From positions 186,001 through 250,000 of the IMG/VR virus record IMGVR_UViG_3300020178_000002: a stretch of DNA of 64,000 nucleotides. One strand, given 5' to 3'. Below the pieces are notes generated by a model. The model had not been told where the DNA came from. It searched no databases and worked only from the letters and a program-made list of their open reading frames with translations. Made by a program: the position numbers and the translations under genes. Below are positions 1 to 64,000 of the stretch, in pieces. How positions within the stretch are numbered: the first letter of the stretch is position 1; every line of letters begins with the position of its first letter.

Positions 1-267
1 CAGGCACAGATAGCCCTGTCACATGATTCTTCTAGGACTACAAAACAATCTTACATAAACCCAGAAGTCATTCTTCACTTCTTAAGCACGGCAAACTTGA
101 AAGGGTCTTTAAAAGACACTATTCTAAAAGGAAAGACGAAACTACACTTTGATCCTCAAATGTTTTTAAGGCAGTCTCAAAGAGTAGCTTCGTCTTTTAA
201 ATTTTCTGGTGAAGTATCAGGGTTCACCCTACATAACATGGTAGAATTGTTAGAACACATTATTTAA
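1..267 (+). CDS. 5'-truncated CDS: C-terminus of a DNA topoisomerase IB / tyrosine-recombinase-superfamily protein
   Basis: Frame 1 is open from base 1 to TAA at 265-267 (not in the ORF track). It reads ...QIALSHDSSRTTKQSYINPEVILHFL..., like the TopIB catalytic segment (H/N...SYIHP), and also contains RVAS. Confidence 0.55.
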   Translation, partial: QAQIALSHDSSRTTKQSYINPEVILHFLSTANLKGSLKDTILKGKTKLHFDPQMFLRQSQRVASSFKFSGEVSGFTLHNMVELLEHII

Positions 268-277
268 GGGGTTTTTT

Positions 278-838
278 ATGAGTAATGACTTTGGTGGGGG
301 TAATGAAAGATCTCTCTATATTCCAATGAGTGAAATAGAGATGGAGTTTATCCATAGACTTGTAGAGGCAAAAGAAATCTATGTAGAGATACATGGCTGG
401 GGTCACATCAACCAACCAACTATTACCTTTGGAGATAAGAATCTTCATGTTGGTTTTAAGATGTTCTTTGACAGACCAAACTTTCCAATGCCTGTTTACT
501 TCTTTGATATGGAACTTAAGACTAGATCAAACATTACTCTTTTTAGGGAGAAGATGTCTGCCATGTATGGGGGAGAGCCTTTGAGTGTAATGGAGGGCTT
601 AGAGCTTGATATGGTCTGGGATATATCTATCAAATACATAGACCCTAAACTAATAAAAGCCTTGATGCCAAACACTTTAGGTTTAACAACAAGGCTTCAA
701 GATACTGCCACTCATGATATTACAGTGACAGGTAATATGTCTCTGAATCGAGACTTAAAAGAAAAGGCTTACCATTTAGATCAAATGGAAAAACTAATAA
801 AGGCCGATAACATGCGAAAGATAAAGACTAACTCTTAA
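278..838 (+). CDS. hypothetical protein (186 aa)
   Basis: ORF follows the upstream CDS with an AAGGGG RBS; no recognisable motif. Confidence 0.7.
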   Translation: MSNDFGGGNERSLYIPMSEIEMEFIHRLVEAKEIYVEIHGWGHINQPTITFGDKNLHVGFKMFFDRPNFPMPVYFFDMELKTRSNITLFREKMSAMYGGEPLSVMEGLELDMVWDISIKYIDPKLIKALMPNTLGLTTRLQDTATHDITVTGNMSLNRDLKEKAYHLDQMEKLIKADNMRKIKTNS

Positions 839-3017
839 AGAGACTTGGATAGTACAGTACTAACTGTCTCCCATACTTTCTTAGGGTAGACCAAACATAC
901 TTTTGAAGATCCACATCGTTTTCAAGTAGTCCACTAATACGAATATGTCTCATATTGTGAGAGTCTGGCTTATTGAAACCAACATTATCTTTCAAGGAAG
1001 CACCATCGCAACGCTCTAGCATTAGATTTAATGCGTCAAAAATATCTTGAGCTTGCTGAGAGTCTGGTGTAGGCAATAGCTTCGAATCGCCAAGAGATTT
1101 CTTAATAGATTTAACTTTCAATGAAGCTTGAGCTTTCATGAGCTTATCAGAAGCTCTTTTAATTGCTTTTTCTCGAGCTTTCATTCTAGCTTCTCTATCT
1201 AAAACACTCTCTTCTTTGATTTGAGAACTAAGGCCATTCTGGTTGCTATTTGGTGTATATTCAATAGAGCCTTCTGCATCAATTGCAGCGTGGATCATTT
1301 TAGCCTTACTATCTAAGATGTTGTATAAGTGAACATCAAGAGAGCAGTTGCTTACTAATCTGATATATTGAAGATTAGAAGCAGTCTGACCGATACGACA
1401 AATTCGATCTTCAGCTTGTAGATTAAGAGCAGGATTCCACTCTAGGTCTACAAAAATCATCTTACTTGCATTTGTAAGAGTAAGACCAACACCACCAGCT
1501 TTGATTGTTAAGGCAATGCCTTTTAGAAATCCATCTTGAAATTTATGAACAAGGTTATTTCTTTCTACAAGACTAGTATCAGATGTAATCACACCCCATC
1601 CATCTCTGACAGAAAGAGCTTCTACAGGTGCTTTATGTGCAGAGAAAACAACTAGAGGTTCATCAGCTTCTTCAAAACTCTCAACAAGATTTAACAAAGC
1701 TGGGATCTTATCTTTAGCAAGCTTTGCCCTTGCTTCTGAGAACTCTTGGAAGTCTGGCAAGCTATCTTGGACTCGAACATCTTTAATCTTCTCATATGCA
1801 ATCTCTAGCATCTGGAAAAGACTTTGATCTTTCACTTCTACAAGCATATCTTGATATTGCTTAGGTGGCAAGTCAGTTAAAACATCAGACTTGAGTCTGC
1901 GTTTCATAACTTTCTTTAACAATAAAGGAACTTCATTAGTAGGTGTTCCAAATTTCCAGCCATACATTCCTTTAGAAGCATTCATGCTAGAGGTGAAGTG
2001 ATTCCAGCTTGTAAAGACCTCTCTTTCCATATCGAAAGAGCTTAGAATACCCCATAGATCCATACCCTTTGATAAGATTGGAGTACCTGTCATTGCCCAA
2101 ACTTTACCACATAGCTTTGATAGCACTTTTGTTCTTTGGCTTTTCTTTGCCTTTGGGTTTTTACAAACATGTGCTTCATCAGCAATGAGGATTGTTTCTT
2201 TCAAGAGAGGCTTCCATGCCTCTGGGCAATTACTTGAATTACCATACTTATCAAGAGGGTCAAATACTTGTGGTAAGATGTCGTAGTTGAGGATAACAAC
2301 CTCACCTTTATCAGGTGGGAAGAATGAGTTCTTCCCATTACAAGTGACAGAAACTAAATCTGGTCGCCATTGTCTTACTTCCTTAGCTACATTAGCTTTA
2401 AGGGTAGCAGGGCAAAGGAATATTGCTCTAGCATCCTTTGGTAGAGCTAAAATAGACTGCATTGTCTTACCCAAGCCCATATCATCTCCAAGAAGTGCCT
2501 TTTTCTTTCCAGCAAGAAACTCAATACCCTCAAGTTGGTAAGGGTAAGCACCTACTGATTGTGCATTATCAATAGTGTCTTGGTAGTCTGGGCTTACGCT
2601 AACTTGATCAAAGCCCTCTGGCATCTTCAAGTTTAGCTTCTTGCAAGACTCTACTACAATCTTTCGATCTTCAGGCTCAATAGAAACAGACCAGATTTTA
2701 GTATCTGGATTAAACTTAGCACCTGGAATTGTTCTAATTACAGGGATTGCATCCCAATCCACAGGGTTGATTAAGATATTACCCTCTGGAGTAATCTCTC
2801 TTTTTGGCTCTAAAAACTCTCTAAGCCCTTCAACCATGTCTACACAAATACTGCTGCTACATACAGCTTTATAACCTTCGTTGAAGTACTTGTATGCAAA
2901 TCCTTGGCCTTCGGCAAGTGGTGTCTTACATTTCGCACAAAAAGAGTTGTACTTATTCAGAAAAGCCTTTTCTAATTTTCCATTCTGAGAAACATTTTGT
3001 GATCCCCATTTAAACAT
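828..3017 (-). CDS. SNF2/SWI2-family (SF2) helicase, HARP/SMARCAL1-like
   Basis: Motifs LGDDMGLGKT, IADEAH, AMTGTP, GGVGLTLT and QAEDRICRIGQ. Confidence 0.9.
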   Translation of the reverse strand: MFKWGSQNVSQNGKLEKAFLNKYNSFCAKCKTPLAEGQGFAYKYFNEGYKAVCSSSICVDMVEGLREFLEPKREITPEGNILINPVDWDAIPVIRTIPGAKFNPDTKIWSVSIEPEDRKIVVESCKKLNLKMPEGFDQVSVSPDYQDTIDNAQSVGAYPYQLEGIEFLAGKKKALLGDDMGLGKTMQSILALPKDARAIFLCPATLKANVAKEVRQWRPDLVSVTCNGKNSFFPPDKGEVVILNYDILPQVFDPLDKYGNSSNCPEAWKPLLKETILIADEAHVCKNPKAKKSQRTKVLSKLCGKVWAMTGTPILSKGMDLWGILSSFDMEREVFTSWNHFTSSMNASKGMYGWKFGTPTNEVPLLLKKVMKRRLKSDVLTDLPPKQYQDMLVEVKDQSLFQMLEIAYEKIKDVRVQDSLPDFQEFSEARAKLAKDKIPALLNLVESFEEADEPLVVFSAHKAPVEALSVRDGWGVITSDTSLVERNNLVHKFQDGFLKGIALTIKAGGVGLTLTNASKMIFVDLEWNPALNLQAEDRICRIGQTASNLQYIRLVSNCSLDVHLYNILDSKAKMIHAAIDAEGSIEYTPNSNQNGLSSQIKEESVLDREARMKAREKAIKRASDKLMKAQASLKVKSIKKSLGDSKLLPTPDSQQAQDIFDALNLMLERCDGASLKDNVGFNKPDSHNMRHIRISGLLENDVDLQKYVWSTLRKYGRQLVLYYPSLFKS

Positions 3018-3087
3018 AACATACCTCTTTCTAATAACTCGTAATATATACTAGTATTATCGAAAGAAGCTAAGGGGGGGCATATAT

Positions 3088-4737
3088 TTATAGTCTTAAG
3101 AACCTTTTCCATCCACCCATTGCTTTTTCAGAACCGACAACAAGAAGGGAGATCAGCCAAGCAACCAGCATCGCTTGATACTGACCTGCTGTGAGGTAAT
3201 CTTTAAAAGTAAATAAAGCAAACAGAGAACCTAGTGTGCTGTGGTCAAAGAACATGAAAACTGTTTTAACCAAAAGCTTTGCTTTACTCGCACTTAGTTT
3301 TAATAGGCGAACCATTGTTTTTACAAATGTAGCTTCTGCTTTTTCATAATCTAAAGGGGTCTCTCCTATAATCCTTTGTAATCTCCCCCCATGAAAGAAC
3401 ATCCATTCATCAATAGTAAAGATCAAATCCTTGTAGTAGTTCTCTGGGCTTGTTTTAACTTCTTCCGCTTTAGCTTTCTTCTTTGCCCATGTCATCAAAC
3501 TATTCAAAGTATATTTTCTGCCGTTCTCATTTCGAATTGTAATATTTGATTTTAGTTTTTTACAGGCAGTGAATCTCACAAGCGTTAAGTTGTACCTTTC
3601 CAGATCTTTAGCTAGAGCTTCTTCTGCTTTGTCGAAAGCAATATCTTTCCAATAGTCAAGTTTAGTTTCTAATCCCTTTCTCATCTTTTCTTTATCTGCA
3701 GCAGGGATTTCTTTTTTCTCAAGCTTCTTAAGAAGTTCCATAAGGTAATCAGATTTATTAAAGAGAGCAGAGATTGTAGCATTGTTCAATAAAGATGCTT
3801 CTCTTACATTTGAAGGTATTGGCATTGGGTTGAACTTTGAAGCTAATTCAACCATCTCCCTATCTTCATGGACTAACCTTTGCCTATACCAATCACCACC
3901 CATAGTAATGAGAGCATAATTGGTTCTATCAAGATTTCTTTCTAACTTAGCTAAGTTCTTTGGCAGGGCTTGTAAGTTATCACCGATGTGCTTATAGACT
4001 TCTTCCCTCAAAGGAGATTTCTCTAGTGAGCTAAGAAGCTGGTTGACAGTTAATCTGATAATGTGTGCTTCAACCCTAGCTTGAGAGACACCACTTGATA
4101 AGATTGACCAGCTAGCTTGGCTTGAACCAACTCTCTTAAGTCTTTGTAAATCACTTTGGGCAGACTCCCAGAAAAGGTTCGGAGCTTCCATTGTCTTGAA
4201 AAAAAGAAAAAAGAATCCAGACCCGAAGATCTTTAAGCCAATCTTTAATAGGAGAGCACCTACTTTCCCATACCTCTTAAGCTTGTTTTTCACATATCGA
4301 ATCTCTGACCCTTTCTGTGGGTATTTAGGTTCTTCACCTAAGAGAGACTGCAAAAAGCTACCATGCTTAATCATCCATGCGTCAAAAATATCATAGAGAT
4401 CCTCAGCCCACTCTTTTGCATCTTCATCATTTCCAGGTGCAGAGAAGTTAGTTTCATGTCTATATAAGAATGTTTGTATTGAAAATACTTCACCAGTTAA
4501 GAAGGGAAAGTCACTCTGATCCGCATAGGGTACAAAGAAAGGCTTTTTTAGCCTTAGCTTTATATTCCAGAGCAAGCTCTTTTTCAGATCAAAACTAACT
4601 AAATCTATACCTAAGGGCTTTAACGCTTTCTTCAAATCTTCCTTAGCAATTTGGATTTCAGAAGCTTTCAACTTCTTCATTTCTTCTAGTATCTTCTTTG
4701 CTTTCTCGATTTCAGTGTTCATAATAACTCCTACCAC
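3088..4737 (-). CDS. hypothetical protein with C-terminal hydrophobic helices (549 aa), probable virion protein
   Basis: Long ORF with hydrophobic segments near the C-terminus and an internal REAS motif. Confidence 0.7.
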   Translation of the reverse strand: MVGVIMNTEIEKAKKILEEMKKLKASEIQIAKEDLKKALKPLGIDLVSFDLKKSLLWNIKLRLKKPFFVPYADQSDFPFLTGEVFSIQTFLYRHETNFSAPGNDEDAKEWAEDLYDIFDAWMIKHGSFLQSLLGEEPKYPQKGSEIRYVKNKLKRYGKVGALLLKIGLKIFGSGFFFLFFKTMEAPNLFWESAQSDLQRLKRVGSSQASWSILSSGVSQARVEAHIIRLTVNQLLSSLEKSPLREEVYKHIGDNLQALPKNLAKLERNLDRTNYALITMGGDWYRQRLVHEDREMVELASKFNPMPIPSNVREASLLNNATISALFNKSDYLMELLKKLEKKEIPAADKEKMRKGLETKLDYWKDIAFDKAEEALAKDLERYNLTLVRFTACKKLKSNITIRNENGRKYTLNSLMTWAKKKAKAEEVKTSPENYYKDLIFTIDEWMFFHGGRLQRIIGETPLDYEKAEATFVKTMVRLLKLSASKAKLLVKTVFMFFDHSTLGSLFALFTFKDYLTAGQYQAMLVAWLISLLVVGSEKAMGGWKRFLRL

Positions 4738-5465
4738 TTAATCTTGAACTTGATTTTTATTTGAGTGTCTTCACTGACGACACTTTCGGGAGGTCGAGTA
4801 TCGAAGTTATAGTTCAGCTCATTTACTACTGAAAATACCTTATTGATCTTGAACTCAATAGACCCTGTAGTCAGTATTCTGTAGTCTGAAAAGTTGTTAA
4901 ACAAAGGCTGATAATAGGTGATAATCTGACCTTTGATGTGATCATCCCAACTTTTTCCAATCTTCAAATAAGAAGTCCCTCTCGGGTTTAAAGATTTTTT
5001 ATTTGAACCTTTAATCTTCTCATAATCAGACATTCCCCCTATGCCCACAGCTATTAATTCTTTCAAGAAAGTAAATCTTAAACCACAACCTGTGAGCTGT
5101 CTCAAAGTAAGGAGTTTAAAATCATCTTTCTGGAATTGAGTGAATACCTCTGTTCCTAAATTACTCCACCACATTGCTGTCCATCTTAAGTGAGAATAAG
5201 ACTCGTTTTGAAAGGTACTCTCTTGGTTTTCACCATGAGAAGTAGAGCCTATAATCAAACCATGATGGATATCTCCTACAAAGTCTAACCTAAGACCTGC
5301 TTGGTATTGAAAGACACTTACGTTCCCTCTTTGAAGGAAGAGACTAGATTCCACAGACCCATGAGATCCTTTAGGTTTAGAACCTCGATCACTTTCAATA
5401 TTAACGACCTGCCCATAAGAATATAAAGGCAGAGAAAGTAAGATAGACAGCAACAAGTTTCTCAT
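4731..5465 (-). CDS. outer-membrane beta-barrel protein, DUF481/YdiY-like
   Basis: Signal peptide MRNLLLSILLSLPLYSYG-Q, alternating beta-strand pattern, C-terminal beta-signal ending IKIKFKIKW. Confidence 0.7.
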   Translation of the reverse strand: MRNLLLSILLSLPLYSYGQVVNIESDRGSKPKGSHGSVESSLFLQRGNVSVFQYQAGLRLDFVGDIHHGLIIGSTSHGENQESTFQNESYSHLRWTAMWWSNLGTEVFTQFQKDDFKLLTLRQLTGCGLRFTFLKELIAVGIGGMSDYEKIKGSNKKSLNPRGTSYLKIGKSWDDHIKGQIITYYQPLFNNFSDYRILTTGSIEFKINKVFSVVNELNYNFDTRPPESVVSEDTQIKIKFKIKW

Positions 5466-5953
5466 AGCAAATCTACTTCAACTACAGGAGGGTGGTTTTC
5501 TAAAAGTAGCTTTGCAAAAGGACATCTTTTTCTTTTAGCATAGGCTTTCAAAAAAGGAAGATGTTCTCTATCTCTTGTGTGTAAAGAGTGTGCAATCTCT
5601 CCAGCATATAAAATGAGGTCTGAAATTGACTTGTGACAAGCTTTTACACAAGAAGGTTTATATCCCATAGGTCCTTTCAAAACCCTAACAGGGGCTTTAT
5701 TTATGAGACATTGACCAGAGAGTGCTTTTGCAGCAGGACATCTACTAACATTCCCTCTCATGGCAAGATAAGAACCAGATTCTTGGTGCTTATTCTCTAG
5801 AGACCTAGACATAGACTCAGTTTTCTTCTGCAACTTGCGTATTGCAGATTCGACATCTCTTTGCACAGCTTTACTAAAACCAAACATTCCAGAGGCTGCT
5901 TGCTTTTCCATGTGTAGAGAGGCAACTCTTTGAATACGATTCATTATAGCCAC
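5462..5953 (-). CDS. hypothetical protein with RVASL...EKQAA leader
   Basis: 163 aa ORF coupled to both neighbours; Cys-containing internal repeat (RCPAAKAL / RCPFAKLL). Confidence 0.7.
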   Translation of the reverse strand: MAIMNRIQRVASLHMEKQAASGMFGFSKAVQRDVESAIRKLQKKTESMSRSLENKHQESGSYLAMRGNVSRCPAAKALSGQCLINKAPVRVLKGPMGYKPSCVKACHKSISDLILYAGEIAHSLHTRDREHLPFLKAYAKRKRCPFAKLLLENHPPVVEVDLL

Positions 5954-6897
5954 CTTGCTTTCTTTTTTTTAACAAAGCGACCTTTGGCCATACCATCTTG
6001 AAGATTATGCTCCTGGATGTTCTGATTTAATCTGGCTGGGTTGAGTTTGCCTTTATTATATGCACCCTCATAGTAAGCCATTTCAGGATGTTTCTCTAAG
6101 TGATCTTCCCATTCTTTTTTAGTCCACTTACGACCAGCCATTCTTTCCTCTTCTTCTGAAAAGAGGTCGAATGCAGACTTGTGCTTTTCTTTAACATCTT
6201 TATACTTTTCAGTATTGGCATCAAAGATTTCTGCGTCTTCTGGATTTTCCTCTTTCCACTTTAACCACTCTTTTCTTCCTTTAGGACCTTCATGGAAGCG
6301 ATTGGTCTTGTAGAACTCAGAAAAGTGTTCATCAGCAAAGCGATGTGACCCTTCATGGAAACCATCTTCGTGGTGATGATGGTGATCATGATGGTGGTCG
6401 TGATGGTCATCATGATGGTGTGTTTTATGAGTATCTCTATACCCAAAGTATCTCGCAACATCAGTAAGAGCAGCGTGTGCGTGAGAGATTTTGTCTTCTA
6501 CCCAATCATCTAAGTGGGGAGAATCTTCCATCATCTCCATCAACATATCAAGTTGGTCATGCATCTCCCTAAGATTTTGCCTACTCATGTAAGAGTGGTC
6601 ATGCTCATCATGTCCAGCATATTTCGAAAGATCACTATCTTCTGCCCAGAAGTGATCTTCGCCATCATATAAAAGGTAAGATGCATTTTTCTTGTTAATG
6701 CCCTCAACTAAACAAGAGCTGTCACCATAGCTAACAACATCTCCTTCAGAAAAAGCCATTCTTGAGGGGAGTGTGCTGTCCTCATAGTCTTCTTCTAAGT
6801 AATCATCTTCAATCAGCTCATCCTCAGCGAGGAAGTCAGCAGCTCTTTTATCGTGAAAGTATTCTCTTTCAATTTGGTCAAAAATATCATCTCTCAT
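5944..6897 (-). CDS. acidic, His-rich putative virion polyprotein
   Basis: AAGGAG RBS; poly-His/Asp tract HHHDDHHDHHHDHHHHH; six [KR]-x-A sites (KRA, RMA, KYA, RFA, KSA, RMA). Confidence 0.75.
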   Translation of the reverse strand: MRDDIFDQIEREYFHDKRAADFLAEDELIEDDYLEEDYEDSTLPSRMAFSEGDVVSYGDSSCLVEGINKKNASYLLYDGEDHFWAEDSDLSKYAGHDEHDHSYMSRQNLREMHDQLDMLMEMMEDSPHLDDWVEDKISHAHAALTDVARYFGYRDTHKTHHHDDHHDHHHDHHHHHEDGFHEGSHRFADEHFSEFYKTNRFHEGPKGRKEWLKWKEENPEDAEIFDANTEKYKDVKEKHKSAFDLFSEEEERMAGRKWTKKEWEDHLEKHPEMAYYEGAYNKGKLNPARLNQNIQEHNLQDGMAKGRFVKKKKARWL

Positions 6898-6932
6898 AAT
6901 TCACTCCTTAATATTAAGTGACTATGTAGAGA

Positions 6933-6947
6933 TATAAACAAACTATA
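6933..6947 (-). promoter_or_regulatory. putative phage late promoter motif (TATAGTTTGTTTATA)
   Basis: Matches the recurring T(A/T)(A/G)TA(G/A/C)-N5-TTATA motif; lies 36 nt upstream of the 6897 start. Confidence 0.55.
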
Positions 6948-6948
6948 A

Positions 6949-7227
6949 TCAGAGAATTAAAGATCTAGGTTTCTGTTCTTTGACCAGATTTAAGATTTCT
7001 TCTAGGGATTCGGATTCTATTACAGAAGAACCATCAGACCTTAAGATATAGGTTTTGGTTTTCGGAGAGTAAGAAATACAAAGATCTATCTCTTTCTCTG
7101 TTTCGGTTATCTTTTGAAACATGAATAGGAATTCACCAAAGAAAGCTTCACCAGAAGAGACTACCTTATATTTTGCAGTGTTCTCGGACAAGAACTTTCT
7201 AATTTTGAAATCTATCTCTGGAAACAT
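6949..7227 (-). CDS. hypothetical protein (92 aa)
   Basis: ORF in the minus-strand gene run. Confidence 0.6.
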   Translation of the reverse strand: MFPEIDFKIRKFLSENTAKYKVVSSGEAFFGEFLFMFQKITETEKEIDLCISYSPKTKTYILRSDGSSVIESESLEEILNLVKEQKPRSLIL

Positions 7228-7300
7228 AACTAAAGACCATATGTTAAAACCTATTTCTTTAACATATGACCTAAAGGAAAGGGTCTGTCAAATATTTTTA

Positions 7301-7519
7301 TTAAAGACCCATCTCTACTTCCATGATCATACATTCTATTCTTCTGATCTCTTCATCTATCAAGCCTAATTTAAGGGTTTCCATGATATGCTGTTTGTTT
7401 GGTCTCTTATTCGAACCAATCATCTCATAGTATTCCTTATACAGGTTAAAAAGTTTAACTGCTTTAGATTGGGCATTGATGTATCTTGAACATACTTTCT
7501 TAGCTAGTTTATTTACCAT
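7301..7519 (-). CDS. hypothetical protein with KLAKKVCSRY leader
   Basis: Track ORF 7301..7552; the ATG at 7519 follows an AAGGAA RBS and is the likelier start. Confidence 0.6.
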   Translation of the reverse strand: MVNKLAKKVCSRYINAQSKAVKLFNLYKEYYEMIGSNKRPNKQHIMETLKLGLIDEEIRRIECMIMEVEMGL

Positions 7520-7520
7520 T

Positions 7521-7937
7521 TTAAAATTCCTTATCAAAAATAGGTCGGACATTAGGTCTGGGGTATTTTAGTTTGATCTCTGCCTTCACAGGAAGGTAGT
7601 CTCCTACAGAGAGTTTATCGAAAAGAAGGTATGCCCTGTTATATTCTTCGTAAAACCATTTTTGGATTTTCTTTTTCCCTCTGACTTCACTTACAACAAC
7701 AGACACAAGTGTTTCATCATCATGTATAAAATAAACGAATCCCCCAGCCTCTCCTCTTTTGACACCATTTATAAGAGGCTCTATTAAACCCACTGTTTTG
7801 AAATCAAGCATAAGACCATCCCAATTTTTAGATTGGGGTTTTTTTGCCAAAGCTCTCGCCTTGTCTTTAGCCCTACTATTTGATTGTCTCTCAAGACTAG
7901 CAACTCTAATTTCGAGATTCTTTAATATTTCTCTCAT
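7521..7937 (-). CDS. hypothetical protein with LEIRVASLERQS leader
   Basis: 138 aa; start coupled to the upstream gene's stop. Confidence 0.7.
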   Translation of the reverse strand: MREILKNLEIRVASLERQSNSRAKDKARALAKKPQSKNWDGLMLDFKTVGLIEPLINGVKRGEAGGFVYFIHDDETLVSVVVSEVRGKKKIQKWFYEEYNRAYLLFDKLSVGDYLPVKAEIKLKYPRPNVRPIFDKEF

Positions 7938-8278
7938 AATGTACCATCAAAGTCTTCATCTGGCTCTGGTTGACCTAAAGGTTTGGTTGGACTTTTAGGT
8001 GCAGGTGGTTTACCTCCACTGTTTTGCTCAAGAGCTGTTGTTGCTACATGAGTGTATTTGTCTAATGCTGCTTGACCTAATATATAGCCAATCTGTATGA
8101 AGCCACTTGTGACTATCATGGTAACTAGAACCATAAAGGCATAATGGTCAATTTGGGTTTTATATTCCCAGACAACATAAAACATGAGGATCTTCCAACC
8201 GATGTCTGCAATCAGATAGGCTAGGAACTTCTTGCTTTTAAGGGGGAGCTTCATTACATCTTCAACTTCTTTATTCAT
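7934..8278 (-). CDS. two-TM membrane protein (holin-like topology)
   Basis: Two hydrophobic helices and a Pro-rich charged tail. Confidence 0.6.
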   Translation of the reverse strand: MNKEVEDVMKLPLKSKKFLAYLIADIGWKILMFYVVWEYKTQIDHYAFMVLVTMIVTSGFIQIGYILGQAALDKYTHVATTALEQNSGGKPPAPKSPTKPLGQPEPDEDFDGTL

Positions 8279-8628
8279 AATCTCACCTTCAACTTAGATT
8301 TAGGGTTGCTTTGGTTTGCTTGCTGGTTAATTAAGTTTCGATTAGGGTTTCGAATTGCCAGCTTGTTCATAGATTTTTGGAAGTCATCTTCAACAGCTTG
8401 GTCATACTTTTGAGGTGCTCTGCTGAATGCATATATTTCATTCAGCCTTTCCTGCTCAAGTTCAGTCATTGAGGGCAAGAGAGCTAAGAAATCATCTCTT
8501 GCTTTCTGGTTACCATCAGAAAGAAATTCCATGATGAGGTATGCAGGCAATATAGGAGGGTTATCAGGGTCTCCCTCTATACCCTTAAGGGTATTAACCC
8601 CTGTTTTTCTTATCCAATAATTCATCAC
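8275..8628 (-). CDS. hypothetical protein (117 aa)
   Basis: ORF coupled to its neighbours. Confidence 0.65.
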   Translation of the reverse strand: MMNYWIRKTGVNTLKGIEGDPDNPPILPAYLIMEFLSDGNQKARDDFLALLPSMTELEQERLNEIYAFSRAPQKYDQAVEDDFQKSMNKLAIRNPNRNLINQQANQSNPKSKLKVRL

Positions 8629-9088
8629 CAGACTCTTTTTCTTTCTTAGATTTTGGAATCCACTCTGCTACTACACCTTTAAGTTCCACATCTTCCTCTG
8701 TCTTTGTCTTAATAACCCCACCATAGTTGACAAAGACAGAGAGCTTCTCAATAACAGCAGTCTGGAGTTCAAAGATTTGTTCCCGAAGCATTTGCATTTG
8801 GATCTGGGCATCTCTTAACCTTCCAATAAGTGCTTCTCTATCTGCATTTGCTTTTGCCAGCTTATCCTTCAAATCTTCAACTTCAGAAGGATCACGACCA
8901 GATGCAATAGCCATCATTGATGAAATAGAGCCTGTGATAACACCCAAGATACCAACAAGGACATCTCTATTTTGATCAACAATCTGCACATAGCTTAGGA
9001 AAACTATAAGCATAACTACTATAACTAAAAAGAATACAGAGAACCACCATCCTCTTTTGACTTTCAAATCTTCTTTATTGTCATTCAT
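8594..9088 (-). CDS. two-TM protein with coiled-coil tail
   Basis: WWFSVFFLVIVVMLIVFL and VLVGILGVITGSISSMMAIA helices, then a heptad-rich segment. Confidence 0.7.
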   Translation of the reverse strand: MNDNKEDLKVKRGWWFSVFFLVIVVMLIVFLSYVQIVDQNRDVLVGILGVITGSISSMMAIASGRDPSEVEDLKDKLAKANADREALIGRLRDAQIQMQMLREQIFELQTAVIEKLSVFVNYGGVIKTKTEEDVELKGVVAEWIPKSKKEKESGDELLDKKNRG

Positions 9089-9103
9089 GCCTAAACTCTT
9101 TTC

Positions 9104-9958
9104 TCAAGACGCTATTGTCTTGCTGAAAGCTTCTTTAATCATCTCAATAAAAAAAGAGATATAGTCCACCCACCAAAAATAATGGTCTACTCCCCATAGT
9201 TTTCGAGCACTTGGGTTGCTTAGGAATGGATACACCAATGCAATCATATATATAAGGTTTATGACAGCAAGTCTCTGCATAACCCACCACAGGTGTTCTT
9301 TTAACTTCCTATCTCTCATCCTGCTTTTAATTTTTCTTGGGCCACCTATCCTCTTTACTTTTTCAGAAGATGGGGGAGGCTGTAAAGACTCAATAGTTTT
9401 TCCCACAGCGTATACCTCTTGTGGTTCTCTTACACCCTTAAACCTATACAAGCCAACACAAACATACCTTGTTCCTTTAGGAAGAATTCCATTGATACGC
9501 TTTCTTAAATTAATAACGGCTTCTTTTGTTAAAAGAATCTGCTTTGCTTGACATAAGCTCATAGTACGAGCAGCTATGTTTTTTGATAAGCCTTCCAACT
9601 CCACTCTTTTAGCACCAGCACCTACAAACAGGTCATCTTGTTTAACTTCAACAATCTTTCCCCAGTGGATACCTATTCTACTGTTAAGATTCAATTTGGC
9701 AGGTATCATATCTTGATATGCCAGAGCGAAATTTACAGCATCTATAGTCCTCTCAAAAGAAAGTAGAAAGCCATCAGACCTATCAATCTCTCTTCCTTGA
9801 TACTTATAAACTAGAGATCTTGTCATTCGGTCATGTACTTGAAACCATTGAGCAGCGACATGAGCACCATTTTTTTGAACAAAAGCAGTAGACCCTATTA
9901 TATCTAACAAGACTATAGCTAAATATCTTTCTTTCATGTCTACTGTAATAGGTCTCAT
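9104..9958 (-). CDS. class III nucleotide (adenylate/guanylate-type) cyclase with C-terminal TM helix
   Basis: LLDIIGST (first metal Asp), RSDGFLLSF (second Asp), RIGIHWG, GLSKNIAAR (Asn/Arg), YRFKGV. Confidence 0.85.
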   Translation of the reverse strand: MRPITVDMKERYLAIVLLDIIGSTAFVQKNGAHVAAQWFQVHDRMTRSLVYKYQGREIDRSDGFLLSFERTIDAVNFALAYQDMIPAKLNLNSRIGIHWGKIVEVKQDDLFVGAGAKRVELEGLSKNIAARTMSLCQAKQILLTKEAVINLRKRINGILPKGTRYVCVGLYRFKGVREPQEVYAVGKTIESLQPPPSSEKVKRIGGPRKIKSRMRDRKLKEHLWWVMQRLAVINLIYMIALVYPFLSNPSARKLWGVDHYFWWVDYISFFIEMIKEAFSKTIAS

Positions 9959-9962
9959 CAGT

Positions 9963-10166
9963 CTACTCCCACATATCTCTTATTTCATCACAGGGAGTAT
10001 TTAAAACTTCGTTGGCATTCTTAATGGTGCATTTAATCAAACGAGGTCTAAAGCCTAAGCAACTTTCAATATGATCTAAAGCTTGGTCGCAAGGGCTTCT
10101 ATAAGAATCTGTATTTAAACTTCCTTCACAGGACAACAATAATAGGGATATAAGTATCTTTCGCAT
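9963..10166 (-). CDS. small Cys-rich lipoprotein
   Basis: GAGGAG RBS before ATG 10166; MRKILISLLLLS-C lipobox-like signal and four further Cys. Confidence 0.65.
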   Translation of the reverse strand: MRKILISLLLLSCEGSLNTDSYRSPCDQALDHIESCLGFRPRLIKCTIKNANEVLNTPCDEIRDMWE

Positions 10167-10176
10167 CCTAAGCTCC

Positions 10177-10497
10177 TCACACTGATATGAAAGCAAATTC
10201 TTGCTCTTTGACGATCTCTAAAGGAGAAGTTGGGTCTCTTTGAATAACCCATCTTATTCGATAACTGCCAGGTATGAAGCCTGCTGAAAGTCTTTCTGAA
10301 ACATAATAGATGCCAGCTTGATCTTGAAAAGGTATTCTATTTCCCAGACCTACTCTCCACTCTCCCCTGATAGGGTCTTTCCCATAGAACTCGTAATAAA
10401 TAAGATGAGGTTCAAAAGGATTACCTAATTGGTCAAATAGGATAATGGTTAGGTCATTTGGGCCTAGTTGCTGGCCTTGTGTGAAGACAACAGACAT
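10177..10497 (-). CDS. hypothetical beta-rich protein, probable virion component
   Basis: 106 aa ORF in an operon. Confidence 0.65.
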   Translation of the reverse strand: MSVVFTQGQQLGPNDLTIILFDQLGNPFEPHLIYYEFYGKDPIRGEWRVGLGNRIPFQDQAGIYYVSERLSAGFIPGSYRIRWVIQRDPTSPLEIVKEQEFAFISV

Positions 10498-10498
10498 A

Positions 10499-10852
10499 TC
10501 AAATCACCGATATGATATTATTTGAGGGTAAGGTTTGAGCTGGTGGTCTTACTGATATTGTCTGCTCGGCAAAAACCTCACTATCGTCTGCAACCAACAG
10601 AGCCTTATATTCAACAAAGAGTGTCTTCCCAGAGCTATCACTTGGAATCTCTAGTTTAGTGACATACCTATGTGTCTGGTCTGTCTGTTGCATTAAGACA
10701 GGACCGCTTAAAATGGTTCTTACAACCCCATTGTAAAGAAAGAGGGTCGCAGTCACATCTTTAACAGCTAAGGGCTTCGAGTCAGAGTTTAGCCATGAAA
10801 CTTGACAAGGGTGCGATTCACTTGCGGTTGCATTTGAGAAGTAAGTTATCAT
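10499..10852 (-). CDS. hypothetical beta-rich protein, probable virion component
   Basis: AGGAGG RBS; preceded by a promoter-like motif. Confidence 0.7.
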   Translation of the reverse strand: MITYFSNATASESHPCQVSWLNSDSKPLAVKDVTATLFLYNGVVRTILSGPVLMQQTDQTHRYVTKLEIPSDSSGKTLFVEYKALLVADDSEVFAEQTISVRPPAQTLPSNNIISVI

Positions 10853-10879
10853 TAGACCTCCTTTTTAGAAGTCTAATGA

Positions 10880-10893
10880 TATAATAACTATTA
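10880..10893 (-). promoter_or_regulatory. putative late promoter motif (TAATAGTTATTATA, short variant)
   Basis: Same bipartite motif with the spacer shortened by 2 nt. Confidence 0.4.
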
Positions 10894-10898
10894 ACCGA

Positions 10899-11150
10899 CT
10901 ATTCTTCCTTAGCCATATAAGTCAAAGACTTCATGGACCTTATCTCATCAACAAAAGTGAGAGCAGGAACTCTTGAGGTTCTGTTAAAGTACTCTCTCTT
11001 TAGGTCTTTGAAAGATTCTTTTTTCTCAAAGACAAAGATGACCTTGCGACCTTCCTTTTCAGTCTTCAACAAAACCATACCCACAGTTTTTAAATAAGCT
11101 GCAAAGTAAAGGTCTGAAGTCTTGTAGATAGGCTCTGGTGCAAAGTCCAT
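10899..11150 (-). CDS. DUF5659-like small protein
   Basis: YKTSDLYFAAYL...KVIFVF...F...I..MK pattern, recognised from memory. Confidence 0.6.
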   Translation of the reverse strand: MDFAPEPIYKTSDLYFAAYLKTVGMVLLKTEKEGRKVIFVFEKKESFKDLKREYFNRTSRVPALTFVDEIRSMKSLTYMAKEE

Positions 11151-11153
11151 AGT

Positions 11154-11369
11154 TTAACTTCCAGGGAGAAGGGATTGAACTCGTTTAGCCCCTTTGTCGT
11201 CAGAAGGTATCTTTACCAACTTTCCTTTTTTATCCCACTTAGCGACAAGTTTCCCACCGCCCCAAGAGGCTCTGAGTTCTTGCCCATCTGTAGTGAGGAC
11301 TCTACCCTCAAAGGGTTTTTTGTCAAGGAAAGCTCCAATAGTCTTCTTATCTAAAAGAGTGATTTTCAA
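11154..11369 (-). CDS. hypothetical protein (71 aa)
   Basis: AGGAAG RBS; in operon. Confidence 0.6.
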   Translation of the reverse strand: MKITLLDKKTIGAFLDKKPFEGRVLTTDGQELRASWGGGKLVAKWDKKGKLVKIPSDDKGAKRVQSLLPGS

Positions 11370-11399
11370 TTTCTCTTCTTCCTAGTTTAATGGTTATGG

Positions 11400-12071
11400 T
11401 TAAAGTACGTTACCTTCACCATCATATACTACCACATAAGGGTCAAGGTTGACACCATTAACTGTGCGAGTACTCTTCATAAGAAGAAGATCACCTTGAG
11501 CTACAGAAATCCAAAAGCTTGAGTCTTCTTCTAGGACTGGTGACATGATGCTATAGTCAAAGAAGCTTGTAGTCAAAGGCTGGAATGCACCCCCAACTTC
11601 AACTACATGACCTGCTGGAACAGTGTATCTTGCACCTGCAACGATTTGAAGAACATCTTCAACAGTTGCAGTAGAAGTAGCTACTCCAATACCTGCTGTA
11701 GCTACTTCAGCAGCAATCAAAGCATTGATCTGTGCAAGCGTGAGTGAGTTACCTGCAACCATTCTAGCAATGATAGCATCAGCAATATCTTTTGCATTTG
11801 CAGGGGTAATTGCAGCACCTACTGCTGGGTCAGCAGAACCATCATCAAGGTTCACTAAAAGATAACCAGCTAAACCACTAACTTCTTGAGTCACGACACC
11901 ACCAACTACTACAGGAAGAGTCGCAGTCTCAACTACTCGTAAGTAGCGAGGACCTTGAGCAACAGGGTCTAAAACAGGGTTAGCTTGTGATCTATTAGGC
12001 CAAAGGTCTTTAACCATAAGCTGACCATTACTGATTGAAGCATCACGAATACAAATTGCTGGACTTGCCAT
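11400..12071 (-). CDS. virion-like structural protein, paralog 3 of a tandem triplet
   Basis: Ala/Val/Gly-rich; shares DL.P..SQ.N...GP.Y, IADAIIAR...SLTLA.IN and VYDG motifs with the next two genes. Confidence 0.75.
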   Translation of the reverse strand: MASPAICIRDASISNGQLMVKDLWPNRSQANPVLDPVAQGPRYLRVVETATLPVVVGGVVTQEVSGLAGYLLVNLDDGSADPAVGAAITPANAKDIADAIIARMVAGNSLTLAQINALIAAEVATAGIGVATSTATVEDVLQIVAGARYTVPAGHVVEVGGAFQPLTTSFFDYSIMSPVLEEDSSFWISVAQGDLLLMKSTRTVNGVNLDPYVVVYDGEGNVL

Positions 12072-12089
12072 AATTTATTCTCCTTTATA

Positions 12090-12797
12090 TTAAATGTAGA
12101 GTGAACCGTCGTCACCATAGATGACGACTAAAGGTGCTGCAGTGCCAGCAACTGTTCTTTCTTGGGCTTTTCTAAGCTGACCTCTTTTAGCAGAGATCCA
12201 GAAAGAAGGGTTGTTGTCAAAGTCAGTCCAAAGGCTAGAAGCGTCAGCAGGGTCTGAGAAGAAGCCTGCTTGAGCTGGAGCACCTAAAGCTACAAAAACA
12301 CCACCATTTTGGATGTCTTGCCCTGCTGGGACAGTAAATACTTTATATCCAGATACAATTTGAAGAACTTCTTCAACTGTGCCTGTTGAGTTTCCTAAAG
12401 TACCATCAAGATCATTACCAGCACCGATTTCATCTACAATAGCAGAATTGATATCAGCTAATGTTAAAGATTGAGCTGATTCCATTCTAGCAATGATAGC
12501 GTCAGCTATTGCTTGTGCCTCAGGAGCAGTAAGAGCTACAGTTGCAGCATCTGTATTCTCGACAGTAGTCAAGATATATACTGCTAAACCTGAGAAATTA
12601 GCTGTGGTGGCAAAGTTACCATCGAGAGCAACATCTTCAGTTATATCACGACTATGTGCATAAAGGTATGCAGGACCTTTAAAGTTAGGTGTGATTGTAG
12701 CATTAGATTGAGTTTTGTGAGGGTGTAGGTCTGTAATCTGAACAGAAACACGACCATCTGTAGAGTTAAGAACTCTAGGTGTACACATGAAAGGCAT
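12090..12797 (-). CDS. virion-like structural protein, paralog 2 of a tandem triplet
   Basis: Same shared motifs; AGGAG RBS. Confidence 0.75.
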   Translation of the reverse strand: MPFMCTPRVLNSTDGRVSVQITDLHPHKTQSNATITPNFKGPAYLYAHSRDITEDVALDGNFATTANFSGLAVYILTTVENTDAATVALTAPEAQAIADAIIARMESAQSLTLADINSAIVDEIGAGNDLDGTLGNSTGTVEEVLQIVSGYKVFTVPAGQDIQNGGVFVALGAPAQAGFFSDPADASSLWTDFDNNPSFWISAKRGQLRKAQERTVAGTAAPLVVIYGDDGSLYI

Positions 12798-12808
12798 ATT
12801 AATTCTCC

Positions 12809-13522
12809 TTAGCTGTAGATTGAGCCATCGTTATTGTAAACAGTGAGAAGTGGAGAGGTTGAGCGAACCCCAGCGAACAGATCGCCATTTACAGCATCTC
12901 TAACTGTGGTCAAGCCTCTTAAAGAACCCTCTGAGAAAGAGATTTTCCAAGAAGCATCATTTGGAACAAGGTTACGCATGGTTGAGCCTAAAGTACCTGG
13001 AGAGATAACAGCAGAGAATGTGCCATTAGCAGCTTGAACAGGAATACCACCTGCAACAGTGTACTCCTCACCAGCAAGAATTGAAAGAATGTCAGTAAGA
13101 ACAGCAGTTGAGTTGCCCTCACCGATACCTGAACCTGCACTCACACCATTACATACACCATTAACAGCAGCAACAGTAAGACTTTGACCAGCACGAACTC
13201 TTGCAAGTAGGCCATCAGCGATCTCTTCAGCTTCAGCTATTGTCAAAGCATCTGCAGCACCATTAGGAACTGCTTCAATGTTTGCAACTAAGTAAGCTAC
13301 AAGACCCTTCGCTTCACGAAGAAACTCTGTTGATGTATCAGCGTTTACTTTAATAATAGGTCTTGAAGCACCTGTAGAGCCTATGTTAGCTACACGAACA
13401 TAGAAAGGACCTTGACCTTTAGGGTCATTCACAAGGTTTCTTTGTGAGTCATTTGGAAAAAGATCTGTAACTTGAACAGACCCATTTTGAATTTCACTTC
13501 TTCGAGCAATTATGAAAGGCAT
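12809..13522 (-). CDS. virion-like structural protein, paralog 1 of a tandem triplet
   Basis: Same shared motifs; AAGGAG RBS; promoter-like motif upstream. Confidence 0.75.
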   Translation of the reverse strand: MPFIIARRSEIQNGSVQVTDLFPNDSQRNLVNDPKGQGPFYVRVANIGSTGASRPIIKVNADTSTEFLREAKGLVAYLVANIEAVPNGAADALTIAEAEEIADGLLARVRAGQSLTVAAVNGVCNGVSAGSGIGEGNSTAVLTDILSILAGEEYTVAGGIPVQAANGTFSAVISPGTLGSTMRNLVPNDASWKISFSEGSLRGLTTVRDAVNGDLFAGVRSTSPLLTVYNNDGSIYS

Positions 13523-13562
13523 AATAGTTCTCCTTATATCTAGTTTTCTATTTAAGGCTAGA

Positions 13563-13578
13563 TATAAAACAACTATTA
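13563..13578 (-). promoter_or_regulatory. putative late promoter motif (TAATAGTTGTTTTATA)
   Basis: Full 16-bp match upstream of the paralog triplet. Confidence 0.6.
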
Positions 13579-13580
13579 GA

Positions 13581-14300
13581 CTACTTTTGATTTACCACTG
13601 AGCATCTTATTGTAAATTGTGGGGTAGAGTCTTTTCCTGCAAAGAAGAACTCACCTACAGCACTTGAGTTGAGAGAAAAGTCAGCACCTGGCTTAACTAC
13701 AGTAGGTGGCATTCCAACAGCACAAGAAACATAGAGATCTTCACCAGCAACTTCTGAAAGGTTTACAACTTCAACAGATTGACTAAAGCTAGGAAGATGT
13801 AAATTAACTGCATTATTTGTGAGGGTGTCTGGTAAATCAGCACCAATATCAGGTGCAGTGCCTATCATTGTGAATATTGGGGAAGTCACACTAAAGAAGT
13901 CATAAGGGACAACAACAACAATAGGACCTAAGTTTGTAAACTCCCCTGTACCCTTAATCCGACCTCTAATTCTTAGATAGCAAGTCTCATCATCTGTAGG
14001 GACTCGAGTCGTATTTGCTTTAGGTGTCGTTGCATATTCATCTAGGTTAAAAACAAATCTAGTCAGATCTCTACTATTTTGTTCAAAGTTAACCCCAGAC
14101 TTACGAATAAAAGGACTTTCGAAAGTAAAGTCATACCTAACTTCAAAAATCTTAATGGGATCTGTTTTAGCGTCATCAAAGTTTGAAGCTACTAAGACCT
14201 CAATAAGATCTAAACCTCTAAGGTTTTTGTTCGGCAGGCTCATATCAATCAAGCCTTTACTTCTGTAATTTAAACTTGGTATTAAACGACCTCTACTCAT
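13581..14300 (-). CDS. hypothetical protein (239 aa)
   Basis: Long ORF, beta-rich C-terminal part. Confidence 0.7.
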   Translation of the reverse strand: MSRGRLIPSLNYRSKGLIDMSLPNKNLRGLDLIEVLVASNFDDAKTDPIKIFEVRYDFTFESPFIRKSGVNFEQNSRDLTRFVFNLDEYATTPKANTTRVPTDDETCYLRIRGRIKGTGEFTNLGPIVVVVPYDFFSVTSPIFTMIGTAPDIGADLPDTLTNNAVNLHLPSFSQSVEVVNLSEVAGEDLYVSCAVGMPPTVVKPGADFSLNSSAVGEFFFAGKDSTPQFTIRCSVVNQK

Positions 14301-14683
14301 TTCTTACTCTCTTTCTCTTTTGCAATAAGTGGCTCATAGGATTCTGTGCTCTTACCCTTAGACTTAGCTAGTTTTTGAGCATCTGACCAAGAGTCTACAC
14401 GCTCACCATCTACATTTGGTGCTAGGGTAACACTCGGAGCATCTTTCTTCATTTCATTCTGTCTAACATCAAGCTTTTCATTCTTTTTACGCATTTGCTT
14501 TTTAATGCGTTCATTTTTAGTACTCCAACCATCTCCTTTGAAGACATGGTTTATACATGGTTTAAAAAGCTTCATGTTTTCAGTAGAGCATTCTGGACAA
14601 GGTTGTGGTGTCTTATGTTCAGACATAGAGATATAGCAAACATAGTCATGGCTGCAATTTGAACATTGGTAATAGTATTTCAT
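14297..14683 (-). CDS. FmdB-family zinc-ribbon protein
   Basis: YYYQCSNC...CPEC...FKGDGW. Confidence 0.8.
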   Translation of the reverse strand: MKYYYQCSNCSHDYVCYISMSEHKTPQPCPECSTENMKLFKPCINHVFKGDGWSTKNERIKKQMRKKNEKLDVRQNEMKKDAPSVTLAPNVDGERVDSWSDAQKLAKSKGKSTESYEPLIAKEKESKK

Positions 14684-15081
14684 AGGTTAGCTCCAAAGTA
14701 GTCTCTCAGAACCACATAAACATGCTTACACACCTTATGTGTCCCATCAGGATCTTTTTTATCTGGCTTAGTTGCCGTACCCTTTGTTTTACCATGCAAA
14801 TACTCATTATTGATAGCATGGTACTCAGAGCCTTGATACTTCCAATAGTTGCAAGTACAGGAGAGATATAAGTCTGGAAACTCTTTATCCCCTTTGGCCT
14901 CTACTATAACTTCGTATTCTCCAACCTTAAACACTATGGGCTTCTTAAATACATTTTTCTCGAATTGAGTAGTCACAGCTTTAATAGAGCTTGCGTTATC
15001 TACTACCTTTTTATCTAAGTTTTCTAGTATTTTCGATAGTGTAGCTGAAGTCTTTCTCATATATCCTCCATTATATTTCAA
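14680..15081 (-). CDS. SWIM-type zinc-finger protein
   Basis: LSCTC ... CKH motif. Confidence 0.65.
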   Translation of the reverse strand: MKYNGGYMRKTSATLSKILENLDKKVVDNASSIKAVTTQFEKNVFKKPIVFKVGEYEVIVEAKGDKEFPDLYLSCTCNYWKYQGSEYHAINNEYLHGKTKGTATKPDKKDPDGTHKVCKHVYVVLRDYFGANL

Positions 15082-15090
15082 TGGTGCATA

Positions 15091-15106
15091 TATAAAGGAC
15101 TTATTA
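15091..15106 (-). promoter_or_regulatory. putative late promoter motif (TAATAAGTCCTTTATA)
   Basis: 16-bp match upstream of the 14680..15081 gene. Confidence 0.55.
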
Positions 15107-15943
15107 AACTTTAGAGAGCCTTTCTACCAGTGTCATAATAAACTTGCGATACTCACCCTCGCCTAGAGCTCTGTACTTAGGGCTTGAAGAATAGACAACA
15201 TCTCCAAATACATCCCCACCCCAGAAAGAAGCAGCTACTTCCCTACAAGAAAAGCCTTCTATGTGCCTATCGGAGGATACGGATATGATTCTTCTTTTAA
15301 CATCATAAACACACATAACACGATTATCTCTATACAGACCGCTAACATCTTCGCCTTTTGTCTTTCTACAGATAAGACCACAAGGGTATTCTTTATAGAA
15401 AGACTCCTCGTCTAGCTTTTCTTGTAAGTAAATATAGGCAGATCCCATACGAGTAGCTACATGACCATCTAGTAATGCTTCTTTAATAAAGCTAAAAGCT
15501 TCTTCACAGAAGTCTCCTATCTCAACATAAGAGAACCCCTCTGCTTCAGAGAGTGGGTCGTTCTCTATCACCCATGCTTTAATCCCATTATAGATAGTCC
15601 AATATTTGCTTTCTGGGTCTTTTTTATCGCTTGCGATATATTTCCAGAAGTCCATGTCAATCATGCTAAGACCCTTAGCCCTCATCAGGCCACCTAGCGT
15701 ATCTAGGTTTAGGTTTTTAACCAGCACAACTTCTTCTTCTTGAAGGACAGGGATTTTATCATCAAGACAAGGAGTAGGTAAATTGTAAAATTTAGTGTTC
15801 TTTGGGGAGTCGTTAATACTTGTGTGTTTTACACCCTCACATATATAAGCCCCATACCTTGTGTTTATTGTTAAGCTAGGTGGGTGTTTTAATGAGTGAG
15901 AAGTAGAAGCACCTTGTGCTGTTAGTGAAGCTATCACTATCAT
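15104..15943 (-). CDS. hypothetical protein, possibly a degenerate DHH-like phosphoesterase
   Basis: VLVKNLNLDTLGG resembles the H-x-D-x-D-T-L-G-G motif with the metal ligands lost; weak. Confidence 0.45.
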   Translation of the reverse strand: MIVIASLTAQGASTSHSLKHPPSLTINTRYGAYICEGVKHTSINDSPKNTKFYNLPTPCLDDKIPVLQEEEVVLVKNLNLDTLGGLMRAKGLSMIDMDFWKYIASDKKDPESKYWTIYNGIKAWVIENDPLSEAEGFSYVEIGDFCEEAFSFIKEALLDGHVATRMGSAYIYLQEKLDEESFYKEYPCGLICRKTKGEDVSGLYRDNRVMCVYDVKRRIISVSSDRHIEGFSCREVAASFWGGDVFGDVVYSSSPKYRALGEGEYRKFIMTLVERLSKV

Positions 15944-15997
15944 TTTTATTCCTTTAATAATAATATATCCCCTAAAGATAATATTTTCGGAGATGCC

Positions 15998-18900
15998 ATG
16001 AAAAATCTAAGTCTGAGACCTGAGATCGAGTTATTTAAATTCTACCTAGCCATATATGGTTTTAAAAGAAAAGGGGGTTCTGAAAGAACTTTAAAAGCTG
16101 GAGCTGATTTATTGAAGAGAAGAACTGACATCAGAAACAATATTATAAAGTCTATTGTTTCGCCTCTTACAGAAGATGTACAGGTTTTTAAAACACTCCC
16201 TAACGTATTAAGAAATAGATTAAGAGGTTCGGCTGGGTCAGAGGAACAAGCTGTTGGCTTAGGTGAAATATTTTATAGTATCTGTTTATACTACTCAAGC
16301 AGAACAACCAAGGTAAAAGAAACCCTCACAGACTCAAAAGAGAGGGGCTATTTTCTGTCTGCTCTCCAAGCCTGTTCTAAAGAAGGTGTTTCACTAAATA
16401 TCTTAATGGGAGACAACCTAAAGGACAAGAGACTTAAGAAATGGGTTGAGAAAGCAAGTGTTGAAGTTAAAGAGTCTACACTTACAGAAGTAAAGGTAAA
16501 TCAACTTAAAGAAATTGAGACTATCTCTAAAGCAATTAAACTTATAGAGAGCAGAATAAAGTCTCCTGATACAACAGACATTGAAAGAATTTCTTTACTT
16601 AAGGAAAAAGAAAAGAGGATGCAATCGCTAGAATCTGCAACTGAAAAAATGGGAGAGGATTCTCCAGCAGCTCTTGCGGTTGTGACTTCTATCTTGAGTA
16701 AGAAATCTGACCACTTAACAGATACAGGTAAAAAGCAAGGTCTGAGCACCGAACAAGAAGACGTTCTTGTTTCAAAGGGAGAGCTAGAAGTTTCTGCTGG
16801 TGCAGGCTCGGGTAAAACTAAAGTGATTGCTAGTAAGGTAGCTTACACAATCCAAGAATTAAATGTCCCATCTGATAAAATGATTGTAGTGTCTTCAACA
16901 AAAGAAAGTTCAGATAACCTAAGAGAAAAGGTTATAAGCTACAGTGGTGCTAATTCAACAGGAAGATTTGTTGGGGTCACCCCAGAGTCCGTTGCATTCA
17001 GTATTCTTGATGAATCTGGTTATTTAAGAGACAAGAACCTTATTTTAGAAGAAGACTTGAGCGAGTGGGTGGATGCATCCATTGAGCAAGTAAGACAGGG
17101 CGAAGGCTCTGAAGCACCTGTAAAGCAAGCAATGTTAAGGAAAGCTTCTATTGGAGAAGATCCAAGACTAAAACCTCTCCTTATTAAAGTTGCAAGAGTC
17201 ATTGCTGAAAAGGCATATCTAACAGAAGCCCCTAATCTCCTGTCCTTAGTTTCTCCTGCTGTTAAAGAAATTTCAGATGGTGAGATTAAGCTTGCTGATG
17301 GCTCAGACTCTATATGGGATGATTTGAACTTTAGGTCTTCTATAAATGATTATATCTCTACCTCTCAAGGAAAAGAAATTCTCAAGTCTGCAAAACCATA
17401 CTCTCAGTTTAGTAGGTTTGCATCTATAGGTTCTAAACCACCTAAGTTAGCTTCTGGTAGGAATGAATGGTTTAACTTAGGTTTTGACCCTATGAGCAAT
17501 GTTTCTAAACCCAATACAAATGAGATGAAAAAGTATATCCTCCAGAAGCAAAAGCAAATGGTATCTGCTTCTGACCTCTGGGCTAAGAGAGATAAAAACC
17601 CACCTCTATCTATCAATCAACTCGAAAAGAGAATTGAAGAAGATATGAAGATAGCGACTTATGGTGCTTTTGAATATCTTAAGAAAGAACAAGGGTCTGT
17701 GGATAGGAGAGATTATGCATTACTTGCAAGTCAAGCTTTGATTGACAATCCTAAGATCTTGGAAAAGATGAATGAAAAGTATTCTCATATCTTTATAGAC
17801 GAAGCTCAGGATTTAAGTAAATCTGAAAAGACTATGTTTGACTTAATCGCAGGCTCTTTAGACCCTAAGACCTTAACTCCCAAAACAGCTTCTGCTGAAA
17901 GCTATTTGTTAATAGGTGACTCTAACCAAAAGAATACTAAAACTGCAAGTGAAGCCAAAAAAGCTGTTCTTACTACTAACTATAGGTCAAGACTGAATAT
18001 AGTAGAAGCAGCTAATAATATCATATCTCCAAGTCTCTTGAGTTGTGAAGCTAGTCCTTACAAAGATGGTGGAGAGATCTACTACAAGATATGTGAGGAA
18101 GGTCTTAGTCCAGGTAAAGAAGAAATAACTCAAGAGATCAAGCAAAAAGTTGAGTTTGAGGGTTGGGTTCACGACAATGAAAACCACAAGTTTGGAATTG
18201 TATGTAGATCCGAAAAAGAAGTAGTAGGGTATGCTTTAGAACTGATGATCAACAAAGTATCTTGTAGTACCAAACATGATATTTTAGATACAGGTTCTGT
18301 TAATGCTCTCACACATATTCTTGGCATAAAGTCTAACAACCCTCTTACTCAATATAAGTCTGTTTGTAATATACACAAATACTTAGACTTTAACCTGCCT
18401 GAAGACTTCAACGACTACCTTAACCCAGAGGGCGAAAGTGTATTAGATGCCCTCTTAAATGAAAGCTTTGCTTTCTCTAAGAGTAAAGAAGTGAAAAGCT
18501 ATGTAGATTACTTAATGAAAGTAATTGAGTATGAAGGAGATTTAGAAAGTCTTTTAGAGTATCTGGCTTTTGAAATCAAAGATGCAGATGACGAAGAGCT
18601 TTTCAAAAAGAATCTTTTAACAAAAGAGGAAAAGCTCTTTTTAGAGAAAGAAGCAATGGGAGAAAAAGTTAGCTCTTATGAGAAGCTTGAATACTTAAAG
18701 TCTGGTTTAGGATTAGTTGCTAGAATCTTCTCAGAGAAAGATTGGATGATTGAAGAAGGTCTTGATTATATGGAGAGCATGAAGAAAGTTTCTAAAATGT
18801 CTTCAAAAGAAAGAGACTTAAATAGAGTCTTAATCAGAACTTGTGAGCAGTGGAAAGGCTTAGAGTGTAGAGATATTTATGTTTCTATGACTCCCACAAG

Positions 18901-19123
18901 ATTCCCTAGAATAGGCTTAGATCTTCAAGGTGAAGAAAAGCTGGGTTATTTAGCTATCACAAGAGGGCAGGACAAAGTTAAAGTCCTTTGTGGAGGAGAC
19001 ACACCTTACTTAGTAGAGAAAGCCTGTTTACTCTCAGAAGAAGAATTCTTAAATAAAACCTCTCAACCAAAGAGTGCAAGCTTTGTTGATGCTATGACTC
19101 TTTGGTTAGAGGAGAATCAGTGA
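15998..19123 (+). CDS. divergent UvrD/PcrA-like SF1 helicase with N-terminal extension
   Basis: AGAGSGKT, DEAQD, LIGDSNQ, TNYRS, KGLE and YLAITRG motifs. Confidence 0.8.
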   Translation: MKNLSLRPEIELFKFYLAIYGFKRKGGSERTLKAGADLLKRRTDIRNNIIKSIVSPLTEDVQVFKTLPNVLRNRLRGSAGSEEQAVGLGEIFYSICLYYSSRTTKVKETLTDSKERGYFLSALQACSKEGVSLNILMGDNLKDKRLKKWVEKASVEVKESTLTEVKVNQLKEIETISKAIKLIESRIKSPDTTDIERISLLKEKEKRMQSLESATEKMGEDSPAALAVVTSILSKKSDHLTDTGKKQGLSTEQEDVLVSKGELEVSAGAGSGKTKVIASKVAYTIQELNVPSDKMIVVSSTKESSDNLREKVISYSGANSTGRFVGVTPESVAFSILDESGYLRDKNLILEEDLSEWVDASIEQVRQGEGSEAPVKQAMLRKASIGEDPRLKPLLIKVARVIAEKAYLTEAPNLLSLVSPAVKEISDGEIKLADGSDSIWDDLNFRSSINDYISTSQGKEILKSAKPYSQFSRFASIGSKPPKLASGRNEWFNLGFDPMSNVSKPNTNEMKKYILQKQKQMVSASDLWAKRDKNPPLSINQLEKRIEEDMKIATYGAFEYLKKEQGSVDRRDYALLASQALIDNPKILEKMNEKYSHIFIDEAQDLSKSEKTMFDLIAGSLDPKTLTPKTASAESYLLIGDSNQKNTKTASEAKKAVLTTNYRSRLNIVEAANNIISPSLLSCEASPYKDGGEIYYKICEEGLSPGKEEITQEIKQKVEFEGWVHDNENHKFGIVCRSEKEVVGYALELMINKVSCSTKHDILDTGSVNALTHILGIKSNNPLTQYKSVCNIHKYLDFNLPEDFNDYLNPEGESVLDALLNESFAFSKSKEVKSYVDYLMKVIEYEGDLESLLEYLAFEIKDADDEELFKKNLLTKEEKLFLEKEAMGEKVSSYEKLEYLKSGLGLVARIFSEKDWMIEEGLDYMESMKKVSKMSSKERDLNRVLIRTCEQWKGLECRDIYVSMTPTRFPRIGLDLQGEEKLGYLAITRGQDKVKVLCGGDTPYLVEKACLLSEEEFLNKTSQPKSASFVDAMTLWLEENQ

Positions 19124-20232
19124 TCGAGTCCTCTTTCACAAAGAGGGCAAATCTCACCCATAGAAGAAAGAAGACCCTCAAGATCTGCTACAATAGTAGC
19201 AAGGTTATCTTCTAGGGTAGAGATACTAGAGGCAAGAGCCTTTCTCTCTTTTGTGATATCTAAAGAGTCATCTGCTTTAATATCAGGAAGCTCTAAAGAT
19301 AAAACAGGTTCAATCTCTGAAATAGCCCCTAGAAGATCTTTTCTTTTAGACTGAACACTTTCTAAGGAAGAAGTGTCTGGGATTGATTCAGGGAGATCTG
19401 GGAAGCTTTCTAAGCCTACTCCTATAGACATTGTAGTCATGAAGTGTTTGTTTCTTTCAATATTTAATGCAGTCAGCTCTTTAAGAGATTCTTGCAAAGA
19501 AAGATCCACATTAGGGAGTTCTACATCACCAAGATCCTCTAGAATTTGAATGCTCCTTAGATACTGATTTCTCGCATCCCTAACTCTTGAAAGAGAGTCG
19601 GCTTGAGAAAGAAAGGTTTCTGCTTCTTCCTCAAGTAGGTTCTTTTCTTCTAAGATAGACTCTAAATCAGAAATACCTTCAAAGTTAGCTTCCTTTTCTT
19701 TTTCAAGAAGAAGATCTTCATTCTTAACTTTGAGTCTGGTCTTAGCTTTTCGAGTATCAGAGTTAGCTAGGTCAGAAGCCTTTTCAAGAGCCTGTATCTT
19801 TTCTACATCTGAAAGAGCAGAAGATAAGACACTTGGGGGCATATCTAAAAGAAAGATTTGCTCAAACTGTTTAGCAACTTGAGGCCAAACCTCTTTCCCA
19901 GAAACATCAACAGAGACTACACCAGATGCTTTTACCTCATCTGGAACAGAAGAACCTACCTTGTCTATGAGTTCTCCATCTACAAGGTAGTTGTTTACAC
20001 CCTTGCCTTTTCTCCATTCGATAGTCTTAGAGTCTCCAAAGTCAACAAGGACAGAAGAAAACTTCTCACCTATGCGAACATGAGAGTGCCCTCTAGTGTT
20101 AGAAAAGACTCCAGTTAAAGCTCTAGCACAGGCTGACTTACCTGTGTTATTAGCACCTGAGATAACAGTAAGTCCTTTTACCTCAAATTCTGCTTCTTTG
20201 ATGGACTGATAGTTTTCTATTTTCACTTTCAT
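19117..20232 (-). CDS. SbcC/Rad50/gp46-like ATPase, N-terminal half ending at the zinc hook
   Basis: IENYQSI...GANNTGKS Walker A, coiled coil, terminal CPLC; no signature or Walker B motif. Confidence 0.8.
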   Translation of the reverse strand: MKVKIENYQSIKEAEFEVKGLTVISGANNTGKSACARALTGVFSNTRGHSHVRIGEKFSSVLVDFGDSKTIEWRKGKGVNNYLVDGELIDKVGSSVPDEVKASGVVSVDVSGKEVWPQVAKQFEQIFLLDMPPSVLSSALSDVEKIQALEKASDLANSDTRKAKTRLKVKNEDLLLEKEKEANFEGISDLESILEEKNLLEEEAETFLSQADSLSRVRDARNQYLRSIQILEDLGDVELPNVDLSLQESLKELTALNIERNKHFMTTMSIGVGLESFPDLPESIPDTSSLESVQSKRKDLLGAISEIEPVLSLELPDIKADDSLDITKERKALASSISTLEDNLATIVADLEGLLSSMGEICPLCERGLDH

Positions 20233-20268
20233 ATGACACCTCTAAACTATCATACCTAGAAGATAGGG

Positions 20269-21480
20269 TTAGCTTCCAAAAATCTCATTGATTTCATCTA
20301 GAGCGTCACAAGCGTCACCTTCAAGAGCATTTGCATCAGAGGCATCTTCCACATCTTTGGTCTTAGAAGTGAGGTATGGCTTTACTTGTGCAAACATAGT
20401 AGACAACCAATCCTCTGGGAGAAGATTTCGGAAGTTATCAAGACCTTGACCTTTATACTCTTGACCACTCTTAGGGTCTGACCATGTATACCATGCACCA
20501 CCTTTTTTAATCAAGCCCACAGTGATTGCAAGCTCAAGGACAGTACGCTCATTGTCTACACCAATACCATTTACAAGGTAGAAGTCTGCTTCATGCTTAT
20601 AGGCATCTGAAACCTTACACTTATCCAGAACAGCACGAACAAGATTACCTTTTACAGTATCAATCATCTTATTTTGAAGACCATCCCACTCTTTACCTCT
20701 ATCCTTACCTACAACTTTAAGCATCATCTTTAGTGTAGAGTAGTAAGTCCAAGCTTGACCACCTTGTGGCTTGCGAGTAGGTCCGCCACCAAAGCCACCC
20801 ATACCACCAATCGCTTCACGCAACTGAGATATACCAATGACAGCAGTGCCTGTTTTAGAAATCACACGCTTGAATAAAGGTAAGAACTGAGACCATTGAC
20901 GAGCAAGCAAACCAACGGCTGCTTGGTCTCCAGCTTCTTTTTGAGCCATCTTCTCGGGCACACCTGCACCCACAGAGTCAACAACAATAAGATCAACCCC
21001 AGCTTGTGCAAACTTAACCATGAGCTTAAATCCTTGCTCAAGGGTTTCAGGCTGAAGAAGCATGAACTTGCTTTTGTCTGTGACAGGAACACCGAGTTTA
21101 GAAGCATAACGAGGTTCTACTTCATTTTCCCAGTCGATATACACACATGTACCACCTTCAGAACAAGCAGTTGCTGCTGTCTGTAAAGCGATAGTGGTTT
21201 TACCTGCACCAGCCAAACCATAAATGTTTGTAATGCGACCTCTTGGAATACCTGGACAAGGGCGAACACCTTGTGAGTTTTCTTTACCACCAATGAGGTA
21301 GTCAAGGGCAACAGAACCTGTGCTGATATGTGCCATAGAGCTTGACAGTGAGTCAATGTCGAGTTCAACAAGAGAGCTTTCGCTTTGTCCTTTTTCTGCT
21401 TCTTTTAGCACAGCAGAGAGGTCAATCCCTTTTTTTGTTTTAGCACTTGTACTTTTTTTGCTTGTGGCTTTCTTTGCCAT
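20269..21480 (-). CDS. recA: RecA recombinase
   Basis: GIPRGRIT.IYGLAGAGKTT, VVDSVGA, SQLREAIG, GG.A..YYST, NGIG, GAWY. Confidence 0.95.
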   Translation of the reverse strand: MAKKATSKKSTSAKTKKGIDLSAVLKEAEKGQSESSLVELDIDSLSSSMAHISTGSVALDYLIGGKENSQGVRPCPGIPRGRITNIYGLAGAGKTTIALQTAATACSEGGTCVYIDWENEVEPRYASKLGVPVTDKSKFMLLQPETLEQGFKLMVKFAQAGVDLIVVDSVGAGVPEKMAQKEAGDQAAVGLLARQWSQFLPLFKRVISKTGTAVIGISQLREAIGGMGGFGGGPTRKPQGGQAWTYYSTLKMMLKVVGKDRGKEWDGLQNKMIDTVKGNLVRAVLDKCKVSDAYKHEADFYLVNGIGVDNERTVLELAITVGLIKKGGAWYTWSDPKSGQEYKGQGLDNFRNLLPEDWLSTMFAQVKPYLTSKTKDVEDASDANALEGDACDALDEINEIFGS

Positions 21481-21604
21481 GTTTTAATCTCCTTATTAAA
21501 TACAGTAATACTCACCTTATAAAATTAAGGTAAGACCTCAATAGTTTTTGTGTTCTTTTTAGGTGGGTGTTGCTTAACCTATAGAAATGTAAAGGACTTT
21601 CAAG

Positions 21605-21823
21605 ATGAAAAACGAAGACACCGATGAAATCATAGATTCCATACTCAACATACCTGATGTGGAAGGATTGCGTGAATGGAAGACTACACCGACACCTAGC
21701 AAGGTTGTTAAAGAAGTGAACATCATAGATTTGAAAGGCAAGAGATTTAAGTTTCCAGGTCATTTTTTAATGACAGAGGAAAATGGGTCTATTACCTTTC
21801 AAGCAAAGAAATTAAAAGAATAG
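21605..21823 (+). CDS. hypothetical protein (72 aa)
   Basis: AAGGA RBS; fills the gap between two minus-strand genes. Confidence 0.55.
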   Translation: MKNEDTDEIIDSILNIPDVEGLREWKTTPTPSKVVKEVNIIDLKGKRFKFPGHFLMTEENGSITFQAKKLKE

Positions 21824-21826
21824 TCT

Positions 21827-22306
21827 CTAGCGATTGTCCCCAGAACCACCAATAACACCCCTAGCTTTCCTATCTAACAGCTTGTCCATATTCTCCTCTG
21901 CAATCTGAGAGAGATTCAGACCAAGTTCATCAGCAAGACGAGCAGCATACCAAAGTACATCTCCGATTTCAGAGGACATAGCTTGTACCCATTCTTCTCT
22001 GGTCATTTTGCTATCTCCATCTCGAATCCATTTCTTCATCTTACCTGCAACCTCACCTGCTTCAGAAGCAATGCCTAGTGAAAGGTAGACCATAGCAAAT
22101 TCTTGTGGGTACTTTGCAGTCTGAGCTGTGGCTTTCTGATAGCCACTAAAAGTCTCGTTAGAGAAGGGAACAAGATTGTTCTCTTTGATATATGCTTCCA
22201 CACTCTCTACACTGCCAGCAGATTCAATAATATCTTTGAGAGTTAGAATTGTTTCAGATTTGTTTACAAATTTCATTTTTAGATCCTTGTATCTCTTAAA
22301 ACTCAA
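21827..22306 (-). CDS. MazG-like nucleoside triphosphate pyrophosphohydrolase
   Basis: LGIASEAGEV..K.KK, EIGDVLWY, EN..KL..R..RGVI.GSGDNR. Confidence 0.9.
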   Translation of the reverse strand: MSFKRYKDLKMKFVNKSETILTLKDIIESAGSVESVEAYIKENNLVPFSNETFSGYQKATAQTAKYPQEFAMVYLSLGIASEAGEVAGKMKKWIRDGDSKMTREEWVQAMSSEIGDVLWYAARLADELGLNLSQIAEENMDKLLDRKARGVIGGSGDNR

Positions 22307-22313
22307 ACAAGTC

Positions 22314-22781
22314 TTACAGGATTGGAGTTTGCTCAGAGTCAGAGGCTTCTTCTTCCTCTTCTTCAGGGTTCAAGTTAACATCAACTCTCCAATTACCATT
22401 ACGCTCAATCTCTTGAGAGAAGTAGAAGACATCTGGGGTTTGGATAAAGTATTTCATTTCTCCAGTCTTTTCATCTTCGACACCACCAATAAAGCAAAGA
22501 AGATGATCAAGCAAAGCTCTGCGGTGCTCATCATTCAACAATGCCCAACAGTCATTAGCGAGGGTGATTACAAACTTGTATTCACGTTCTCCAAGAACTG
22601 AAAGAATTGCAGGTGCTTTTGCAGTAGTACCCATGATTGGAGTCTCTCCCTTACGACTTGCTTTATCTTTGAAGATAATAGCAATGTCATCCATCACATC
22701 AACAAGGTGAGGATGGCAGTTTCCAACCAGATCGTGAAGAAGTTCATTTGTTAGGCTTGATGCTTTCCATTTTTCGGACAT
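22314..22781 (-). CDS. putative phage metallopeptidase-like protein (HExxH degenerate)
   Basis: FVITLA..CW..L....R.ALLDHLLCFI pattern; the expected HExxH reads HLLCF. Confidence 0.55.
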   Translation of the reverse strand: MSEKWKASSLTNELLHDLVGNCHPHLVDVMDDIAIIFKDKASRKGETPIMGTTAKAPAILSVLGEREYKFVITLANDCWALLNDEHRRALLDHLLCFIGGVEDEKTGEMKYFIQTPDVFYFSQEIERNGNWRVDVNLNPEEEEEEASDSEQTPIL

Positions 22782-22828
22782 AAATATTTCCTTTTTTAAG
22801 AGTTAAAGATGTTTCTTGTTATATGATT

Positions 22829-23074
22829 TCAATCTTCATCCTTGAAAAACTTGGACAAAGACTCTCTGACCTTTATATCTACCATTGTGAGTATACTTTC
22901 AATGTATAAAAATATGAGCATCATAAAACTAGGGTCTACACAAAGATATATTCTAGTAAACAGTTTCATCTGTTCAACACTTGCTTCATTGTCTTCACTG
23001 AAAATAAAAGTAGTGTCTCCATCTTTGTGTACTACTATTATAATATCTTCTTTGCTGATGTTTTCATCTTCCAT
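22829..23074 (-). CDS. hypothetical protein (81 aa)
   Basis: ORF in operon. Confidence 0.55.
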   Translation of the reverse strand: MEDENISKEDIIIVVHKDGDTTFIFSEDNEASVEQMKLFTRIYLCVDPSFMMLIFLYIESILTMVDIKVRESLSKFFKDED

Positions 23075-23404
23075 TCAAATACCACTTTCTAAGTAACTCT
23101 CTCGAATAAGATGGAGTACCTTATTTCCCACTTCATGGTATTTTGTTTTACCATTGTAAACCACACCCCACATCTTATCTTTACAAATAATGTTGTGATA
23201 CCATGATCTCTCATTTTGTAGAGTAACAATAACCCTCATTTGATTGCACTCTCTATGAACGAATTCAAATAGCTTATCTGGGGGGTTTAAGTAAACAAGC
23301 TCATACCCTGCTTCCTCTAAAAGAACAATAAGATAAGTAGGGTAAGAAAAATCCCCTATATATTCCAGACACACACGCTTTCCATTTTTGATTTCAGATA
23401 ACAC
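23075..23404 (-). CDS. hypothetical protein (109 aa)
   Basis: AGGAGG RBS. Confidence 0.6.
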   Translation of the reverse strand: MLSEIKNGKRVCLEYIGDFSYPTYLIVLLEEAGYELVYLNPPDKLFEFVHRECNQMRVIVTLQNERSWYHNIICKDKMWGVVYNGKTKYHEVGNKVLHLIRESYLESGI

Positions 23405-23456
23405 AACATCTTGCCTCCTGTTTCTTTGACTACAGGAGGAGAGTATCTAACCTATA

Positions 23457-23723
23457 TTAATCTGAATCTGTGACTAGGAAGCCCATCTTTCTTAGTCTTA
23501 GAGATAAGTCTGCTAGCTTTAAAGGGTCATTTGAAGTAACTATCAATCTGTTTTCATTAACAATTTGAACAGACCAGCCTTCATAGATTAAAGACCTAAC
23601 AAATTTCTCTGGGAATGGGGAGTCTTTTGCATGCACAGTAATATCATATTGATGTTGCATCACACTCTCTATCCACTTTTTGACAATATTCTTGGGCAGA
23701 ACAGCTTTTTCTTCTTTATTCAT
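23457..23723 (-). CDS. hypothetical protein (88 aa)
   Basis: ATGA coupling to the upstream gene. Confidence 0.6.
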   Translation of the reverse strand: MNKEEKAVLPKNIVKKWIESVMQHQYDITVHAKDSPFPEKFVRSLIYEGWSVQIVNENRLIVTSNDPLKLADLSLRLRKMGFLVTDSD

Positions 23724-24289
23724 ATGATAACCTTCTTTTGAACAAAAGAATCAGGGTCTGTTCTGAGTAATGTAAGATTGTCCCCAACTATCTTCATAGA
23801 CAGATAAACATCTTCTAAGTTTGGGGCTTGAGATAAGCTTTGCATACATTTTAGAAACCTGTACCTGACTTTCCCTTGAGTGTCTCCAAGCATTCGAGCA
23901 ACATGGCTCTGACTAGAGTACAGGTATAAATAAACAAGAACATCTATGTCTTTTTGGTCAGTGAAGAATCCCCTAAGACGCTTCCTAAGCTCTTCTTCTG
24001 TGTATAGGGAAATTTGAAGATAGATTTTGAGTCTTTCTATACCTCTATTGATACGATAATGAACATTAGGCTGGGTATATCCAAAGATTTTACCTAAGAG
24101 AGCTTGGCTAACACCTTTCAACAAATGAAGCTCTACCATATCTGCTTCTACTGGAGATATTAAACTCATGTGACCTAGTATCTCTTGAACTTGGTAATCC
24201 GTTTCTGGTGCTACATATGTGCTATATGAGGGAAGGCTATTAAGACCTTGATCCGAAGAGAAGATTTCTTCCATTAGTTTAGCATCCAT
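23720..24289 (-). CDS. tandem HTH protein, sigma-70 region-4-like
   Basis: Two HTH-like units: GVSQALLGKIFGYTQPNVHYRINR and SSQSHVARMLGDTQGKVRYRF. Confidence 0.65.
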   Translation of the reverse strand: MDAKLMEEIFSSDQGLNSLPSYSTYVAPETDYQVQEILGHMSLISPVEADMVELHLLKGVSQALLGKIFGYTQPNVHYRINRGIERLKIYLQISLYTEEELRKRLRGFFTDQKDIDVLVYLYLYSSQSHVARMLGDTQGKVRYRFLKCMQSLSQAPNLEDVYLSMKIVGDNLTLLRTDPDSFVQKKVII

Positions 24290-24815
24290 AATCTACAGCC
24301 TCCACAGATAAGCAATTTGCACTTGTTATGATTTCCACACTTCTCATCTTTATGAGTAGCGTATACATTCTTAGGTTTTCTTTTTTAAAGAGAGAGACAA
24401 CTTCAGCTTCAAAGCCCATAAACTCTCCCTCTACAATCTTAACCCTATCCCCAACATCAAACTTAGCACCTAACTCATCTGCTTTTTTTAACATATGGTT
24501 AAGGTCTTTACTCTCAATAACACCTACACTAATAAGACCTGTTCTACTATCTACCTGACTTACTATATTCGAGACTAGATAAGTTCTTTTCAAGTCATAG
24601 TAGTCAGAAGTACTATATCCAGACTTAATGAAGATATATCCTTCCATCATCCAAATGGAACGACTCCCATGTTTAACTATAGGGATAAATATATCTGATT
24701 CTTTAAAAGGAGAGTTCTCAAGCAACAGATCTTTTAAAAGACCATTTGTTGCTGCTTCCTCTCCTTTTGAGGTTATCTCTAGAATAACCCAAGAGGAAAC
24801 TTCCTTCTTTGGCAT
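24279..24815 (-). CDS. NusG/RfaH-family transcription elongation factor
   Basis: N-terminal NGN-like domain (W.IL.....E, EGYIFI) and KOW motif FDVGDRVKIVEGEFMGFEAEV. Confidence 0.8.
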   Translation of the reverse strand: MPKKEVSSWVILEITSKGEEAATNGLLKDLLLENSPFKESDIFIPIVKHGSRSIWMMEGYIFIKSGYSTSDYYDLKRTYLVSNIVSQVDSRTGLISVGVIESKDLNHMLKKADELGAKFDVGDRVKIVEGEFMGFEAEVVSLFKKENLRMYTLLIKMRSVEIITSANCLSVEAVDYGC

Positions 24816-24849
24816 AGACGATACTCGCTAGTTTGTAAGTTTTATTTTT

Positions 24850-26046
24850 TTATTTCTCTAACTTACTTTTTACCAACGAAGCGAACATTGACAAGGACAT
24901 TGATTGATTTTCTTTAACATTTCCCTCTTTTGGTGTCTCTACGGGCAAATCTTTTTTCACAAATACGCTCTCTTGCCTTTGTGGTATTTGACCCCCATAC
25001 ATACTCCATTTCAAGAAATCCACTTTAAACATTGCACCCGTTGGTCTTAAAGGGGCAGTCGCTAATGCGTCAGCTAACACTAATAAATTAGTCTGATGCA
25101 TATCCCATGCTTTCTCTAAAATGTCTTTTTTCCAAAAAGGTGGTGGGTTGCCAGCATTTAAGCCAATAGTAATTGCCCATGATGTTGCAGTAAGCAATCT
25201 GTCATACAAAACACCCACAGGAGAACTGCCCAAGAGATCATCAATAATGCCTAAAGCATTAGGAGTGTCTTCAATAAGAAGCTGGGAGATTTGGTCATTC
25301 CTATCAACATGAAGATATGCCCTTACTCCATCAAGACCTACATTACCATCATTTGAACTAGCTACACCCTCAATTGCTTTTAGGGCATCTCTAATATGCC
25401 CCTCTGTGAAGTCTGCAATTAATAAAAGAGCCTCTCTTTCATATGTAAAGCTTTCTTCCTCACAAACCTTAGCAAGTCGGTCTGCAATCTCATCGGACTT
25501 AACATGTTTGATTATAAAAGCAGGGGCACACCTTGAGAGAACAGTCTGTCTCATTTTCTCTGGTTCAGTAGTAGCAAAGATACAAACAAGCTTTTTGTTA
25601 AAGCTACCTTTGTCATTCTCTTCCATCGGTTTCAAAAGAGCATCTAGGGCATCTTTTGAAAGCTGATGAGCTTCGTCAAAAAGATATAGCTTCTTAGATC
25701 CTGAAAATGATGTATATGCGAGATCTTCCAATAGCTTTTTCACATCTGCTTTACCACTATTTGTGGCAGCATCTACTTCAATAAAGCTATCATGTGAGCC
25801 ATCTAACATAGATTTACATGAAACACATTCATCACAAGGTTCACCATCCACAGTAGAAGAACATAACAATGCTCTTGCCATAATCCTACCTAAGGTTGTT
25901 TTACCAGAACCATAAGGTCCTGCAAAAAGGTAAGACTGTCTCCACCCTGCATCTGACTTAATAAACCCTTTAAGGGTCTTAATTGTTTCTTTCTGACCTA
26001 GAACATCACTGTACTTGTAAGGTCTGTACTTTGTATCTAAAGACAT
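24850..26046 (-). CDS. dnaX: DNA polymerase III gamma/tau clamp-loader subunit
   Basis: KYRP...DVLGQ, GPYGSGKTT, Zn module CDECVSC, EVDAA, DEAH.LS, LLK..EE, ATTEP, SRC. Confidence 0.92.
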   Translation of the reverse strand: MSLDTKYRPYKYSDVLGQKETIKTLKGFIKSDAGWRQSYLFAGPYGSGKTTLGRIMARALLCSSTVDGEPCDECVSCKSMLDGSHDSFIEVDAATNSGKADVKKLLEDLAYTSFSGSKKLYLFDEAHQLSKDALDALLKPMEENDKGSFNKKLVCIFATTEPEKMRQTVLSRCAPAFIIKHVKSDEIADRLAKVCEEESFTYEREALLLIADFTEGHIRDALKAIEGVASSNDGNVGLDGVRAYLHVDRNDQISQLLIEDTPNALGIIDDLLGSSPVGVLYDRLLTATSWAITIGLNAGNPPPFWKKDILEKAWDMHQTNLLVLADALATAPLRPTGAMFKVDFLKWSMYGGQIPQRQESVFVKKDLPVETPKEGNVKENQSMSLSMFASLVKSKLEK

Positions 26047-26109
26047 TCAATTCTCCAATCCTATATTTATATACTTACCTTTATAGGATTAGAGCGACAG
26101 ATCGAATAT

Positions 26110-26463
26110 CTATTTCTTCTTCTTTTTCCTGTCTGGGTTTCTTTTTTCATAGTCAGCCCTTGCTTTCCTCAATCTACACCTATCAGAACAATACTTCTTC
26201 CTTGAAGATGCAATTTTCTCGGAACAGCCATAGTGGTTGCAAATGTCCTTAGCTTCTGGTTTAACAGGTTCTGAAATGTCAACTAGCTTTCCTATTCTTC
26301 CAGGACATGATCCAAGCCAGCAATGGGTTTTATCCATTTTAAAACCATAAGAGGATAGTTGGTTTCTACAAGCCCACCTCTCAAAGCCTTGCTTGTCCTG
26401 AAACCACAATACATTGCATTTAGGTTTCCTGATTACTGTAGGGACTTCTTCTTCATCAATCAT
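26110..26463 (-). CDS. Cys-rich zinc-binding hypothetical protein
   Basis: CNHYGC...KKYCSDRC motif. Confidence 0.6.
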   Translation of the reverse strand: MIDEEEVPTVIRKPKCNVLWFQDKQGFERWACRNQLSSYGFKMDKTHCWLGSCPGRIGKLVDISEPVKPEAKDICNHYGCSEKIASSRKKYCSDRCRLRKARADYEKRNPDRKKKKK

Positions 26464-26547
26464 TTTTTCAAGCCTTAAACTTTTTTCTGCTTTTCATTAG
26501 CCACTAGGTAATATTACCACATTGGTGGTTATTCAAAGGATTAAACT

Positions 26548-27300
26548 ATGTCAACAGATTTTCAAAACAACAGAGTCAACATTTATAATGATAACATCGG
26601 GGGTGTCTCTCTTATCCAAAGTATGGGAGATGATCTTACCATCGTAAACGCTGCAAGGGCTTCTTTAGATAAAGTAAGTACAGAATGGTCAGACAGAGAA
26701 GAAAGATTATCCAGCTTCCTCATCAGAGAAGGCCATACCTCTACCACAGAACACAATGTTTTAACATTCTGGATTAAAGTTCCTATGTTTGTTGCTCGTC
26801 AACAAATGAGACACAGAACATTCTCTTACAATGAAATATCTCGCAGATACACTTCAGATAAGATCGAGTTTTATTACCCACAAGAAATGAGAATGCAGGA
26901 CACTAAGAACAGACAAGCGAGTCTCGATGAGACTTTCAACCCTGTGATTGAGTTCGATCCTTACGACCACCCACAGTTCTTAAAGCTGGACAGTGTATCT
27001 GCTATCAAGAACCATGTAAAAGAGTCTGTGAAGCTCTATGACAAGATGATTGATAAAGGGATTGCTAGAGAGCAGGCTAGAATGATCTTGCCACAAAACC
27101 TATATACAACCTATTGGGCTACAGGTTCATTGCACAACTGGGTGAATAGCTTTGTTGCTAAAAGAGACCACCCAGATGCTCAATGGGAGATTAAACTACT
27201 AGCTAGAGAAATCAGTAGACAGATTCAAGCTCTCTGGCCTAAGGCACATGAGAACTTTGTTAAGCATGGAAAGATTCCAGACCTTAACTCCCCTATTTAG
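26548..27300 (+). CDS. thyX: FAD-dependent thymidylate synthase
   Basis: IVNAARAS, GHTS..EH, RQ.MRHRTFSYNEISRRY, EQAR..LP, HAQ-type DAQWEI. Confidence 0.93.
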   Translation: MSTDFQNNRVNIYNDNIGGVSLIQSMGDDLTIVNAARASLDKVSTEWSDREERLSSFLIREGHTSTTEHNVLTFWIKVPMFVARQQMRHRTFSYNEISRRYTSDKIEFYYPQEMRMQDTKNRQASLDETFNPVIEFDPYDHPQFLKLDSVSAIKNHVKESVKLYDKMIDKGIAREQARMILPQNLYTTYWATGSLHNWVNSFVAKRDHPDAQWEIKLLAREISRQIQALWPKAHENFVKHGKIPDLNSPI

Positions 27301-27961
27301 AGTAAATAAACTCACCATCCTCCATTGCATTAGGAAGAGTGTCTACAAGAATTTCAATCACTTTTTGTTTAAATCCTGTACTCATTCTTGATGGAAGGTC
27401 TGGGTCTTTTCTTTTTCTCAGGTTAAATGTCCAAACCCTAAGAAGCTCTTCAGCGTACCACTTTTTCTGGTCTAAAGAAGTAATAGGTTTTCTTCTTAAT
27501 ATTCTATCAAGGCTTTCAAGACCTCCCTTGTCAAGAATCAATTGAGCAACTTCTTGAGGGGTCTTCTTAACTACAGGTACTTTAGGAGCTTTTCGTATCC
27601 TACCCTTAGTTATCTTAACTTTGCCTGATTTCTTGAAATACGTTAAAGTTGCCTTGAAAGTTGGCTTGAAGACGGTTTTGCTGAAAACAAAAACAACCTT
27701 TACCTGAGTTGGCTTGTTAAGTGCTTCTAAGATATCATAATGACTGACATTCAACATATTTGCGTATGTGTGGAGAAGCGTTCCCTCTATATCTTCAACA
27801 ACATCTAAATAAACTGTGTCTACGACACCTGGCTGATCAACAATCCATTGTGCAATGTCCTCGAGAGTAGCTTTCTCCATAGGAAGCTGAAACCCTGATT
27901 TCTTCTCAAGGCTAGATGTTCTGGTTTCTAATTCTGCTATTTTTTCTTGTATTGTTTTCAT
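27293..27961 (-). CDS. hypothetical protein with KIAELETRTSSLEKKS leader
   Basis: AAGGAG RBS; promoter-like motif upstream. Confidence 0.7.
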   Translation of the reverse strand: MKTIQEKIAELETRTSSLEKKSGFQLPMEKATLEDIAQWIVDQPGVVDTVYLDVVEDIEGTLLHTYANMLNVSHYDILEALNKPTQVKVVFVFSKTVFKPTFKATLTYFKKSGKVKITKGRIRKAPKVPVVKKTPQEVAQLILDKGGLESLDRILRRKPITSLDQKKWYAEELLRVWTFNLRKRKDPDLPSRMSTGFKQKVIEILVDTLPNAMEDGEFIYSK

Positions 27962-27985
27962 ATCTATATCTCCTTAGTTTTATAA

Positions 27986-28153
27986 CTATAGAAAACTTAT
28001 TATCATGGTCGCTATCCCAAAGAGGGTATAGAAAGCCACTTCTGAGTTTGTTTCTTCTTCTGTCAGGTTTTCAGAACCATAGTTAGTGAGCCTATAGGCA
28101 TAGTAGTAGCAGGCAAAACTAACAAGTGCTGAGAATAAGCTGGCATTGTCCAT
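27986..28153 (-). CDS. small two-TM protein (55 aa, not in ORF track)
   Basis: ATG 28153 to TAG 27986 reads MDNASLFSALVSFACYYYAY...AFYTLFGIATMIISFL. Confidence 0.5.
   Translation of the reverse strand: MDNASLFSALVSFACYYYAYRLTNYGSENLTEEETNSEVAFYTLFGIATMIISFL
27987..28002 (-). promoter_or_regulatory. putative late promoter motif (TAATAAGTTTTCTATA)
   Basis: Match upstream of the 27293..27961 gene. Confidence 0.5.
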
Positions 28154-28183
28154 GTATTATCCATTTCTAAGTGTCTAAAAACG

Positions 28184-28224
28184 AAAAAAGCCACATACTC
28201 GTAATGTGAATATGTGGCTTTTTT
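28184..28224. terminator. intrinsic terminator, potentially bidirectional
   Basis: AAAAAAGCCACATA...TATGTGGCTTTTTT inverted repeat downstream of the 28252 gene. Confidence 0.8.
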
Positions 28225-28251
28225 AAAAGAACCAAAGAACCAATTTAGATT

Positions 28252-29667
28252 TTATGCTTGAGTGGTTAGTCGGAATAGACCCTCAGCGGTGTCTTGGACA
28301 TCTCCAGAGTTTCTATATACAAAGCTATAAAATAGACCTAGACGATTGAGTTTAGCTCCAGAATTCTGTCTAAGGAATCTATCTAAGTTACCCTTAGTTA
28401 AGTGGAGTTGGTCTTTGAAAAGTTTTCGAGGAATCAATACAGCAGCAACGACCTCTCCATTTTTCATAGCAAGTTTGATTTTTGCTTTAGTAAATGTTTC
28501 CCCTACAACACTCCCATCCTTTTGTAGCTTAACTTTGTTAAGACGTTCAACTTGAGCTACTTTGAGAAGCCTCTCTGTAGACTTCTTTACATTTAAGGCT
28601 TTCTTTGCTTCATCATGAACGAAATTGATAATTTGCGTAAGCATGCGAGCAAAAAGTTTTGGATCAGACTCCATCTCAGACTCATCGTACTTTTTATACA
28701 GAGCCTTATAAACTTCTTCCAAAGCAATGCTTTGATTATCCTCAATAGTGTAAATAAAGTTGTTTCTAGGACTTAGCTCTACATAAATATTAAGGTATGC
28801 AGAACGAATAGTACTCGTACTAAAAGTTTCTGAGCCATCTGTGTATGTTTCAGGAATATCATAATCAATGTCAATGCCATTAATTTTTAATGAGGCATAG
28901 ATGGATTCCAATACTGAATCTAACTTATCATTCATCTCTTTTTTGGCCAATTCATGTTTAACATTCTTGTATGCTTTAATTGCATCTCTAATTTTAGATC
29001 TAAAATCACGATTTGAAATTAAACCCTCTTCCATATATCGTAAAGAGCCACTTGTGAAAGTCACATCAAAAGATTCACCTACAACATAGAATGTGATTGA
29101 TCCCTCTTGACCTTCCACAGAGAAGTCAATCTCATATTTTACGCTGAAATTAAGACCCCAATCAGTTTTAATAGCGTGAGTCTCTGAGTCATCAGAAACT
29201 TCAACATCTACACTGACAACCTCAGCCATATTTCTGACCCATTTAATATGGTTATCTTCCAATAACTTAAGAAGATCGTCTTTTGCTTTGTTAAGTTTAT
29301 CAGCTTTACCATCTTCTATTTCTTTAGCTGTGTTCTTGATTCCAGAAACAGCCTCTGCCACAGAGTTATATTCAAGATTCTTCCCCCAAGAGTTGAAAGA
29401 CCCCTTCAAAATAGTATCTTTCTTATCTTCAAGTTCAAAAGTTACTTCGATAGTCTCTGGGTCAATAGATTCAACTGCAACTTCAATCCTATAATCCAGA
29501 GGATTGTCTCCATCTCTATGATGGAGTTTTAGCTCTACAGCCCAATCATCATCTGCAATGCCCTCTTCAAGAGAAACAGCGAGTGAGTTATAGATGTTGA
29601 GACTTCGATCTTCTTCGATCTTGTTGCCAATGGCCTTTAGTGCTTCATAAGCTTCATTTTTAGTCAT
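28252..29667 (-). CDS. hypothetical protein (471 aa)
   Basis: Long acidic ORF with no recognised motif. Confidence 0.75.
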   Translation of the reverse strand: MTKNEAYEALKAIGNKIEEDRSLNIYNSLAVSLEEGIADDDWAVELKLHHRDGDNPLDYRIEVAVESIDPETIEVTFELEDKKDTILKGSFNSWGKNLEYNSVAEAVSGIKNTAKEIEDGKADKLNKAKDDLLKLLEDNHIKWVRNMAEVVSVDVEVSDDSETHAIKTDWGLNFSVKYEIDFSVEGQEGSITFYVVGESFDVTFTSGSLRYMEEGLISNRDFRSKIRDAIKAYKNVKHELAKKEMNDKLDSVLESIYASLKINGIDIDYDIPETYTDGSETFSTSTIRSAYLNIYVELSPRNNFIYTIEDNQSIALEEVYKALYKKYDESEMESDPKLFARMLTQIINFVHDEAKKALNVKKSTERLLKVAQVERLNKVKLQKDGSVVGETFTKAKIKLAMKNGEVVAAVLIPRKLFKDQLHLTKGNLDRFLRQNSGAKLNRLGLFYSFVYRNSGDVQDTAEGLFRLTTQA

Positions 29668-29789
29668 GATATTTCATCTCTTTCTTTGATTAAGTGTTTA
29701 CCTTATTATCAATAACGTGCGAGGGGGCATGTAATTTTTTAGCTGGGCTAAAGTATTATTTTATAAAGAAACTAAAAAAGGATTTGAAC

Positions 29790-30761
29790 ATGATAAAGCT
29801 AATCTGGAGAACAGATGTACACATGGCAGATAAGACACCAAGAAGAAGGACAGGTTCTTGGACTGATGATGTCTGCAATAAACTTAAATGGATTGGGAAT
29901 CTCTCAAATGAGATAAAGGCAGACTTTGTTCTGGATGGGGGTGACTTCTTTGACGTTAAGTCTCCAACCAAGAACTCACATAGTCTTGTTAAGAACACCT
30001 TTGATGCACATGAGAATTACAACTGTCCTATATACTGCTTAGTAGGAAACCATGATGTTAAATATGGTAAATACGAATACTTGCCAGAACAGCCCTTAGG
30101 GGTTCTTTTCTCATCAGGTCTGTTCAAAGAGTTAGGTGATGAAAAAGAACTCGTTATAGAGCAATCTGGAGTTAAACTGAGGGTAGTAGGTATTCCTTAT
30201 CATGGAACAGTCTATGACTTTGACCGACTCTCTAACATTAAGAAGAAAGATGAAGACATTCTCTTAGTTGCTTGCCACCTCTTAGCTAGGAAAGGCAAGA
30301 CAGGTTCTATGTTTGAATCTGAAGATATAGTAGGCTATGACTTCTTAAATACCATTCCAGATGTAGATGGTTGGTTCTTTGGGCATTGGCATAAGGATCA
30401 AGGGATCACACAACTCCCTAATGGTTCAACAGTTGTTAATGTCGGTTCTTTAACAAGAGGTTCTTTGCACCTAGATGATATGGATAGAGAGCCTTGTGTT
30501 GTAGAAGTTCAAGTCCAGAAAAATAAAGTAGACTTCATTCGACACAATCTCCCTGTGAAACCTGCTTCTGTTGCTTTCAAAGTAGAAGAAGCAATCAGAG
30601 AAAAGGGAGAGGAACAAAGAATGAGTGAGATTGTAGATAAAATGAAAAAGGTCGCTACTTCTGGTTGGTCTGAGTTGACCCTTAAAGAAAGAGTTATGGA
30701 AGTAGATGCATCAAATGAGGCTAGAGAGTTAGCCATTAATTATTTAGAAAAGGTAGAATAA
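29790..30761 (+). CDS. SbcD/Mre11-like metallophosphoesterase nuclease
   Basis: DVH, GGDFFD, GNHD, H and GHWH motifs plus NVGSL; the likely start is ATG 29790 (AAGGA RBS). Confidence 0.88.
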   Translation: MIKLIWRTDVHMADKTPRRRTGSWTDDVCNKLKWIGNLSNEIKADFVLDGGDFFDVKSPTKNSHSLVKNTFDAHENYNCPIYCLVGNHDVKYGKYEYLPEQPLGVLFSSGLFKELGDEKELVIEQSGVKLRVVGIPYHGTVYDFDRLSNIKKKDEDILLVACHLLARKGKTGSMFESEDIVGYDFLNTIPDVDGWFFGHWHKDQGITQLPNGSTVVNVGSLTRGSLHLDDMDREPCVVEVQVQKNKVDFIRHNLPVKPASVAFKVEEAIREKGEEQRMSEIVDKMKKVATSGWSELTLKERVMEVDASNEARELAINYLEKVE

Positions 30762-31277
30762 ATGAGTTTTAATATCCCTAATGAAAACAAAGATCTCGTA
30801 CTCAAGAAGCTCTCTGAGTATATGAGTGAATACACAAACCTAAGTCAAATGTTTAGCTTCTCTGGAACAAAAGAAGACAGAAGCAATTTGAATGAGTATG
30901 CAGCAACTATTTTAGACCAACTCTTTAATGCTTCTTTTGAGGGGGCAGAGAATGATTGGAACTGGCAGGCTTTCCAAGAGGTGAAAAGTAATTGGCAAGG
31001 CCAGAACCATACAAATACGAAAGAAGAGATTATAGAGTATGTTGTATACAATGTTGGGAACTATGATTCTTCAATGCACACAGGAGAAAAGTGGGAATAC
31101 TTAAGAGAAGAAGACAACTGTCTAATCTTCGAGCCTATGAGAGATCACTTCTCTCTTTCAATGAAAGAGGCTCTTGAGTTAAAAGAGCAATTTAGCAACA
31201 TTAAAGATATAGAGTTAAAGACTGTTGGCTTAAACAGCCAAGTGAGGCTCTATATTAGCTTGTATGTCCTTAACTAA
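30762..31277 (+). CDS. hypothetical protein (171 aa)
   Basis: Directly coupled to the SbcD-like gene. Confidence 0.65.
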   Translation: MSFNIPNENKDLVLKKLSEYMSEYTNLSQMFSFSGTKEDRSNLNEYAATILDQLFNASFEGAENDWNWQAFQEVKSNWQGQNHTNTKEEIIEYVVYNVGNYDSSMHTGEKWEYLREEDNCLIFEPMRDHFSLSMKEALELKEQFSNIKDIELKTVGLNSQVRLYISLYVLN

Positions 31278-32756
31278 ACTAGGTCTGGACTTTATGATCT
31301 CAAGAATTTGAGGGTTCACTTTTTCCTCACCTTTTAGAATATTAAAGAAGACAGAACTAAATTCACCGCCCTTCAAAGAAGATTCTAATTTCTCTGTCAT
31401 CTTCATTGTCATATCTTTTTCGATGTATCTAAAGAGGAAAGAGCTTTCTTCATTAGAAGTCTTAAGACCCTTAACATACTCTACACCTTTACCCATCCAT
31501 TTAGGGAGAAGGTCTTGCCAGCTTTGGTCATCTAAGCCCTTTATGTTTGCAAGGCTTTTTTCAATAGCAGGTCTAACATTATCTTGAAAATCCTTATGGA
31601 CATCTACCATCTTCTTCTTCATCTCGTCATAGGTAAGACTATCATCATCCATAATGGCATCGAGCTTTTTGTTGTATTCTTTTTCTAGTTTTTCTGGTGT
31701 TGCAATACCTATAAAAATCTGCTCCGCAATTTCTTCGTACTCATTCTCTAAAGGCAAAACTATATCGACAACCTTCCAGATTGCTAGAACAATAACGTAA
31801 GCTACTGCATAGCTAATTGCAAAAGAGAGAGCAAAGCCAGTAAGCCCAACAAGTTTCAAGCCTAGTACTTTCACAGCATATTTCGTAATAAAACCATTTA
31901 AGGTACTAGCATGCCCTCCAAAGAACATTGATACTAAACCCAGCACAAGAGGAAGTGCCTGTCTAAGGATAAAATCTGTGAACAACTTAATCATAGGTCG
32001 CATGATTTCCAAGCCAAGCCTTCGAAACGACTGGTTAATGCTCTTGCCGATAGTTTGAAATAAAACTATCGTTGTAGTAACCAGCTTTTCACCAACACTT
32101 CTGCTTTTATCAGTGTTAAAAATTTTGAGGGTGTCAAATCCATCTTTAATACCCTCAATCAAAGGGTCTCCTACTACTGCAACCGAGTGAATCATTTGTA
32201 GAGGTAGCTTTTTTGCAACAGCCTCATACTTTTGTTGTGTCCATGTTCTTTGATAGCCTTCTGTTTTGAAAGACTTACGAATACCCTCTGAAACCTGAAT
32301 AATGTCAGCTTCATAAATCTCTCTTTCAAATCTAACAGGTTTGATCTTATTGTCCTCATAAAAGAGGATTTCCAACTCATGGAAGTCTTTATCTTCTTGG
32401 GCTTGTACAGTTTCTTTTGTTCTCTCCCCTGTCCTTATTTCCATGAGCCACTTTTGAAACATTATTGAAGCATAAGAGTACTTCTGTTGTAGACAATAGT
32501 TACTCTCCCTTCTCAGCTCTGAGATTTCGTGCCACCCATGAAGAACCCAATAACCAATCATTTTACCTTTTTCATAAGGGTGTGGTCCTCTCCAAACTTG
32601 ATTGATATCTTCAAACTCTTTCCAATCTTGGTCAGACATATCTTTGAGGACAGTAATATTTGAGTCTCTGAGATTAACCCTTTTCTTTAGAGGGTTAATC
32701 TCCTGAATCTGTTTTTTAACATCTTCATATAAACCACTTGTTTTCTCAGACTTCAT
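31230..32756 (-). CDS. large protein with internal hydrophobic hairpin (508 aa)
   Basis: Long apolar stretch ALPLVLGLVSMFF...YVIVLAIWKVV; no signal peptide. Confidence 0.75.
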   Translation of the reverse strand: MKSEKTSGLYEDVKKQIQEINPLKKRVNLRDSNITVLKDMSDQDWKEFEDINQVWRGPHPYEKGKMIGYWVLHGWHEISELRRESNYCLQQKYSYASIMFQKWLMEIRTGERTKETVQAQEDKDFHELEILFYEDNKIKPVRFEREIYEADIIQVSEGIRKSFKTEGYQRTWTQQKYEAVAKKLPLQMIHSVAVVGDPLIEGIKDGFDTLKIFNTDKSRSVGEKLVTTTIVLFQTIGKSINQSFRRLGLEIMRPMIKLFTDFILRQALPLVLGLVSMFFGGHASTLNGFITKYAVKVLGLKLVGLTGFALSFAISYAVAYVIVLAIWKVVDIVLPLENEYEEIAEQIFIGIATPEKLEKEYNKKLDAIMDDDSLTYDEMKKKMVDVHKDFQDNVRPAIEKSLANIKGLDDQSWQDLLPKWMGKGVEYVKGLKTSNEESSFLFRYIEKDMTMKMTEKLESSLKGGEFSSVFFNILKGEEKVNPQILEIIKSRPSLVKDIQANIEPHLAV

Positions 32757-32797
32757 ATCCAGACCGCCTTTTAGCTTGAGTTTACTTTTAAAGATAG

Positions 32798-32813
32798 TAT
32801 AAAGAGACTATTA
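32798..32813 (-). promoter_or_regulatory. putative late promoter motif (TAATAGTCTCTTTATA)
   Basis: Full match upstream of the 31230..32756 gene. Confidence 0.6.
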
Positions 32814-32828
32814 GTATAAGGAGAAGCA

Positions 32829-33254
32829 ATGGACTTTGATAATGTTCTGACATCAAATGCGATGTTTATAAAAGAGTACTTGGCTCATAAGGAAATACCG
32901 ATTGAAGAAGCAGAGCCTATGGTGACTTACTTTAGGATTTATGAGAAAGAAGGCAAACTTCTTGCACATCATAGTATTCCTCCATTAGAGCTTGGCGATG
33001 AAGATCCAGAGATGTGGTCTACTTTAATCAACCATAAGCTACACAATCAAGATCTACCCAACTTTATGTTCTTCGGTATCTGTGAGATTGAAGAAGAAGA
33101 CTTACTGTTTGTAGTCTGCTATTTTGGAGGCGAGGGTAAAATTGAAAGCCGATTATTTGACTTAGAGCTTAAGGACATGTCTGAGTTTGATGTTAAAGAT
33201 GCTTTCCCTAACTTTGACATCATTGACTTTAGTAAAGCCGATATCGCCCACTGA
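32829..33254 (+). CDS. hypothetical acidic protein (141 aa)
   Basis: AAGGAG RBS. Confidence 0.7.
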   Translation: MDFDNVLTSNAMFIKEYLAHKEIPIEEAEPMVTYFRIYEKEGKLLAHHSIPPLELGDEDPEMWSTLINHKLHNQDLPNFMFFGICEIEEEDLLFVVCYFGGEGKIESRLFDLELKDMSEFDVKDAFPNFDIIDFSKADIAH

Positions 33255-34242
33255 AAACCATTCTTAGGTATCTTGAAGCAACTCTGGAAGCAGTCTTTCC
33301 TTTTTCTTCTTTTTCCTTAGAGCCTTTGTTTATAACCTCAACATACTTTTTAGCTCTGTCTTTTACTTCATTCAGAGCTTTCTCCATCTCTTTTTCATAG
33401 GCTTCTTGATCAAAGACCCCATCCTTAATAAAAGAGGATAGGGCTTTTACTTCATCTTTTGATGGAACACTATAGATTCCTTTGTAAAGTTGATCGAGAA
33501 GATCTTGGCTGGTGACTTCCTTTGCAGATTTCTTTTTATACTGCTTGGCTTCAGCTTCATTTCTACTTTTAACATATTTCTCATGCTTATCTATTTTATT
33601 TAGATCTAAGAGATTCACTCCCGCTTCAAAAAGGAAAGGAATTGCATAAATACCACCTGCAATAGCCTTACCAGAAACAGACAAAGCTGCCCCAGCTAAT
33701 CCTGTCATTGCAGAAATGCCGTACCTGCCAACCTCTTTGCCGATTTCTTTAGAAGCTTCTGAAAGATGTTCCATAGCAGTAGTCTTACTTTTCATAAGGC
33801 TATCTGTCATCTTTTCTTCTTCACCTTCTTTAAGGTCTTTCTTAAAGACTTTCTTGAAGAATTGACCCATCTCTTTTTTGATCTTCTCTTGGCTTTTAGG
33901 GTCAGGGTTTGCAAAAAGGTTGAAGCCTTTTTCAAAAGCAGTTGAGGGATTGTCTATTTTAGCTGAAAGGCTTCTAGGGATTCTTTTAAGTACCTTGACC
34001 GCACCTCCAGCCATAGTGGAGTTCCAATCTTTGAGTGCCCTTGCAGCAGACTCGTCATAATTCTCCATAATCCTATCGGTGAAGAACTCTTTCTTATTAT
34101 AGTACTTTTCTTTTTTCTTCTTATAGCTCTCCAAGAACTTTTTAGCATCTTCATGCTGGGCACTATCAGGGTCAGAGGCATAAGACTCAACAGTATCTAA
34201 GTAGATTTTCTTCTTTTTATAATAGACTACCTTTTTAGCCAT
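33229..34242 (-). CDS. hypothetical protein with hydrophobic segment and KTASRVASRYLR tail
   Basis: 337 aa; Gly/Ala-rich apolar segment. Confidence 0.75.
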   Translation of the reverse strand: MAKKVVYYKKKKIYLDTVESYASDPDSAQHEDAKKFLESYKKKKEKYYNKKEFFTDRIMENYDESAARALKDWNSTMAGGAVKVLKRIPRSLSAKIDNPSTAFEKGFNLFANPDPKSQEKIKKEMGQFFKKVFKKDLKEGEEEKMTDSLMKSKTTAMEHLSEASKEIGKEVGRYGISAMTGLAGAALSVSGKAIAGGIYAIPFLFEAGVNLLDLNKIDKHEKYVKSRNEAEAKQYKKKSAKEVTSQDLLDQLYKGIYSVPSKDEVKALSSFIKDGVFDQEAYEKEMEKALNEVKDRAKKYVEVINKGSKEKEEKGKTASRVASRYLRMVFSGRYRLY

Positions 34243-34247
34243 CTTAT

Positions 34248-35831
34248 TTACCTTCTCTCAAGCTCAATAATTTGTTTTGTGTTGTAGATACTTGCAGGGT
34301 AGGGGCTTAGAGAGATGTTGAAGAAGAGATAATGAGAACCATACTCTGACTCCTTCTTTAAGTCACCTGCCTCAATAGTGTAAGTGCCCTCTGAAAGAGA
34401 CCTACTTTGCATGGAGTTGTATCTTTGGATGGCACTTTGAAAAAACTTTAAGATAGTCTCCATCTTCCTTTCTTGACTGCTAGTAAAAGGAGTGCTTGAT
34501 TCTACTTCAAATCTAAATTGAACAGGGGAATCTGGGAGTGTTTTAGGTGTTTCAGATACAACATGGTTTGCGAAAGAGCTTCTTGTCTGCGTTTCCATTT
34601 TTTTAATAAGTTGTAATGGGATGGTCTTTTTAATAGAGGCTTGTTTCTCGGGACTCCTTTTCTTATGCTTAATCTTCCTAGAGCTACCTTTAGCAACATC
34701 TCTTTCTCTGTTCTGGTGTACACCTTTTCCAGAGCTGCCTACTCCATCTTCAAACATACCAGAGGTGTTAGGGTCTCTGAACTTAGGCATCTTGTTAGAA
34801 GGTTTACGCTTCTTTTTCTTTTTTTTCCCTGCAAGCCTAGACATGTTGTCTAGGTCTCTGAGGGCGAGGTCTATCATACTAAACCTACCTGTAATCGCAT
34901 GACCATCAAGTAAGTTAGCAAGCATTATAGCTTTCTCTCTCCTTGAGATGCCCTCAGGTAAAGACTCAAGAGCTAATCTAGCTTCTTCATCACCTACTGT
35001 AGTTTGAGATTGAATGCAGGGTAATACAGAAGCCATTCTTGAAGTTTGCTTAGGTAGGTGTCTGATAATCTCTGGAAATCTTGAGATTTCTTTAATGGTT
35101 CTTACAACTCTCCTACCCTCAATAAGCCTTACAGAGGGGATAGGGCTTCTTTCAAATTCGAGAGTGTAGTCTTCAATGCCAGGCACAGAGATTTTGTAAG
35201 TAGGGTTTTCATCAGTAGTTGACCATTGGTTTTCTACAATCAAGAAACCGAGGTGTCTTATGTTAGAAACTATTTCTCTAACTGCTTGAGGGAATGTTGT
35301 CCCTAAGCTAGCCATGATTTGTCTGCCATCAGGAGTAACTTCTCTGTCTATCATAAGAGCAGGTCTTCTAACTAAAAAGTTAGGCCATTTCTCAAACCAC
35401 TTGTTGTAGAAGTCATCTTCCCCAACAACTCTTACAGTTTTATCTGGGTTAGGGATATTGGGGTCTGCAACATGTACTTCATAACTTCCCTTTTCACCTG
35501 TCACATCATAAATCAGAGATGCGTGACTCCAATCACGACCCTCAGGATTCCATGCAATGAGAACAGGTCTACCTGAATCTGTCCATTCTTTAACTTGAGT
35601 GAGGGTAGCTGGTGTGGTGAGGGTAGCTCTACAACCGAAGTATTGGCAGCAGGCAAGTACTTCTTCCCACCTTGATCCTCTTAGTGCTTGAGCACCAATG
35701 ATCTCATTAACAGTTTCCTCATCACACTTTACACCTAGTGCTTGTAAAGCCATGCATGTAGAGGTTGCAACACAAGTGAACTGTGTTCTTTGTCTAATTG
35801 GCTTAACATCAGCTTTTGCTTTTCTTCTCAT
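34248..35831 (-). CDS. C39-like (papain-fold) cysteine peptidase fused to additional modules
   Basis: Q..Q.TC (catalytic Cys), PV.I.W...WSHA.L (His), V.VADP (Asp), followed by about 350 aa of unrelated segments. Confidence 0.8.
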   Translation of the reverse strand: MRRKAKADVKPIRQRTQFTCVATSTCMALQALGVKCDEETVNEIIGAQALRGSRWEEVLACCQYFGCRATLTTPATLTQVKEWTDSGRPVLIAWNPEGRDWSHASLIYDVTGEKGSYEVHVADPNIPNPDKTVRVVGEDDFYNKWFEKWPNFLVRRPALMIDREVTPDGRQIMASLGTTFPQAVREIVSNIRHLGFLIVENQWSTTDENPTYKISVPGIEDYTLEFERSPIPSVRLIEGRRVVRTIKEISRFPEIIRHLPKQTSRMASVLPCIQSQTTVGDEEARLALESLPEGISRREKAIMLANLLDGHAITGRFSMIDLALRDLDNMSRLAGKKKKKKRKPSNKMPKFRDPNTSGMFEDGVGSSGKGVHQNRERDVAKGSSRKIKHKKRSPEKQASIKKTIPLQLIKKMETQTRSSFANHVVSETPKTLPDSPVQFRFEVESSTPFTSSQERKMETILKFFQSAIQRYNSMQSRSLSEGTYTIEAGDLKKESEYGSHYLFFNISLSPYPASIYNTKQIIELERR

Positions 35832-35858
35832 AGGTCTACTCCTTTTTTTCCAGCTAAC

Positions 35859-35874
35859 TATAAAAGGAGTATAA
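35859..35874 (-). promoter_or_regulatory. putative late promoter motif (TTATACTCCTTTTATA)
   Basis: Variant match upstream of the C39 gene. Confidence 0.45.
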
Positions 35875-35882
35875 ATAGAAAG

Positions 35883-37139
35883 CTATCTCAGATACCTGGA
35901 CACAACTCTTTGTATAGAAGACTTTCTTCTTCTAAAGAGCCTATCCAATAAGCTACCCTCTTCTTTTTTCAACTCTTCGATTTTTGTTTTAGCAAATTCT
36001 TTAATTTCATCCACCTTAGCTGTAAGGCTTGGGTTTCTAGATTCTGAATTTTTTGACATACTATCAAGATCTATTAAGAGGTCTTTGACCTGCCTTATAG
36101 ACCTTGAACTTTTAATCTCATCTTCTCTTTTTAGAACATTGCTTGCGAACTCTACAGTTTGCTTAAAGGCTTCGACCTCTAAGAAGAAAGCTGATTCTTT
36201 TCTGATATCCTTCCCAAGTACTTTCTTCATTTCAACAATCCAAGAGTTAACAATTCTTAGAGACTCTTTTAGTTTTGAGTTAGAGATCATAGAGGGGTCT
36301 TTTTTTACTCGAAGTATAATCTTAGCAACTTTTCCTTTAATCTCAGTAACTCTGTTTCCTTTTTGCTTTTTTGCAATCTCCCTCATCTCATCAGTCATGC
36401 CCTTAACATCTCTCATTTGAAAGATTCTGTAGGGGTCTATTCCTTTAAGACCATTTACATTTCGACCTGATAAAGAAAAGGATCTAGGGAAATATGTATT
36501 TTTAAACTCAAAGCCATTAAGATTATAGTTTTTAATGTGGGCACAGAATGTACCTCCCTCAAAATAAAAACTGCCCTCTGATTGAATTCTAAGCTGGTCA
36601 CAATTAACATCACCCATTTTTGTATCTTTAAAAGTACAGTTCTTGAAGATGAGTGTGAAGCTTGAGCCTAATGTCCCGAACCTACAGCTTTTAAAGTGAC
36701 AGTTCACAAACTCAAAAGAACCACCTCTCTCCTTTAACCTCTCAGCTCTCTGGAAAGAATTTTCAAGACCCAAAGAGTGTGAAAAATAGGTATCTTCAAA
36801 TATTTCTCCACTAACTTCACCACTGTCTCTCTTTCTTTCTTTTCTCTCACTCGCATTGTCGAAATCATAGAAAATTGCTTCAAAGACAGTTGAGTTTTTT
36901 ACTTGGTCAACCCATTCCTGAGAAGACTCTTCTTCTTTGTTGTAGAAATCTTCATTGAGGTCTTCAAAATGGGTAGAAGCATCATCATAGCTGTCGAATT
37001 CAAATTTCTCTACTTCTCTAGACAGCTCTACCTTACTCCCCTTTATAATTTGATAGGTTATGACAGGTACATAATACACTATAGATTTATCATGTGAGGG
37101 ATTGCTGAAATTGAAATGCTTATGTGAATTTTTTCTCAT
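35883..37139 (-). CDS. pentapeptide-repeat-like protein with IQRVVSRYLR tail
   Basis: FVNCHFKSCRF...FKNCTFKDTKM beta-helix-like pentads; 418 aa. Confidence 0.65.
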   Translation of the reverse strand: MRKNSHKHFNFSNPSHDKSIVYYVPVITYQIIKGSKVELSREVEKFEFDSYDDASTHFEDLNEDFYNKEEESSQEWVDQVKNSTVFEAIFYDFDNASERKERKRDSGEVSGEIFEDTYFSHSLGLENSFQRAERLKERGGSFEFVNCHFKSCRFGTLGSSFTLIFKNCTFKDTKMGDVNCDQLRIQSEGSFYFEGGTFCAHIKNYNLNGFEFKNTYFPRSFSLSGRNVNGLKGIDPYRIFQMRDVKGMTDEMREIAKKQKGNRVTEIKGKVAKIILRVKKDPSMISNSKLKESLRIVNSWIVEMKKVLGKDIRKESAFFLEVEAFKQTVEFASNVLKREDEIKSSRSIRQVKDLLIDLDSMSKNSESRNPSLTAKVDEIKEFAKTKIEELKKEEGSLLDRLFRRRKSSIQRVVSRYLR

Positions 37140-37169
37140 AGTCCGATACTCCTTTTTTTTTGAGGGTTT

Positions 37170-37185
37170 TATAAATAAGGTATTA
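37170..37185 (-). promoter_or_regulatory. putative late promoter motif (TAATACCTTATTTATA)
   Basis: Match upstream of the 35883..37139 gene. Confidence 0.55.
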
Positions 37186-37214
37186 GCTTTTTATAGACTA
37201 TATATAAAATCACC

Positions 37215-37235
37215 TATATGGTCATTGACCATATA
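37215..37235. promoter_or_regulatory. perfect 10-1-10 inverted repeat (operator-like) overlapping a TATAAT box
   Basis: TATATGGTCA-T-TGACCATATA, with TATAAT at 37232-37237. Confidence 0.55.
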
Positions 37236-37258
37236 ATCCCCACAAAGAAAGGAATTGT

Positions 37259-38074
37259 ATGTTAGATACATTCGGATACCACCACACTTTATTAAAAGCT
37301 CGAGAGTTCTTCCTATCAAAAGGACTTATCGAAGTACCTGTTCAATCAAGACTTTCTATTCTCGCTGCTTGCGAAGATCCAAAAACAGTCAGAACTTTTG
37401 AATATGATAACATTATTTGGCCTCTTCCCCAGACTGGTCAAATGTGGCTTGAGCATGAATTGTTAAAAAACCCGACACAAGTTGGGTTTTTTTGTGTCTC
37501 CACATCATACAGAAATGAGCCAAACCCTATACCAGGTCGTCATGAAAAGATCTTCCCAATGCTTGAGTTTGAAATGAAGGGTAATCAGGAAGACCTTATT
37601 CAGTTTGAAATCGACTTTGTTGAGTTTTTACTTGGTGAGAAGTCTATTGAAGTAGACTATGAGGACATGAGTGCAAAGTATGGTGTTTCTATTTTAGAGA
37701 ATGAGCATGAGGAGCAAATCTGCAAAGACCATTCTGCTTCTACTATCCTAAAAGATTTCCCTAGAAGAACCAGCCCTTTCTGGAATATGAGAAGACATGA
37801 TGGGACAAAAGAACACTACAAGAAAGTAGATGTTCTTATTGATGGTATTGAAACCATAGGTTCAGCAGAGAGAGCAGTAAGTGTTGAAGAAATGAAAGAG
37901 GACTTCTACACAATTTCTGATGGTGAATATGCAGAGCTTCTATTTGAGAAGTTTGGCAAAGAGCGTGTAGAAGCAGAACTTAATGAGTATCTATCAAACG
38001 ATTTCTTTGAGCGTTTTGGTGGTGGTATTGGCATGACCAGATTAGCTCAAGCATATAACAGAAGATTCCTCTAA
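37259..38074 (+). CDS. class II aminoacyl-tRNA synthetase catalytic-core-only protein (Asn/Asp/Lys type; AsnA- or EpmA-like)
   Basis: Motif 1 (FF...G.IEV), motif 2 (SYRNE...GRH..IF.MLEFE), ETIGSAER, motif 3 (GGGIG.TRL); no OB-fold anticodon domain; 271 aa. Confidence 0.85.
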   Translation: MLDTFGYHHTLLKAREFFLSKGLIEVPVQSRLSILAACEDPKTVRTFEYDNIIWPLPQTGQMWLEHELLKNPTQVGFFCVSTSYRNEPNPIPGRHEKIFPMLEFEMKGNQEDLIQFEIDFVEFLLGEKSIEVDYEDMSAKYGVSILENEHEEQICKDHSASTILKDFPRRTSPFWNMRRHDGTKEHYKKVDVLIDGIETIGSAERAVSVEEMKEDFYTISDGEYAELLFEKFGKERVEAELNEYLSNDFFERFGGGIGMTRLAQAYNRRFL

Positions 38075-38146
38075 TACTTTATTTGTCCTTTTCTACTCTC
38101 TGAATCATATAAGAAATGATATATACAGAGACAAAGGATAAACTAA

Positions 38147-38899
38147 ATGGAACAGAAAATTGCTTGTGAAGCCATTGTAGAGGCAATTAAGAAAGACAAT
38201 GCTCGTAAAGGGTCGAAGAGGAAAAAAGTAGACCATTGGAAAAAGGCTGCTTGTGCTTCTTTAGAAATCAAGAAGATGGGCAATGCAAGATGGACAGCGA
38301 TCTTGGAGTATGGCTATAAGAACCAATACTTCAAAAAAGATATGTATGGAGATAAAGAGATTCTCTCTCTTGCTGATAAAGCTCCTATTCTGGACTTCTT
38401 ATCTTCTGAGAAGCCTATTGTAGAAGAACCTAAACCACCTGCTAATGAGAAAAGAGATTCTAAGGGATATAAGCCCTCAGATTATCTTTCAGGGAATATT
38501 CTCAAGACTTCTGCCACTAGACCTAAATCTATCAAAGAAAACAGCCACAGAGCAGATTACGCACCCAGAGAGGGTGATCTTATGTGGGCTATCTATCCAG
38601 ATGGAAAATTAGTCCATGTTGAAATCCAAGAGGTCAGCTTTGGGCTTCATGTAGTACCTATGAACAAAAAAGATGGTCATTGGAGCTACCTTACCTCAAA
38701 TGATGTATTTGAAGATAAAGACTCTGCAAAGAATGCCCAGAGCGAGAGAGTTATATCCAGAGACAAAAAAGGTATCTATTGGTCAAAAGACGCAATGGGT
38801 CAGGAAGAATATGCCTTGTTCAAAGAGTATGAGGAACACAGGGAAGAGTTTAAAAGATTTTTAGAAAGTAAGAGCAATGAATCTAACGAAAATAGTTAA
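38147..38899 (+). CDS. hypothetical protein (250 aa)
   Basis: AAGGA RBS. Confidence 0.7.
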   Translation: MEQKIACEAIVEAIKKDNARKGSKRKKVDHWKKAACASLEIKKMGNARWTAILEYGYKNQYFKKDMYGDKEILSLADKAPILDFLSSEKPIVEEPKPPANEKRDSKGYKPSDYLSGNILKTSATRPKSIKENSHRADYAPREGDLMWAIYPDGKLVHVEIQEVSFGLHVVPMNKKDGHWSYLTSNDVFEDKDSAKNAQSERVISRDKKGIYWSKDAMGQEEYALFKEYEEHREEFKRFLESKSNESNENS

Positions 38900-39329
38900 T
38901 GGTAAAAGGTCTATAAAGAAACTACCTCATTGGTATTGTCTTCAAAAAAGCACTCCAGAAAGCTGGTTTGAAAGGTGGATTACTTTCACCTGCCATTTAA
39001 TGGTAGAGCTTGGGTTTAAAGTTCAAAAAGATACAGGAACTGTAAAGTTAAAAGGTATTGGATATAGTCAATACGTTATTTTTGAACACAAAGATATAGG
39101 AGAACTCTCTTTCTATTTTGAAAGGAAAAGAGTTCAAGAAGGTGGGATTATCACCATTAAAGACGTTATTAATGCAGGAGATGATTTTACCATTGAGGTA
39201 GAAATTAACACAGTCGCTAATTGTAAACTAAACCCTAATTCTTCCCCATACATGAGCAGGATAGATGTGGGAAGTTCAATGATTGAGACAATCAGAAAAT
39301 TTTGGATAGAAAAGTCAAAAAAGCAATGA
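38877..39329 (+). CDS. hypothetical protein, tandem paralog A
   Basis: MNLTKIVNGKRSIKKLPHWY...; homologous to the next gene. Confidence 0.75.
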   Translation: MNLTKIVNGKRSIKKLPHWYCLQKSTPESWFERWITFTCHLMVELGFKVQKDTGTVKLKGIGYSQYVIFEHKDIGELSFYFERKRVQEGGIITIKDVINAGDDFTIEVEINTVANCKLNPNSSPYMSRIDVGSSMIETIRKFWIEKSKKQ

Positions 39330-39769
39330 ATATAACGGAAATAGTTAATGGTAAAAGGTCTATAAAGAAACTGCCTCGTTGGTACTCCTGTAATAAAAGT
39401 ACCCCAGAAAGATGGTTTGAAAGGTGGGCTAAATTCACTGATGATTTAATGATAGAGCTTGGATTTGAATCCTTACAAGATTCAGACATTATGAAGTTTG
39501 GTAAAGGCAAGGCATGGAGCAGAGTTCTTAATTTTGAACATAAAGAAATAGGCTCAATTGAAATCACTCTTGAAAGAAAGAGGTCTCAAGATGGAGGATT
39601 GATCATCGTTAGGAACACAGCCATACCAACAGATGGTGCTGTTGAGGTAGATATTAACACAGTCCTCAAGAATCCATCTATTAACCACAACAATCCCTAT
39701 ATGAGTAGGGTAGATGTTGGAAATGCAATAATCAGCTCTATTAGACTCATCTGGCGAAAAAACCAATAA
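39326..39769 (+). CDS. hypothetical protein, tandem paralog B
   Basis: MNITEIVNGKRSIKKLPRWY...; ATGA overlap at 39326-39329. Confidence 0.75.
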   Translation: MNITEIVNGKRSIKKLPRWYSCNKSTPERWFERWAKFTDDLMIELGFESLQDSDIMKFGKGKAWSRVLNFEHKEIGSIEITLERKRSQDGGLIIVRNTAIPTDGAVEVDINTVLKNPSINHNNPYMSRVDVGNAIISSIRLIWRKNQ

Positions 39770-39807
39770 GACTATTTTAGGTGGAGTATAAATAGACTAC
39801 AAAGACC

Positions 39808-40434
39808 TTAGATCTTTGTAAGAAGAAGCCTCTCAAAGTGGAGTCTGTCTCCTCTGTTTAGTTTCTGCTCAAGCAGGTTCTTTATCTGCTTCTCAGTCAG
39901 AGCTTCTTGATTCTCTATCTTTCTTAAATTCTTTGCTTTAGAGAAGTCGCAGTTGTCGAATCGACCAGAGATAAGCCTAACACCTGTGAAGTCTGTCATC
40001 CAGAATGTAGTGTTCCTGAAAACACAACTTGCAAAGATACTGTTCTTTAGAGAGCCTTTAGAGTAATGAACACCTATGAACTGACATTGGAGAAAGTCAC
40101 AGTTAATGAAATAGTTGTCTTTAAAACGCTGGCTTATGAACTTTACTTTTTCAAAGCTCTTGCCATCAATTTTCAGTCCTATATTTTCTTCTGCTTCATA
40201 TTCTTTATTTGAGAATGAATCAGTAAGAGCTATTTCTTGTTTCTTTTCTAATTTAGACAAGGCTGCATCGAATTCTTCTTTAGTAATCTTACCTCCCATG
40301 TAGATTTTATTTAGAAATTTATACTCTCTATAAAAAACCTTATCCATTTCTTTTTCCAATTGGTTGAATGGGATTGAAGATGCTTTTTCAAGTCTGGCGA
40401 TTCTGATCTCAAGGGATTGTATTTTATCTTTCAT
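39808..40434 (-). CDS. pentapeptide-repeat protein with LEIRIARLEK leader
   Basis: Pentads FINCD FLQCQ FIGVH...FASCV FRNTT; C-terminus nearly identical to the next gene's. Confidence 0.8.
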   Translation of the reverse strand: MKDKIQSLEIRIARLEKASSIPFNQLEKEMDKVFYREYKFLNKIYMGGKITKEEFDAALSKLEKKQEIALTDSFSNKEYEAEENIGLKIDGKSFEKVKFISQRFKDNYFINCDFLQCQFIGVHYSKGSLKNSIFASCVFRNTTFWMTDFTGVRLISGRFDNCDFSKAKNLRKIENQEALTEKQIKNLLEQKLNRGDRLHFERLLLTKI

Positions 40435-40476
40435 CTTGTTTCTTTCTAAGTTTAGAATACAAAAAAATATAGGGTC

Positions 40477-41127
40477 TTAGATCTTTGTAAGAAGAAGCTT
40501 CTCAAAGTGGAGTCTGTCTCCTCTACTAAGTTCCTGGTCAAGCAAATTACTTATCTGTTTATTAGATAATACGTCTTTATTTAATAGTTTTAAATTCCTT
40601 GCTTTTCTAAGGTCGCATCTCTCAAATCTGACTGATTGAAGTCTAGCACCCTTAAAGTCTGTCATGTAAGCTGTGTAGTCTTTAAAAACACAAGCTAAAA
40701 TAAAAGAATCTACGAAAGACCCTTTAGAATCGGATGTTTGATAAAAATTACATTCAGACAAAATACAGTTTAAGAAATGAGTATTCTTAAGTCGCATTCT
40801 TCTAAATGTGACCTTTTCAAGATCTGATCCCTCAAACAGATTATTTGTAAACTTGCCACCTTCAAATTCATAATTTTTGATGTCATGCTTCCCTGTCACA
40901 CCACCGATAGAGTCATCCATATTCTCAAGATAGTCATGAGAATAATATTTCGTAGAATCCAAATAGTAATCATCTTCCCTAGTCAAATCATAGAAGGTCT
41001 GCTCCTTTGGGATCTTCTTATTGTACTGTTTCCTGATTATCTTTCTTAGTTCCATTTCGTCCTTTGATGGCTTCCTGTATTTATATTCATTGAGATTATA
41101 TGGGAGTGGATATTTATTTTTTGACAT
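40477..41127 (-). CDS. pentapeptide-repeat protein (paralog)
   Basis: FEGSD LEKVT FRRMR LKNTH FLNCI LSECN; the likely start is ATG 41127. Confidence 0.8.
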   Translation of the reverse strand: MSKNKYPLPYNLNEYKYRKPSKDEMELRKIIRKQYNKKIPKEQTFYDLTREDDYYLDSTKYYSHDYLENMDDSIGGVTGKHDIKNYEFEGGKFTNNLFEGSDLEKVTFRRMRLKNTHFLNCILSECNFYQTSDSKGSFVDSFILACVFKDYTAYMTDFKGARLQSVRFERCDLRKARNLKLLNKDVLSNKQISNLLDQELSRGDRLHFEKLLLTKI

Positions 41128-41184
41128 TTCTATCTCTTTCTTTAAGTTGGTTTTGTCTACATAGAGTGTGTGTATATAAATAAT

Positions 41185-41225
41185 AAAAAAAAGGGCTGAC
41201 CCCAAACAAATGGAAGCCAGCCCTT
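41185..41225 (-). terminator. intrinsic terminator
   Basis: AAGGGCTG...CAGCCCTT stem followed by a U-tract on the minus strand, after the 41271 gene. Confidence 0.65.
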
Positions 41226-41270
41226 AGAGCGTAGGCGAAACACCTACTTGACGAAACCAGAGTTTATAGC

Positions 41271-42026
41271 TTAGAGCATATCCTCTAGGATGTCATCTGC
41301 ATCAAAAGATGCTTGGAAACCACTGTTATTAGTAGCTGGGCTACCAACAGAGCTGTTATTTGAAGAGAACTTCTCAACAAGCTCCTCATAAGTGTAAACA
41401 TTTACAGAGTCTTGGATAGTGCTATGCACAAACTGTGCTCGTTTTACAATGCTGTTAAAGAGTTCTGGCTTCTTCTCTGAAAGAGTTTTCAACAAGCTCT
41501 CTTTACGAGGTGTAAAAGTCATTTGGTGCATATCATTAGTAACAGAAATACTTAGATCATGCTGTGAGAAAGGATAATCTCGAACAAGTGCACCAAGTTG
41601 TGCAAATTTAGTCTTAGTAAAGCCGTAAGACTTTACTTCAAACTCGCCATTCTGAACTCGGTTCATATCAACTTGACCCTTATGGTCTAAAGGCCAAAGG
41701 ACAAGAGTTGTATACGCTTTTGTACTTGCCTTTGCAGGAGAGCCATCTCGATTTGCAGGGATCCCAGGAATCTTAGCGAATCGTGGTTCACTTACAAGGA
41801 ACTTACCAACACCTTTACCACCCCACATTGAAGTAATAGGGATAAGCTCTGGGTTAGTCTCATTACCATCAGCATCTACAAATTGTAGATTACCTTCTTT
41901 TAGACCTGGCAATGCCACAAAAGAAACTCGATAGTTGTCACCCTTCTTGGGCTTAAGTTCAGTACCTTCAGTTGAAAGCTCAGAGGGAGTAGACCCTCCT
42001 AGTGTGAATGATGAAAATGACATCAT
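41271..42026 (-). CDS. putative single-stranded DNA-binding / recombination protein (gp32-like layout)
   Basis: 251 aa, low-complexity linker and acidic tail FDADDILEDML; inferred from architecture only. Confidence 0.45.
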   Translation of the reverse strand: MMSFSSFTLGGSTPSELSTEGTELKPKKGDNYRVSFVALPGLKEGNLQFVDADGNETNPELIPITSMWGGKGVGKFLVSEPRFAKIPGIPANRDGSPAKASTKAYTTLVLWPLDHKGQVDMNRVQNGEFEVKSYGFTKTKFAQLGALVRDYPFSQHDLSISVTNDMHQMTFTPRKESLLKTLSEKKPELFNSIVKRAQFVHSTIQDSVNVYTYEELVEKFSSNNSSVGSPATNNSGFQASFDADDILEDML

Positions 42027-42143
42027 TGTCTCCTTACGTTATATGTTTAAAAAAAGAGCTTTGGGTTTTCAGAACTATCTGCTTTCCCTTTGCTCATAGG
42101 TCTTATACAATATATGAATAAGGAGTGAAATTATTTTTCACCT

Positions 42144-42611
42144 CTAAGAGAAATAATCAAATACCTTGAGGATGAGTTGCTTTAATTTCAAGAAGCCACC
42201 AAAGATAGACTTAAAAATAGTCTGCAAGAAAATAACTACAACAGCTAAAGTAGCAATAGCTAACATAGTAATCTCAGGCAAGTAGTATCCTATTGCAACT
42301 AAGTCAAAGTCAGAGAGTGGAGCTGCTACTTTGGTTTTATGGCTATCTAAAATATATTCAATCTGATTTACAGGGTTTGAACCAGCTTTGGCTTTAACCA
42401 TTTTAAGATACTTTTTAAAACCAGAAGATCGAGTGACTGATGGGAAGTGCTTAAGGATATTCTTCTTTCCTGCACTATGAAATACATCTGAGACTCTTTC
42501 TTTAATCCTCACAAACTTTTTAAAGTGTTTTGAAGTGATTAAATCTATCTCAAGCATTGCCACCTTGTCCTCAAGGATAGCGATTTTCTCTGATGCTGTT
42601 AAGATCTTCAT
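42144..42611 (-). CDS. membrane-anchored protein with LTASEKIAILE leader (paralog B)
   Basis: Start MKILTASEK at 42611; C-terminal TM helix. Confidence 0.7.
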   Translation of the reverse strand: MKILTASEKIAILEDKVAMLEIDLITSKHFKKFVRIKERVSDVFHSAGKKNILKHFPSVTRSSGFKKYLKMVKAKAGSNPVNQIEYILDSHKTKVAAPLSDFDLVAIGYYLPEITMLAIATLAVVVIFLQTIFKSIFGGFLKLKQLILKVFDYFS

Positions 42612-42612
42612 G

Positions 42613-43167
42613 TTAGCTTCCAGACTTGCCCATGAACCAGCCAACAATAAATGTCACTAAACTCATCCAGAAAGCAGTTCCAATTGAGACATCAAAGAAA
42701 GCTTCTTTGTTTTGAGAACCTAGCTTCTTAATACCTGTCACATTAAGCACCCATACAACAATAGAACCTACAAGAAGGCAAGCAACAATAAGAATCTCTG
42801 GGTTTAAAATAAACTCCATCAAGTCAAAGCTTACACGATTCATTGAAGCCATTCTTCTCTGAGCGTTATTTCTCTCTTCAAGAATAAACTTAACTTGCTT
42901 TACAGGATTAGAACCTACTTCCTTACGAAGTGCAGCTAAAGCTTTTTTAAACTCAGGTGTCTTTGAAACACGACCATACTCTTTTGCAACTCTTTTTGGA
43001 CCGCCTGCTTTCTTGAAAACTTGACCTACTTTACTTTGAACACCTTTGAAAGCTTGAAGGCCTTCTGAAACCTGTTGTCTCATTTCATCAAGAATGGCTT
43101 GCTTTTCAAGTTGAGCAACTCTGTTCTCAAGAATTGCAATTTTCTCTGATGCCGTTAAATGTCTCAT
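42613..43167 (-). CDS. membrane-anchored protein with LTASEKIAILE leader (paralog A)
   Basis: MRHLTASEKIAILENRVAQLEKQA; shares the GSNPV.Q..(F/Y)IL core with paralog B; two C-terminal TM helices. Confidence 0.75.
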   Translation of the reverse strand: MRHLTASEKIAILENRVAQLEKQAILDEMRQQVSEGLQAFKGVQSKVGQVFKKAGGPKRVAKEYGRVSKTPEFKKALAALRKEVGSNPVKQVKFILEERNNAQRRMASMNRVSFDLMEFILNPEILIVACLLVGSIVVWVLNVTGIKKLGSQNKEAFFDVSIGTAFWMSLVTFIVGWFMGKSGS

Positions 43168-43208
43168 TGCTTTTTCCTTTTGTTAAAGATTATAAAGGAC
43201 AGCGTAGG

Positions 43209-43224
43209 TATAAATAGACTATAA
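43209..43224 (-). promoter_or_regulatory. putative late promoter motif (TTATAGTCTATTTATA)
   Basis: Match upstream of the 42613..43167 gene. Confidence 0.6.
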
Positions 43225-43252
43225 ACGTAATATATTTTAAACAGGAGGCTGC

Positions 43253-43825
43253 ATGAGAGTTATTGTAGAGGGGTTGATTGGAGTAGGCAAAAGCACATTC
43301 ACAACGGAGTTTGCAAGAATACATAAGCTAAACCCAATGTATGAGTCTGTTGATGATAATCCTTTTCTCTCAAAGTTCTATTCAGACCCAGAGAGATGGG
43401 CTTACACTCTTCAAATGCATTTCCTCTACGACAGATACTCAAAGCACCTTCCAGAGAACATCATCTTAGACAGGTCTATCTGGGGTGACCTTTGCTTTGC
43501 AAACATACTAAGAGAAGATGGTACTCTGACAGAAGAAGAGTATGAGTCTTATTTGAGCCATTCAAAAGTTTTAACAAACCATGTCCCTAAAGTAGACTTG
43601 TGTATACACCTTGATGTACCTGTCTATAAAGCAATGGACAGGATTAGTAAAAGGGGGAGAGGTTTTGAGACTTCTATTTCAGAAGATTACTTGGTTAGGC
43701 TCAAGAAAGAAATAGACTCACTCCCCTCTTTCTTACCCTCTGACATTAAGTATGTTAAAATTGATTGGGAAGACATGAGCCTAGATGAAATATCTAGATA
43801 TATTTCAAATATAGATTTAAAATAA
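43253..43825 (+). CDS. deoxynucleoside kinase
   Basis: IVEGLIGVGKST P-loop, E.V..NPFL..FY.DP.RWA...Q, DRS, RI..RGR. Confidence 0.9.
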   Translation: MRVIVEGLIGVGKSTFTTEFARIHKLNPMYESVDDNPFLSKFYSDPERWAYTLQMHFLYDRYSKHLPENIILDRSIWGDLCFANILREDGTLTEEEYESYLSHSKVLTNHVPKVDLCIHLDVPVYKAMDRISKRGRGFETSISEDYLVRLKKEIDSLPSFLPSDIKYVKIDWEDMSLDEISRYISNIDLK

Positions 43826-45355
43826 GGATACTTGACCTTTCTCATCTAGCTTTAGTCTTTCTTCTTTATATATTTCGCAGCTATTTTCGTTTACTTGTTC
43901 CCTTAAGTTTGAAGGTGCTGATCTGCCTTTCCTCGTTGTATTCGCTTGTCTTCTTAGTGCTTCATCAGACCTTAAAGGTAAGGAATCCATAGTGTTAGGG
44001 GTTGCCCATATAGATTCCTCTATATCTACACCCCTCTCCTCAGCTTCAACTTGAACCTGTAGAGTAGGTGCGAAGGTCTCTTTGCCCTGCTCTAAGCGAC
44101 TCTTCATTCTTGAGATATAATGACGTAGGTTCTCACCCCTCTGTGAAGCTGGAGGAGTTGACCAATTCTCTCCATAAATCAACGAAGGCTCTTCTTGCAG
44201 TATCTGGAACAACTCCATTTCCAAGCATTCTGAGCTCATCCGTTCTATTATCAAAGGACTCGTACAGCTTGGTTGCACCCACCCTATTGGAAGCCCCATC
44301 AAGGTCTCTACCCACCTCGGGTTCAACTTCATTGCAGCGTCCTTGCCCATGCTCACACGATCTGCGAAGTTCAGAGAGTGTGACTCCCCCACCCCTTTCG
44401 CTTTCCTTCGACCCGTCATTGTCAGAGTTATCTCTTTGTGGTGTATTTCCTGCGTTGTTGGAGTTGGCCACCCATATAAAGGGATGCTCGCTTCCTTCTC
44501 TTGAGTCTCCTTCAGGAGATCCTGATATATCTCTATTGCGTGAGGGTTCACCTGCTCCCGTAGATTGCCTGGATGGGAGCGTCTTTTCCTCCCCCCTGCT
44601 CTTGCTAGTCTTCTCAATGCCTCGTCGCTCCTCTGGTCTAGATGATCGAGAGTATTGGGAGTCCCCCAGAGTGACTCTTGGAGGCTCCCATGAGTATTGG
44701 TCTCTTCCTCTTGAGGATGGGTATATAGAGCCACTTGTGTCTCGGTTTCGGTCAAGGAGTCCATTGACCCATTCCAAGCTTTCTCTTTCGGTACCTCTTT
44801 TAATACCAAGAATGAAGACTCGCTTCCTTCTATGTGGAGCACCGACTTCTCTCGCTGAGAATATACCTGCCGTTGCTTCGTAACCCACCCTCTCCAATTC
44901 TCTAAGAACATGGAGCAAAACCGATGTTCCTTTTGGATCTGACCAATCATCTGATTTGAGTTCTGCTGAGAGGATTCCTTCGACATTCTCAAGGAAAATA
45001 ACGGAAGGTTGAGATACTTTAACTCCTCTGATGATATGTGGGAAGAGGTGTCTTGGGTCTGAGTCTGCTTTTCTTTTTCCTGCTGAACTAAAGGGCTGAC
45101 AAGGGAAGCCTCCTGACAAGATATCCACTTTTCCACGAAAGATTTCCCAGTCGAGGGTTTTAAGATTCGACCAGATAGGTGCTGGCTCAATAAACCCTTT
45201 TTCCATCTTTGCAACCAAGTTGCAGATTGGGAAGCTTTCGATCTCCACATAAGTGATTGTTCTGACATCTCCGAGAGCTTTTTTAAGTCCGATGTCGATT
45301 CCCCCATAACCTGCACAGAGTGATAGGTGTTTAAGTTCTTTGGTACTATCCACAT
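43817..45355 (-). CDS. alternative-frame C5-methyltransferase beta subunit (motif IX plus TRD-like repeats)
   Basis: 512 aa open frame fully overlapping the MTase gene; contains LNPRWVETLMGLPIGW (motif IX-like) and four W-x-T-P modules; ATG 6 nt after AGGAG. Confidence 0.7.
   Translation of the reverse strand: MWIVPKNLNTYHSVQVMGESTSDLKKLSEMSEQSLMWRSKASQSATWLQRWKKGLLSQHLSGRILKPSTGKSFVEKWISCQEASLVSPLVQQEKEKQTQTQDTSSHISSEELKYLNLPLFSLRMSKESSQQNSNQMIGQIQKEHRFCSMFLENWRGWVTKQRQVYSQREKSVLHIEGSESSFLVLKEVPKEKAWNGSMDSLTETETQVALYTHPQEEETNTHGSLQESLWGTPNTLDHLDQRSDEALRRLARAGGRKRRSHPGNLREQVNPHAIEIYQDLLKETQEKEASIPLYGWPTPTTQEIHHKEITLTMTGRRKAKGVGESHSLNFADRVSMGKDAAMKLNPRWVETLMGLPIGWVQPSCTSPLIIERMSSECLEMELFQILQEEPSLIYGENWSTPPASQRGENLRHYISRMKSRLEQGKETFAPTLQVQVEAEERGVDIEESIWATPNTMDSLPLRSDEALRRQANTTRKGRSAPSNLREQVNENSCEIYKEERLKLDEKGQVSLF
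44133..45353 (-). CDS. DNA cytosine-5 methyltransferase, alpha subunit
   Basis: CAGYGG (I), GGFPCQPFS (IV), LENV (VI), PHRRKRVF (VIII), LGNGVVP (X); GTG start 8 nt after AGGAG. Confidence 0.9.
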   Translation of the reverse strand: MDSTKELKHLSLCAGYGGIDIGLKKALGDVRTITYVEIESFPICNLVAKMEKGFIEPAPIWSNLKTLDWEIFRGKVDILSGGFPCQPFSSAGKRKADSDPRHLFPHIIRGVKVSQPSVIFLENVEGILSAELKSDDWSDPKGTSVLLHVLRELERVGYEATAGIFSAREVGAPHRRKRVFILGIKRGTERESLEWVNGLLDRNRDTSGSIYPSSRGRDQYSWEPPRVTLGDSQYSRSSRPEERRGIEKTSKSRGEEKTLPSRQSTGAGEPSRNRDISGSPEGDSREGSEHPFIWVANSNNAGNTPQRDNSDNDGSKESERGGGVTLSELRRSCEHGQGRCNEVEPEVGRDLDGASNRVGATKLYESFDNRTDELRMLGNGVVPDTARRAFVDLWRELVNSSSFTEG

Positions 45356-45411
45356 TAATTTCTCCTATAATAACATGCTACACTTATATATTATACCTAA
45401 ACCCCCCAGAC

Positions 45412-45450
45412 AAAAAAGCCCCACTTCCCAGTTAAGGGAAGCAGGGCTTA
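45412..45450 (-). terminator. intrinsic terminator
   Basis: AAGCCC.ACTTCCC / GGGAAG.AGGGCTT stem with a U-tract on the minus strand. Confidence 0.7.
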
Positions 45451-45476
45451 AAAAGATACCAACATAGAACTTTTAA

Positions 45477-45773
45477 TTAGTTTGTTGGAGGACTTGTTCT
45501 CTTACACTTTTTATGGAAGTCAATGCTGTGGTATGACTCTCCATTAGATAGTGTCCATCTCTTCTTTGAAGTGTTTTTTGCTGTCTGGACTCCATCAATG
45601 CCTTCACAAATGTATGTTTTGTGCTCTTGCATCTCTGATACAGAAGCAACACACAAGTACATCATGAAGAAGCCAATGAGGAGTCTAATATCATCTCTTA
45701 AAAGACCATACATAAAGGTCGCAAGAGACATTAGGAAGAACACACAAAAAATAATTGTCTGACCATCTTTCAT
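45477..45773 (-). CDS. small membrane protein (98 aa)
   Basis: Two N-terminal hydrophobic helices. Confidence 0.6.
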   Translation of the reverse strand: MKDGQTIIFCVFFLMSLATFMYGLLRDDIRLLIGFFMMYLCVASVSEMQEHKTYICEGIDGVQTAKNTSKKRWTLSNGESYHSIDFHKKCKRTSPPTN

Positions 45774-45907
45774 TTTAAAAACCTTTCTTAATAATTTAAT
45801 CTACTTAAAGTTATCTGTCCAGAGAGGGGGGGTGAAAAAACTTAACCTCCGCTTGCTGGTAATAAGGCTATTATCTAAAAAATGAAGAAATTGTTAAAAA
45901 TCTTATG

Positions 45908-46282
45908 CTAGCCATTCCATTCAAAATTAAAGAATGGGCTATGGAACATCCCTTTAACTTTCCATTCCAGAAGCCAGCTTTCGTCAAGCCTATCTGAATA
46001 TATTTTTATAGGCTCTTTGTTTTTAATAGCTCTAGCAAACTCATTTTTCTTGACATAGAGCTTCTCATTCTTAGTGACCCTAGTAGGTACACCCGTGCCT
46101 CCTAATGGTCTTAGAAGCAAGTTTGTTGTATTTGGGAAATAAACCCCATCCCCCATATTTTTTCTAAGGAATGTTCTAATGTGCTTGTACCTGAAGTACG
46201 CTTTGTTTTTATTCCCACCAAAGAAAAAAGCTTGCTTCTCTAATCTGGCAATACGACTTTCAAGGTTTGCGATGCTGTCCAT
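45908..46282 (-). CDS. hypothetical protein with LESRIARLEKQA leader
   Basis: GAGGAG RBS before ATG 46282. Confidence 0.7.
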   Translation of the reverse strand: MDSIANLESRIARLEKQAFFFGGNKNKAYFRYKHIRTFLRKNMGDGVYFPNTTNLLLRPLGGTGVPTRVTKNEKLYVKKNEFARAIKNKEPIKIYSDRLDESWLLEWKVKGMFHSPFFNFEWNG

Positions 46283-46330
46283 GATCTCTCCTCTTCTTTT
46301 ATTCAATAAGGAGATGCCATAAAGAGGTTA

Positions 46331-47047
46331 TTAACTAGAAGCCCAGCCAAAGAAAACAAAGCCTTTGGTCTTGTTGCTTAACTTACTTTGAACCAATTTA
46401 CCTCTTACAGTGTAGGTAGCAAGTTTAGAGGAATCTTGATAAGACATACCTCCTTGGTCTTGAACCTTTAAAATACGAATAACTTCGTCTGGGTCTATTC
46501 TGTTTGTAACTTGCATAAGCTCTTTCAAACGAGCAACAGCTTCTTTCTTTGTAGAAAACTTCTCAGAGGTGTTACTAGACCTCACAAAGTAAACATCACC
46601 TGTTGGTTTATGTGTTACAATCTTCCTTTTCCCTGCTGGTGTTGTCAGAACAACACCATCCCTCCAAGAAATCTCAACCTCAAGGATAGCTCCTGCTCTT
46701 TTTCTTTTGAGTTTCATCTTCTCTTCGACAATCCTTCGTGCTTCATTCCCATCTTTAGCTTTAACTTTCACTTCAAAGTCCTTTTCAACAAGCACTTTTT
46801 TTTCAGCGAAAGCTACACAACTAGCGGGATCCCACTTTGTAATTTTAAAATTATTATCCTCAGCATACTGATGAGCTTGTTCTTCAGTCATAACTTGACT
46901 AGTAGCCATGACAAAACTGTCTTTTTCAGCAATAGTTCCAGTATAGCCTCTGCTTCCATACTCATACCTTGCATCCTCCACAAGGGAATTAAATACTTTT
47001 CGAGCATCTGACCCATAGCCAACTTCGATAAATGATTGTGCACCCAT
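46331..47047 (-). CDS. hypothetical phage protein (238 aa)
   Basis: AGGAG RBS; GYTGTIAEK...KW...FFGWASS pattern. Confidence 0.75.
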   Translation of the reverse strand: MGAQSFIEVGYGSDARKVFNSLVEDARYEYGSRGYTGTIAEKDSFVMATSQVMTEEQAHQYAEDNNFKITKWDPASCVAFAEKKVLVEKDFEVKVKAKDGNEARRIVEEKMKLKRKRAGAILEVEISWRDGVVLTTPAGKRKIVTHKPTGDVYFVRSSNTSEKFSTKKEAVARLKELMQVTNRIDPDEVIRILKVQDQGGMSYQDSSKLATYTVRGKLVQSKLSNKTKGFVFFGWASS

Positions 47048-47089
47048 AATAGTTTCTCCTATTCTATTGTTTCTTATATACTATTTTTA

Positions 47090-47105
47090 TATAAATAGAC
47101 TACAA
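47090..47105 (-). promoter_or_regulatory. putative late promoter motif (TTGTAGTCTATTTATA)
   Basis: Match upstream of the 46331..47047 gene; the 18-mer is identical to that at 39787. Confidence 0.55.
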
Positions 47106-47117
47106 AGTAGGAAAAAT

Positions 47118-47260
47118 AAATGCCCACTATGCCGAGATATTTGACCAATCCCAAGGTTGCACTGAGTCATGCAATCAAAGAACTGAGCGATTAATGGGGA
47201 ATCTTCTGTAAGAACTTACATTTAAGATTGAATAAACAATCTACCACTTACGAATACCGA
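47118..47260 (-). pseudogene. degenerate duplicate of the nrdB 3' end
   Basis: Encodes ...WDWSNISA* versus nrdB ...WDWDKITA*; shares AAATGCCCACTATGC (15 nt), CCAATCCCA in register, and ACCACTTACGA. Confidence 0.65.
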
Positions 47261-47329
47261 AACACTTGACACTAACTTGTTGAGTACTTAGATTTGAAAT
47301 ATGTAAAACTTTCCTCAAAGGAATCAGAC

Positions 47330-47575
47330 ATGAAGAAAACTATTCTTATCGCAACTCTTTTTATGTTCATCTCGTCAGTTGCTGTCGCCCAAAGCCCTAT
47401 GGCTCGTTGGAACGGACTCGCAGGAAGTGGTCATCAGGGTGGAAGCTCAAAGAGCAGTGGAAGCTCAAAGAGCAGTGGTGGCTCAAAGAGCAGTGGAAGC
47501 TCTAAGAGTGGTGGCTCAAAGGGTGGTGGAAGCTCTAAGAGTGGTGGCTCAAAGGGTGGGAAGAAAGGGAAATAA
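47330..47575 (+). CDS. small secreted Gly/Ser/Lys-repeat protein
   Basis: AAGGA RBS; signal peptide MKKTILIATLFMFISSVAVA-Q; SSKSSG/GSKGGG repeats. Confidence 0.6.
   Translation: MKKTILIATLFMFISSVAVAQSPMARWNGLAGSGHQGGSSKSSGSSKSSGGSKSSGSSKSGGSKGGGSSKSGGSKGGKKGK
47438..47570 (+). repeat. coding minisatellite (GGAAGCTC[A/T]AAGAG / GGTGGCTCAAAG units)
   Basis: About seven imperfect 15-18 nt tandem units. Confidence 0.85.
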
Positions 47576-47583
47576 GAATTTTC

Positions 47584-48663
47584 TTATAGGGACTTGGTAC
47601 TCACAGCTTCATAACCTCGCTTGCTGCCAAGCTCCCAATCTCCCCTCTTCAGCAACAAACTCTTAGCCTTACCCTTGCCTAAGATGCAAGTCTGCTTGAG
47701 AGTGTGGTTTCTCACCTGTAAGTTCGCACTCTTAAAGGTATAGCCCTCCTCTAACTTGTCCAAGTAAACCTCACGAGGCACAAGCTCTACCTCACCCTCT
47801 AAGTTAATCAACTTCACAGGCTTCAAAGACCAATTCCCCATCTGACCCTTAGACTTGGCCTCCCGAACACCCTCTAACTTAGAGATCACATCATAGTTGA
47901 CCCTCTCTAAGTCATAGTGAGTTCCAAACTTGAACCCATGCTCCAAAACAAGATGCTTCACCACATCATGCTGACCACAACTATATATCCCAATGTCCAT
48001 ATGGTGAATGTTCACAACACCCTTAGAGCAAAGCGACCAACCCAGCCTAAAGTACTCCGCTAACTGCTCTCTTGGTATCTCGATCTCAACTCCGTCTTTC
48101 TCTACCTTGATCGGTTTCATATTTCCGTCCCTACATTTACCTTTCCACTCGATATTGTCATACATAACATCTCTTTGCTTCTTCTTAAACGAGGGGTCCT
48201 TTATAGTCTTAGTATAAGACTCATGCCACCTCTGTCGTGCTTCTCCCTCTCTTGAAGCAAGAACCTTCTCACGATAGCCCTCATCCTCCCATAAGGATTT
48301 CGTCCTCTCACTCATCTCCATCCTAACGATAGAGTCCGAGCAATAATGCTTCAAAGCGTTAGATGAAGAACCCATACCCCCACTGTTCATGTTCAAACAA
48401 AGTGGGTCGTGGTCATCACCACCGATATACTTCTCGCCCACAATATCTGCCTCATAAGCGTAAGCTTCACTCTCCTCATCAAACTCCTTTAAGATTTCTT
48501 TCTCAAACTCATTAGGGTGAGCTTTCATCTTACGCAAAAGCAAGATGCCAGAGCCTTGATACTTACTTCCATCTGGATCTCGATCAGAGTAAGTACCCTT
48601 GCCGATGTAATACTCGCCTGTCCTCTTGTTAAACTGACGATAAACATAATAACCTTTAGCCAT
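47584..48663 (-). mobile_element. free-standing GIY-YIG homing endonuclease
   Basis: YYVY...YYIG...Y.GSG N-terminal nuclease motif; immediately downstream of nrdB. Confidence 0.85.
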
Positions 48664-48737
48664 CTCAAATGCCCTTTCAAAGTATTTATTGAAAAGTGTA
48701 CTTGAGTGCTAAGATTTAGTCAATCCTAAAATGCCCA

Positions 48738-49712
48738 CTATGCTGTGATTTTATCCCAATCCCACTCGCCCGAAAGACCATTATTTGAATAATCTGAGAC
48801 AACCCCCTCAAAGAAGTTCTTAAAGCTATCACCACTTACGACCCAATCGAGCCATTTTAGGGGATTATTTTTCTGACCGAAGACAGGTTTGAGTCCGAGT
48901 TGTAGGAGTCTTCTATCTGCAAGGTATCGAACATAAGTCTTAACCTCTTGAGAGGTGAGACCTTGAAGTTCTACACCTTGGAAAACAAGATCTACAAGAG
49001 CATCCTCAAGCTCAACGGCTTTTTCATAGTTTGTGTAGATGTAGCTCTTGAGCTTATCTGTCACAACTCTGGGGTGTTCCTTGCAGTATTCCTGAAAGAG
49101 CTTAGTCATACCTTCTACATGAGTGCTTTCATCTCTAATGCTCCATTCAACAATCTCACACATGCCTTTCATCTTCCCAAAGCGTTGGAAGTTGAGCAGC
49201 ATAACAAAAGCAGAGAAGAGACTCATGCCCTCATTGCAGACAGAACGTGCAAGTTCAAATGCAAGGTGAGTGGCCTTCCCCAGACCCTCAGGAGCTTCTG
49301 TCATGAATTCAATCTTCTCACGCATCTCATCAAACTTGAGAAATGCGGAGTATTCTTTTTCTGCAAGACCCAGAGTATCATTAAGTAAAGCATATGCTCT
49401 CTGGTGAGTACCCTCTCTATTTGCGAAAGAGAGAAGCATATTCCTAATCTCATTGTTCTTAAACTCTTTAATAAAAACATCACAGTAGTTGCCACCGACT
49501 GCAACATCACTCTGGGTGAAGATTCTTAGGATTTGAGTAATGAAATCTCTTTCTTGGTCTGTAAGACCTTGACCTTTCCATTGGTTTACATCATCTTGAA
49601 GCTTTGCTTCCCAAGTACCCCAATGGATTTTTTCATGTTCTTCACTGATCTGCATAGCCCAAGGGTATTGGAATGGTTTAAATGCTTTACTGAAACTTGT
49701 TAATCCTGACAT
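48738..49712 (-). CDS. nrdB: ribonucleotide reductase class Ia beta subunit
   Basis: FTQSDV.V, REGTH..AY, EG..LFS.F, RDES.H di-iron motifs; the likely start is ATG 49712. Confidence 0.95.
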   Translation of the reverse strand: MSGLTSFSKAFKPFQYPWAMQISEEHEKIHWGTWEAKLQDDVNQWKGQGLTDQERDFITQILRIFTQSDVAVGGNYCDVFIKEFKNNEIRNMLLSFANREGTHQRAYALLNDTLGLAEKEYSAFLKFDEMREKIEFMTEAPEGLGKATHLAFELARSVCNEGMSLFSAFVMLLNFQRFGKMKGMCEIVEWSIRDESTHVEGMTKLFQEYCKEHPRVVTDKLKSYIYTNYEKAVELEDALVDLVFQGVELQGLTSQEVKTYVRYLADRRLLQLGLKPVFGQKNNPLKWLDWVVSGDSFKNFFEGVVSDYSNNGLSGEWDWDKITA

Positions 49713-49956
49713 ATATCTTTTCCTTTTGATGAACACAGCTCAAAACAAAGCTGCTTAATACTGCCTTTAAAGGCATCTTACCTGTGTGCTAATAACTCTA
49801 AATCTTTGAAACAATATTCTTGCACTTTAGAGTTGGTAACAATACTAGCAAAATCAATATAAGGTCTAGCAGAAGCTAGATCATTATCCTTACATTATTC
49901 CTCAATGAAATTAAATCCCTAAAGCCAGATTTAAATTTTGAGTTTTTTTTAGACAT

Positions 49957-49994
49957 AAAAAAAGGCAGAGGGCTGTGAAGCCTCTCTACCTTTT
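49957..49994 (-). terminator. intrinsic terminator
   Basis: AAAAGGCAGAGGGCT / GCCTCTCTACCTTTT hairpin after the 50058 gene. Confidence 0.65.
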
Positions 49995-50057
49995 CTAACT
50001 CTTCCTACTACAACAAGAAGTAATCTACACTCATTATAGGGTGATGGCAAGCATAAA

Positions 50058-50810
50058 TTATGTCCATTCATCAAATAATTCATCTAGGTTTACATCATCA
50101 ACATTTGTGTTGACCTTATCTAATGAAATCTTTTCAATCACAGCAATAGATGCGGTGTTATTTGTAGGTAGTTCTTTTCTCTTGGTAGAAGATAGAAGAT
50201 TGACAATCTCCTCTCCAGAGGTATTTTCTTCTTTTTCAACTCCCTGAGAAACAAAGTTATCTATAATATCATTTAAGCCAGTGCTTGATTCTCGGTTAAT
50301 ATTAAACGACTTAGACCCCCATCGTTGACCTAAAGCAATTTGCTCTTGGCAAAGCTTAAGCTGATCTCTGAGTCGGCCTTGAATGTCTTTTAAGTCTGAC
50401 CTTTTTGCTTTGATAACAACAAGCAGGTCTTCAAGGTCGTGTACAGAGAGACTAAAGTCATTAATCTTACTTTGAATATGTACTAGTCGAGTAGCTGCTA
50501 GAGCTTCACGTTCTTTTTGACTTCTACCAGACCTAACATGAGGGTCATTTGCAATAAGCTGAGTCTGCTCGAGAGTATATTCAGTTTGCTTTACAAGCAG
50601 AGATCTCTTTAGCTTTTGCTGGTTATGACTTACTTCCATAAAGATCTTCTCTGTGGCAGAGAGAAATCCTCTAACTTCACTAACTTTATAGTTTAGTCTA
50701 CTTGGACCAAACTCAATAGGGTCAGCATCTAGCTGTACATCCATTTCAGATAGTTTTGTATATATGCGATCAATGTACTCTTGTGTAATCATAGCTCTCT
50801 CCATCATCAT
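50058..50810 (-). CDS. coiled-coil hypothetical protein (possibly a UvsY-like recombination mediator)
   Basis: Helical 250 aa protein with an acidic tail; the functional call is weak. Confidence 0.5.
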   Translation of the reverse strand: MMMERAMITQEYIDRIYTKLSEMDVQLDADPIEFGPSRLNYKVSEVRGFLSATEKIFMEVSHNQQKLKRSLLVKQTEYTLEQTQLIANDPHVRSGRSQKEREALAATRLVHIQSKINDFSLSVHDLEDLLVVIKAKRSDLKDIQGRLRDQLKLCQEQIALGQRWGSKSFNINRESSTGLNDIIDNFVSQGVEKEENTSGEEIVNLLSSTKRKELPTNNTASIAVIEKISLDKVNTNVDDVNLDELFDEWT

Positions 50811-51136
50811 TACTTTTCTCCTGCAAGCAAGAGTTGTTTGTAGTTGGCTTTAGTTCCTGCAACCGCTTCGTTCATTTCATTAACAGAAATAATACCTGAT
50901 GCACAGGCTTGTCTAAAAGCTAGCACATTAACTTCTAAAGACAACAGGTTTGAAGCAATCCTTGCTTCATCTGTTGAGAGACCCTCGTCATAGTTTGACA
51001 CCATAGATAAGAAAACATCACCACCATTACGGGGTACTTTCACTATACGACTTGCAGTGATCTGCGTAATCTTACCTTTTTCTCGAATCGTTTCAATTTT
51101 TGTTTTTAAGTTATCCAAATCAATATCCTTTCTCAT
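50810..51136 (-). CDS. hypothetical protein (108 aa)
   Basis: TAATG coupling to the downstream gene. Confidence 0.7.
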   Translation of the reverse strand: MRKDIDLDNLKTKIETIREKGKITQITASRIVKVPRNGGDVFLSMVSNYDEGLSTDEARIASNLLSLEVNVLAFRQACASGIISVNEMNEAVAGTKANYKQLLLAGEK

Positions 51137-51178
51137 TATTCTATGTGTATTATAGGATTGACTTGGACTCCTCTTAAT

Positions 51179-51313
51179 TTAATCTTCTTCTCTGCTGTAA
51201 TATTTGCCGTTTATATACTTGTGATGCTGGTGTAAAACCATGAAGCAAAAAACAACAGCACTTGTTACCAATAAGATTAAGATAACAAGCAATACAAGAA
51301 TCGCATATGTCAT
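51179..51313 (-). CDS. small single-TM protein (44 aa, not in ORF track)
   Basis: MTYAILVLLVILILLVTSAVVFCFMV...EED*. Confidence 0.5.
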   Translation of the reverse strand: MTYAILVLLVILILLVTSAVVFCFMVLHQHHKYINGKYYSREED

Positions 51314-51318
51314 AAAAT

Positions 51319-52638
51319 TCACTTAAGCCTCTTTACAGTCAAAACAGGGTCTGACCCCTCTACTTTAATCGCTATTCTAAATCGTTCCTTATAAACCAAA
51401 TCCCCATATTTGTTTCTTCTGCCTTTTGCTGAATCATGATCTAAGACTTGGCAATCAGGAATTTCATGGGTATCTAAGTACTCTTTAAGTACCCACACTC
51501 TCCTATAGTGTGAAGAATAATATCTGGGGTCTACTTCTTTTCTATTTCTCTTAACAGAAGAAGCCCATTCTGGCTCACCTCCAGAGATATATGTGATCTT
51601 ATAGTATTCACCATTTGATTTCTTCACTTTTCCATAGAAAGGTGTTTGAGCGTTTTTCTTTCTTGAGGCCACTCTAGTTTTCTTAGTAGTGACTTCTTTT
51701 GATCTTGCATACAGAAGAGTCTTAATCCCTATATCCATAGCTTCTCCCATTCTGGAGAGTTCCAGATTGAAGCTATCAGAAGTCTCTGCTTTGAAAGAGT
51801 AGTTTCTATCAACACTAATATCAAACTCGAAACCAAGACTCTCTCCGAGTCCGAGTTGAATAAACTCTATCTTCTCTTTCAGATCTGACATATCTTTTGC
51901 ATACAGTCTAGCAAGAGAAAAGGTACTTTCATGATTTGGTTCAGATACTAGATGAACAGCAATAGGATTTCTAGTTCCTAAATACCTTTCAAAGTGATCT
52001 TTTGAAACTTCCCATTCCTGACCATTCATCTTTTCAAAGTTAACAATCAGGACACCACCTACTTTTGATTCGTTCGCAGAAAACTTGTATCCACTTTTGG
52101 TTTGAAAAGACTCATTACTATCAGAGAAAGCAATTGCAGATTTAACATACAGAGAAGAGTTGCTTGTACTCACCCAACTAATAGCAGGTAGATCAACCAG
52201 ATCTTCATAAGGAGTTTTATCTACAGGGATAGCTTTCAGTGATTCTATTAACTCATCTTTGATAGAATACTCATCAGCACCTTTAACGTAGTAGTTTAGC
52301 AAGTAGTTTATTTCTTGAGGAATCATCAACAGGTAGTTGAGAGCTAACTCAACAACATCTGTTTCTATTTCTCCTACATAAACTTTTACATCTTGCCATG
52401 CAGTATCTTTATTTTCTTCCAGATCTATTTCATCTTTTTGATGAGCAATCAAACCATATGCTCTATCATTCAGAGATTGAGTAACTACTTGAATCAATCT
52501 CTCATGTAAGTCTTTCCTATACACAGGAAGACTTACTTTTCTTAATTCATTCTTAAGGGAGTTAAAGAAATCTTTAGTCATAGAATCAGATTCTATACGT
52601 TTTAGAAGACTATCTTTAGGAATAGTTGTTGTTATCAT
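51319..52638 (-). CDS. hypothetical protein (439 aa)
   Basis: Long ORF with a basic C-terminal region. Confidence 0.75.
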   Translation of the reverse strand: MITTTIPKDSLLKRIESDSMTKDFFNSLKNELRKVSLPVYRKDLHERLIQVVTQSLNDRAYGLIAHQKDEIDLEENKDTAWQDVKVYVGEIETDVVELALNYLLMIPQEINYLLNYYVKGADEYSIKDELIESLKAIPVDKTPYEDLVDLPAISWVSTSNSSLYVKSAIAFSDSNESFQTKSGYKFSANESKVGGVLIVNFEKMNGQEWEVSKDHFERYLGTRNPIAVHLVSEPNHESTFSLARLYAKDMSDLKEKIEFIQLGLGESLGFEFDISVDRNYSFKAETSDSFNLELSRMGEAMDIGIKTLLYARSKEVTTKKTRVASRKKNAQTPFYGKVKKSNGEYYKITYISGGEPEWASSVKRNRKEVDPRYYSSHYRRVWVLKEYLDTHEIPDCQVLDHDSAKGRRNKYGDLVYKERFRIAIKVEGSDPVLTVKRLK

Positions 52639-52639
52639 A

Positions 52640-53110
52640 TTTGTAAAACCATTTGTTGTATGAGTTGTATTAGAACTACTACTATTAGCTGAAGCTATAT
52701 TAGTATTGGTATGTGTTATATGATTAGTTGTAGAAGAAGAACTAGATTATGTTTTCTTTTTTTTCGTAAACCTTAGACGATACAAGTATCTTACTAACCT
52801 TTACTCAAACTATTAGAGTCTTACATCCTCTAATAGATATATACTTAAGTAATGTTATCTTTGTAGATACTAGAAGAGACTAGTTAGAGATAGTTGCCTA
52901 TCAGATATCTCAACGGAGTAATGAGACTAACCTTCTCCCAGAAAGCATATCCTCTAAAGTTTATTTTTAGAGGATACCTATAAGCCTTCATAGCGTATGA
53001 ACAGTTATTTGATAGCTAGGTGCGTACTAACAAGTAGCTTATCCCACCTAGTAGGTATTACCTACCTCTCTACCTGTAAGAGTTGAGAGGGCTGGTTCTC
53101 TTTATACAAT
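52640..53110. other. long non-coding, hairpin-rich divergent intergenic region (candidate origin or structured RNA)
   Basis: No ORF of 60 aa or more; inverted repeats at 52779-52790, 52810-52836, 52948-52976, 52987-53001, 53016-53051, 53051-53065 and 53065-53090. Confidence 0.55.
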
Positions 53111-53178
53111 AATTCATGCTGAGTGCAAGAAAATTTATAAGAGGGGTTGAACAAAGAAAAATAAAAGGAGAGAGATTG

Positions 53179-53769
53179 ATGATTGTTATACATCATGGGA
53201 GTGGAGTAGAAACAGCTTTAGGAGAGCTGCTAGAAGATAAGAATCTTGTTAAGCCACCTTATAAGGATTTAAAAGCAGATGCTGTGAGAGATCTTGTAGC
53301 TACTTATTCACAAGTATGGCCTATTAGGAATCCTGTAATAGTTGCTGGTCCTCTTGATGAAGCTAATCCCTCAACTTTAGATATTCTGTTGAAAAGAATA
53401 GAAGAACCTCTTGAGGGTTCTCCAGAGTTAATTCTGTGGGCTAGAGATTATGGTTCTGTTCCTCCAACTATTAGATCACGCTGTGGTGAACAGTTTCATT
53501 ATCAGTTTGTAGGTCAACATGAACTATATCAGTTAGCAGAAACGCTCTTAAAAGGACTTTTAGAGAAAAACCTAGTGGTTGTATCGGATTCACTAAGAAA
53601 AGTCGATACAGGTCAATACAGAGCTTTTCTTGAAGCTTATGTGGAAGTTGTTTTAGATAAGAAAGAAGTAGATTTGTATACAGAAGATCTGAAGATGGTT
53701 TTAAGAAGACCTAGAGTAAGTCAAATAGCCTTGTATGGATTCTTTTTAGGGGGTCTGAAATGTCAGTAA
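53179..53769 (+). CDS. clamp-loader delta-prime-like subunit (HolB-like)
   Basis: LLKRIEEP...LIL......VPPTIRSRC; the likely start is ATG 53179. Confidence 0.7.
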   Translation: MIVIHHGSGVETALGELLEDKNLVKPPYKDLKADAVRDLVATYSQVWPIRNPVIVAGPLDEANPSTLDILLKRIEEPLEGSPELILWARDYGSVPPTIRSRCGEQFHYQFVGQHELYQLAETLLKGLLEKNLVVVSDSLRKVDTGQYRAFLEAYVEVVLDKKEVDLYTEDLKMVLRRPRVSQIALYGFFLGGLKCQ

Positions 53770-54677
53770 TGGTTTTACATGGGAACTCAAAGAGTTATAT
53801 CCAGATTAGATCTCAAGAGATTCTTGAAGAATACAGAGCGAATGGTTATGAAGTCAGAGATCTTTCCCCAAAGAGTGAACTCTCTCTGGAAGAGTGTTTC
53901 AGCTCTGGTTTGTTTGACACAAGCCCTATTTTAGTTTTTGTTAAGAACCCTATGAAAGTTAAAGGTCTTAGTGCTTACTTGAAAGATACAAGGGGTTGTG
54001 AGGTTCTTGTATGTTATGACAAGGATAAATTGCCGAAGATGTTAACAGGCTATATGTCTCAATGTTTTACAGAGCCTAAATACGACAATCAGAAATTAGA
54101 TTGGTGTGCTAAGTTTGTATCAGACTATGTAGAAAGGCACGGGAAGAAGATTTCGAAAGATCTTTCAAAGGCTGTTGTTTCAAAAGTAGGTACAGATCTT
54201 GGTGTCCTTCGATTTGAGGTCTTGAAATATGTCATGTCAAGCGAGGGGGAAGATATTACTCCACGAACCATTGCAGGGAACTTGGGGGATTTGACAGGGC
54301 CAGAGTCTTCTGATTTGATTGACTCTATCATAAGCAGAGACTCGAGAAGATTTCTTAAGGTATGTGCCAAGATAGAAAAGAGTAGTTCAACAGATCAAAC
54401 GATGGCTGTTTGTAATGGTCTTTTGTTCTACACTTTAAGACAGTTATTTGACGTAGGTGTTTTGCTTGCAGAAAAATATACACCCGATCAGATTGCAAAT
54501 GATTTAGGAAAGAACCCTTGGTTGGTACAAAATATATTAAAGCCTCAAGTTGAGTCATTGGGTCTTGAAAGAATTATTCTTTTAATAGAGTCTCTATATA
54601 ACTCAGAGAATTCTGTTCTGAAAGGTTCACGAAACCCTTGGAGCAAATTCAAGTCAGAAATCTTAAGAAACATTTAA
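53760..54677 (+). CDS. clamp-loader delta-like subunit (HolA-like)
   Basis: VG.DLG.L..E..K lid motif, PWLV...., E..LKG; 305 aa. Confidence 0.7.
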   Translation: MSVMVLHGNSKSYIQIRSQEILEEYRANGYEVRDLSPKSELSLEECFSSGLFDTSPILVFVKNPMKVKGLSAYLKDTRGCEVLVCYDKDKLPKMLTGYMSQCFTEPKYDNQKLDWCAKFVSDYVERHGKKISKDLSKAVVSKVGTDLGVLRFEVLKYVMSSEGEDITPRTIAGNLGDLTGPESSDLIDSIISRDSRRFLKVCAKIEKSSSTDQTMAVCNGLLFYTLRQLFDVGVLLAEKYTPDQIANDLGKNPWLVQNILKPQVESLGLERIILLIESLYNSENSVLKGSRNPWSKFKSEILRNI

Positions 54678-54715
54678 ATGAAGCCCACAAGGTTATAGTG
54701 GGCGAAGGATATGAA

Positions 54716-57391
54716 ATGAAGGTTCAATTCTCAGACCACGCAAATTCTTTGTTGAAATCTTATTACATGAAAGATAGTGATGCTTCTGTTGAAGATGCTT
54801 TTAAAAGAGCCTCTTTTGCATACACACCGAACAAGGAGTTGGCTCAAAGAATATATGAGTATGCTTGTAAGGGCTGGTTTATGTTTAGCTCTCCAATTCT
54901 ATCTAATGCTGAAAGTTCAGGTATGCCTATTTCTTGCTTTCTCTCGTATGTAGAAGACACAGTAGAAGGGTTGATTGAACACACGGAAGAATTAAGATGG
55001 ATGTCTGTGATGGGTGGTGGAGTAGGAGGCCATTGGGATCATGTTCGTTCAGTGAGCAAGAAATCTCCTGGTCCTATTCCTTTCTTAAAGACTGTTGATT
55101 CAGATATGGTTGCATACAGACAAGGATTAACTCGAAAGGGTTCTTATGCAGCATATATGGATGTGAGTCACCCAGACATTATTGAGTTCTTGAACTTGAG
55201 ATTGCCAACAGGTGGAGACCCAGCTAGGAAATGTTTTAATCTTAACAATGCAGTAAATCTGACTGATGAGTTCATGAGTGCAGTTATGGCTGGTGATAAG
55301 TGGGATCTTGTAGACCCTAAGGACAAGACTGTTCGTAATACAGTAGATGCTCGTGAGCTTTGGCAAAGAATCCTTGAGGTTCGCTTTAGGACAGGAGAAC
55401 CTTATCTTAACTTCATTGACGAGGCGAACCGACACCTACCTCAACCTCTCAAAGATAAGGGCTTGAAGATTCATGGTTCAAACCTTTGTGTTCGAGGTGA
55501 CACACAAGTACTTACTCGTGATGGTTATTTCCAGATCTCATCTTTGGATAATCAAGATGTTGAGGTTTGGAACGGAAAAGAATGGTCTATGACCACCGTT
55601 GTCCAAACAGGAGAAGATCAAGAGATCCTTGAGGTTGTTCTTGACAATGGGACTACTCTTTACACAACACCTTATCACAAGTTTTATGACCATAAGGGTC
55701 ATGTGGCAGAGGCCAAAGATTTAACCACTTCCACAAAGCTCTTGAAGTTTGAGATGCCTGTGGTTGAGGGTAGGGGCGATTGGGAGAACGCTTATTCTTG
55801 TGGGTTCTTCACAGGAGACGGGACATACAACCACCTCCATCAACCAATATCTTATCTTTACGGTAAGAAGAAGGCATTACTTGACAGGGTCGCCACACCT
55901 CTTTGTCGAGTCCACACAGGTTCTAAATCGGATCGGTTTTCAGTTCTCCATGACAAGTCCGAAATCAAAGCAAAGTACGAAGTGCCTCTTGGTATGTCCT
56001 TAAGCACTCGCTTAAAGTGGCTCTCGGGACTCTTAGATGCAGATGGTTGCGTGGCTAGGAATGGGCTAAATCAAAGCTTACAGCTTGCGTCTACAAATCG
56101 AGACTTTCTCACCGATCTGTGTCTCATGTTAAATACACTTGGAGTTCAGCCCAGAGTGTCAGACTTCATGCCTGAGAGAACGGTAAACTTTGGCTCGGAG
56201 AGGGGTGGTGAGTATCGTTGTAAGGAAGCATGGAGGATCTTAATCAACTCTAACGATACTCAAAAGCTACTTGGATTGGGCTTGGAAACTCATCGTCTAG
56301 TCTTGAAGGAGCACAAGCCACAAAGGTCAGCTTCAAGGTTTGTTCGTGTCCTTAGTGTCTCTAAGTCACAGGATGCAGACACTTATTGTTTCAACGAACC
56401 GAAGAGACACATGGGGGTGTTTAATGGTGTTCTTACAGGCAACTGTAATGAAATTCATCTCCCAACAGGTAAAGGTAGGTCTGCTGTTTGTTGCCTTTCA
56501 AGCCTTAATGTGGAGATGTTTGATGAGTGGAAAGACACAACTATTGTTGAAGACTTGATTGAGTTTCTTGATGATGTTTTACAGTACTTCATTGAGAATG
56601 CTCCCCCTCAGTTAGGGAAAGCTATCTACAGTGCCAAGAGAGAAAGGTCTTTGGGTCTGGGTACTATGGGTTTCCATGCTTACCTCCAAAAGAAGGGTCT
56701 TCCCTTTGAGTCTGTCTTTGCTGTTTCAGCTAATCGTAAGATTTACTCAACCATTAAGGAAAGGGCAGTTGCTTCTTCAAAGCGTCTAGCAGAAATCAAA
56801 GGTGAGTATCTTGATGGTATTGGATCTGGCATGAGAAATAGCCACCTGCTTGCTATTGCTCCAAATGCTAACTCAGCTATTATTCTTGATACAAGCCCAA
56901 GCATTGAACCTTGGAAGTCAAATGCTTTCACACATAGAACCAGAGCAGGTTCTTTTCTTCAGTTTAATAAGCATCTAATGGCTGTGCTTGAAAAGCATAG
57001 TCCAGAAGAAGATAAGCAAGAGTGGATTGACTCACAGGTTCAGTCTATTATTTTAGCTCAAGGTTCTGTGCAACATTTAGAGTATTTAAGTGACTTTGAG
57101 AAAAATACTTTTAAGACAGCATTTGAGATTGACCAGATGTGGATAGTGGAACACGCTTCTGTAAGACAGGAGTGGGTCTGTCAGGGTCAATCTGTAAACT
57201 TGTTCTTCCCTGCTGGTTCAGACAAGAACTATGTGAACGCTGTTCACCTTTCAGCATGGAAGAAGAAGCTCAAGGGTCTGTATTATCTCCGAACCAATGC
57301 AGGTGTAGTTGCTGACAAGGTTAGTGAGAAGATTGAGCGTAAGGCATTGAAGGATTATGACATTGATGAATGTATGAGCTGTCAGGGTTAG
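54716..57391 (+). CDS. nrdA: ribonucleotide reductase class Ia alpha subunit (intein-containing, no ATP cone)
   Basis: SSPIL, ISCF, GGGVG, R.G..A.Y...HPD, SNL|C NEI, LA.APNA, CQGQS.NL, LYYLR, C-terminal ECMSCQG. Confidence 0.95.
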   Translation: MKVQFSDHANSLLKSYYMKDSDASVEDAFKRASFAYTPNKELAQRIYEYACKGWFMFSSPILSNAESSGMPISCFLSYVEDTVEGLIEHTEELRWMSVMGGGVGGHWDHVRSVSKKSPGPIPFLKTVDSDMVAYRQGLTRKGSYAAYMDVSHPDIIEFLNLRLPTGGDPARKCFNLNNAVNLTDEFMSAVMAGDKWDLVDPKDKTVRNTVDARELWQRILEVRFRTGEPYLNFIDEANRHLPQPLKDKGLKIHGSNLCVRGDTQVLTRDGYFQISSLDNQDVEVWNGKEWSMTTVVQTGEDQEILEVVLDNGTTLYTTPYHKFYDHKGHVAEAKDLTTSTKLLKFEMPVVEGRGDWENAYSCGFFTGDGTYNHLHQPISYLYGKKKALLDRVATPLCRVHTGSKSDRFSVLHDKSEIKAKYEVPLGMSLSTRLKWLSGLLDADGCVARNGLNQSLQLASTNRDFLTDLCLMLNTLGVQPRVSDFMPERTVNFGSERGGEYRCKEAWRILINSNDTQKLLGLGLETHRLVLKEHKPQRSASRFVRVLSVSKSQDADTYCFNEPKRHMGVFNGVLTGNCNEIHLPTGKGRSAVCCLSSLNVEMFDEWKDTTIVEDLIEFLDDVLQYFIENAPPQLGKAIYSAKRERSLGLGTMGFHAYLQKKGLPFESVFAVSANRKIYSTIKERAVASSKRLAEIKGEYLDGIGSGMRNSHLLAIAPNANSAIILDTSPSIEPWKSNAFTHRTRAGSFLQFNKHLMAVLEKHSPEEDKQEWIDSQVQSIILAQGSVQHLEYLSDFEKNTFKTAFEIDQMWIVEHASVRQEWVCQGQSVNLFFPAGSDKNYVNAVHLSAWKKKLKGLYYLRTNAGVVADKVSEKIERKALKDYDIDECMSCQG
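55487..56443 (+). mobile_element. intein with LAGLIDADG homing endonuclease (319 aa)
   Basis: Begins C-V-R-G-D-T; block B TTPYHKF; CGFFTGDG and LSGLLDADG; ends GVLTGN before the +1 Cys. Confidence 0.93.
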
Positions 57392-57452
57392 TATTTTATT
57401 AGTTTCTTTATCTAAAATTCTATAACACATAGAAAAGATAAAGGACTGAAAA

Positions 57453-57863
57453 ATGATAGAAGTAGAATACCAACATGACCAATATGCTAGCATTCCTCAA
57501 CCACCTAGCAAGTCTAAAAAGATGAGTAAGGCTCAACTTATTAAGTTGATCAATGAATACTCAAATAGAGCAGATGAGCTAGCAGAACAGCTTGAATCAA
57601 AAGACCCTCTTTATGAGAGGAGAGATTCAGCTAACTACTCAAACTTCAAAGTAGCTAAAGTACTACATAAGATGAACTTTGAGGATAAACCTAATGCAGC
57701 ATACCCCCCAAGAATCTGGGTAGACATCTATGTTTATTCACTAGAAAATGGTGGTGAAACCTTTTTCCGAAGTTCGATAATCATAAATGCAAAGGATTTC
57801 TTGTTCCACACAGGAGCAAGAACCTTAAGCAACAAGATCAGAGCACTTAAGGGCTTACTTTAG
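57453..57863 (+). CDS. hypothetical protein (136 aa)
   Basis: AAGGA RBS. Confidence 0.65.
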   Translation: MIEVEYQHDQYASIPQPPSKSKKMSKAQLIKLINEYSNRADELAEQLESKDPLYERRDSANYSNFKVAKVLHKMNFEDKPNAAYPPRIWVDIYVYSLENGGETFFRSSIIINAKDFLFHTGARTLSNKIRALKGLL

Positions 57864-59527
57864 AACCTGCCACCCTCTTCAGCAGGCTTGCTGTATTTGA
57901 GAGATAGATTCTTAGCTATTGTTTCAATAACTTCAGTGTTCTCAGCAAGCATACGACCAGCTTCACCATAGATACCTCTAAGTACCTCGTTAAACTGAGA
58001 ATCGTTAAGAGTCCACATGTCTCTTTCCAACTTAGCTTTGGTAGAGATGGGGTCTACATTAAGAAGCTCTAAGATAACATCAATGTCCAAAGAACCTTTT
58101 TGGTAAAGGTTGAACAGAGCATCAAATGTATCTTGGTTGTCTCGAAGCCCAAGGCGAGTAAAGCTAAGGGTTGGGTGTAGAACTATCTCTTCCCCATCTT
58201 CATCTTCTTCGATGAAGCCCATACGCTTACACATAGGCTTTAGGATATTTTCCTCTACCATTTCTTGGAGGACTTCTCTCATAAGCATATAACGTGTATT
58301 GATGACTTCAAGATTGATTCTATCTCCAGAATAGCTTGACTCTCCAGATAGAAGAGACTCTGTGACACCAAGACCAGCATACATTTGTCGGTCTGTCATA
58401 TCATACTCACCAGAGAGTTCAAGCAGACGAGAATCAGCACCCATCTCTTCCCAAGAAACTTGGAAGTTGGCAATGATTGAGTAGTCTGGGTCTTGGAGAG
58501 CAATGTCTACTTGTTCTCTCAATGCTTCAACATCAGCAGCATCCATATCCTCTGCATAGACAAGTCGAATAGGTGTCATGTGTCTTGAAGCGATAGAGGT
58601 TTGTGCCTGTCTGAGTTTGTCTCTGTAAACCAAGATCCTTAAACAACGCTCAAGCATTGAGTGTCCTCTGGGTTCATATTGAGATTTCTTACGAGCCATG
58701 TAGTAAACAAAAGACCCTTGATCTGGATCTGTGTTTAGTCTGATGTTTCTACCTTCTCTAATTGCTTCTACAACATCTTCAGGCATTGACTCTACAACCC
58801 TTAATGCAGAGGGGTCTTGTAAAGTTGCTCTTTCTACAATGTCTTTAGTCTTACTGTCAGGTATAAGCTCTATAATTTTTTCACTTGTGAAAGGAAAGCT
58901 TTCCATATGAACTTGCTCTGGAGGTAGGACTCTTAGACCTGTCCAGCCTTTGTAGTTCTTCTTGAGCCATCTGTAAGCTCTAACATTTGAATCCGAGTAT
59001 TCTTCCCACTCTGTTGCAGCACTGCCATCTTCCCTAAGTACATTTCGTTCTTTATGTGTAACAGACTTAGGCATATCAGGGTTATTATCTTCACAGAACA
59101 CAAAAACTTCACCTAAGAGATTGTATTCATGGAGGATTTCTATGAGTCTGTGCAAGAGACCTGTTCTTTTAGCCCACTTCTCACAGAATCTGAGTGCTTC
59201 ATTGGCCATTTCATGGTTTCTAGCTTTTGGTAATCCAAGTCTGATTTTACTAAGAGGCAATTCAGTGTGCAGGTCAACAGCTTGACCAACAAAGGGGTCT
59301 GTTCTATAGAAGAATCTAAAATAGTTTCTTTGCTCATCTTGGCTTTGGGGTAGTTCTAAAAAGTCGGTAGACAATTCAGGACTGTAGAAGTTTCCCCCAG
59401 AGCCCATCATAGTTCCATTTGTAGTCATAGCAACTTTGACTCTGGACTTCATATCTTTGAGATCAAACTTTCTAGTGGTTGCTTTTGATCTTGATTGAAC
59501 TTTCCCAATAATATCTTCCTCACTCAT
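57860..59527 (-). CDS. probable phage portal protein
   Basis: 555 aa helical protein with DPFV..AVDLH.ELP, L.P..V, ..RG.S.L..C and PIRL segments reminiscent of large-phage portals. Confidence 0.55.
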   Translation of the reverse strand: MSEEDIIGKVQSRSKATTRKFDLKDMKSRVKVAMTTNGTMMGSGGNFYSPELSTDFLELPQSQDEQRNYFRFFYRTDPFVGQAVDLHTELPLSKIRLGLPKARNHEMANEALRFCEKWAKRTGLLHRLIEILHEYNLLGEVFVFCEDNNPDMPKSVTHKERNVLREDGSAATEWEEYSDSNVRAYRWLKKNYKGWTGLRVLPPEQVHMESFPFTSEKIIELIPDSKTKDIVERATLQDPSALRVVESMPEDVVEAIREGRNIRLNTDPDQGSFVYYMARKKSQYEPRGHSMLERCLRILVYRDKLRQAQTSIASRHMTPIRLVYAEDMDAADVEALREQVDIALQDPDYSIIANFQVSWEEMGADSRLLELSGEYDMTDRQMYAGLGVTESLLSGESSYSGDRINLEVINTRYMLMREVLQEMVEENILKPMCKRMGFIEEDEDGEEIVLHPTLSFTRLGLRDNQDTFDALFNLYQKGSLDIDVILELLNVDPISTKAKLERDMWTLNDSQFNEVLRGIYGEAGRMLAENTEVIETIAKNLSLKYSKPAEEGGRF

Positions 59528-59769
59528 TTGCTCTTCCTTTTCTTAATTGCTTTCAGATAGCTCTTAATTATTTTTTTAAGTAAAACAATATGATCTGGGT
59601 TTCCTTCAAAAAAGGCAGCCCAAGACCCACCTTTTTTTTGATATACCAGAGATACCTTCTCCAGAACATCTTGTGAAGGCTTAGAAAAGCCATAGATAGT
59701 GAAGATCTTTTTTATAATCCTAAGATCTGCTCTTTCTTGCTCTCTGAATTCATATCTTTTTTTAGTCAT
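59524..59769 (-). CDS. hypothetical protein (81 aa)
   Basis: GGAGGAG RBS; coupled to the portal-like gene. Confidence 0.65.
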   Translation of the reverse strand: MTKKRYEFREQERADLRIIKKIFTIYGFSKPSQDVLEKVSLVYQKKGGSWAAFFEGNPDHIVLLKKIIKSYLKAIKKRKSK

Positions 59770-59808
59770 ATCTCCTCCTTTATTATACTAGAGGAGATAA
59801 AAACTATA

Positions 59809-60321
59809 TCAAGACTCTACAACTTTTAAGTACAATTTTTTCCACTGACCCATTTTTGGTTCGGGGTGAGAGGAAAGCATATTAAAAGCTTCCCAGAGCT
59901 TAAGGGAATCTTCTAAAGGTATATCTTTCATTTTATAACTGATGGTCATTTCAGTTCTTTTCTTCAATATATCAATGTCAGAAACTGCATCTTGGCTTGT
60001 TTCTTCAAAGATGTCTTCTTTCTTTTTATATACCCAAGGAGTCAAGTTGTACTTGGACTCTAATAGATAACAGGCTTTATTAAACTCAACTCCCTCTATC
60101 TCCATAACAGTAGATATAGAGTCTCTCGTTTTACCACAGGCAAAGCAATACCATGAGTTAGACTCTGGGTATGCTCTGGCACTAGGTGCGTTGTCTGAAC
60201 CATCACCATGCAAGTCACAACGGAACTGTTGTTCTTTCTCAACGTTGATAACATCATAACCATATCCACTAAGCACAGACATGATTGATATTTTTTCTTT
60301 TATACGCTCAGATCTTTTCAA
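59809..60321 (-). CDS. stand-alone CHC2 zinc finger (DnaG primase Zn-binding domain)
   Basis: FRCDLH...PS......WYCFACG...D.I......EG..F..A. Confidence 0.8.
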   Translation of the reverse strand: MKRSERIKEKISIMSVLSGYGYDVINVEKEQQFRCDLHGDGSDNAPSARAYPESNSWYCFACGKTRDSISTVMEIEGVEFNKACYLLESKYNLTPWVYKKKEDIFEETSQDAVSDIDILKKRTEMTISYKMKDIPLEDSLKLWEAFNMLSSHPEPKMGQWKKLYLKVVES

Positions 60322-60454
60322 TACTGAATGCCTTTCTTAGGTTTCTGGAAAAAAGGATAGCTTCCAAGTAAGATTGGAAGGTAAGGCTCTTGTTTTCAAA
60401 TTTAACTATGTACATCTTAAAAATCACTTTCAGCTATGGTGGGCTTAAAGATCT

Positions 60455-60470
60455 TTATAGAAAGTTTATA
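60455..60470 (+). promoter_or_regulatory. putative late promoter motif (TTATAGAAAGTTTATA)
   Basis: Plus-strand match upstream of the 60517 operon. Confidence 0.55.
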
Positions 60471-60516
60471 AGAAGTTCTACTTCAAATATGATTATTTTT
60501 AAGGTGGTTATAAGTT

Positions 60517-60927
60517 ATGAGTAAGAATGTTCCTGTAGACAAAAAGCTCTGGTCTGAAATTCAATCCCTAGCAAAAGGTGAGAGAAAGACACCTGTTTCT
60601 AGGGGCAAAGAAACTGTGAACCCTGTCAACAATGGTTCAGGGTTTAAAGTATTCCCATCTGCTTATGCCAATGGCTGGGCTTTGGCTCAGTACAAAAGAC
60701 TAGGTGGCAAGTGGAAGAAAGAAAGCTCAGAGTTCAAAGAGCCTCGCAAGTGGGACAAAGAACACTGTGAATCTAAGACCTGTGATGAGATGGGCTTTTC
60801 AGAAAAGGCATCTTGTAGACCTTATAAGAACTGCTACAAGAAATCGAGTACTGAAGAATCTCTATTGTATAATGTTGTAAACAGATACATGGAGAAAATA
60901 TATGACAGTCGAAGAGATCGTTTTTAA
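60517..60927 (+). CDS. DUF5872-like phage protein
   Basis: LW......AK...FKVFPSAYANGW....YKRLGGKWK, recognised from memory. Confidence 0.6.
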   Translation: MSKNVPVDKKLWSEIQSLAKGERKTPVSRGKETVNPVNNGSGFKVFPSAYANGWALAQYKRLGGKWKKESSEFKEPRKWDKEHCESKTCDEMGFSEKASCRPYKNCYKKSSTEESLLYNVVNRYMEKIYDSRRDRF

Positions 60928-61915
60928 GATCAAAAGTTTAGAATGGGATATTCAAAATCTTAGCTTGGATAATTCCAGAGTCCAAAAGATTACAATGGCT
61001 CTTTCTTCTTTGAATAACTTAGTCCAGAATAAAGTTTCGGAAGCGGACACAGATTCAGGGGACTTAGAGAAAGACGATAGACAGAGGTCTAGCACATTCA
61101 ATGGTATGTCTGCTAAAGAGTGGGTTCTCAATAGCAGGAATGTCTGGTCTGATGTCTTTCAACCACCAAGAACAAAAGAAGAAGCAGAACATGGAGCAAC
61201 TTACCCTAAAAGCCTAACTGATAGGCTTATCTCCATGTATTCAAAAGAAGGCGATTTAGTTTTCGATCCTTTTTTGGGTACAGGTACTTCCTTAATGTCT
61301 GCCATATTTAAGAACAGAGATGCTGTTGGTATTGAACTTAACCCAGAGTTCTTTGAGTTTGCTCAAAAGAGAGTTAACTCAGAGTATTCAATGTTCAGCA
61401 CATGTGATGTAAAGCTATATAACGATAACTGTATGAACTTGGACAACTACTTAAAAGATGAGTCTGTTCAACTTACAGTGACTTCCCCACCTTACGCTGA
61501 CTTTATCCAGAAGTCTTTAGAGGACAGGGCTAAGGTACACAAGGACTCTATTATAAAGAACAAGAATAACTCATCGGTTCGTCAGTATTCTACATCGAAA
61601 GAAGACTTTGGGAACTTACCTTATGATGAGTTCTTAAAAGAGGCACAGGGTCTCCTAAGTCTTATCCTCAAGAAGACAAAGAGTGGAGGTTATGGTGCTT
61701 GGGTTGTTAAAGATTATAGAGACACGAAGAATGGCATTCCTTATGTAGACTTCCATTCTGACTTAGCTAAGGTTGGAGAGGCAGCAGGTTTTAAATACCA
61801 TGACCTTATTGTTTGGGATCAGAGTAATCAGAGAAGTCTTTTTCTACAGGGATACCCTAGTAAGTTTTACACAAACCAAAACTCTAGCTTCATCGTTGTC
61901 TTTAGGAAAGACTAG
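60902..61915 (+). CDS. amino (N4C/N6A) DNA methyltransferase, motif I before SPPY
   Basis: HGATYP..L..RLI..YS..GD.V.DPFLGTGT, followed by TSPPY. Confidence 0.88.
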   Translation: MTVEEIVFKIKSLEWDIQNLSLDNSRVQKITMALSSLNNLVQNKVSEADTDSGDLEKDDRQRSSTFNGMSAKEWVLNSRNVWSDVFQPPRTKEEAEHGATYPKSLTDRLISMYSKEGDLVFDPFLGTGTSLMSAIFKNRDAVGIELNPEFFEFAQKRVNSEYSMFSTCDVKLYNDNCMNLDNYLKDESVQLTVTSPPYADFIQKSLEDRAKVHKDSIIKNKNNSSVRQYSTSKEDFGNLPYDEFLKEAQGLLSLILKKTKSGGYGAWVVKDYRDTKNGIPYVDFHSDLAKVGEAAGFKYHDLIVWDQSNQRSLFLQGYPSKFYTNQNSSFIVVFRKD

Positions 61916-61966
61916 TTTCTGTTTTGTAGTTTTTTAATGGTCTGCCTTAAAACACAGGAGGTAGTT

Positions 61967-64000
61967 ATGTCCAAAAAAGCTGTCAAAAGAGATGACCCTA
62001 AAAAAAAGAACACAGGTGAAGGTGGTCTTGATACATGGTTTGCAGGGCATGGTGGTGGTAAACCTGATGAAAGAGCAACATGGGGTGATTGGGTTTCTAT
62101 AACTCCTGTTAAGAAAACAATAACTAAAGAAGATGGATCTAAGAAGACATATGAACCAGGTGACATTGTTGGCCCATGTGGGATATCTAGTGACCCAGAG
62201 TGGTCATCCATTACAGAGAATGGAAAAAAGCCCCTCAAATGTATGCCAAGAGAAAAAGCTCATGATATGGCAAAAAAAGACAGAGCAGAACTCGCTAAGA
62301 ACAAGAAAAAACAAGAGAGTGGTGGAAAGAAGCCTACTAACACTCCTACCTTTTCTGAGGAAGCTAAAGAAGTTTTAGACAAGAAGTCTGCTCTAGGGAT
62401 TACTAGAAACTCTAGGGCTGTATCGAAGCTGAAAAAAGCTATCTTACACCTTTTAGCTTTCTATGCAGAAGATCAAGACAAGAAGATTACAGAGTTCTTG
62501 AGCCTTGTTTTGGATAAAGTCGAGTCTAGGCTTCAAAATCAGTTCAATATCAGAAGGTTTTCTTTAGAATCTGCTTCAATAAATAGGTATGACCCTTCTG
62601 CAACTAACATTTCCCTTTACTATGCGATAAATGGGGGGAGTTATAGGGTAGACCTGAACATAGGGTATTCAAACCAATACTCTAGATTTAATAGCAATGT
62701 TCCTTTGAGAAAGAGAATGGGTGTAGCTCTGTACTCCATAAAAAAGGTGGCAAGTAGTTCTATCTTAATCCCACCCCCACCCTCTGAAGAAGAACACCTC
62801 CGAGAGCTTTCTGAAGTATCGTATCAGTATGAAAATAGATATAATGCTCCAGAGTTGCAGGACGCTTTAGATTCAAGTTCAGAACATCTTTTTTCAAATC
62901 TCTTACTAGAACATGGTCATGTTGAGTCACCTGTTAACATCAAATCTATGATGGATGGGATTCTGGGAAGTATAGTTATTCATAAAAGCTTCTTCAATGT
63001 CTCAAGGCCTAATGTTCTAGCTAGCAAACATGGTATTCCATTTAAGTATGACTACTTAGAGTCTGCACAGACACCTAGCTACCCTAGTGGACACACAGCT
63101 CAGGCTTACTATGCTGCTCTCTTACTTGCTGATAAATACCCTCTCCTGAGAGAGGGTTTATTAAATATAGCCAGGATGGTTGAACAATCGAGAGTAGATA
63201 GAGGTGTCCATTACCCTTCAGACAACAAGGCAGGTAAACTACTCGCTACTGTTCTTTATGAGAATAAGAAGCTAGGAAAGAAAGCAGACTTCTTTAGAGA
63301 AGTATCTCCACCAGATTCTTTAACAAGTTTAAATCAAGGAAGTCATGGTAAGGATGAGAACCCCGATGGTGTAAATGACCACAGTTCTTTGCCTAATGGG
63401 GATTCAGCAAGGAATATAGGCAGACCTTCTCCAGATTCTCCTAATCTGAAGTATAAAGATCTTCACAATCAACCTAGACCTACAAATGTTATAGACAGAG
63501 GGTATGTGAATAACAGTGGTAGTGGTTCAGCGAGGGTCATACCTCAGTCTTTAAAACAAGCTGGTTCTCAACCTGCACAAGATTTAGCTGGTGTGAAGAC
63601 ATGGGTGACTAAGACCAGACAAGATCAAATAAATAATGACACTAACCCCGAAAAGACAAGAGCAGATTATGAAGACGGTAAGCCTCAGAGAGACAGAGTT
63701 CTACCTTTACCTAGTGGACACCCAGAGGGGAGAACGGAAGACAGGGCAGCACCGAAAGGATTTAATACTGTGCCCGATTCTAGTGGTCAGGGTGGACAGA
63801 ATAGACCACCGAAAGATCCAAGTGCATTAAAAGACCAACCAGAGGGTAAAGCACTACACGAAAGACCTCGATCTAGTGCTGTTCCAGGAGAGAACTATGG
63901 ACATCCTTATATAGATCAGTCTACTTCTACGGGTCTTAAACGCAGAATTGTGGGAAATACTGAATTCTGGGATGTTGAAGATGGTGAGGTTGTGGCTGGT
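61967..64000 (+). CDS. 3'-truncated multidomain protein: DUF5872-like N-terminus, PAP2 acid-phosphatase domain, low-complexity tail
   Basis: Open from ATG 61967 (AGGAGG RBS) to the window end, 678 codons, absent from the track. PAP2 motifs K-x6-RP (KSFFNVSRP), PSGH and SR-x5-H-x3-D (SRVDRGVHYPSD) at about 62984-63223. Confidence 0.85.
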   Translation, partial: MSKKAVKRDDPKKKNTGEGGLDTWFAGHGGGKPDERATWGDWVSITPVKKTITKEDGSKKTYEPGDIVGPCGISSDPEWSSITENGKKPLKCMPREKAHDMAKKDRAELAKNKKKQESGGKKPTNTPTFSEEAKEVLDKKSALGITRNSRAVSKLKKAILHLLAFYAEDQDKKITEFLSLVLDKVESRLQNQFNIRRFSLESASINRYDPSATNISLYYAINGGSYRVDLNIGYSNQYSRFNSNVPLRKRMGVALYSIKKVASSSILIPPPPSEEEHLRELSEVSYQYENRYNAPELQDALDSSSEHLFSNLLLEHGHVESPVNIKSMMDGILGSIVIHKSFFNVSRPNVLASKHGIPFKYDYLESAQTPSYPSGHTAQAYYAALLLADKYPLLREGLLNIARMVEQSRVDRGVHYPSDNKAGKLLATVLYENKKLGKKADFFREVSPPDSLTSLNQGSHGKDENPDGVNDHSSLPNGDSARNIGRPSPDSPNLKYKDLHNQPRPTNVIDRGYVNNSGSGSARVIPQSLKQAGSQPAQDLAGVKTWVTKTRQDQINNDTNPEKTRADYEDGKPQRDRVLPLPSGHPEGRTEDRAAPKGFNTVPDSSGQGGQNRPPKDPSALKDQPEGKALHERPRSSAVPGENYGHPYIDQSTSTGLKRRIVGNTEFWDVEDGEVVAG

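What the first reader, a model, noticed from the sequence alone, without database searches (positions are those of the whole stretch)
1..64000. Genome-wide [K/R]-x-A motif: candidate protease-processed, virion-packaged polyprotein system
Seen: unrelated proteins carry short [KR]-x-A (often followed by S/G/A/F/D) motifs at apparent domain junctions. Examples: the 5944 gene has six (KRAA, RMAF, KYAG, RFAD, KSAF, RMAG); the UvrD-like gene has RKAS, RFAS, KLAS, KTAS twice and KSAS; the C39 gene has RMAS, RLAG and KQAS; the 42613 gene has KQAI, RMAS and KEAF; the 61967 gene has KSAL, KVAS, KKAD and KQAG. They look much sparser in RecA, DnaX, ThyX and RNR, but I did not count. Established: T4 gp21 and phiKZ gp175 cut head-internal proteins at short motifs. 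Inference: a maturation protease cuts after [KR]-x-A, releasing enzymes (helicase, TopIB, phosphatase, peptidase) that are injected into the host.
Basis: partly seen in the sequence, partly recalled or inferred. Interest (0 to 1): 0.85.

Follow-up and report, generated by a model that had tools for sequence, protein, structure and literature searches.

The report
Shared leader and junction motif, jumbo phage
The loose three-residue motif is no commoner in this 312-kb uncultured phage than chance, but a sharper one (Arg/Lys, one residue, Ala, Ser) is genuinely over-represented in this phage group; it closes a 25-residue leader shared by many unrelated small proteins and sits at domain junctions, so it may be a protease or targeting code, which is untested.

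Summary
As defined, though, [KR]-x-A is at chance in the window (169 observed, 151 expected, z 1.7). It is not raised in the C39, PAP2 or portal genes, nor in most replication genes.

Three real signals lie underneath:
1. The four-residue form [RK]-x-A-S is enriched 2.2x in the window, and 2.6-3x in two sets of related jumbo-phage loci. It is not enriched in unrelated viral loci. It is position-specific: P3 R/K, P2 Q/V/T/M/N, P1 Ala only, P1' Ser only.
2. Seven window genes begin with one conserved leader, roughly M-R-R-S-A-S-E-I-I-x-x-L-E-x-R-I-A-R-L-E-K-Q-A. It is found in 1,153 protein clusters and in no cellular genome, and it ends in an invariant [KR]-Q-[AS].
3. The 5944 gene belongs to a family of modular proteins. 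Their modules are fused or split between genomes, always at [KR]-x-A. Relatives carry the junction ..I-I-D-D-I-G-L-G-R-M-A, with R-M-A 21x over expectation.

Best reading: a recognition and processing code like the T4 capsid-targeting sequence. Cleavage, the protease and virion packaging are all untested. The idea that the helicase and phosphatase are injected has no support.

The parts
7875..7937 (-). Type-A leader (first 21 residues) of the 138-aa ORF 7521-7937; contains R-V-A-S
   Evidence: Leader HMM hit, E 5e-10, directly after the start Met; aligned in A5
40372..40434 (-). Type-A leader of ORF 39808-40434. The body is a pentapeptide-repeat protein; its paralogue is 40477-41205
   Evidence: Pfam PF13599 E 9e-14; paralogy E 4e-40
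46211..46282 (-). Type-A leader of ORF 45908-46306, counted from the internal Met; ends ..L-E-K-Q-A
   Evidence: Best leader HMM hit in the window, E 4e-11
43096..43167 (-). Type-A leader of ORF 42613-43167, which has C-terminal hydrophobic segments.
   Evidence: Homologous leaders with ..L-T-A-S-[EQ]-K-I-A.. occur in L077, L085 and L092
42537..42611 (-). Type-A leader of ORF 42144-42647, a paralogue of 42613
   Evidence: E 3e-9; paralogy E 3e-18
27893..27961 (-). Divergent type-A leader of the 222-aa ORF 27293-27961
   Evidence: E 6e-10
5891..5944 (-). Type-B leader (..R-V-A-S-L-H-M-E-K-Q-A-A-S) of ORF 5462-5953
   Evidence: The same element precedes the homologous module as an N-terminal leader in L125 and as an internal linker in L126 and L127. 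The module is fused behind R-M-A, R-T-A or K-R-S-A in P0138, P0148, P0160 and P0188
7460..7519 (-). Possible type-B leader (..K-L-A-K-K-V-C-S-R-Y-I..S-K-A) inside ORF 7301-7552, from an internal Met; tentative
   Evidence: By eye only: it resembles the N-terminus of the 5944 family..K-R-L-A-K-K-I-A-Q-K-H-M. No statistical test was run
5944..6897 (-). Modular acidic protein with a His-rich tract and 9 [KR]-x-A sites; the flagship of the finding
   Evidence: 9 against 2.8 expected. 67 homologues; R-M-A 61 against 2.9 expected; junction ..I-I-D-D-[IM]-G-L-x-R-M-A. AF2 puts 7 of 9 sites in linkers with pLDDT below 50
5462..5953 (-). Cys-containing module that starts S-G-[LMN]-[FY]-G-[FY]. It is a separate gene here and is fused to the 5944-type protein in other phages
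4731..5465 (-). DUF481 outer-membrane-type protein whose N-terminus looks like a signal peptide (by eye); a syntenic member of the block
   Evidence: Pfam PF04338 E 4e-10; the same order 5944-like, 5462-like, DUF481 in L125, L126 and L127
34248..35831 (-). C39/C71-like cysteine peptidase (residues 1-175) followed by variable modules. The domain ends ..R-Q-I-M-A-S, the inserted module ends ..S-R-L-A-G, and K-Q-A-S comes later. Candidate processing enzyme
   Evidence: PF13529 E 1.6e-4, below the curated cut-off. Profile against PDB hits PeiR endoisopeptidase, E 0.0014, with Cys and His aligned. Q14, Q17, C20 and H103 are invariant. The gene sits next to or near the modular protein in L125, L127 and L128
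22314..22781 (-). PF18894 putative phage metallopeptidase; second candidate protease
   Evidence: Pfam E 1.8e-16; conserved near the block in L125, L126 and L127
15998..19123 (+). UvrD-like helicase with six [KR]-x-A-S sites. Only R-F-A-S (residue 473) is invariant; the site at 648 lies between the conserved GD..Q and N-[FY]-R-S blocks, where I place SF1 motif III from memory
57860..59527 (-). Portal protein. It shows the window is from a tailed phage and has no motif excess
   Evidence: phrog_16240 E 1e-33; [KR]-x-A 4 against 3.9
61967..64000 (+). Open frame that runs off the window, with a PAP2 phosphatase domain; motif count at expectation
   Evidence: PF01569 E 9e-11; 7 against 6.1

Best explanation
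The window comes from a 312-kb uncultured jumbo phage. In its clade, a short and position-specific peptide code, [RK]-[Q/V/T/M/N/hydrophobic]-Ala-Ser, marks where protein modules begin. It appears in three settings.

(a) It closes a conserved leader of about 25 residues, an amphipathic helix, on many unrelated small proteins. There are seven in this window and at least 10-12 per related genome. The leader ends L-E-[KR]-Q-[AS], followed by a small residue.

(b) It occurs in a second, basic leader or linker type (..R-V-A-S-x-[HY]-M-x-K-x-A). This type stands either at the N-terminus of a stand-alone module or between modules of a fused protein.

(c) It forms the junction of the 5944-type modular proteins (..I-I-D-D-I-G-L-G-R-M-A).

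I infer that the leader is a recognition and targeting element, functionally like the T4 capsid-targeting sequence. I also infer that a phage-encoded protease cuts at or next to [RK]-x-Ala|Ser, releasing modules and removing leaders.

Shown: the motif, its specificity, its restriction to the clade, its place at module boundaries, and the fusion and fission of modules.

Inferred: cleavage, the cut position, which protease acts (an unseen prohead protease, the C39/C71-like peptidase at 34248-35831, or the PF18894 metallopeptidase at 22314-22781), and virion packaging.
For: Enrichment:
- [KR]-x-A-S is 28 against 12.5 in the window, with order controls flat.
- It is 76 against 25.6 and 163 against 62 in relatives, and 148 against 140 in unrelated viral loci.
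- Specificity: R 3.1x and K 2.0x at P3, Ala only at P1, Ser only at P1', Q 6x at P2, Asp 0.35x.

Leader:
- Exactly seven hits in the six-frame window, all at ORF starts.
- 1,153 clusters at 50% identity; in nearly all of the 150 listed the leader starts at residue 1.
- After L-E the next residues are [KR] in 144 of 147, Q in 121 of 147 and [AS] in 144 of 147; after one small residue conservation stops.
- The Q preferred at P2 across the proteome matches the leader end.

Module boundaries and fusions:
- The 5462-type module is always preceded by [KR]-x-A, whether it is a separate gene or fused.
- Leaders also occur internally, and up to three per ORF.
- R-M-A is 21x over expectation in 67 homologues of 5944.
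- 7 of 9 sites in the 5944 protein fall in low-confidence linkers.
- The C39-like domain ends in ..M-A-S in all four relatives, and an inserted module in the window copy ends ..R-L-A-G.

Context:
- The C39-like gene is adjacent to, or one gene from, the motif-dense modular protein in L125, L127 and the distant 485-kb phage L128.
- Leader cargo includes pentapeptide-repeat and WGR domains.
- Precedent: T4 has 10-20-residue targeting propeptides that end at the protease motif, and giant phages keep conserved N-termini on diverged processed paralogues (PMC5694885).
Against: - There is no proteomic or biochemical evidence for cleavage or packaging, and no cultured relative.
- No T4-type or HK97-type prohead protease was seen in the window.
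- The C39-like assignment is weak (below the Pfam cut-off). Its best solved relative is a cell-wall endoisopeptidase, so it may be a lysin.
- In the window the C39-like gene lies 28 kb from the 5944 gene.
- Type-A leaders have no Gly-Gly.
- The excess also touches conserved enzymes such as RecA, ThyX and RNR, which a pure virion-protein code does not predict.
- Junction codons are very similar between copies, so shared descent or recombination could explain part of the signal.
- Two leader proteins have C-terminal hydrophobic segments.
- The related loci were found through the leader itself. Leaders were masked before counting, but unrecognised leader variants remain.
Confidence: 0.45

Rival explanations
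1. No cleavage. The leaders and junctions are docking or oligomerisation helices, and [RK]-x-A-S is simply how these helices start (Ser as helix N-cap). On this view one ancestral helix module spread by duplication, gene fusion and fission, and recombination, so the enrichment reflects shared descent.
For: - The leader has a heptad pattern, with I/L/I/L/A at the a and d positions.
- I-I-D-D-x-[GE] recurs 4-5 times per protein, including at the extreme C-terminus and inside a conserved domain, as a multivalent binding motif would.
- An 804-aa protein in L194 carries the motif at the start of each tandem repeat.
- Junction codons are largely identical between copies.
Against: - Unrelated viral proteomes show no such preference, so it is not a general helix rule.
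- The excess is spread over 152 of 562 ORFs, against 101 expected, including enzymes that are not paralogues.
- Conservation stops abruptly one residue after [AS].
- The mature start of a module is the same whatever precedes it.
Confidence: 0.3
2. A bacteriocin-like leader system. The C39-like cysteine peptidase recognises the amphipathic leader and cuts after a pair of small residues (A-S-G, G-S-G or A-G-G), in the manner of double-glycine leaders. The cargo then acts at the cell envelope together with the DUF481 outer-membrane protein, not in the capsid.
For: - Conserved neighbourhood: C39-like gene, modular protein, 5462-type module, DUF481.
- Q/C/H are invariant.
- Type-B elements are followed by A-S-G, G-S-G or A-G-G.
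- In L128 the tail of the C39-like protein carries the Q-P-L-..-D-Y-G motif otherwise seen at the N-terminus of the 5944 family.
Against: - No ABC transporter is present.
- The Pfam score is under the cut-off.
- Type-A leaders end Q-[AS] with no Gly.
- The closest solved relative cuts pseudomurein, not leaders.
- In the window the peptidase gene is 28 kb away.
Confidence: 0.15
3. Chance and composition: the eye picked a common tripeptide in Lys- and Ala-containing proteins.
For: This is true of the motif as written. Window-wide z is 1.7, K-x-A is exactly at expectation, and four of the five suggested following residues are not enriched. Orthologues of the UvrD-like gene show no [KR]-x-A excess.
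Against: It cannot explain z 4.4, 9.8 and 12.9 for [KR]-x-A-S alongside flat order controls and a flat outgroup. It also cannot explain the 21x R-M-A excess or the 1,153-cluster leader.
Confidence: 0.05
4. A modification site: Ser in [RK]-x-A-S is phosphorylated or otherwise modified by a phage or host enzyme with a preference for basic residues.
For: Basic residues are enriched on both sides. The sites also occur in replication enzymes. The motif fits R-x-x-S.
Against: P1 must be Ala; other residues before Ser give about 1x. Thr is not enriched (1.2x). The tie to module boundaries and leader ends is left unexplained.
Confidence: 0.05

Closest known systems
T4 capsid-targeting sequences (CTS) and gp21 prohead-protease processing of internal and core proteins
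   Same: Several otherwise unrelated proteins of one phage share a short N-terminal amphipathic peptide that ends in a fixed tripeptide. An acidic multi-site protein resembles a core or scaffold protein that is cut many times (PMC5694885).
   Different: The leader is longer (about 25 residues against 10-20). It is far more numerous (at least 10-12 genes per genome and 1,153 clusters). It ends [KR]-Q-[AS] rather than [LI]-x-Glu. No gp21-like protease or virion data are in hand. Leaders also occur internally.
phiKZ / SPN3US giant-phage head-protein processing ([SAG]-x-Glu)
   Same: A jumbo phage with many candidate processed proteins; conserved N-termini on diverged paralogues.
   Different: [SAG]-x-E is not enriched here (0.95-0.98x). 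The propeptides are short. There is no detectable homology.
Herpesvirus assemblin and the related phage prohead proteases (cut between Ala and Ser; my own recollection, not tested here)
   Same: Ala at P1 and Ser at P1' with a defined P3. Prohead proteases of tailed phages share the assemblin fold.
   Different: P3 is basic here rather than aliphatic. No assemblin-like gene was identified in the window.
Double-glycine leader peptides cut by C39 peptidase domains
   Same: A 15-30-residue amphipathic N-terminal leader on diverse cargo, and a papain-like Cys/His peptidase encoded beside a substrate-like gene.
   Different: Type-A leaders have no Gly-Gly. The peptidase is not fused to an ABC transporter. 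The Pfam match is below threshold.
Polyvalent proteins of phages and conjugative elements (Iyer et al. 2017, PMC5512222)
   Same: Multi-module phage proteins proposed to be processed into units by an encoded peptidase and delivered with the DNA.
   Different: The modules here are small and mostly of unknown function. There is an explicit junction motif. The modules are often separate genes, each with its own leader. The characteristic zincin domain is not part of the same polypeptide.

Membership tests
T4-type CTS / prohead-protease substrates | Short N-terminal peptide shared by several unrelated proteins of one phage | tested here: met
   Seven ORFs in the window; multiple per locus in relatives
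T4-type CTS / prohead-protease substrates | The leader ends in the same motif that the protease cuts elsewhere in head proteins | tested here: inconclusive
   The leader end [KR]-Q-[AS] matches the proteome-wide motif and the module junctions, but no cleavage data exist
T4-type CTS / prohead-protease substrates | A gp21/HK97-type prohead protease is encoded near the portal, scaffold and capsid genes | tested here: not met
   None was found among the window ORFs scanned with Pfam or PHROGs. The portal at 57860-59527 has no protease neighbour. The other 248 kb of the genome were not examined
T4-type CTS / prohead-protease substrates | Mature proteins are present in virions without the leader | not testable with these tools
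   Uncultured phage; no proteome available
phiKZ-like processed head proteins | [SAG]-x-Glu cleavage motif | tested here: not met
   Ratio 0.98 and 0.95
Double-glycine leader / C39 peptidase system | Gly-Gly (or Gly-Ala, Gly-Ser) at positions -2 and -1 of the leader | tested here: not met
   Type-A leaders end Q-[AS]. Only type-B elements are followed by A-S-G, G-S-G or A-G-G
Double-glycine leader / C39 peptidase system | C39 peptidase domain with a Gln/Cys/His/Asp set | tested here: inconclusive
   PF13529 scores 22.7 bits against a cut-off of 24. Q14, Q17, C20, H103 and D109/D123 are invariant. The PDB profile hit is to the C71-type PeiR. The AF2 model was too poor to use
Double-glycine leader / C39 peptidase system | Peptidase fused to, or next to, an ABC exporter | tested here: not met
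   No ABC transporter in the window or in L125-L128
Polyvalent proteins (Iyer et al. 2017) | One polypeptide with 2-15 effector-type domains plus a processing peptidase domain | tested here: inconclusive
   The 5944 family is multi-modular and the C39-like protein carries extra modules. The modules have no assigned effector functions, and the PF18894 peptidase is a separate gene
Viral polyprotein | Modules separated by a recurrent, conserved junction sequence | tested here: met
   ..I-I-D-D-[IM]-G-L-x-R-M-A; R-M-A 61 against 2.9 expected. Internal leaders between modules
Viral polyprotein | The junctions are cleaved | not testable with these tools
   Needs mass spectrometry or expression

The most novel reading that the evidence does not exclude
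A clade of uncultured jumbo phages, absent from 185,579 cellular reference genomes, uses a dedicated and so far undescribed peptide code. A 25-residue leader found on more than 1,100 protein clusters, together with [RK]-x-Ala|Ser sites, would route tens of cargo proteins per genome into the capsid or another phage structure. A protease with assemblin-like Ala|Ser specificity would then release them. Modules would be freely fused, split and shuffled at these sites.
Probability: 0.35. Interest if true: 0.75.

Novelty: new variant of a known kind. Interest (0 to 1): 0.6.

Why it matters
If the leader is a targeting peptide and [RK]-x-Ala|Ser is its cut site, two things follow. First, it gives a sequence rule for predicting which of the many unknown genes of these jumbo phages encode packaged or processed proteins. 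Second, it gives a portable tag for loading foreign proteins, as the T4 targeting sequence has been used. It would also extend Ala|Ser specificity, known from herpesvirus assemblin, to a phage lineage. Even without cleavage, a leader shared by more than 1,100 protein clusters and missing from Pfam and PHROGs is an unannotated feature worth a family definition. For the scan itself the lesson is that the loose three-residue motif was not significant. The signal only appeared after the motif was sharpened and related genomes were added.

Tried and rejected
- DNA-level cause: rejected. The Ala and Ser codons vary with normal usage, and Ser uses both TCN and AGY.
- Local composition: rejected. Shuffling within 10- or 20-residue blocks gives the same expectation.
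- [ILM]-x-Glu (the T4 motif) looked enriched in the window, but it is equally enriched in unrelated viral loci (1.16x), so it is a generic property of proteins.
- Terminal bias of the sites: significant in the first set of relatives, but not in the window or in the larger set. Dropped.
- The junction HMM (I-I-D-D-x-G-L-x-R-M-A) found no strong copy in the window or in other loci. The window's 5944 protein has only degenerate versions.
- Near-identity and protein searches against cultured phages found nothing useful.
- Literature searches for the leader and junction strings found nothing relevant.
- NCBIfam gave no hits.
- The AF2 model of the C39-like domain was too poor for a fold search, so none was run.
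- A word-indexed search with one leader protein found only 6 proteins. The exhaustive profile search was needed.
- Codon comparison of the junctions could not separate protein-level selection from recent recombination.

Full report
WHAT THE WINDOW IS.
The 64-kb window is 93% coding, 38% G+C and has no tRNA genes. It is bases 186,001-250,000 of a 312,136-bp viral contig, IMGVR_UViG_3300020178_000002.

It encodes:
- a portal protein at 57860-59527 (phrog_16240, E 1e-33);
- SNF2 and UvrD-like helicases, RecA, a DnaX-type clamp loader and delta subunits, ThyX, and both RNR subunits, the large one with a LAGLIDADG insert;
- dNK, MazG and two DNA methyltransferases;
- a PAP2 phosphatase in the frame that runs off the right end;
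- a C39-like peptidase and a PF18894 metallopeptidase.

No cultured phage is similar at the DNA level. I found no TopIB among the ORFs I scanned.

THE OBSERVATION AS WRITTEN.
The motif as defined is not above chance:
- [KR]-x-A occurs 169 times against 150.9 expected from per-protein shuffles, z 1.66.
- K-x-A is 102 against 101. R-x-A is 73 against 54, ranking 11th of 400 gapped pairs.
- By class, it is at expectation in the C39-like gene (6/4.8), the 61967 frame (7/6.1), the portal (4/3.9), replication enzymes other than UvrD (49/44.7) and all remaining ORFs (66/71.3).
- It is raised only in the 5944 gene (9/2.8), the UvrD-like gene (15/8.6) and, weakly, a set of seven small genes described below.
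- RecA and RNR are not sparser than the 'tagged' genes.

So the motif is not genome-wide in that form.

THE REFINED MOTIF.
Adding Ser after Ala changes the picture.
- [KR]-x-A-S occurs 28 times against 12.5, z 4.4.
- The excess survives shuffling within 10- or 20-residue blocks.
- Seven permutations of the same residues stay between z -1.6 and 2.4.
- The Ala and Ser codons vary with normal usage, so the signal is in the protein.

It replicates outside the window:
- In 20 related loci: 76 against 25.6, z 9.8, with 51 of the sites outside recognised leaders.
- In an independent set of 68 related loci (562 ORFs, leaders masked): 163 against 62, z 12.9, again with flat order controls.
- In about 100 unrelated viral loci pulled out by the same first scan: 148 against 140.

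Pooling 819 clade proteins gives a sharp profile:

| Position | Enrichment |
|---|---|
| P3 | R 3.1x, K 2.0x, all other residues about 1x |
| P2 | Q 6.0x, V 5.1x, T, M and N about 4x, D 0.35x |
| P1 | Ala 2.5x, no other residue enriched |
| P1' | Ser 2.5x, Gly 1.06x, Ala 0.58x |

A SHARED N-TERMINAL LEADER.
An all-against-all comparison and inspection of the N-termini showed that seven minus-strand ORFs start with one motif: 7521, 27293, 39808, 42144, 42613, 45908 and, more distantly, 5462. An HMM built from it finds exactly these seven in the six-frame translation, each directly after a start Met; the next hit has E 0.27.

A degenerate DNA scan of IMG/VR returned many generic coiled coils. 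It also returned a clear family with the consensus M-R-R-[ST]-A-S-E-I-I-x-x-L-E-x-R-[IV]-A-R-L-E-[KR]-Q-[AS], usually several per locus.

A profile of 38 leaders, searched against 1.84 billion representative proteins, finds 1,153 clusters at E <= 0.001. In nearly all of the 150 listed the match begins at residue 1, in proteins of 43-396 residues.

After the second L-E the residues are:
- [KR] in 144 of 147;
- Q in 121 of 147;
- [AS] in 144 of 147;
- S, G or A in 85 of 147;
- after that, no conservation.

Other properties of the leader:
- A strict back-translated pattern has no match in 185,579 cellular genomes.
- The same pattern has 86 matching stretches in viral contigs, with at least 10-12 copies in single contigs of 173 and 206 kb.
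- Neither Pfam nor PHROGs covers the leader, and no paper contains the strings.
- Cargo is diverse: pentapeptide repeats (39808), proteins with C-terminal hydrophobic segments (42613 and 42144), a WGR domain, and mostly unknown proteins.

THE 5944 GENE AND ITS NEIGHBOURS.
The 5944 protein has 67 detectable homologues. They are modular proteins in which R-M-A occurs 61 times against 2.9 expected, and [KR]-x-A 421 times against 189.

The core is a junction, E-I-[IV]-D-D-[IM]-G-L-[GD]-R-M-A, that precedes different modules. The window copy keeps degenerate versions: S-R-M-A-F, S-K-Y-A-G, H-R-F-A-D and E-R-M-A-G.

The site at residue 92 is [KR]-x-A in 24 of 31 aligned homologues. In an AlphaFold model (mean pLDDT 62), 7 of the 9 sites lie in segments with pLDDT below 50, which make up 39% of the residues.

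The next gene, 5462, encodes a module starting S-G-[LMN]-[FY]-G-[FY]. What precedes that module in each case:

| Protein | Arrangement | Sequence before the module |
|---|---|---|
| Window 5462 | separate gene, own leader | ..R-V-A-S-L-H-M-E-K-Q-A-A |
| L125 homologue | separate gene, own leader | ..K-R-V-A-N-A-Y-M-N-K-T-A |
| P0138, P0148, P0160, P0188 | fused to the 5944-type protein | R-T-A-A-A, R-T-A-S-A, K-R-S-A, R-M-A-A |
| L126 and L127 homologues | same leader used internally as a linker, between two earlier modules | a further S-R-M-A-S-T-K-T-A directly before this module |

So 'leader' and 'junction' are the same kind of element. Modules are fused or split between genomes exactly at [KR]-x-A.

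Type-A leaders also occur internally:
- three in one 445-residue frame in L102;
- one at residue 96 in L125;
- two full units in P0194.

CANDIDATE PROTEASES.
The C39-like protein has invariant Q14, Q17, C20 and H103 across relatives down to 47% identity. A profile of it hits the solved endoisopeptidase PeiR with the Cys and His aligned, E 0.0014. Its Pfam score is just under the curated cut-off, and the structure model was unusable.

In all four relatives the peptidase domain ends ..G-R-Q-[IV]-[MV]-A-S, and variable modules follow. The window copy carries an inserted module that ends ..S-R-L-A-G.

Its gene lies one gene upstream of the modular protein in L125 (a 375-kb phage). It is directly upstream in L127. 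In the distant 485-kb phage LR745208.1 it overlaps the start of a 461-residue protein that has 18 [KR]-x-A sites against 9.1 expected, including K-T-A-A-S-G-L-Y-G. In the window it is 28 kb away.

A PF18894 metallopeptidase (22314-22781) is also conserved near the block. No prohead protease was seen in the window.

THE UVRD-LIKE GENE.
Across five orthologues (48-100% identity in the searched region, residues 240-700) only R-F-A-S at residue 473 is invariant. The site at 648 lies between the conserved GD..Q and N-[FY]-R-S blocks, where SF1 helicases have motif III by my recollection. K-S-A-S near the C-terminus is kept in 3 of 5. The other three sites are not conserved. The orthologues have no [KR]-x-A excess and only 2-4 [KR]-x-A-S sites. 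This argues against a helicase cut into pieces.

INTERPRETATION.
The data show a clade-specific, position-specific peptide signature tied to the starts of modules and the ends of leaders. I think the most likely mechanism is a targeting and recognition leader plus a proteolytic site, analogous to the T4 capsid-targeting sequences. Those are 10-20-residue propeptides ending at the protease motif. The comparison extends to the conserved N-termini of processed giant-phage paralogues (PMC5694885) and to the idea of processed polyvalent proteins (PMC5512222).

Ala|Ser specificity is known for herpesvirus assemblin, whose fold prohead proteases share. That point is my own recollection and was not tested.

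Cleavage, the exact cut position, the protease and the destination of the cargo are all inferences.

The main rival is that these are docking or oligomerisation helices spread by duplication and recombination, with no cleavage. The very similar junction codons, the repeat protein in L194 and the recurrence of I-I-D-D-x-[GE] at the extreme C-terminus fit that reading.

The claim that the helicase, phosphatase and peptidase are released for injection has no support.

CAVEATS.
- Genes were called as longest non-overlapping ORFs.
- The related loci were found through the leader. Leaders were masked before counting, and the outgroup came from the same scan, but unrecognised leader variants still contribute to the excess.
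- Only 64 of the 312 kb were examined.

Noticed in passing
window 54638-57391 (+): The ribonucleotide reductase large subunit carries an inserted LAGLIDADG domain, which suggests an intein or homing endonuclease. A separate homing-endonuclease-like ORF lies at 47584-48663.
   Followed up: no
window 39808-40434 and 40477-41205 (-): Two paralogous pentapeptide-repeat proteins, a fold known to mimic DNA. The first carries the type-A leader; the second appears to have only a degenerate one.
   Followed up: partly
window 5944-6897 (-), residues about 158-176: A long His/Asp tract in the acidic modular protein. Several homologues carry EF-hand domains instead, which suggests metal binding.
   Followed up: no
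window 4731-5465 (-): A phage-encoded DUF481 outer-membrane-type protein whose N-terminus looks like a signal peptide (judged by eye), conserved in synteny in L125, L126 and L127. This is unusual for a phage and hints at a Gram-negative host.
   Followed up: partly
window 9104-9958 (-): ORF with an adenylate/guanylate cyclase catalytic domain (PF00211, E 8e-6).
   Followed up: no
window 11400-13522 (-): Three tandem paralogues (223-237 aa, E 1e-24 to 1e-37 to each other) with no family match. A second paralogous pair lies at 38877-39769 (+).
   Followed up: no
window 23720-24815 (-): Adjacent ORFs with weak matches to sigma-70 region 4 and to NusG/KOW, possibly phage transcription factors.
   Followed up: no
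window 37259-38074 (+): ORF with a class II aminoacyl-tRNA-synthetase-like core (PF00152, E 9e-10), although the window has no tRNA genes.
   Followed up: no
window 61967-64000 (+), after about residue 440: The PAP2 phosphatase frame continues into a long region rich in Pro, Gly, Ser, Asn and Asp that looks low-complexity (by eye) and runs off the window.
   Followed up: no
L194 10631-13045 (-): An 804-aa protein in a related 227-kb phage with about five tandem repeats of roughly 90 aa. Each repeat starts with [KR]-x-A-[SR] followed by ..K-D-K-I-x-R-I-V-K-A-G.., and the protein ends in a Cys-rich region.
   Followed up: partly
L128 (LR745208.1 464446-484958) 9995-10618: In the distant 485-kb phage the C39-like protein ends with Q-P-L-M-T-R-R-D-Y-G. 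In other phages this motif opens the 5944-type modular proteins, which suggests an old fusion or exchange between the two genes.
   Followed up: partly
window-wide and control loci: [ILM]-x-Glu, the T4 protease motif, is about 1.1-1.3x over expectation in every set examined, including unrelated viral loci. It is a generic protein property and a trap for motif hunting by eye.
   Followed up: yes

What the first reader, a model, noticed from the sequence alone, without database searches (positions are those of the whole stretch)
6933..60470. Bipartite 16-bp promoter-like motif T(A/T)(A/G)TA(G/A/C)-N5-TTATA
It occurs in the sense orientation about 10-60 nt upstream of starts at 6933, 10880 (short), 13563, 15091, 27987, 32798, 35859, 37170, 43209, 46318 (variant), 47090 and 60455 (+). 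These units are mostly structural-looking or tag-bearing genes; I did not see it before recA, dnaX, thyX or nrdA/B. It is not a sigma70 -35/-10 or the T4 TATAAATA promoter, so it may be a new late promoter class, possibly read by the tandem-HTH protein at 23720 (inference).
Basis: partly seen in the sequence, partly recalled or inferred. Interest (0 to 1): 0.65.

Follow-up and report, generated by a model that had tools for sequence, protein, structure and literature searches.

The report
Huge-phage promoter motif, probably late
A 16-base AT-rich motif (about TWRTAGTYTNTTTATA) sits about 40 bases upstream of dozens of genes in this uncultured 312-kb salt-marsh phage and its relatives; it behaves like a phage-specific promoter that fits no described promoter class, and which protein reads it is not settled.

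Summary

A weight matrix finds 65 sites:
- Density is 2.7 per kb in intergenic DNA and 0.04 per kb in ORFs.
- In co-directional gaps, 33 sites are sense and 3 antisense.
- The motif lies a median 39 nt upstream of a start codon that has a Shine-Dalgarno site.
- The spacer between the two halves is strictly 4 bp.

The motif is conserved in a related 376-kb phage (median 55% protein identity), often before orthologous genes (Fisher p = 1e-9). It is also present in every fetched relative locus whose tandem-HTH homologue is at least 59% identical.

It is most likely a core promoter read by host RNA polymerase with a phage-encoded specificity factor. "Late" is plausible but unproven. The motif heads baseplate, fibre and sheath units and many genes of unknown function. 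A second motif class heads the ligase, a helicase and small-gene clusters.

The tandem-HTH protein has a sigma region-4 fold and invariant recognition helices. A divergent ECF-like sigma factor encoded outside the window is an equally good candidate. No transcription start sites are available.

The parts
6933..6948 (-). P1 site TTATAGTTTGTTTATA, 35 nt upstream of the ATG of gene 5944-6897
10878..10893 (-). P1 variant TAATAGTTATTATATC, 25 nt upstream of gene 10499-10852
   Evidence: 15.8 bits
13563..13578 (-). P1 site, 40 nt upstream of gene 12809-13522; the orthologue in relative G001 also has P1
15091..15106 (-). P1 site, 30 nt upstream of the ATG at 15060 (gene 14680-15060); the orthologue in G001 also has P1
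27987..28002 (-). weak P1 variant TAATAAGTTTTCTATA, 25 nt upstream of gene 27293-27961; below the matrix cut-off
29762..29777 (-). P1 site TTTTAGTTTCTTTATA, 94 nt upstream of gene 28252-29667; a class-2 motif lies between it and the gene
32798..32813 (-). P1 site, 41 nt upstream of gene 31230-32756
35859..35874 (-). P1 site, 27 nt upstream of gene 34248-35831 (weak, sub-threshold Peptidase_C39-like match at the N-terminus); metatranscriptome contigs lie on this gene
37170..37185 (-). P1 site, 30 nt upstream of gene 35883-37139 (weak leads to a beta-helix or pentapeptide-repeat-like fold); back-to-back with the next site, 5 bp apart
37191..37206 (+). P1 site TTATAGACTATATATA, 52 nt upstream of gene 37259-38074 (class II aminoacyl-tRNA-synthetase-like)
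39787..39802 (-). orphan P1 site TTGTAGTCTATTTATA with no nearby downstream start codon; its 5' half lies in the 3' arm of an 11-bp-stem hairpin (39797-39821)
43209..43224 (-). P1 site, 41 nt upstream of gene 42613-43167
46318..46333 (-). P1 variant TAATAACCTCTTTATG, 35 nt upstream of gene 45908-46282
47090..47105 (-). P1 site, 42 nt upstream of gene 46331-47047
54583..54598 (+). weak P1-like variant TAATAGAGTCTCTATA inside the end of gene 53760-54677, 117 nt before the likely nrdA ATG at 54716; not conserved in G001; doubtful
57397..57412 (+). P1 variant TATTAGTTTCTTTATC, 40 nt upstream of gene 57453-57863
60455..60470 (+). pattern match TTATAGAAAGTTTATA, 46 nt upstream of gene 60517-60927 (followed by a DNA methyltransferase); low matrix score; the G001 orthologue has a strong P1
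61924..61939 (+). P1 variant TTGTAGTTTTTTAATG, 27 nt upstream of the 876-aa PAP2-domain gene that starts at 61967
23720..24289 (-). candidate reader: 189-aa protein with two helix-turn-helix domains; the N-terminal one has a sigma region-4 fold; both predicted recognition helices are invariant in the 10 aligned homologues
24279..24815 (-). NusG/KOW-like protein immediately upstream of the tandem-HTH gene; the order clamp loader, KOW-like protein, tandem-HTH is kept in distant relatives

Best explanation
The motif, called P1 here, has the consensus tT-W-R-T-A-G-T-Y-T-N-T-T-T-A-T-A. It is the core promoter of a major class of transcription units in a clade of uncultured huge phages from salt-marsh and marine samples.

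It works at the DNA level. It is a 16-bp element made of two related half-sites (TWRTA and TTATA, offset by 11 bp, about one helical turn) with a strictly fixed spacer. It lies immediately upstream of the transcription start.

From the position-specific composition downstream of the motif, the start is probably about 11 nt past its last base. That would give 5' leaders of roughly 17-40 nt that still contain the Shine-Dalgarno sequence.

No phage RNA polymerase was detected, so the enzyme is most likely the host core polymerase redirected by a phage-encoded specificity factor. There are two candidates: the tandem region-4-like protein at window 23720-24289, and the divergent ECF-like sigma factor at genome 5319-5933.

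The class is probably middle or late, because it heads tail, baseplate and fibre units and many clade-specific genes. A second motif class (P2) heads the ligase, a helicase and small-gene clusters.

Shown: the statistics, geometry and conservation of the motif, and the folds of the two candidate proteins. Inferred: promoter function, the start position, the timing, and which factor reads it.
For: Enrichment:
- The pattern occurs 11 times against 0.92 expected in the window and 31 against 3 in the genome.

Placement:
- Sites are 65-fold denser in intergenic than in coding DNA.
- Sense outnumbers antisense 33 to 3 in co-directional gaps, and no site lies in a convergent gap.
- The median distance to a start codon is 39 nt, with a minimum of 27.

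Geometry:
- A 4-bp spacer gives 33 hits against 4 in the control. All other spacers are at or near background.

Core promoter rather than an upstream site:
- At the 27-nt sites the Shine-Dalgarno sequence begins about 14 nt after the motif, so the start must lie within about 12 nt of it.
- At window 37170/37191 two sites stand back to back, 5 bp apart, which leaves no room for other promoters.
- The flanks show no other conserved block.
- In both genomes C is enriched at +6/+7, T at +8 to +10 and A at +11 past the motif.

Conservation:
- The related 376-kb phage G001 (45% GC; 209 of 339 proteins have a BLAST hit; median 55% identity) has 38 pattern hits against 2 in the control.
- 15 orthologous gene pairs carry the motif in both genomes, against about 3.4 expected (Fisher p = 1e-9).
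- 16 of 16 fetched loci whose tandem-HTH homologue is at least 59% identical have 2-9 sites each and none in reversed controls. Several of these loci are near-duplicates of one another.
- Relatives at 48-55% identity show a variant, TAGTAN-N4-TTTATN, before genes that include an Mtd_N fibre gene.

No phage polymerase found:
- Pfam models for the beta subunit, the beta-prime catalytic domain and T7-type polymerase gave no match.

Candidate factors:
- The N-terminal domain of the tandem-HTH protein matches sigma region 4 at Z 8-9.8 and rmsd 1.2-2.3 A. Its recognition helices are invariant.
- The ECF-like sigma matches TIGR02937 over its full length, as do 16 of 18 family members. Its fold matches ECF sigma factors over the full length.

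Gene content:
- P1 heads the unit containing baseplate J, both giant fibre-like genes and the unit containing the sheath gene.
- P2 heads the ligase and a helicase.
Against: - No transcription start site or expression timing is available. The one metatranscriptome that holds the phage gives only short contigs inside two P1-headed genes and at 39781-40001.
- Some P1 sites precede genes that do not look structural. The portal and large-terminase genes have no P1.
- Neither candidate factor fits cleanly. The tandem-HTH protein has no region-2 domain for melting DNA. An ECF-type sigma with a region 4 would normally need a -35 element 16-17 bp upstream of its -10 element, and P1 lacks one.
- The portal's closest relative in the phage-record collection searched (LR745208.1, 54% GC) has no match to the pattern, yet it keeps divergent homologues of both factors.
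- ORF boundaries come from a home-made gene caller.
Confidence: 0.7

Rival explanations
1. P1 is simply the promoter type of the unknown host, read by a housekeeping or alternative host sigma factor. The phages copy it, and no phage factor is involved.
For: - No factor has been tied to P1, and the host is unknown.
- The 3' half is AT-rich and resembles a -10 element.
- The E. coli-type sigma-70 consensus is depleted rather than enriched in window 20-40 kb (33 sites against 50 +/- 5.7 in shuffles). The host's own consensus could therefore differ from it.
Against: - The geometry, a 16-bp contiguous element with a strict 4-bp spacer and no -35 block 16-18 bp upstream, matches no described housekeeping sigma.
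- The motif is kept almost unchanged in phages whose GC content ranges from 38% to 47%. These phages always encode the sigma-like proteins.
- A second, different phage-wide motif class also exists. That argues for a phage-run cascade.
Confidence: 0.13
2. P1 is not the promoter itself. It is either an operator for a phage DNA-binding regulator laid over otherwise unconserved promoters, or an RNA-level element in 5' leaders, such as a processing or translational-control site.
For: - Sense orientation and a fixed distance to start codons are also expected of a leader-RNA element.
- A tandem-HTH protein is a typical operator binder.
- At 39787 the motif overlaps a hairpin.
Against: - Nothing else is conserved around the sites that could serve as the promoter.
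- The back-to-back pair with a 5-bp gap leaves no upstream room.
- Sites stand at the heads of strand-switch units, where some promoter must exist: 17 lie in divergent gaps.
- Half-sites one helical turn apart with a rigid spacer point to double-stranded DNA recognition.
Confidence: 0.1
3. P1 is read by an unrecognised phage-encoded RNA polymerase, either single-subunit or of a new kind, hidden among the many unannotated giant ORFs. In that case it would work like a T7-type compact promoter that ends in TATA just before the start.
For: - P1 resembles the layout of the T7 promoter: TAATA, a short spacer, then TATA (from my own knowledge of the T7 consensus).
- Seven of the ten proteins over 1,090 aa that I scanned have no Pfam match.
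Against: - No match to T7-type polymerase, or to the beta or beta-prime domains, in G000. Beta-prime was also searched in G001.
- The only D-x-D-G-D-type motif conserved in both genomes is in a 1,363-aa protein inside a probable structural block, and it has no PDB sequence match.
- The base after the motif is not a conserved G.
- Relatives encode sigma-like and NusG-like proteins, which fits use of the host polymerase.
Confidence: 0.06
4. The motif is a compositional or chance artefact of AT-rich intergenic DNA.
For: - Intergenic DNA is AT-rich.
- In two very AT-rich unrelated viral records the pattern is no more frequent than in reversed controls.
Against: - Shuffled and reversed controls give about one-tenth of the observed count.
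- Spacer, orientation and distance to start codons are all strict.
- The motif is conserved before orthologous genes at 55% protein identity.
Confidence: 0.01

Closest known systems
Single-element middle/late promoters of coliphage phiEco32, read by the phage sigma factor gp36 (tAATGTAtA, start 6-8 bp downstream; PMC8948821)
   Same: - A compact, AT-rich, phage-specific element next to the start, with no -35 element.
- Found before middle and late genes.
- Read by host core polymerase with a divergent phage sigma factor.
- Conserved, as here, only within a subgroup of related phages.
   Different: - P1 is 16 bp and bipartite with a rigid 4-bp spacer. The phiEco32 element is 9 bp and single.
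- The sequences are unrelated.
- The sigma-like candidate here has a region 4, which gp36 lacks according to that paper.
Bipartite late promoters of phage 7-11, read by its sigma factor gp47 (GTAAtg-N16-aCTA; PMC8948821)
   Same: Both involve a phage-encoded ECF-like sigma factor with a region 4, and both are phage-specific promoters before late genes.
   Different: The two blocks there are 16 bp apart, the usual -35/-10 geometry. In P1 the blocks are 4 bp apart. The second motif class seen in this genome (P2) is closer to that layout.
Sigma-54 (-24/-12) promoters, TGGCAC-N5-TTGCW (from my own knowledge)
   Same: - The same 6 + 5 + 5 = 16-bp layout, with two blocks one helical turn apart.
- If the start is about 11 nt past P1, as the downstream composition suggests, the element would span about -26 to -11, as sigma-54 promoters do.
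   Different: - P1 has no GG or GC dinucleotides.
- No Sigma54 DNA-binding domain was found in either phage genome.
- The start position is only inferred.
T4-type late promoters (TATAAATA, read by gp55 with gp33 and the sliding clamp; from my own knowledge)
   Same: - An AT-rich, TATA-like element with no -35 block.
- It precedes structural genes.
- The candidate factor gene lies next to the clamp-loader gene.
   Different: - P1 is twice as long and has an obligatory upstream half.
- TATAAATA can appear only on the opposite strand, and only at sites with A at motif position 10 (about a third of sites). Site orientation rules that strand out.
- No gp55 homologue was tested for or found.
T7-family single-subunit polymerase promoters (from my own knowledge)
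   Same: A contiguous element of about 17 bp that begins TAATA and ends TATA.
   Different: - No T7-type polymerase gene was found.
- There is no conserved G at the position after the motif.

Membership tests
Sigma-70-type -35/-10 promoter | Two hexamers separated by 16-18 bp | tested here: not met
   The two conserved blocks are separated by exactly 4 bp (33 hits against 4 in the control; other spacers at or near background). No conserved block lies 16-18 bp upstream.
Sigma-70-type -35/-10 promoter | A -10 hexamer of the form TAnnnT, with the start about 7 nt downstream | tested here: inconclusive
   TTTATA, or TATA plus two free bases, is only loosely like a -10 element. The start is not mapped. 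Composition suggests about 11 nt past the motif.
T4-type late promoter (gp55) | A single 8-bp element, TATAAATA, on the sense strand | tested here: not met
   The sense strand reads TTTATA, preceded by an obligatory TWRTAG. The orientation bias of 33 to 3 excludes the opposite strand.
T7-like single-subunit polymerase promoter | A phage-encoded T7-type RNA polymerase | tested here: not met
   PF00940 gives no match in the complete genome. The control genomes also lack this family, so sensitivity is unverified.
T7-like single-subunit polymerase promoter | A conserved initiating G directly after the TATA | tested here: not met
   The first base after the motif is A 30%, C 12%, G 31%, T 27% over 180 distinct sites.
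Sigma-54 -24/-12 promoter | GG at -24 and GC at -12 | tested here: not met
   The consensus has T-W-R and T-A-T at the corresponding positions.
Sigma-54 -24/-12 promoter | A sigma-54 protein (RpoN DNA-binding domain) | tested here: not met
   PF04552 gives no match in G000 or G001. A host sigma-54 cannot be excluded.
phiKZ/AR9-type promoters of phage multisubunit polymerases | Phage genes for beta-like and beta-prime-like subunits | tested here: not met
   PF00562 (G000) and PF00623 (G000 and G001) give no match. Very divergent subunits could escape Pfam models.
Promoter read by a phage-encoded sigma-70-family factor (phiEco32 / 7-11 kind) | The phage encodes a sigma-70-family protein | tested here: met
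   Genome 5319-5933 (-) matches TIGR02937 over positions 8-162 of 165 (E = 1.7e-5, below the curated cut-off). 16 of 18 family members match it (best E = 1e-8). Foldseek top hits are ECF sigma factors over the full length.
Promoter read by a phage-encoded sigma-70-family factor (phiEco32 / 7-11 kind) | Transcription from the motif depends on that factor | not testable with these tools
   This needs in vitro transcription or reporter assays.
Promoter (generic) | Primary transcript 5' ends map just downstream of the motif | tested here: inconclusive
   The only RNA run gives contigs inside genes 34248-35831 and 35883-37139 and over 39781-40001. Contigs cannot show transcript ends.

The most novel reading that the evidence does not exclude
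The 189-aa protein made of two region-4-like helix-turn-helix domains, with no region 2, is a new kind of promoter-specificity subunit. Each domain would read one TWRTA-type half-site on the same face of the DNA, in a -24/-12-like position. The protein would recruit host core polymerase, possibly together with its conserved NusG/KOW-like neighbour. This would define a sigma-like factor architecture and promoter geometry not described before, shared by a large clade of huge marine and salt-marsh phages.
Probability: 0.2. Interest if true: 0.8.

Novelty: new variant of a known kind. Interest (0 to 1): 0.55.

Why it matters
Almost nothing is known about how uncultured huge phages organise transcription. 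This work gives a precise, testable promoter consensus with about 65 sites in one genome. The consensus is shared by a clade whose tandem-HTH family has at least 81 protein clusters, on contigs up to 375 kb.

It also gives a second motif class and two concrete candidate factors that can be expressed and tested without culturing the host.

The motif splits the genome into transcription units. It flags dozens of unannotated genes as co-regulated and probably late or structural. It could also serve as a marker for this phage clade in metagenomes.

Tried and rejected
- Near-identity DNA search of the phage-record collection found nothing.
- A search for relatives with the 418-aa protein returned only an identical fragment.
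- An exact-pattern scan of viral contigs gave mostly single chance hits, but it did lead to relative G001.
- LR745208.1 shares a portal at 71% identity but has no pattern match at 54% GC. A look through 41 kb of it showed no obvious replacement motif.
- The Tunturi_5 annotation was used to transfer functions. Only the terminase, portal, polymerase, clamp loader, a primase-like protein and an ATPase mapped. Its sigma factor, antiterminator and major head protein gave no BLAST match.
- PHROG and Pfam scans of 26 P1-headed genes gave almost nothing. The timing class therefore rests on a few recognisable structural genes.
- The Atlas look-up of the 418-aa protein gave only weak leads to beta-helix or pentapeptide-repeat folds, not a capsid protein.
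- PDB sequence searches with the two candidate factors and with the 1,363-aa protein found nothing significant.
- Laying the metatranscriptome showed presence only, with no transcript ends.
- I looked for co-variation between the factors and the motifs. The sigma's predicted region-4 helix differs between G000 and G001, while the recognition helices of the tandem-HTH protein do not. However, the second motif class differs only modestly between the two genomes, so this was too weak to assign readers.
- An archaeal TATA/BRE reading was considered and rejected. At the 27-nt sites the Shine-Dalgarno sequence would fall upstream of a start placed about 25 nt after the TATA, and the gene content is bacterial in type.
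- No complex prediction was run, because the host polymerase is unknown and gene adjacency alone is not sufficient reason.

Full report
Context.
The window is bases 186,001-250,000 of a 312,136-bp IMG/VR virus record with direct terminal repeats and 38% GC. DNA runs that hold it are salt-marsh and marine metagenomes.
- Its portal is 71% identical to that of the uncultured 485-kb phage LR745208.1, 37% to Tunturiibacter phage Tunturi_5 and 27% to Bacillus phage G.
- It is therefore an uncultured huge phage with a contractile tail. Sheath, baseplate-J and Mtd_N fibre domains are present.
- My simple gene caller gives 339 ORFs in 93 alternating strand blocks. Only 6.3% of the genome is intergenic.

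The observation.
It gives 31 in the genome against 3 in the reversed sequence.
- Iterating a weight matrix from these hits converges on tT-W-R-T-A-G-T-Y-T-N-T-T-T-A-T-A, with 65 sites of at least 13 bits.
27987 is a weaker variant.

- 53 of 65 sites are intergenic, at 2.69 against 0.041 per kb.
- In gaps between co-directional genes, 33 sites are sense and 3 antisense. Another 17 lie in divergent gaps and none in convergent gaps.
- 49 sites lie within 130 nt upstream of a sense start codon (median 39 nt, interquartile range 34-43).
- The spacer between the halves is rigid. TWRTAV-N4-TTTATN occurs 33 times against 4 in the control, while spacers of 0-3 and 5-9 bp are at or near background.
- The halves are related to each other: TWRTA at positions 1-5 and TTATA at 12-16, an 11-bp offset.
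- Positions 2-3 are interdependent. AA and TG are over-represented and AG is almost absent.

Why it is a core promoter.
The shortest motif-to-ATG distance is 27 nt, and those sites still have a clear AAGGAG about 14 nt after the motif. The transcript must therefore start within about 12 nt of the motif's 3' end. That excludes an upstream activator site placed at -35 or beyond.
- At window 37170 (-) and 37191 (+) two sites stand back to back with 5 bp between them, each facing its own gene. This leaves no room for other promoters.
- Nothing else is conserved in 30 nt on either side, apart from a weak downstream signature present in both genomes. That signature is G depletion, C at +6/+7, T at +8 to +10 and A at +11 past the motif.
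- I read this as a pyrimidine-purine start near +11. If so, the motif would span about -26 to -11. This is inference, not measurement.
- The only RNA library that holds the phage gives short contigs inside the two P1-headed genes 34248-35831 and 35883-37139 and over 39781-40001. It gives none on the plus-strand genes between them. Contigs cannot show transcript ends or levels.

Conservation.
An exact-pattern scan of IMG/VR led to a 375,691-bp record, G001 (45% GC), with 38 pattern matches against 2 in the control.
- G001 is a true relative: 209 of 339 proteins have a BLAST hit, at a median 55% identity. It has 75 matrix sites with an even tighter consensus.
- Among 179 orthologue pairs, 15 carry the motif before both genes, 14 only in G001, 6 only in G000 and 144 in neither (Fisher p = 1e-9). 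Distances are often equal, for example 39 and 39 nt, or 115 and 113 nt.
- All 16 IMG/VR loci whose tandem-HTH homologue is at least 59% identical carry 2-9 sites in 10-20 kb and none in reversed controls. Their GC content ranges from 38% to 47%. Several of these loci are near-duplicates of one another.
- More distant members (48-55% identity) show fewer sites, with a shifted upstream half (TAGTAN-N4-TTTATN). These sites again lie about 35-50 nt before genes, including an Mtd_N fibre gene.
- LR745208.1 (54% GC) has no match.

Other promoter classes.
Among the 138 gene heads that have an upstream gap of at least 40 nt and no P1, a second recurrent motif stands out. It is a run of C, about 10-12 nt, then TTTGATAAKWAGRGTA, ending about 32-46 nt before start codons. 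It is usually paired with an AAAGGAWTT-type ribosome-binding site.
- There are about 27 well-placed sites in G000. A looser pattern (C-run plus GATAA) gives 34 matches against 11 in the reversed control.
- G001 has a related form, CCCC-N14-GATAAGGGGTTAC.
- It heads small-gene clusters such as genome 137-145 kb, as well as the ATP-dependent ligase and the helicase at window 828-3017.
- Sites matching the E. coli-type sigma-70 consensus are depleted in window 20-40 kb: 33 against 50 +/- 5.7 in shuffles.
- The genome thus appears to run on at least two phage-specific promoter classes.

Timing.
For a late or middle class:
- P1 stands at the head of the 41-kb plus-strand unit that contains baseplate J and several proteins of 1,000-1,900 aa.
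- It stands directly before both roughly 2,300-aa fibre-like genes, one of which has an Mtd_N domain.
- It heads the unit that contains the sheath gene, and it stands before the gene following the sheath gene.
- 0 of 16 P1-headed first genes scanned have any PHROG match, which is typical of lineage-specific virion proteins. By contrast, 5 of 10 P2-headed genes scanned have one.

Against a purely late, structural class:
- P1 also precedes a class II aminoacyl-tRNA-synthetase-like gene, a PAP2-domain gene and a methyltransferase unit.
- It lies two genes upstream of the DNA polymerase gene.
- The portal and large-terminase genes lack it.

I rate "middle or late" at about 0.55.

Who reads it.
No phage polymerase was detected. 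Pfam models for the beta subunit, the beta-prime catalytic domain and T7-type polymerase gave no match. The only D-x-D-G-D-type motif conserved in both genomes is in a 1,363-aa protein within a probable structural block, and that protein has no PDB sequence match.

Two sigma-like candidates exist.

- Pfam gives sub-threshold Sigma70_r4 matches to both halves.
- An AlphaFold model (mean pLDDT 78.6) has two four-helix HTH domains.
- Residues 25-94 match region 4 of many ECF and other sigma factors at Z 8-9.8 and rmsd 1.2-2.3 A. Residues 104-177 match generic HTH domains at Z about 6.
- Both predicted recognition helices are invariant in 10 homologues down to 52% identity.
- The family has at least 81 clusters. 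Nearly all are about 183-191 aa long (a few are shorter fragments), and they lie on contigs up to 375 kb.
- The gene order clamp loader, NusG/KOW-like protein, this protein is kept in distant members.
- Two similar domains in tandem and two similar half-sites one helical turn apart make a tidy match. However, the protein has no region 2 with which to melt DNA.

(b) Genome 5319-5933 (-), 204 aa, outside the window.
- It aligns with TIGR02937 over the full length (E = 1.7e-5, below the curated cut-off).
- 16 of 18 family members match that model, the best at 1e-8.
- Its model matches ECF sigma factors in polymerase complexes over 160-190 columns.
- It is 56% identical in G001.
- A sigma factor with a region 4 normally reads two blocks 16-17 bp apart, as shown for phage 7-11. 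A sigma factor lacking region 4 reads a single element, as shown for phiEco32 (PMC8948821). On that logic the ECF-like sigma suits the second motif class better than P1, but this is only an argument by analogy.

Both proteins are present in G001, which has P1. Both are divergent (33-36% identity) in LR745208.1, which lacks P1. Phyletic patterns therefore do not separate them. Other HTH proteins exist: a 144-aa triple-HTH protein, and a Myb-plus-HTH protein at genome 120025-120618.

- tandem region-4 protein, alone or with a partner: about 0.3;
- ECF-like sigma: about 0.3;
- a host factor: about 0.15;
- something else: the rest.

Comparison with known systems.
- P1 fails the defining features of sigma-70 -35/-10 promoters (spacer), T4 late promoters (sequence, strand, length), T7-type promoters (no polymerase, no initiating G), sigma-54 promoters (no GG/GC, no RpoN domain) and phiKZ/AR9 promoters (no beta or beta-prime genes).
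- It works most like the compact, phage-specific, sigma-dependent promoters of phiEco32-like phages. Geometrically it resembles the -24/-12 layout.
- The one paper in the held library that I read on promoters in a relative, on phage G, reports only generic PhagePromoter predictions and no comparable consensus (PMC12484599).
- I therefore class P1 as a new variant of a known kind: a phage-specific promoter class with an unusual, well-defined geometry in an unstudied clade.

Limits.
- There is no start-site or timing data.
- The host is unknown.
- ORF calls are home-made.
- The weight matrix was trained on the same genome in which sites were counted. Orientation, position and the second genome were not used in training.
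- Most downstream genes have no assigned function.

Noticed in passing
window 3061 (-), 29710 (-), 45815 (-); genome-wide about 27 sites, e.g. genome 137026 (-) and 137090 (+): A second promoter-like class (P2): a run of C, about 10-12 nt, then TTTGATAAKWAGRGTA, ending 32-46 nt before start codons that have an AAAGGAWTT-type ribosome-binding site. It heads small-gene clusters, the ligase and the helicase at window 828-3017. Relative G001 has a variant, CCCC-N14-GATAAGGGGTTAC. The upstream C-run and the downstream G-rich block could also pair as a hairpin.
   Followed up: partly
genome 5319-5933 (-), i.e. L011:5319-5933, outside the window: A divergent ECF-like sigma factor (204 aa). It has no Pfam match, but it aligns to TIGR02937 over the full length and its fold matches ECF sigma factors. 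It is 56% identical in G001. Its predicted region-4 recognition helix differs between the two phages.
   Followed up: yes
window 24279-24815 (-): A phage-encoded NusG/KOW-like protein (178 aa) between the clamp-loader gene and the tandem-HTH gene. This order is kept in distant relatives, which suggests a transcription module tied to the replication genes.
   Followed up: partly
L006:1318-1752 (-) (genome about 297.7-298.1 kb) and genome 120025-120618 (-): Further small DNA-binding proteins: a 144-aa protein with three Sigma70_r4_2-like helix-turn-helix repeats, and a 197-aa Myb-plus-HTH protein. In distant relatives a triple-HTH protein of similar size lies near the clamp-loader module.
   Followed up: partly
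window 39781-39821 (-): An orphan P1 site with no nearby downstream ORF start. Its first half forms the 3' arm of an 11-bp-stem hairpin just after gene 39808-40434. It might drive a non-coding or antisense RNA across 39568-39786.
   Followed up: no
window 20000-39999: Sites matching the E. coli-type sigma-70 consensus are fewer than in shuffled sequence (33 against 50 +/- 5.7). Terminator-like hairpins are enriched (21 against 12.3 +/- 2.8).
   Followed up: no
genome 252721-255843 (-) (beyond the window's end at genome 250000); window 47584-48663 (-) and 54638-57391 (+): The large terminase is 1,040 aa. Its match to the Tunturi_5 terminase is split into residues 26-112 and 522-976, so it may carry an insertion of about 400 aa, possibly an intein or a homing-endonuclease domain. 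A homing-endonuclease-like gene sits next to nrdB. NrdA (about 890-917 aa) has PHROG matches in separate N- and C-terminal blocks, which may also mean an insertion.
   Followed up: no
genome 307.1-310.2 kb (L027:9398-12433): A cluster of six tRNA genes: Met, Thr, Lys, two Arg and Glu.
   Followed up: partly
window 35883-37139 (-) and genome 57200-58807 (-): Two P1-headed genes may encode pentapeptide-repeat or beta-helix-like proteins. One has a Pfam Pentapeptide match (E = 2e-14). The other has only weak Atlas leads.
   Followed up: partly
genome 61133-65224 (-): A 1,363-aa protein with a conserved stretch around a D-M-D-G-D motif that is identical in G001. It has no Pfam or PDB sequence match and its function is unknown. 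I checked it only as a possible polymerase signature.
   Followed up: partly
LR745208.1 (loci L028, L189-L191): The portal's closest relative in the phage-record collection searched is 54% GC, against 38% here. It has no match to the P1 pattern and carries two paralogues of the tandem-HTH protein (36% and 33% identity).
   Followed up: partly

What the first reader, a model, noticed from the sequence alone, without database searches (positions are those of the whole stretch)
7301..60927. RV(A/V)SRYL terminal tag on unrelated proteins
KTASRVASRYLR ends the 33229 protein and KSSIQRVVSRYLR ends the 35883 protein. Variants occur at the N-terminus (KLAKKVCSRYI, 7301; IQRVASLHM, 5462) and near the C-terminus (YNVVNRYM, 60517). 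The motif often follows a [KR]xA/S site, like a removable capsid-targeting sequence analogous to the T4 CTS (inference).
Basis: partly seen in the sequence, partly recalled or inferred. Interest (0 to 1): 0.6.

Follow-up and report, generated by a model that had tools for sequence, protein, structure and literature searches.

The report
Shared address tag on jumbo-phage proteins
A short, almost invariant peptide (core R-V-A-S-R-Y-L) sits at the very start or very end of many unrelated, fast-evolving proteins in this 312-kb phage and its uncultivated relatives; it behaves like a portable address label, most plausibly for loading cargo into the phage head, though its receptor is unknown.

Summary
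In this 312,136-bp DTR phage genome, RV[AV]S[RL][YH][LMI] occurs 5 times against 0.004-0.007 expected. All five lie within 13 residues of a protein end: three in the window and two outside it. Codons differ between copies, so selection acts on the peptide. A profile of the tag finds 21 hits at E<=0.01 in 18 related IMG/VR jumbo-phage records (0.18 expected), up to 7-8 matches per genome. Hits sit 1-8 residues after the start Met, 0-11 before the stop, or in a linker. The bearers are mostly lineage-specific ORFans: pentapeptide-repeat-like, GNAT-like, DUF5872/HExxH mosaic and hydrophobic proteins. One conserved bearer is encoded in the head module, upstream of the scaffold-like gene and a 292-aa HK97-fold capsid protein that is 95-99% identical across the clade. 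My best reading is a portable cargo-address peptide, most likely for packaging into the procapsid, analogous in logic to the T4 CTS or encapsulin loading peptides but not a member of either. This is inference: the receptor is unidentified, a capsid-tag co-fold gave no answer, and no virion proteome exists for this uncultivated clade.

The parts
33265..33285 (-). Canonical tag core (R-V-A-S-R-Y-L) 11 residues before the stop of the 337-aa ORFan at 33229-34242. The protein is Lys/Glu-rich with a central Gly/Ala-rich hydrophobic segment.
   Evidence: 19.0 bits. The tag is identical in the 93%-identical twin, while 4 of the 10 residues after it differ.
35889..35909 (-). Tag core (R-V-V-S-R-Y-L) one residue before the stop of the 418-aa protein at 35883-37139, which is pentapeptide-repeat-like (a lead only).
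   Evidence: 15.7 bits. No orthologue in 18 relatives apart from an 89% twin. Atlas lead.
5909..5929 (-). N-terminal tag (R-V-A-S-L-H-M) starting 5 residues after the probable ATG start of the ~160-aa Cys-rich protein at 5462-5953.
   Evidence: 22.3 bits. Orthologues in G001 and G016 keep an N-terminal tag, while G002 and G003 replace it by a long acidic extension.
7478..7498 (-). Degenerate N-terminal variant (K-V-C-S-R-Y-I) in the small protein at 7301-7552. The likely true start is the ATG at 7519, which puts the variant 7 residues after Met.
   Evidence: Low score alone (3.3 bits), but the sub-variant is shared with the N-terminus of genome 113558-114064(-), whose orthologues bear the canonical tag.
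60871..60891 (+). Degenerate variant (N-V-V-N-R-Y-M) 11 residues before the stop of the DUF5872-like protein at 60517-60927.
   Evidence: Orthologous mosaic proteins of G001, G002 and G003 carry tag-like variants (RVAERY, RVAHRYL) at this position, right after the conserved Cys-rich domain, and G014 carries one at its C-terminus.
7890..7910 (-). Partial N-terminal match (I-R-V-A-S-L-E) at residues 10-16 of the 138-aa ORFan at 7521-7937. Its status is uncertain.
   Evidence: No orthologues found.
34248..35831 (-). Core papain/C39-like cysteine peptidase gene lying between the two C-tagged genes. It is a candidate processing enzyme.
   Evidence: Pfam PF13529, 22.7 bits, just under the cut-off. 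The N-terminal ~175 aa are conserved in all compared relatives. In G002 the protein ends in a tag variant and G003 has a looser one.
57860..59527 (-). Portal protein. It was used to find the related clade and is a possible but untested receptor.
   Evidence: PHROG portal family, 1.1e-33. 79 related IMG/VR loci at 52-91% identity.

Best explanation
The motif is a portable short linear address peptide of about 9-13 residues: small Ala/Ser-rich residues, then R-V-A-[S/N]-[R/L/A/K]-[Y/H]-[L/M/I], then a charged residue and Ala/Lys. It probably forms a two-turn amphipathic helix with Val, Ala, Tyr and Leu on one face. It is attached by a flexible join to the start, the end or an inter-domain linker of many unrelated accessory proteins. 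It docks them to one highly conserved partner of this phage clade. The most likely destination is the assembling procapsid, meaning the scaffold core or the inner face of the HK97-fold shell. Tagged proteins would then be packaged and delivered with the DNA. The tag may be trimmed afterwards by a phage protease; the candidates are the ClpP-like protease and the core C39-like cysteine peptidase. What is shown: the motif, its non-random terminal position, peptide-level selection, clade-wide conservation on non-homologous cargo, and its presence in a disordered linker of a head-module protein. What is inferred: docking to a common partner, the capsid as destination, ejection and removal.
For: Five copies occur against ~0.005 expected, all terminal, and codon choice differs between copies. 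In 18 relatives there are 21 hits at E<=0.01 against 0.18 expected, and 16 of 18 records have a match at E<=1. The core is unchanged even where the portal is only 64-69% identical. Among hits of 10 bits or more in six whole genomes, 10 are N-terminal, 5 are C-terminal and 3 are internal. Cargo is accessory: three of the five G000 bearers have no orthologue in five whole relatives. Leads on cargo type are pentapeptide-repeat-like, GNAT-like and DUF5872/HExxH mosaic proteins with tags at module junctions. This is the same logic as the T4 internal proteins, described as diverse defence proteins sharing only a CTS (PMC3012670), and as virion-delivered polyvalent proteins (PMC5512222). The head link is as follows. 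A core protein with an SH3/Tudor-like domain, a linker and a Zn ribbon (P0009, genome 173915-176743) carries the motif in a low-pLDDT linker. Its gene lies next to the scaffold-like gene in every relative where both were located, upstream of the capsid protein gene in G000. The three relatives whose copy lacks the motif (G005, G015, G012) have almost no tags elsewhere. The capsid protein is 95-99% identical across the clade, so it is as conserved as the tag. In G003 the orthologue of the 5462 protein carries a 43-aa segment 67% identical to that phage's scaffold-like protein.
Against: There is no direct evidence of packaging, cleavage or binding. The co-fold of the capsid protein with the tagged tail scored 0.01, which counts as no answer. 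Tagged genes are scattered, and several lie among replication and nucleotide-metabolism genes rather than in structural modules. The upstream regions of the 35883 gene and of the DNA polymerase and UvsX genes look alike by eye, which hints at non-late expression. G005 keeps a near-identical capsid protein yet has almost no tags. No conserved cleavage motif flanks the tag.
Confidence: 0.4

Rival explanations
1. The tag docks to a conserved hub that is not part of the virion. The hub could be a host or phage protein such as a chaperone, an AAA+ unfoldase (with the tag acting as a degron or adaptor signal), RNA polymerase or a replisome component. In this reading the tag recruits or time-limits accessory proteins inside the infected cell.
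For: The tag is terminal, exposed and position-independent, as with many hub-binding motifs. Several tagged genes sit beside replication genes; the 92406 gene lies directly upstream of the DNA polymerase gene. A ClpP-like protease is encoded. The core is invariant across phages with GC from 31% to 47%, so presumably across different hosts, which would suit a universally conserved host target.
Against: The DNA polymerase and the other conserved enzymes examined carry no tag. The motif does not fit the clamp-binding or PIP consensus: Gln is not conserved and aromatic pairs are absent. Degrons of the SsrA or MuA type need the free C-terminus, whereas these tags lie 0-11 residues from it and some sit in linkers. 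One bearer is a head-module gene.
Confidence: 0.28
2. The motif is primarily a protease recognition or processing site that marks module boundaries. The protease would be the core C39-like cysteine peptidase or the ClpP-like protease. Fused and split versions of the same modules would then yield the same mature products. Any targeting would be secondary.
For: Tags sit at junctions of mosaic multi-domain proteins and at the ends of the corresponding stand-alone modules. The C39-like peptidase is a core gene flanked by the two C-tagged genes here. It lies next to tagged-cargo families in G001, G002 and G003, and in G002 it ends in a tag variant itself. Small Ala/Ser residues precede the core.
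Against: Removing 5-15 terminal residues serves no evident purpose unless the piece had a prior role. No invariant scissile dipeptide was found. G005 keeps the peptidase but has almost no tags. The peptidase assignment is below Pfam's cut-off.
Confidence: 0.17
3. The motif is a membrane-targeting amphipathic helix like those at the ends of MinD, FtsA or MreB.
For: It is terminal, short, basic and amphipathic. Two bearers have hydrophobic segments.
Against: Membrane-targeting helices conserve amphipathicity, not sequence, whereas here R, V, A and S are nearly invariant across the clade. The hydrophobic face is weak (Val, Ala, Tyr, Leu). Proteins that already have transmembrane segments would not need such a helix.
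Confidence: 0.05
4. There is no function: the matches reflect chance, a translated DNA element, or a remnant of common ancestry among paralogues.
For: Some weak matches are indeed chance. The Topo-IB-like protein and the scaffold-like protein have RVAS strings that are not conserved in orthologues. The tail of the 33229 protein resembles a truncated copy of the P0009 linker region.
Against: There is a roughly thousandfold excess over expectation, strict terminal placement, synonymous codon variation, no similarity between bearers outside the tag, and conservation across 18 genomes.
Confidence: 0.02

Closest known systems
Phage T4 capsid targeting sequence (CTS) of internal proteins IPI-III, Alt, gp67 and gp68
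   Same: A short conserved peptide is the only shared feature of otherwise diverse, fast-evolving proteins, several per genome, often encoded in variable islands. In T4 it directs them into the scaffolding core, and it is portable to foreign proteins (PMC3012670).
   Different: The T4 CTS is strictly N-terminal. From my own knowledge, it ends in a gp21 cleavage site of the (L/I)-x-E type. Here the tag also works at the C-terminus and in linkers, and its sequence is unrelated. The phage has no S77 protease or gp23-type capsid protein, and cleavage is unproven.
Encapsulin cargo-loading (targeting) peptides
   Same: Short terminal peptides on unrelated cargo, usually C-terminal and sometimes N-terminal, bind the lumenal face of a small HK97-fold shell protein lacking a delta domain. 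The capsid protein here is 292 aa, and its model matches HK97 gp5 and encapsulins.
   Different: The consensus is different, with no Gly-Ser-Leu type motif. Cargo genes are mostly not adjacent to the shell gene. This is a DNA-packaging phage with portal, terminase and tail. Binding to the shell is untested, since one search gave no answer.
Virion-delivered polyvalent proteins of phages (Iyer et al. 2017, PMC5512222)
   Same: Mosaic multi-domain effector-like proteins with an embedded HExxH peptidase-like motif. Modules are shuffled between genomes, and the proteins are proposed to be packaged and processed.
   Different: That class is defined by domain architecture, often anchored by MuF or portal fusions, and not by a recurrent linear tag. 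No MuF-type anchor was identified here, though this was not tested exhaustively.
Encapsulation peptides of bacterial microcompartments
   Same: Amphipathic helices of about 18 residues at either terminus, joined by a flexible linker, that load diverse enzymes into a protein shell (my own knowledge).
   Different: Those peptides conserve helix character rather than sequence and bind BMC-fold shell proteins. No such shell is indicated here.

Membership tests
T4-type capsid targeting sequence | Conserved leader at the extreme N-terminus only | tested here: not met
   Tags occur at N-termini, at C-termini and in linkers (10, 5 and 3).
T4-type capsid targeting sequence | T4-type head machinery: S77 prohead protease (gp21) and gp23-family capsid protein | tested here: not met
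   PF03420 and PF07068 are absent from the complete genome. The capsid protein is a 292-aa HK97-type protein.
T4-type capsid targeting sequence | Diverse cargo sharing only the tag | tested here: met
   The bearers have no mutual similarity and mostly no orthologues.
T4-type capsid targeting sequence | Cargo present in virions and tag removed by the prohead protease | not testable with these tools
   The clade is uncultivated. Members of the capsid protein cluster are all metagenomic.
Encapsulin cargo-loading peptide | HK97-fold shell protein without a delta domain | tested here: met
   AF2 model with pLDDT 93.9. The top PDB matches are HK97 gp5, with encapsulins from rank 28. A separate acidic scaffold-like gene lies upstream.
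Encapsulin cargo-loading peptide | Peptide binds the lumenal face of the shell protein | tested here: inconclusive
   The co-fold scored 0.01, which the tool reports as no answer.
Encapsulin cargo-loading peptide | Family consensus motif and cargo gene next to the shell gene | tested here: not met
   The consensus is different. Only P0009 is in the head module, and the other bearers are scattered.
PIP-box / sliding-clamp binding motif | Q-x-x-[LIVM]-x-x-[FY]-[FYLW] on replication enzymes | tested here: not met
   Gln is present in only some copies and there is no aromatic pair. The DNA polymerase and other replication proteins carry no tag.
Terminal degrons (SsrA / MuA type) | Motif at the free C-terminus, or a defined N-terminal motif | tested here: not met
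   The distance to the stop varies from 0 to 11 residues, and linker copies exist.
Polyvalent virion-delivered proteins | Large mosaic proteins combining effector domains with a processing peptidase | tested here: inconclusive
   DUF5872 proteins of 517-997 aa in four relatives have shuffled modules, and an HExxH motif is seen in the G001 and G014 copies.

The most novel reading that the evidence does not exclude
A whole clade of uncultivated jumbo phages uses one position-independent cargo-loading peptide to load a changing arsenal of effector-like proteins into a capsid built from a minimal, almost invariant HK97-fold protein. The peptide works at the N-terminus, at the C-terminus or in a linker. 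This would be a phage counterpart of the encapsulin loading system. The injected proteome of any member could then be read directly from its sequence.
Probability: 0.33. Interest if true: 0.8.

Novelty: new variant of a known kind. Interest (0 to 1): 0.64.

Why it matters
If the tag is a loading signal, it gives a sequence-only way to list the packaged and injected proteins of a widespread, uncultivated jumbo-phage clade. The 90%-identity capsid protein cluster alone has 190 members. The listed proteins are likely anti-defence or host-takeover factors and are otherwise anonymous ORFans. It would also show that cargo addressing by a short peptide is used by a bona fide tailed phage at either protein end. 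Such addressing is known from T4 (N-terminal) and from encapsulins. It would further provide a roughly 10-residue handle for loading foreign proteins into large capsids. Even if the destination is not the capsid, an almost invariant docking motif on hypervariable proteins points to a conserved, still unidentified hub that a peptide pull-down could find.

Tried and rejected
- **Family scans of tagged proteins.** Pfam and PHROG scans of the seven tagged or candidate window and genome proteins, and of ten tagged proteins from relatives, gave nothing above the cut-offs. PDB sequence searches of four bearers gave nothing.
- **Orthologue approach for the 35883 protein.** Only an 89% twin exists, plus one weak broken hit, so conservation in orthologues had to be tested on the tag itself.
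- **Co-fold.** Complex prediction of the capsid protein (87-row alignment) with residues 298-337 of the 33229 protein scored 0.01 and 0.00, reported as no answer, and the controls were not run. I use it neither for nor against binding.
- **P0009 C-terminal model.** The model (pLDDT 66) does not dock the motif onto the SH3-like or Zn-ribbon domains. Foldseek gave only generic Tudor/KOW/PWWP-like similarity.
- **Phylogenetic profiling for a receptor.** I looked for genes present in tag-rich G001, G002, G014 and G003 but absent from tag-poor G005. This returned methylases, PhoH, an amidase and unknowns, with no convincing candidate.
- **Strings rejected as tags.** RVAS-like strings in the scaffold-like protein and in the Topo-IB-like protein are not conserved in orthologues. 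The portal's internal I-A-S-R-H-[LM] string is conserved in the two tag-poor genomes listed (G003, G005), so I treat it as structural.
- **Upstream-region inspection.** This gave only a weak hint of shared AT-rich promoter-like boxes.
- **Errors and omitted steps.** One family-scan slot was wasted on a gene split across two loci. I did not scan public collections with a degenerate DNA pattern, because thousands of chance hits were expected. I did not use the reads tools.
Full report
**What the window is.** The window is bases 186001-250000 of a 312,136-bp single-contig IMG/VR virus record with direct terminal repeats, judged complete. The GC content is about 38%.

The record is a tailed jumbo phage. 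Its identified genes are:
- portal at window 57860-59527(-);
- baseplate wedge proteins at genome 30-35 kb;
- a 1603-aa sheath at genome 166187-170998;
- large terminase at 252721-255843, and a 292-aa HK97-type major capsid protein at 180564-181442;
- a ClpP-like protease at 97119-97850.

T4-type S77 protease, HK97-type S78 protease and gp23-type capsid families are absent. All relatives are metagenomic, and none is cultivated.

**Checking the observation.** There is one correction: the 33229 protein continues for ten residues after the tag.

A pattern for the core, RV[AV]S[RL][YH][LMI], matches five times in the 336 ORFs of the genome. The expectation is 0.004 analytically and 0.007 in shuffles. 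All five matches lie within 13 residues of a protein end.
- Three are in the window: 33229 and 35883 (C-terminal) and 5462 (N-terminal).
- Two are outside it: genome 92406-93053 (C-terminal, directly upstream of the DNA polymerase gene) and genome 10234-11520 (N-terminal).

A 13-column profile separates these five (15.7-22.3 bits) from all other six-frame segments (10.8 bits or less). The DNA under the tags uses different Ser and Arg codons, so selection acts on the peptide and not on a nucleotide element. The bearers share nothing else and have no family assignment.

**Conservation.** The 35883 protein has only an 89% twin in public data and no orthologue in 18 related genomes. In the twin locus the tag of the 33229 protein is unchanged, while four of the ten residues after it differ.

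The portal protein recovers 79 related IMG/VR loci at 52-91% identity, many on contigs of 200-620 kb. Searching 18 of these records with the tag profile gave 21 hits at E<=0.01 per genome, against 0.18 expected. Sixteen of the 18 records have a match at E<=1, with up to 7-8 matches per genome.

I read the hits in their ORFs. The same core, usually R-V-A-S-R-Y-[LM], lies in one of three places:
- 1-8 residues after the start Met;
- 0-11 residues before the stop;
- in a linker.

It is preceded by Ala/Ser/Thr/Pro-rich residues and followed by a charged residue and then Ala or Lys. Among hits of 10 bits or more in six whole genomes, ten are N-terminal, five are C-terminal and three are internal (I reassigned two entries by hand).

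The core is unchanged in relatives whose portal is only 64-69% identical. G003 and G005, each about 300 kb, serve as internal negative controls with zero or one hit.

**The weak variants.**
- The protein at 60517 is a DUF5872-type protein. Its orthologues in G001, G002 and G003 are mosaic proteins of 517-997 aa that carry tag-like variants (RVAERY, RVAHRYL) immediately after the same conserved Cys-rich domain. G014 carries one at its C-terminus. The degenerate string in the window is therefore at the homologous position.
- The 7301 variant shares its particular sub-form with the N-terminus of genome 113558-114064. That protein belongs to a small family whose orthologues in G001 and G014 begin with the canonical tag. 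The language-model atlas places this family with GNAT acetyltransferases at 0.94-0.97.
- A partial match at the N-terminus of window 7521-7937 remains uncertain.
- RVAS-like strings in the Topo-IB-like protein ending at window 267 and in the scaffold-like protein are not conserved in orthologues, so I discard them.

**Who carries the tag.** The bearers are accessory proteins:
- Three of the five G000 bearers have no orthologue in five whole relatives.
- The 35883 protein resembles pentapeptide-repeat proteins (atlas scores 0.83, a lead only).
- Several bearers are GNAT-like.
- The DUF5872 proteins are mosaics; the G001 and G014 copies carry an HExxH motif and the G002 copy an intein-like insertion.
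- The 33229 and 10234 proteins have Gly/Ala-rich hydrophobic segments.
- Tagged genes tend to cluster in variable islands: genome 113-116 kb, 191-194 kb and 219-223 kb, and G014 19.9-22.3 kb.
- A core papain/C39-like peptidase (window 34248-35831, just under Pfam's cut-off) lies between the two C-tagged genes. It lies near tagged-cargo families in other genomes, and in G002 it ends in a tag variant itself.

**Link to the head.** One bearer is a core gene, P0009 (genome 173915-176743). It has a long charged coiled-coil region, an SH3/Tudor-like barrel, a linker and a four-Cys Zn ribbon.
- The C-terminal module is found in 17 of the 18 relatives; the exception is G017, which is only 36% complete. 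It occurs either fused or as a stand-alone protein of about 180-225 aa.
- In most relatives the linker contains the motif or a relative of it. In the AF2 model this stretch is a short helix of low confidence between two confident domains, as expected for an exposed docking motif.
- In every relative where both genes were located, this gene lies next to the acidic scaffold-like gene. In G000 the order is P0009, scaffold-like gene, a ~195-aa conserved protein, capsid protein gene.
- The three relatives whose copy lacks the motif (G005, G015, G012) have almost no tags elsewhere. This association is suggestive but weak, because G005 and G015 are close kin.
- The tail of the 33229 protein looks like a truncated copy of this linker region.
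- The capsid protein is 95-99% identical across genomes whose GC ranges from 31% to 47%. It folds confidently as a minimal HK97 domain close to HK97 gp5 and to encapsulins.
- In G003 the orthologue of the 5462 protein carries a 43-aa segment that is 67% identical to that phage's scaffold-like protein.

**Interpretation.** These facts fit a portable address peptide that docks diverse cargo to one conserved partner. The closest functional precedent is the T4 CTS. A review describes the T-even internal proteins as a highly diverse set of defence proteins with only a conserved CTS that encapsidates them into the scaffolding core (PMC3012670). Encapsulin loading peptides and virion-delivered polyvalent proteins (PMC5512222) are the other analogues.

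Membership in the T4 family fails on position, sequence and head machinery. Membership in the encapsulin family fails on consensus and gene adjacency.

The capsid as destination is inference. I put about 0.4 on capsid loading and about 0.28 on a non-virion hub. I put about 0.17 on a pure processing signal, and little on a membrane helix or on chance.

**Limits.**
- ORFs were called by a simple longest-ORF rule, so some N-terminal distances depend on the chosen start.
- Only six genomes were read whole.
- I joined stretches of these bacterial-virus records only in scratch files, for scanning.

Noticed in passing
G000 genome 180564-181442 (outside the window) and its orthologues in G001, G002, G003, G005 and G014: The 292-aa HK97-fold capsid protein is 95-99% identical across phages whose portal is 79-88% identical and whose GC ranges from 31% to 47%. 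This is unusually strong constraint for a capsid protein.
   Followed up: partly
window 54638-57391 (+): The class I ribonucleotide reductase large subunit is split into two matching parts (residues 67-285 and 603-916). The insert in between gives a weak terminase/endonuclease-like hit, so it is probably an intein or homing element.
   Followed up: no
window 4731-5465 (-): A phage-encoded DUF481 outer-membrane beta-barrel-type protein (PF04338, 3.6e-10) lies immediately downstream of the N-tagged 5462 gene. The pair is conserved in G001 and G002.
   Followed up: no
G002 150944-153937 (L198): The DUF5872 domain of this 997-aa mosaic protein is interrupted by an insertion that looks like an intein. 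It splits the conserved aromatic-rich motif of the domain.
   Followed up: no
G000 genome 184900-186267 (ends at window 267) and 84505-85851: There are two paralogous eukaryotic-type topoisomerase IB-like genes (PF01028, 3.6e-17 and 4.1e-15) in one phage genome.
   Followed up: no
G000 genome 271249-278283 and 278340-285305 (-): Two adjacent ORFs of about 2,300 aa each are conserved only over short stretches in relatives. Their function is unknown.
   Followed up: no
G000 genome 299407-300792 (+) and 261298-262629 (+): The genome encodes a GroEL-like chaperonin (PHROG 7.5e-20) and a PIN-PhoH fusion protein.
   Followed up: no
capsid protein cluster: One member of the capsid protein cluster sits on a 212,922-bp contig deposited as a 'Candidatus Peribacter sp.' MAG. 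This is probably a phage contig binned into a bacterial genome.
   Followed up: no
G014 25857-25952 and G001 265956-266051; G014 116456-116524 and G001 369796-369864: Tag-like strings occur in tiny stop-to-stop segments without a start codon and are conserved between the two genomes. These may be non-coding conserved elements or mis-framed genes. I excluded them from the counts.
   Followed up: no
window 37259-38074 (+): This is an RNA-ligase-like gene with 73-75% nucleotide identity over about 225 bases to the 'tRNA ligase' genes of Prochlorococcus T4-like cyanophages. It was the only DNA-level match in the phage collection for the 5-kb stretch searched (window 33000-38000).
   Followed up: no
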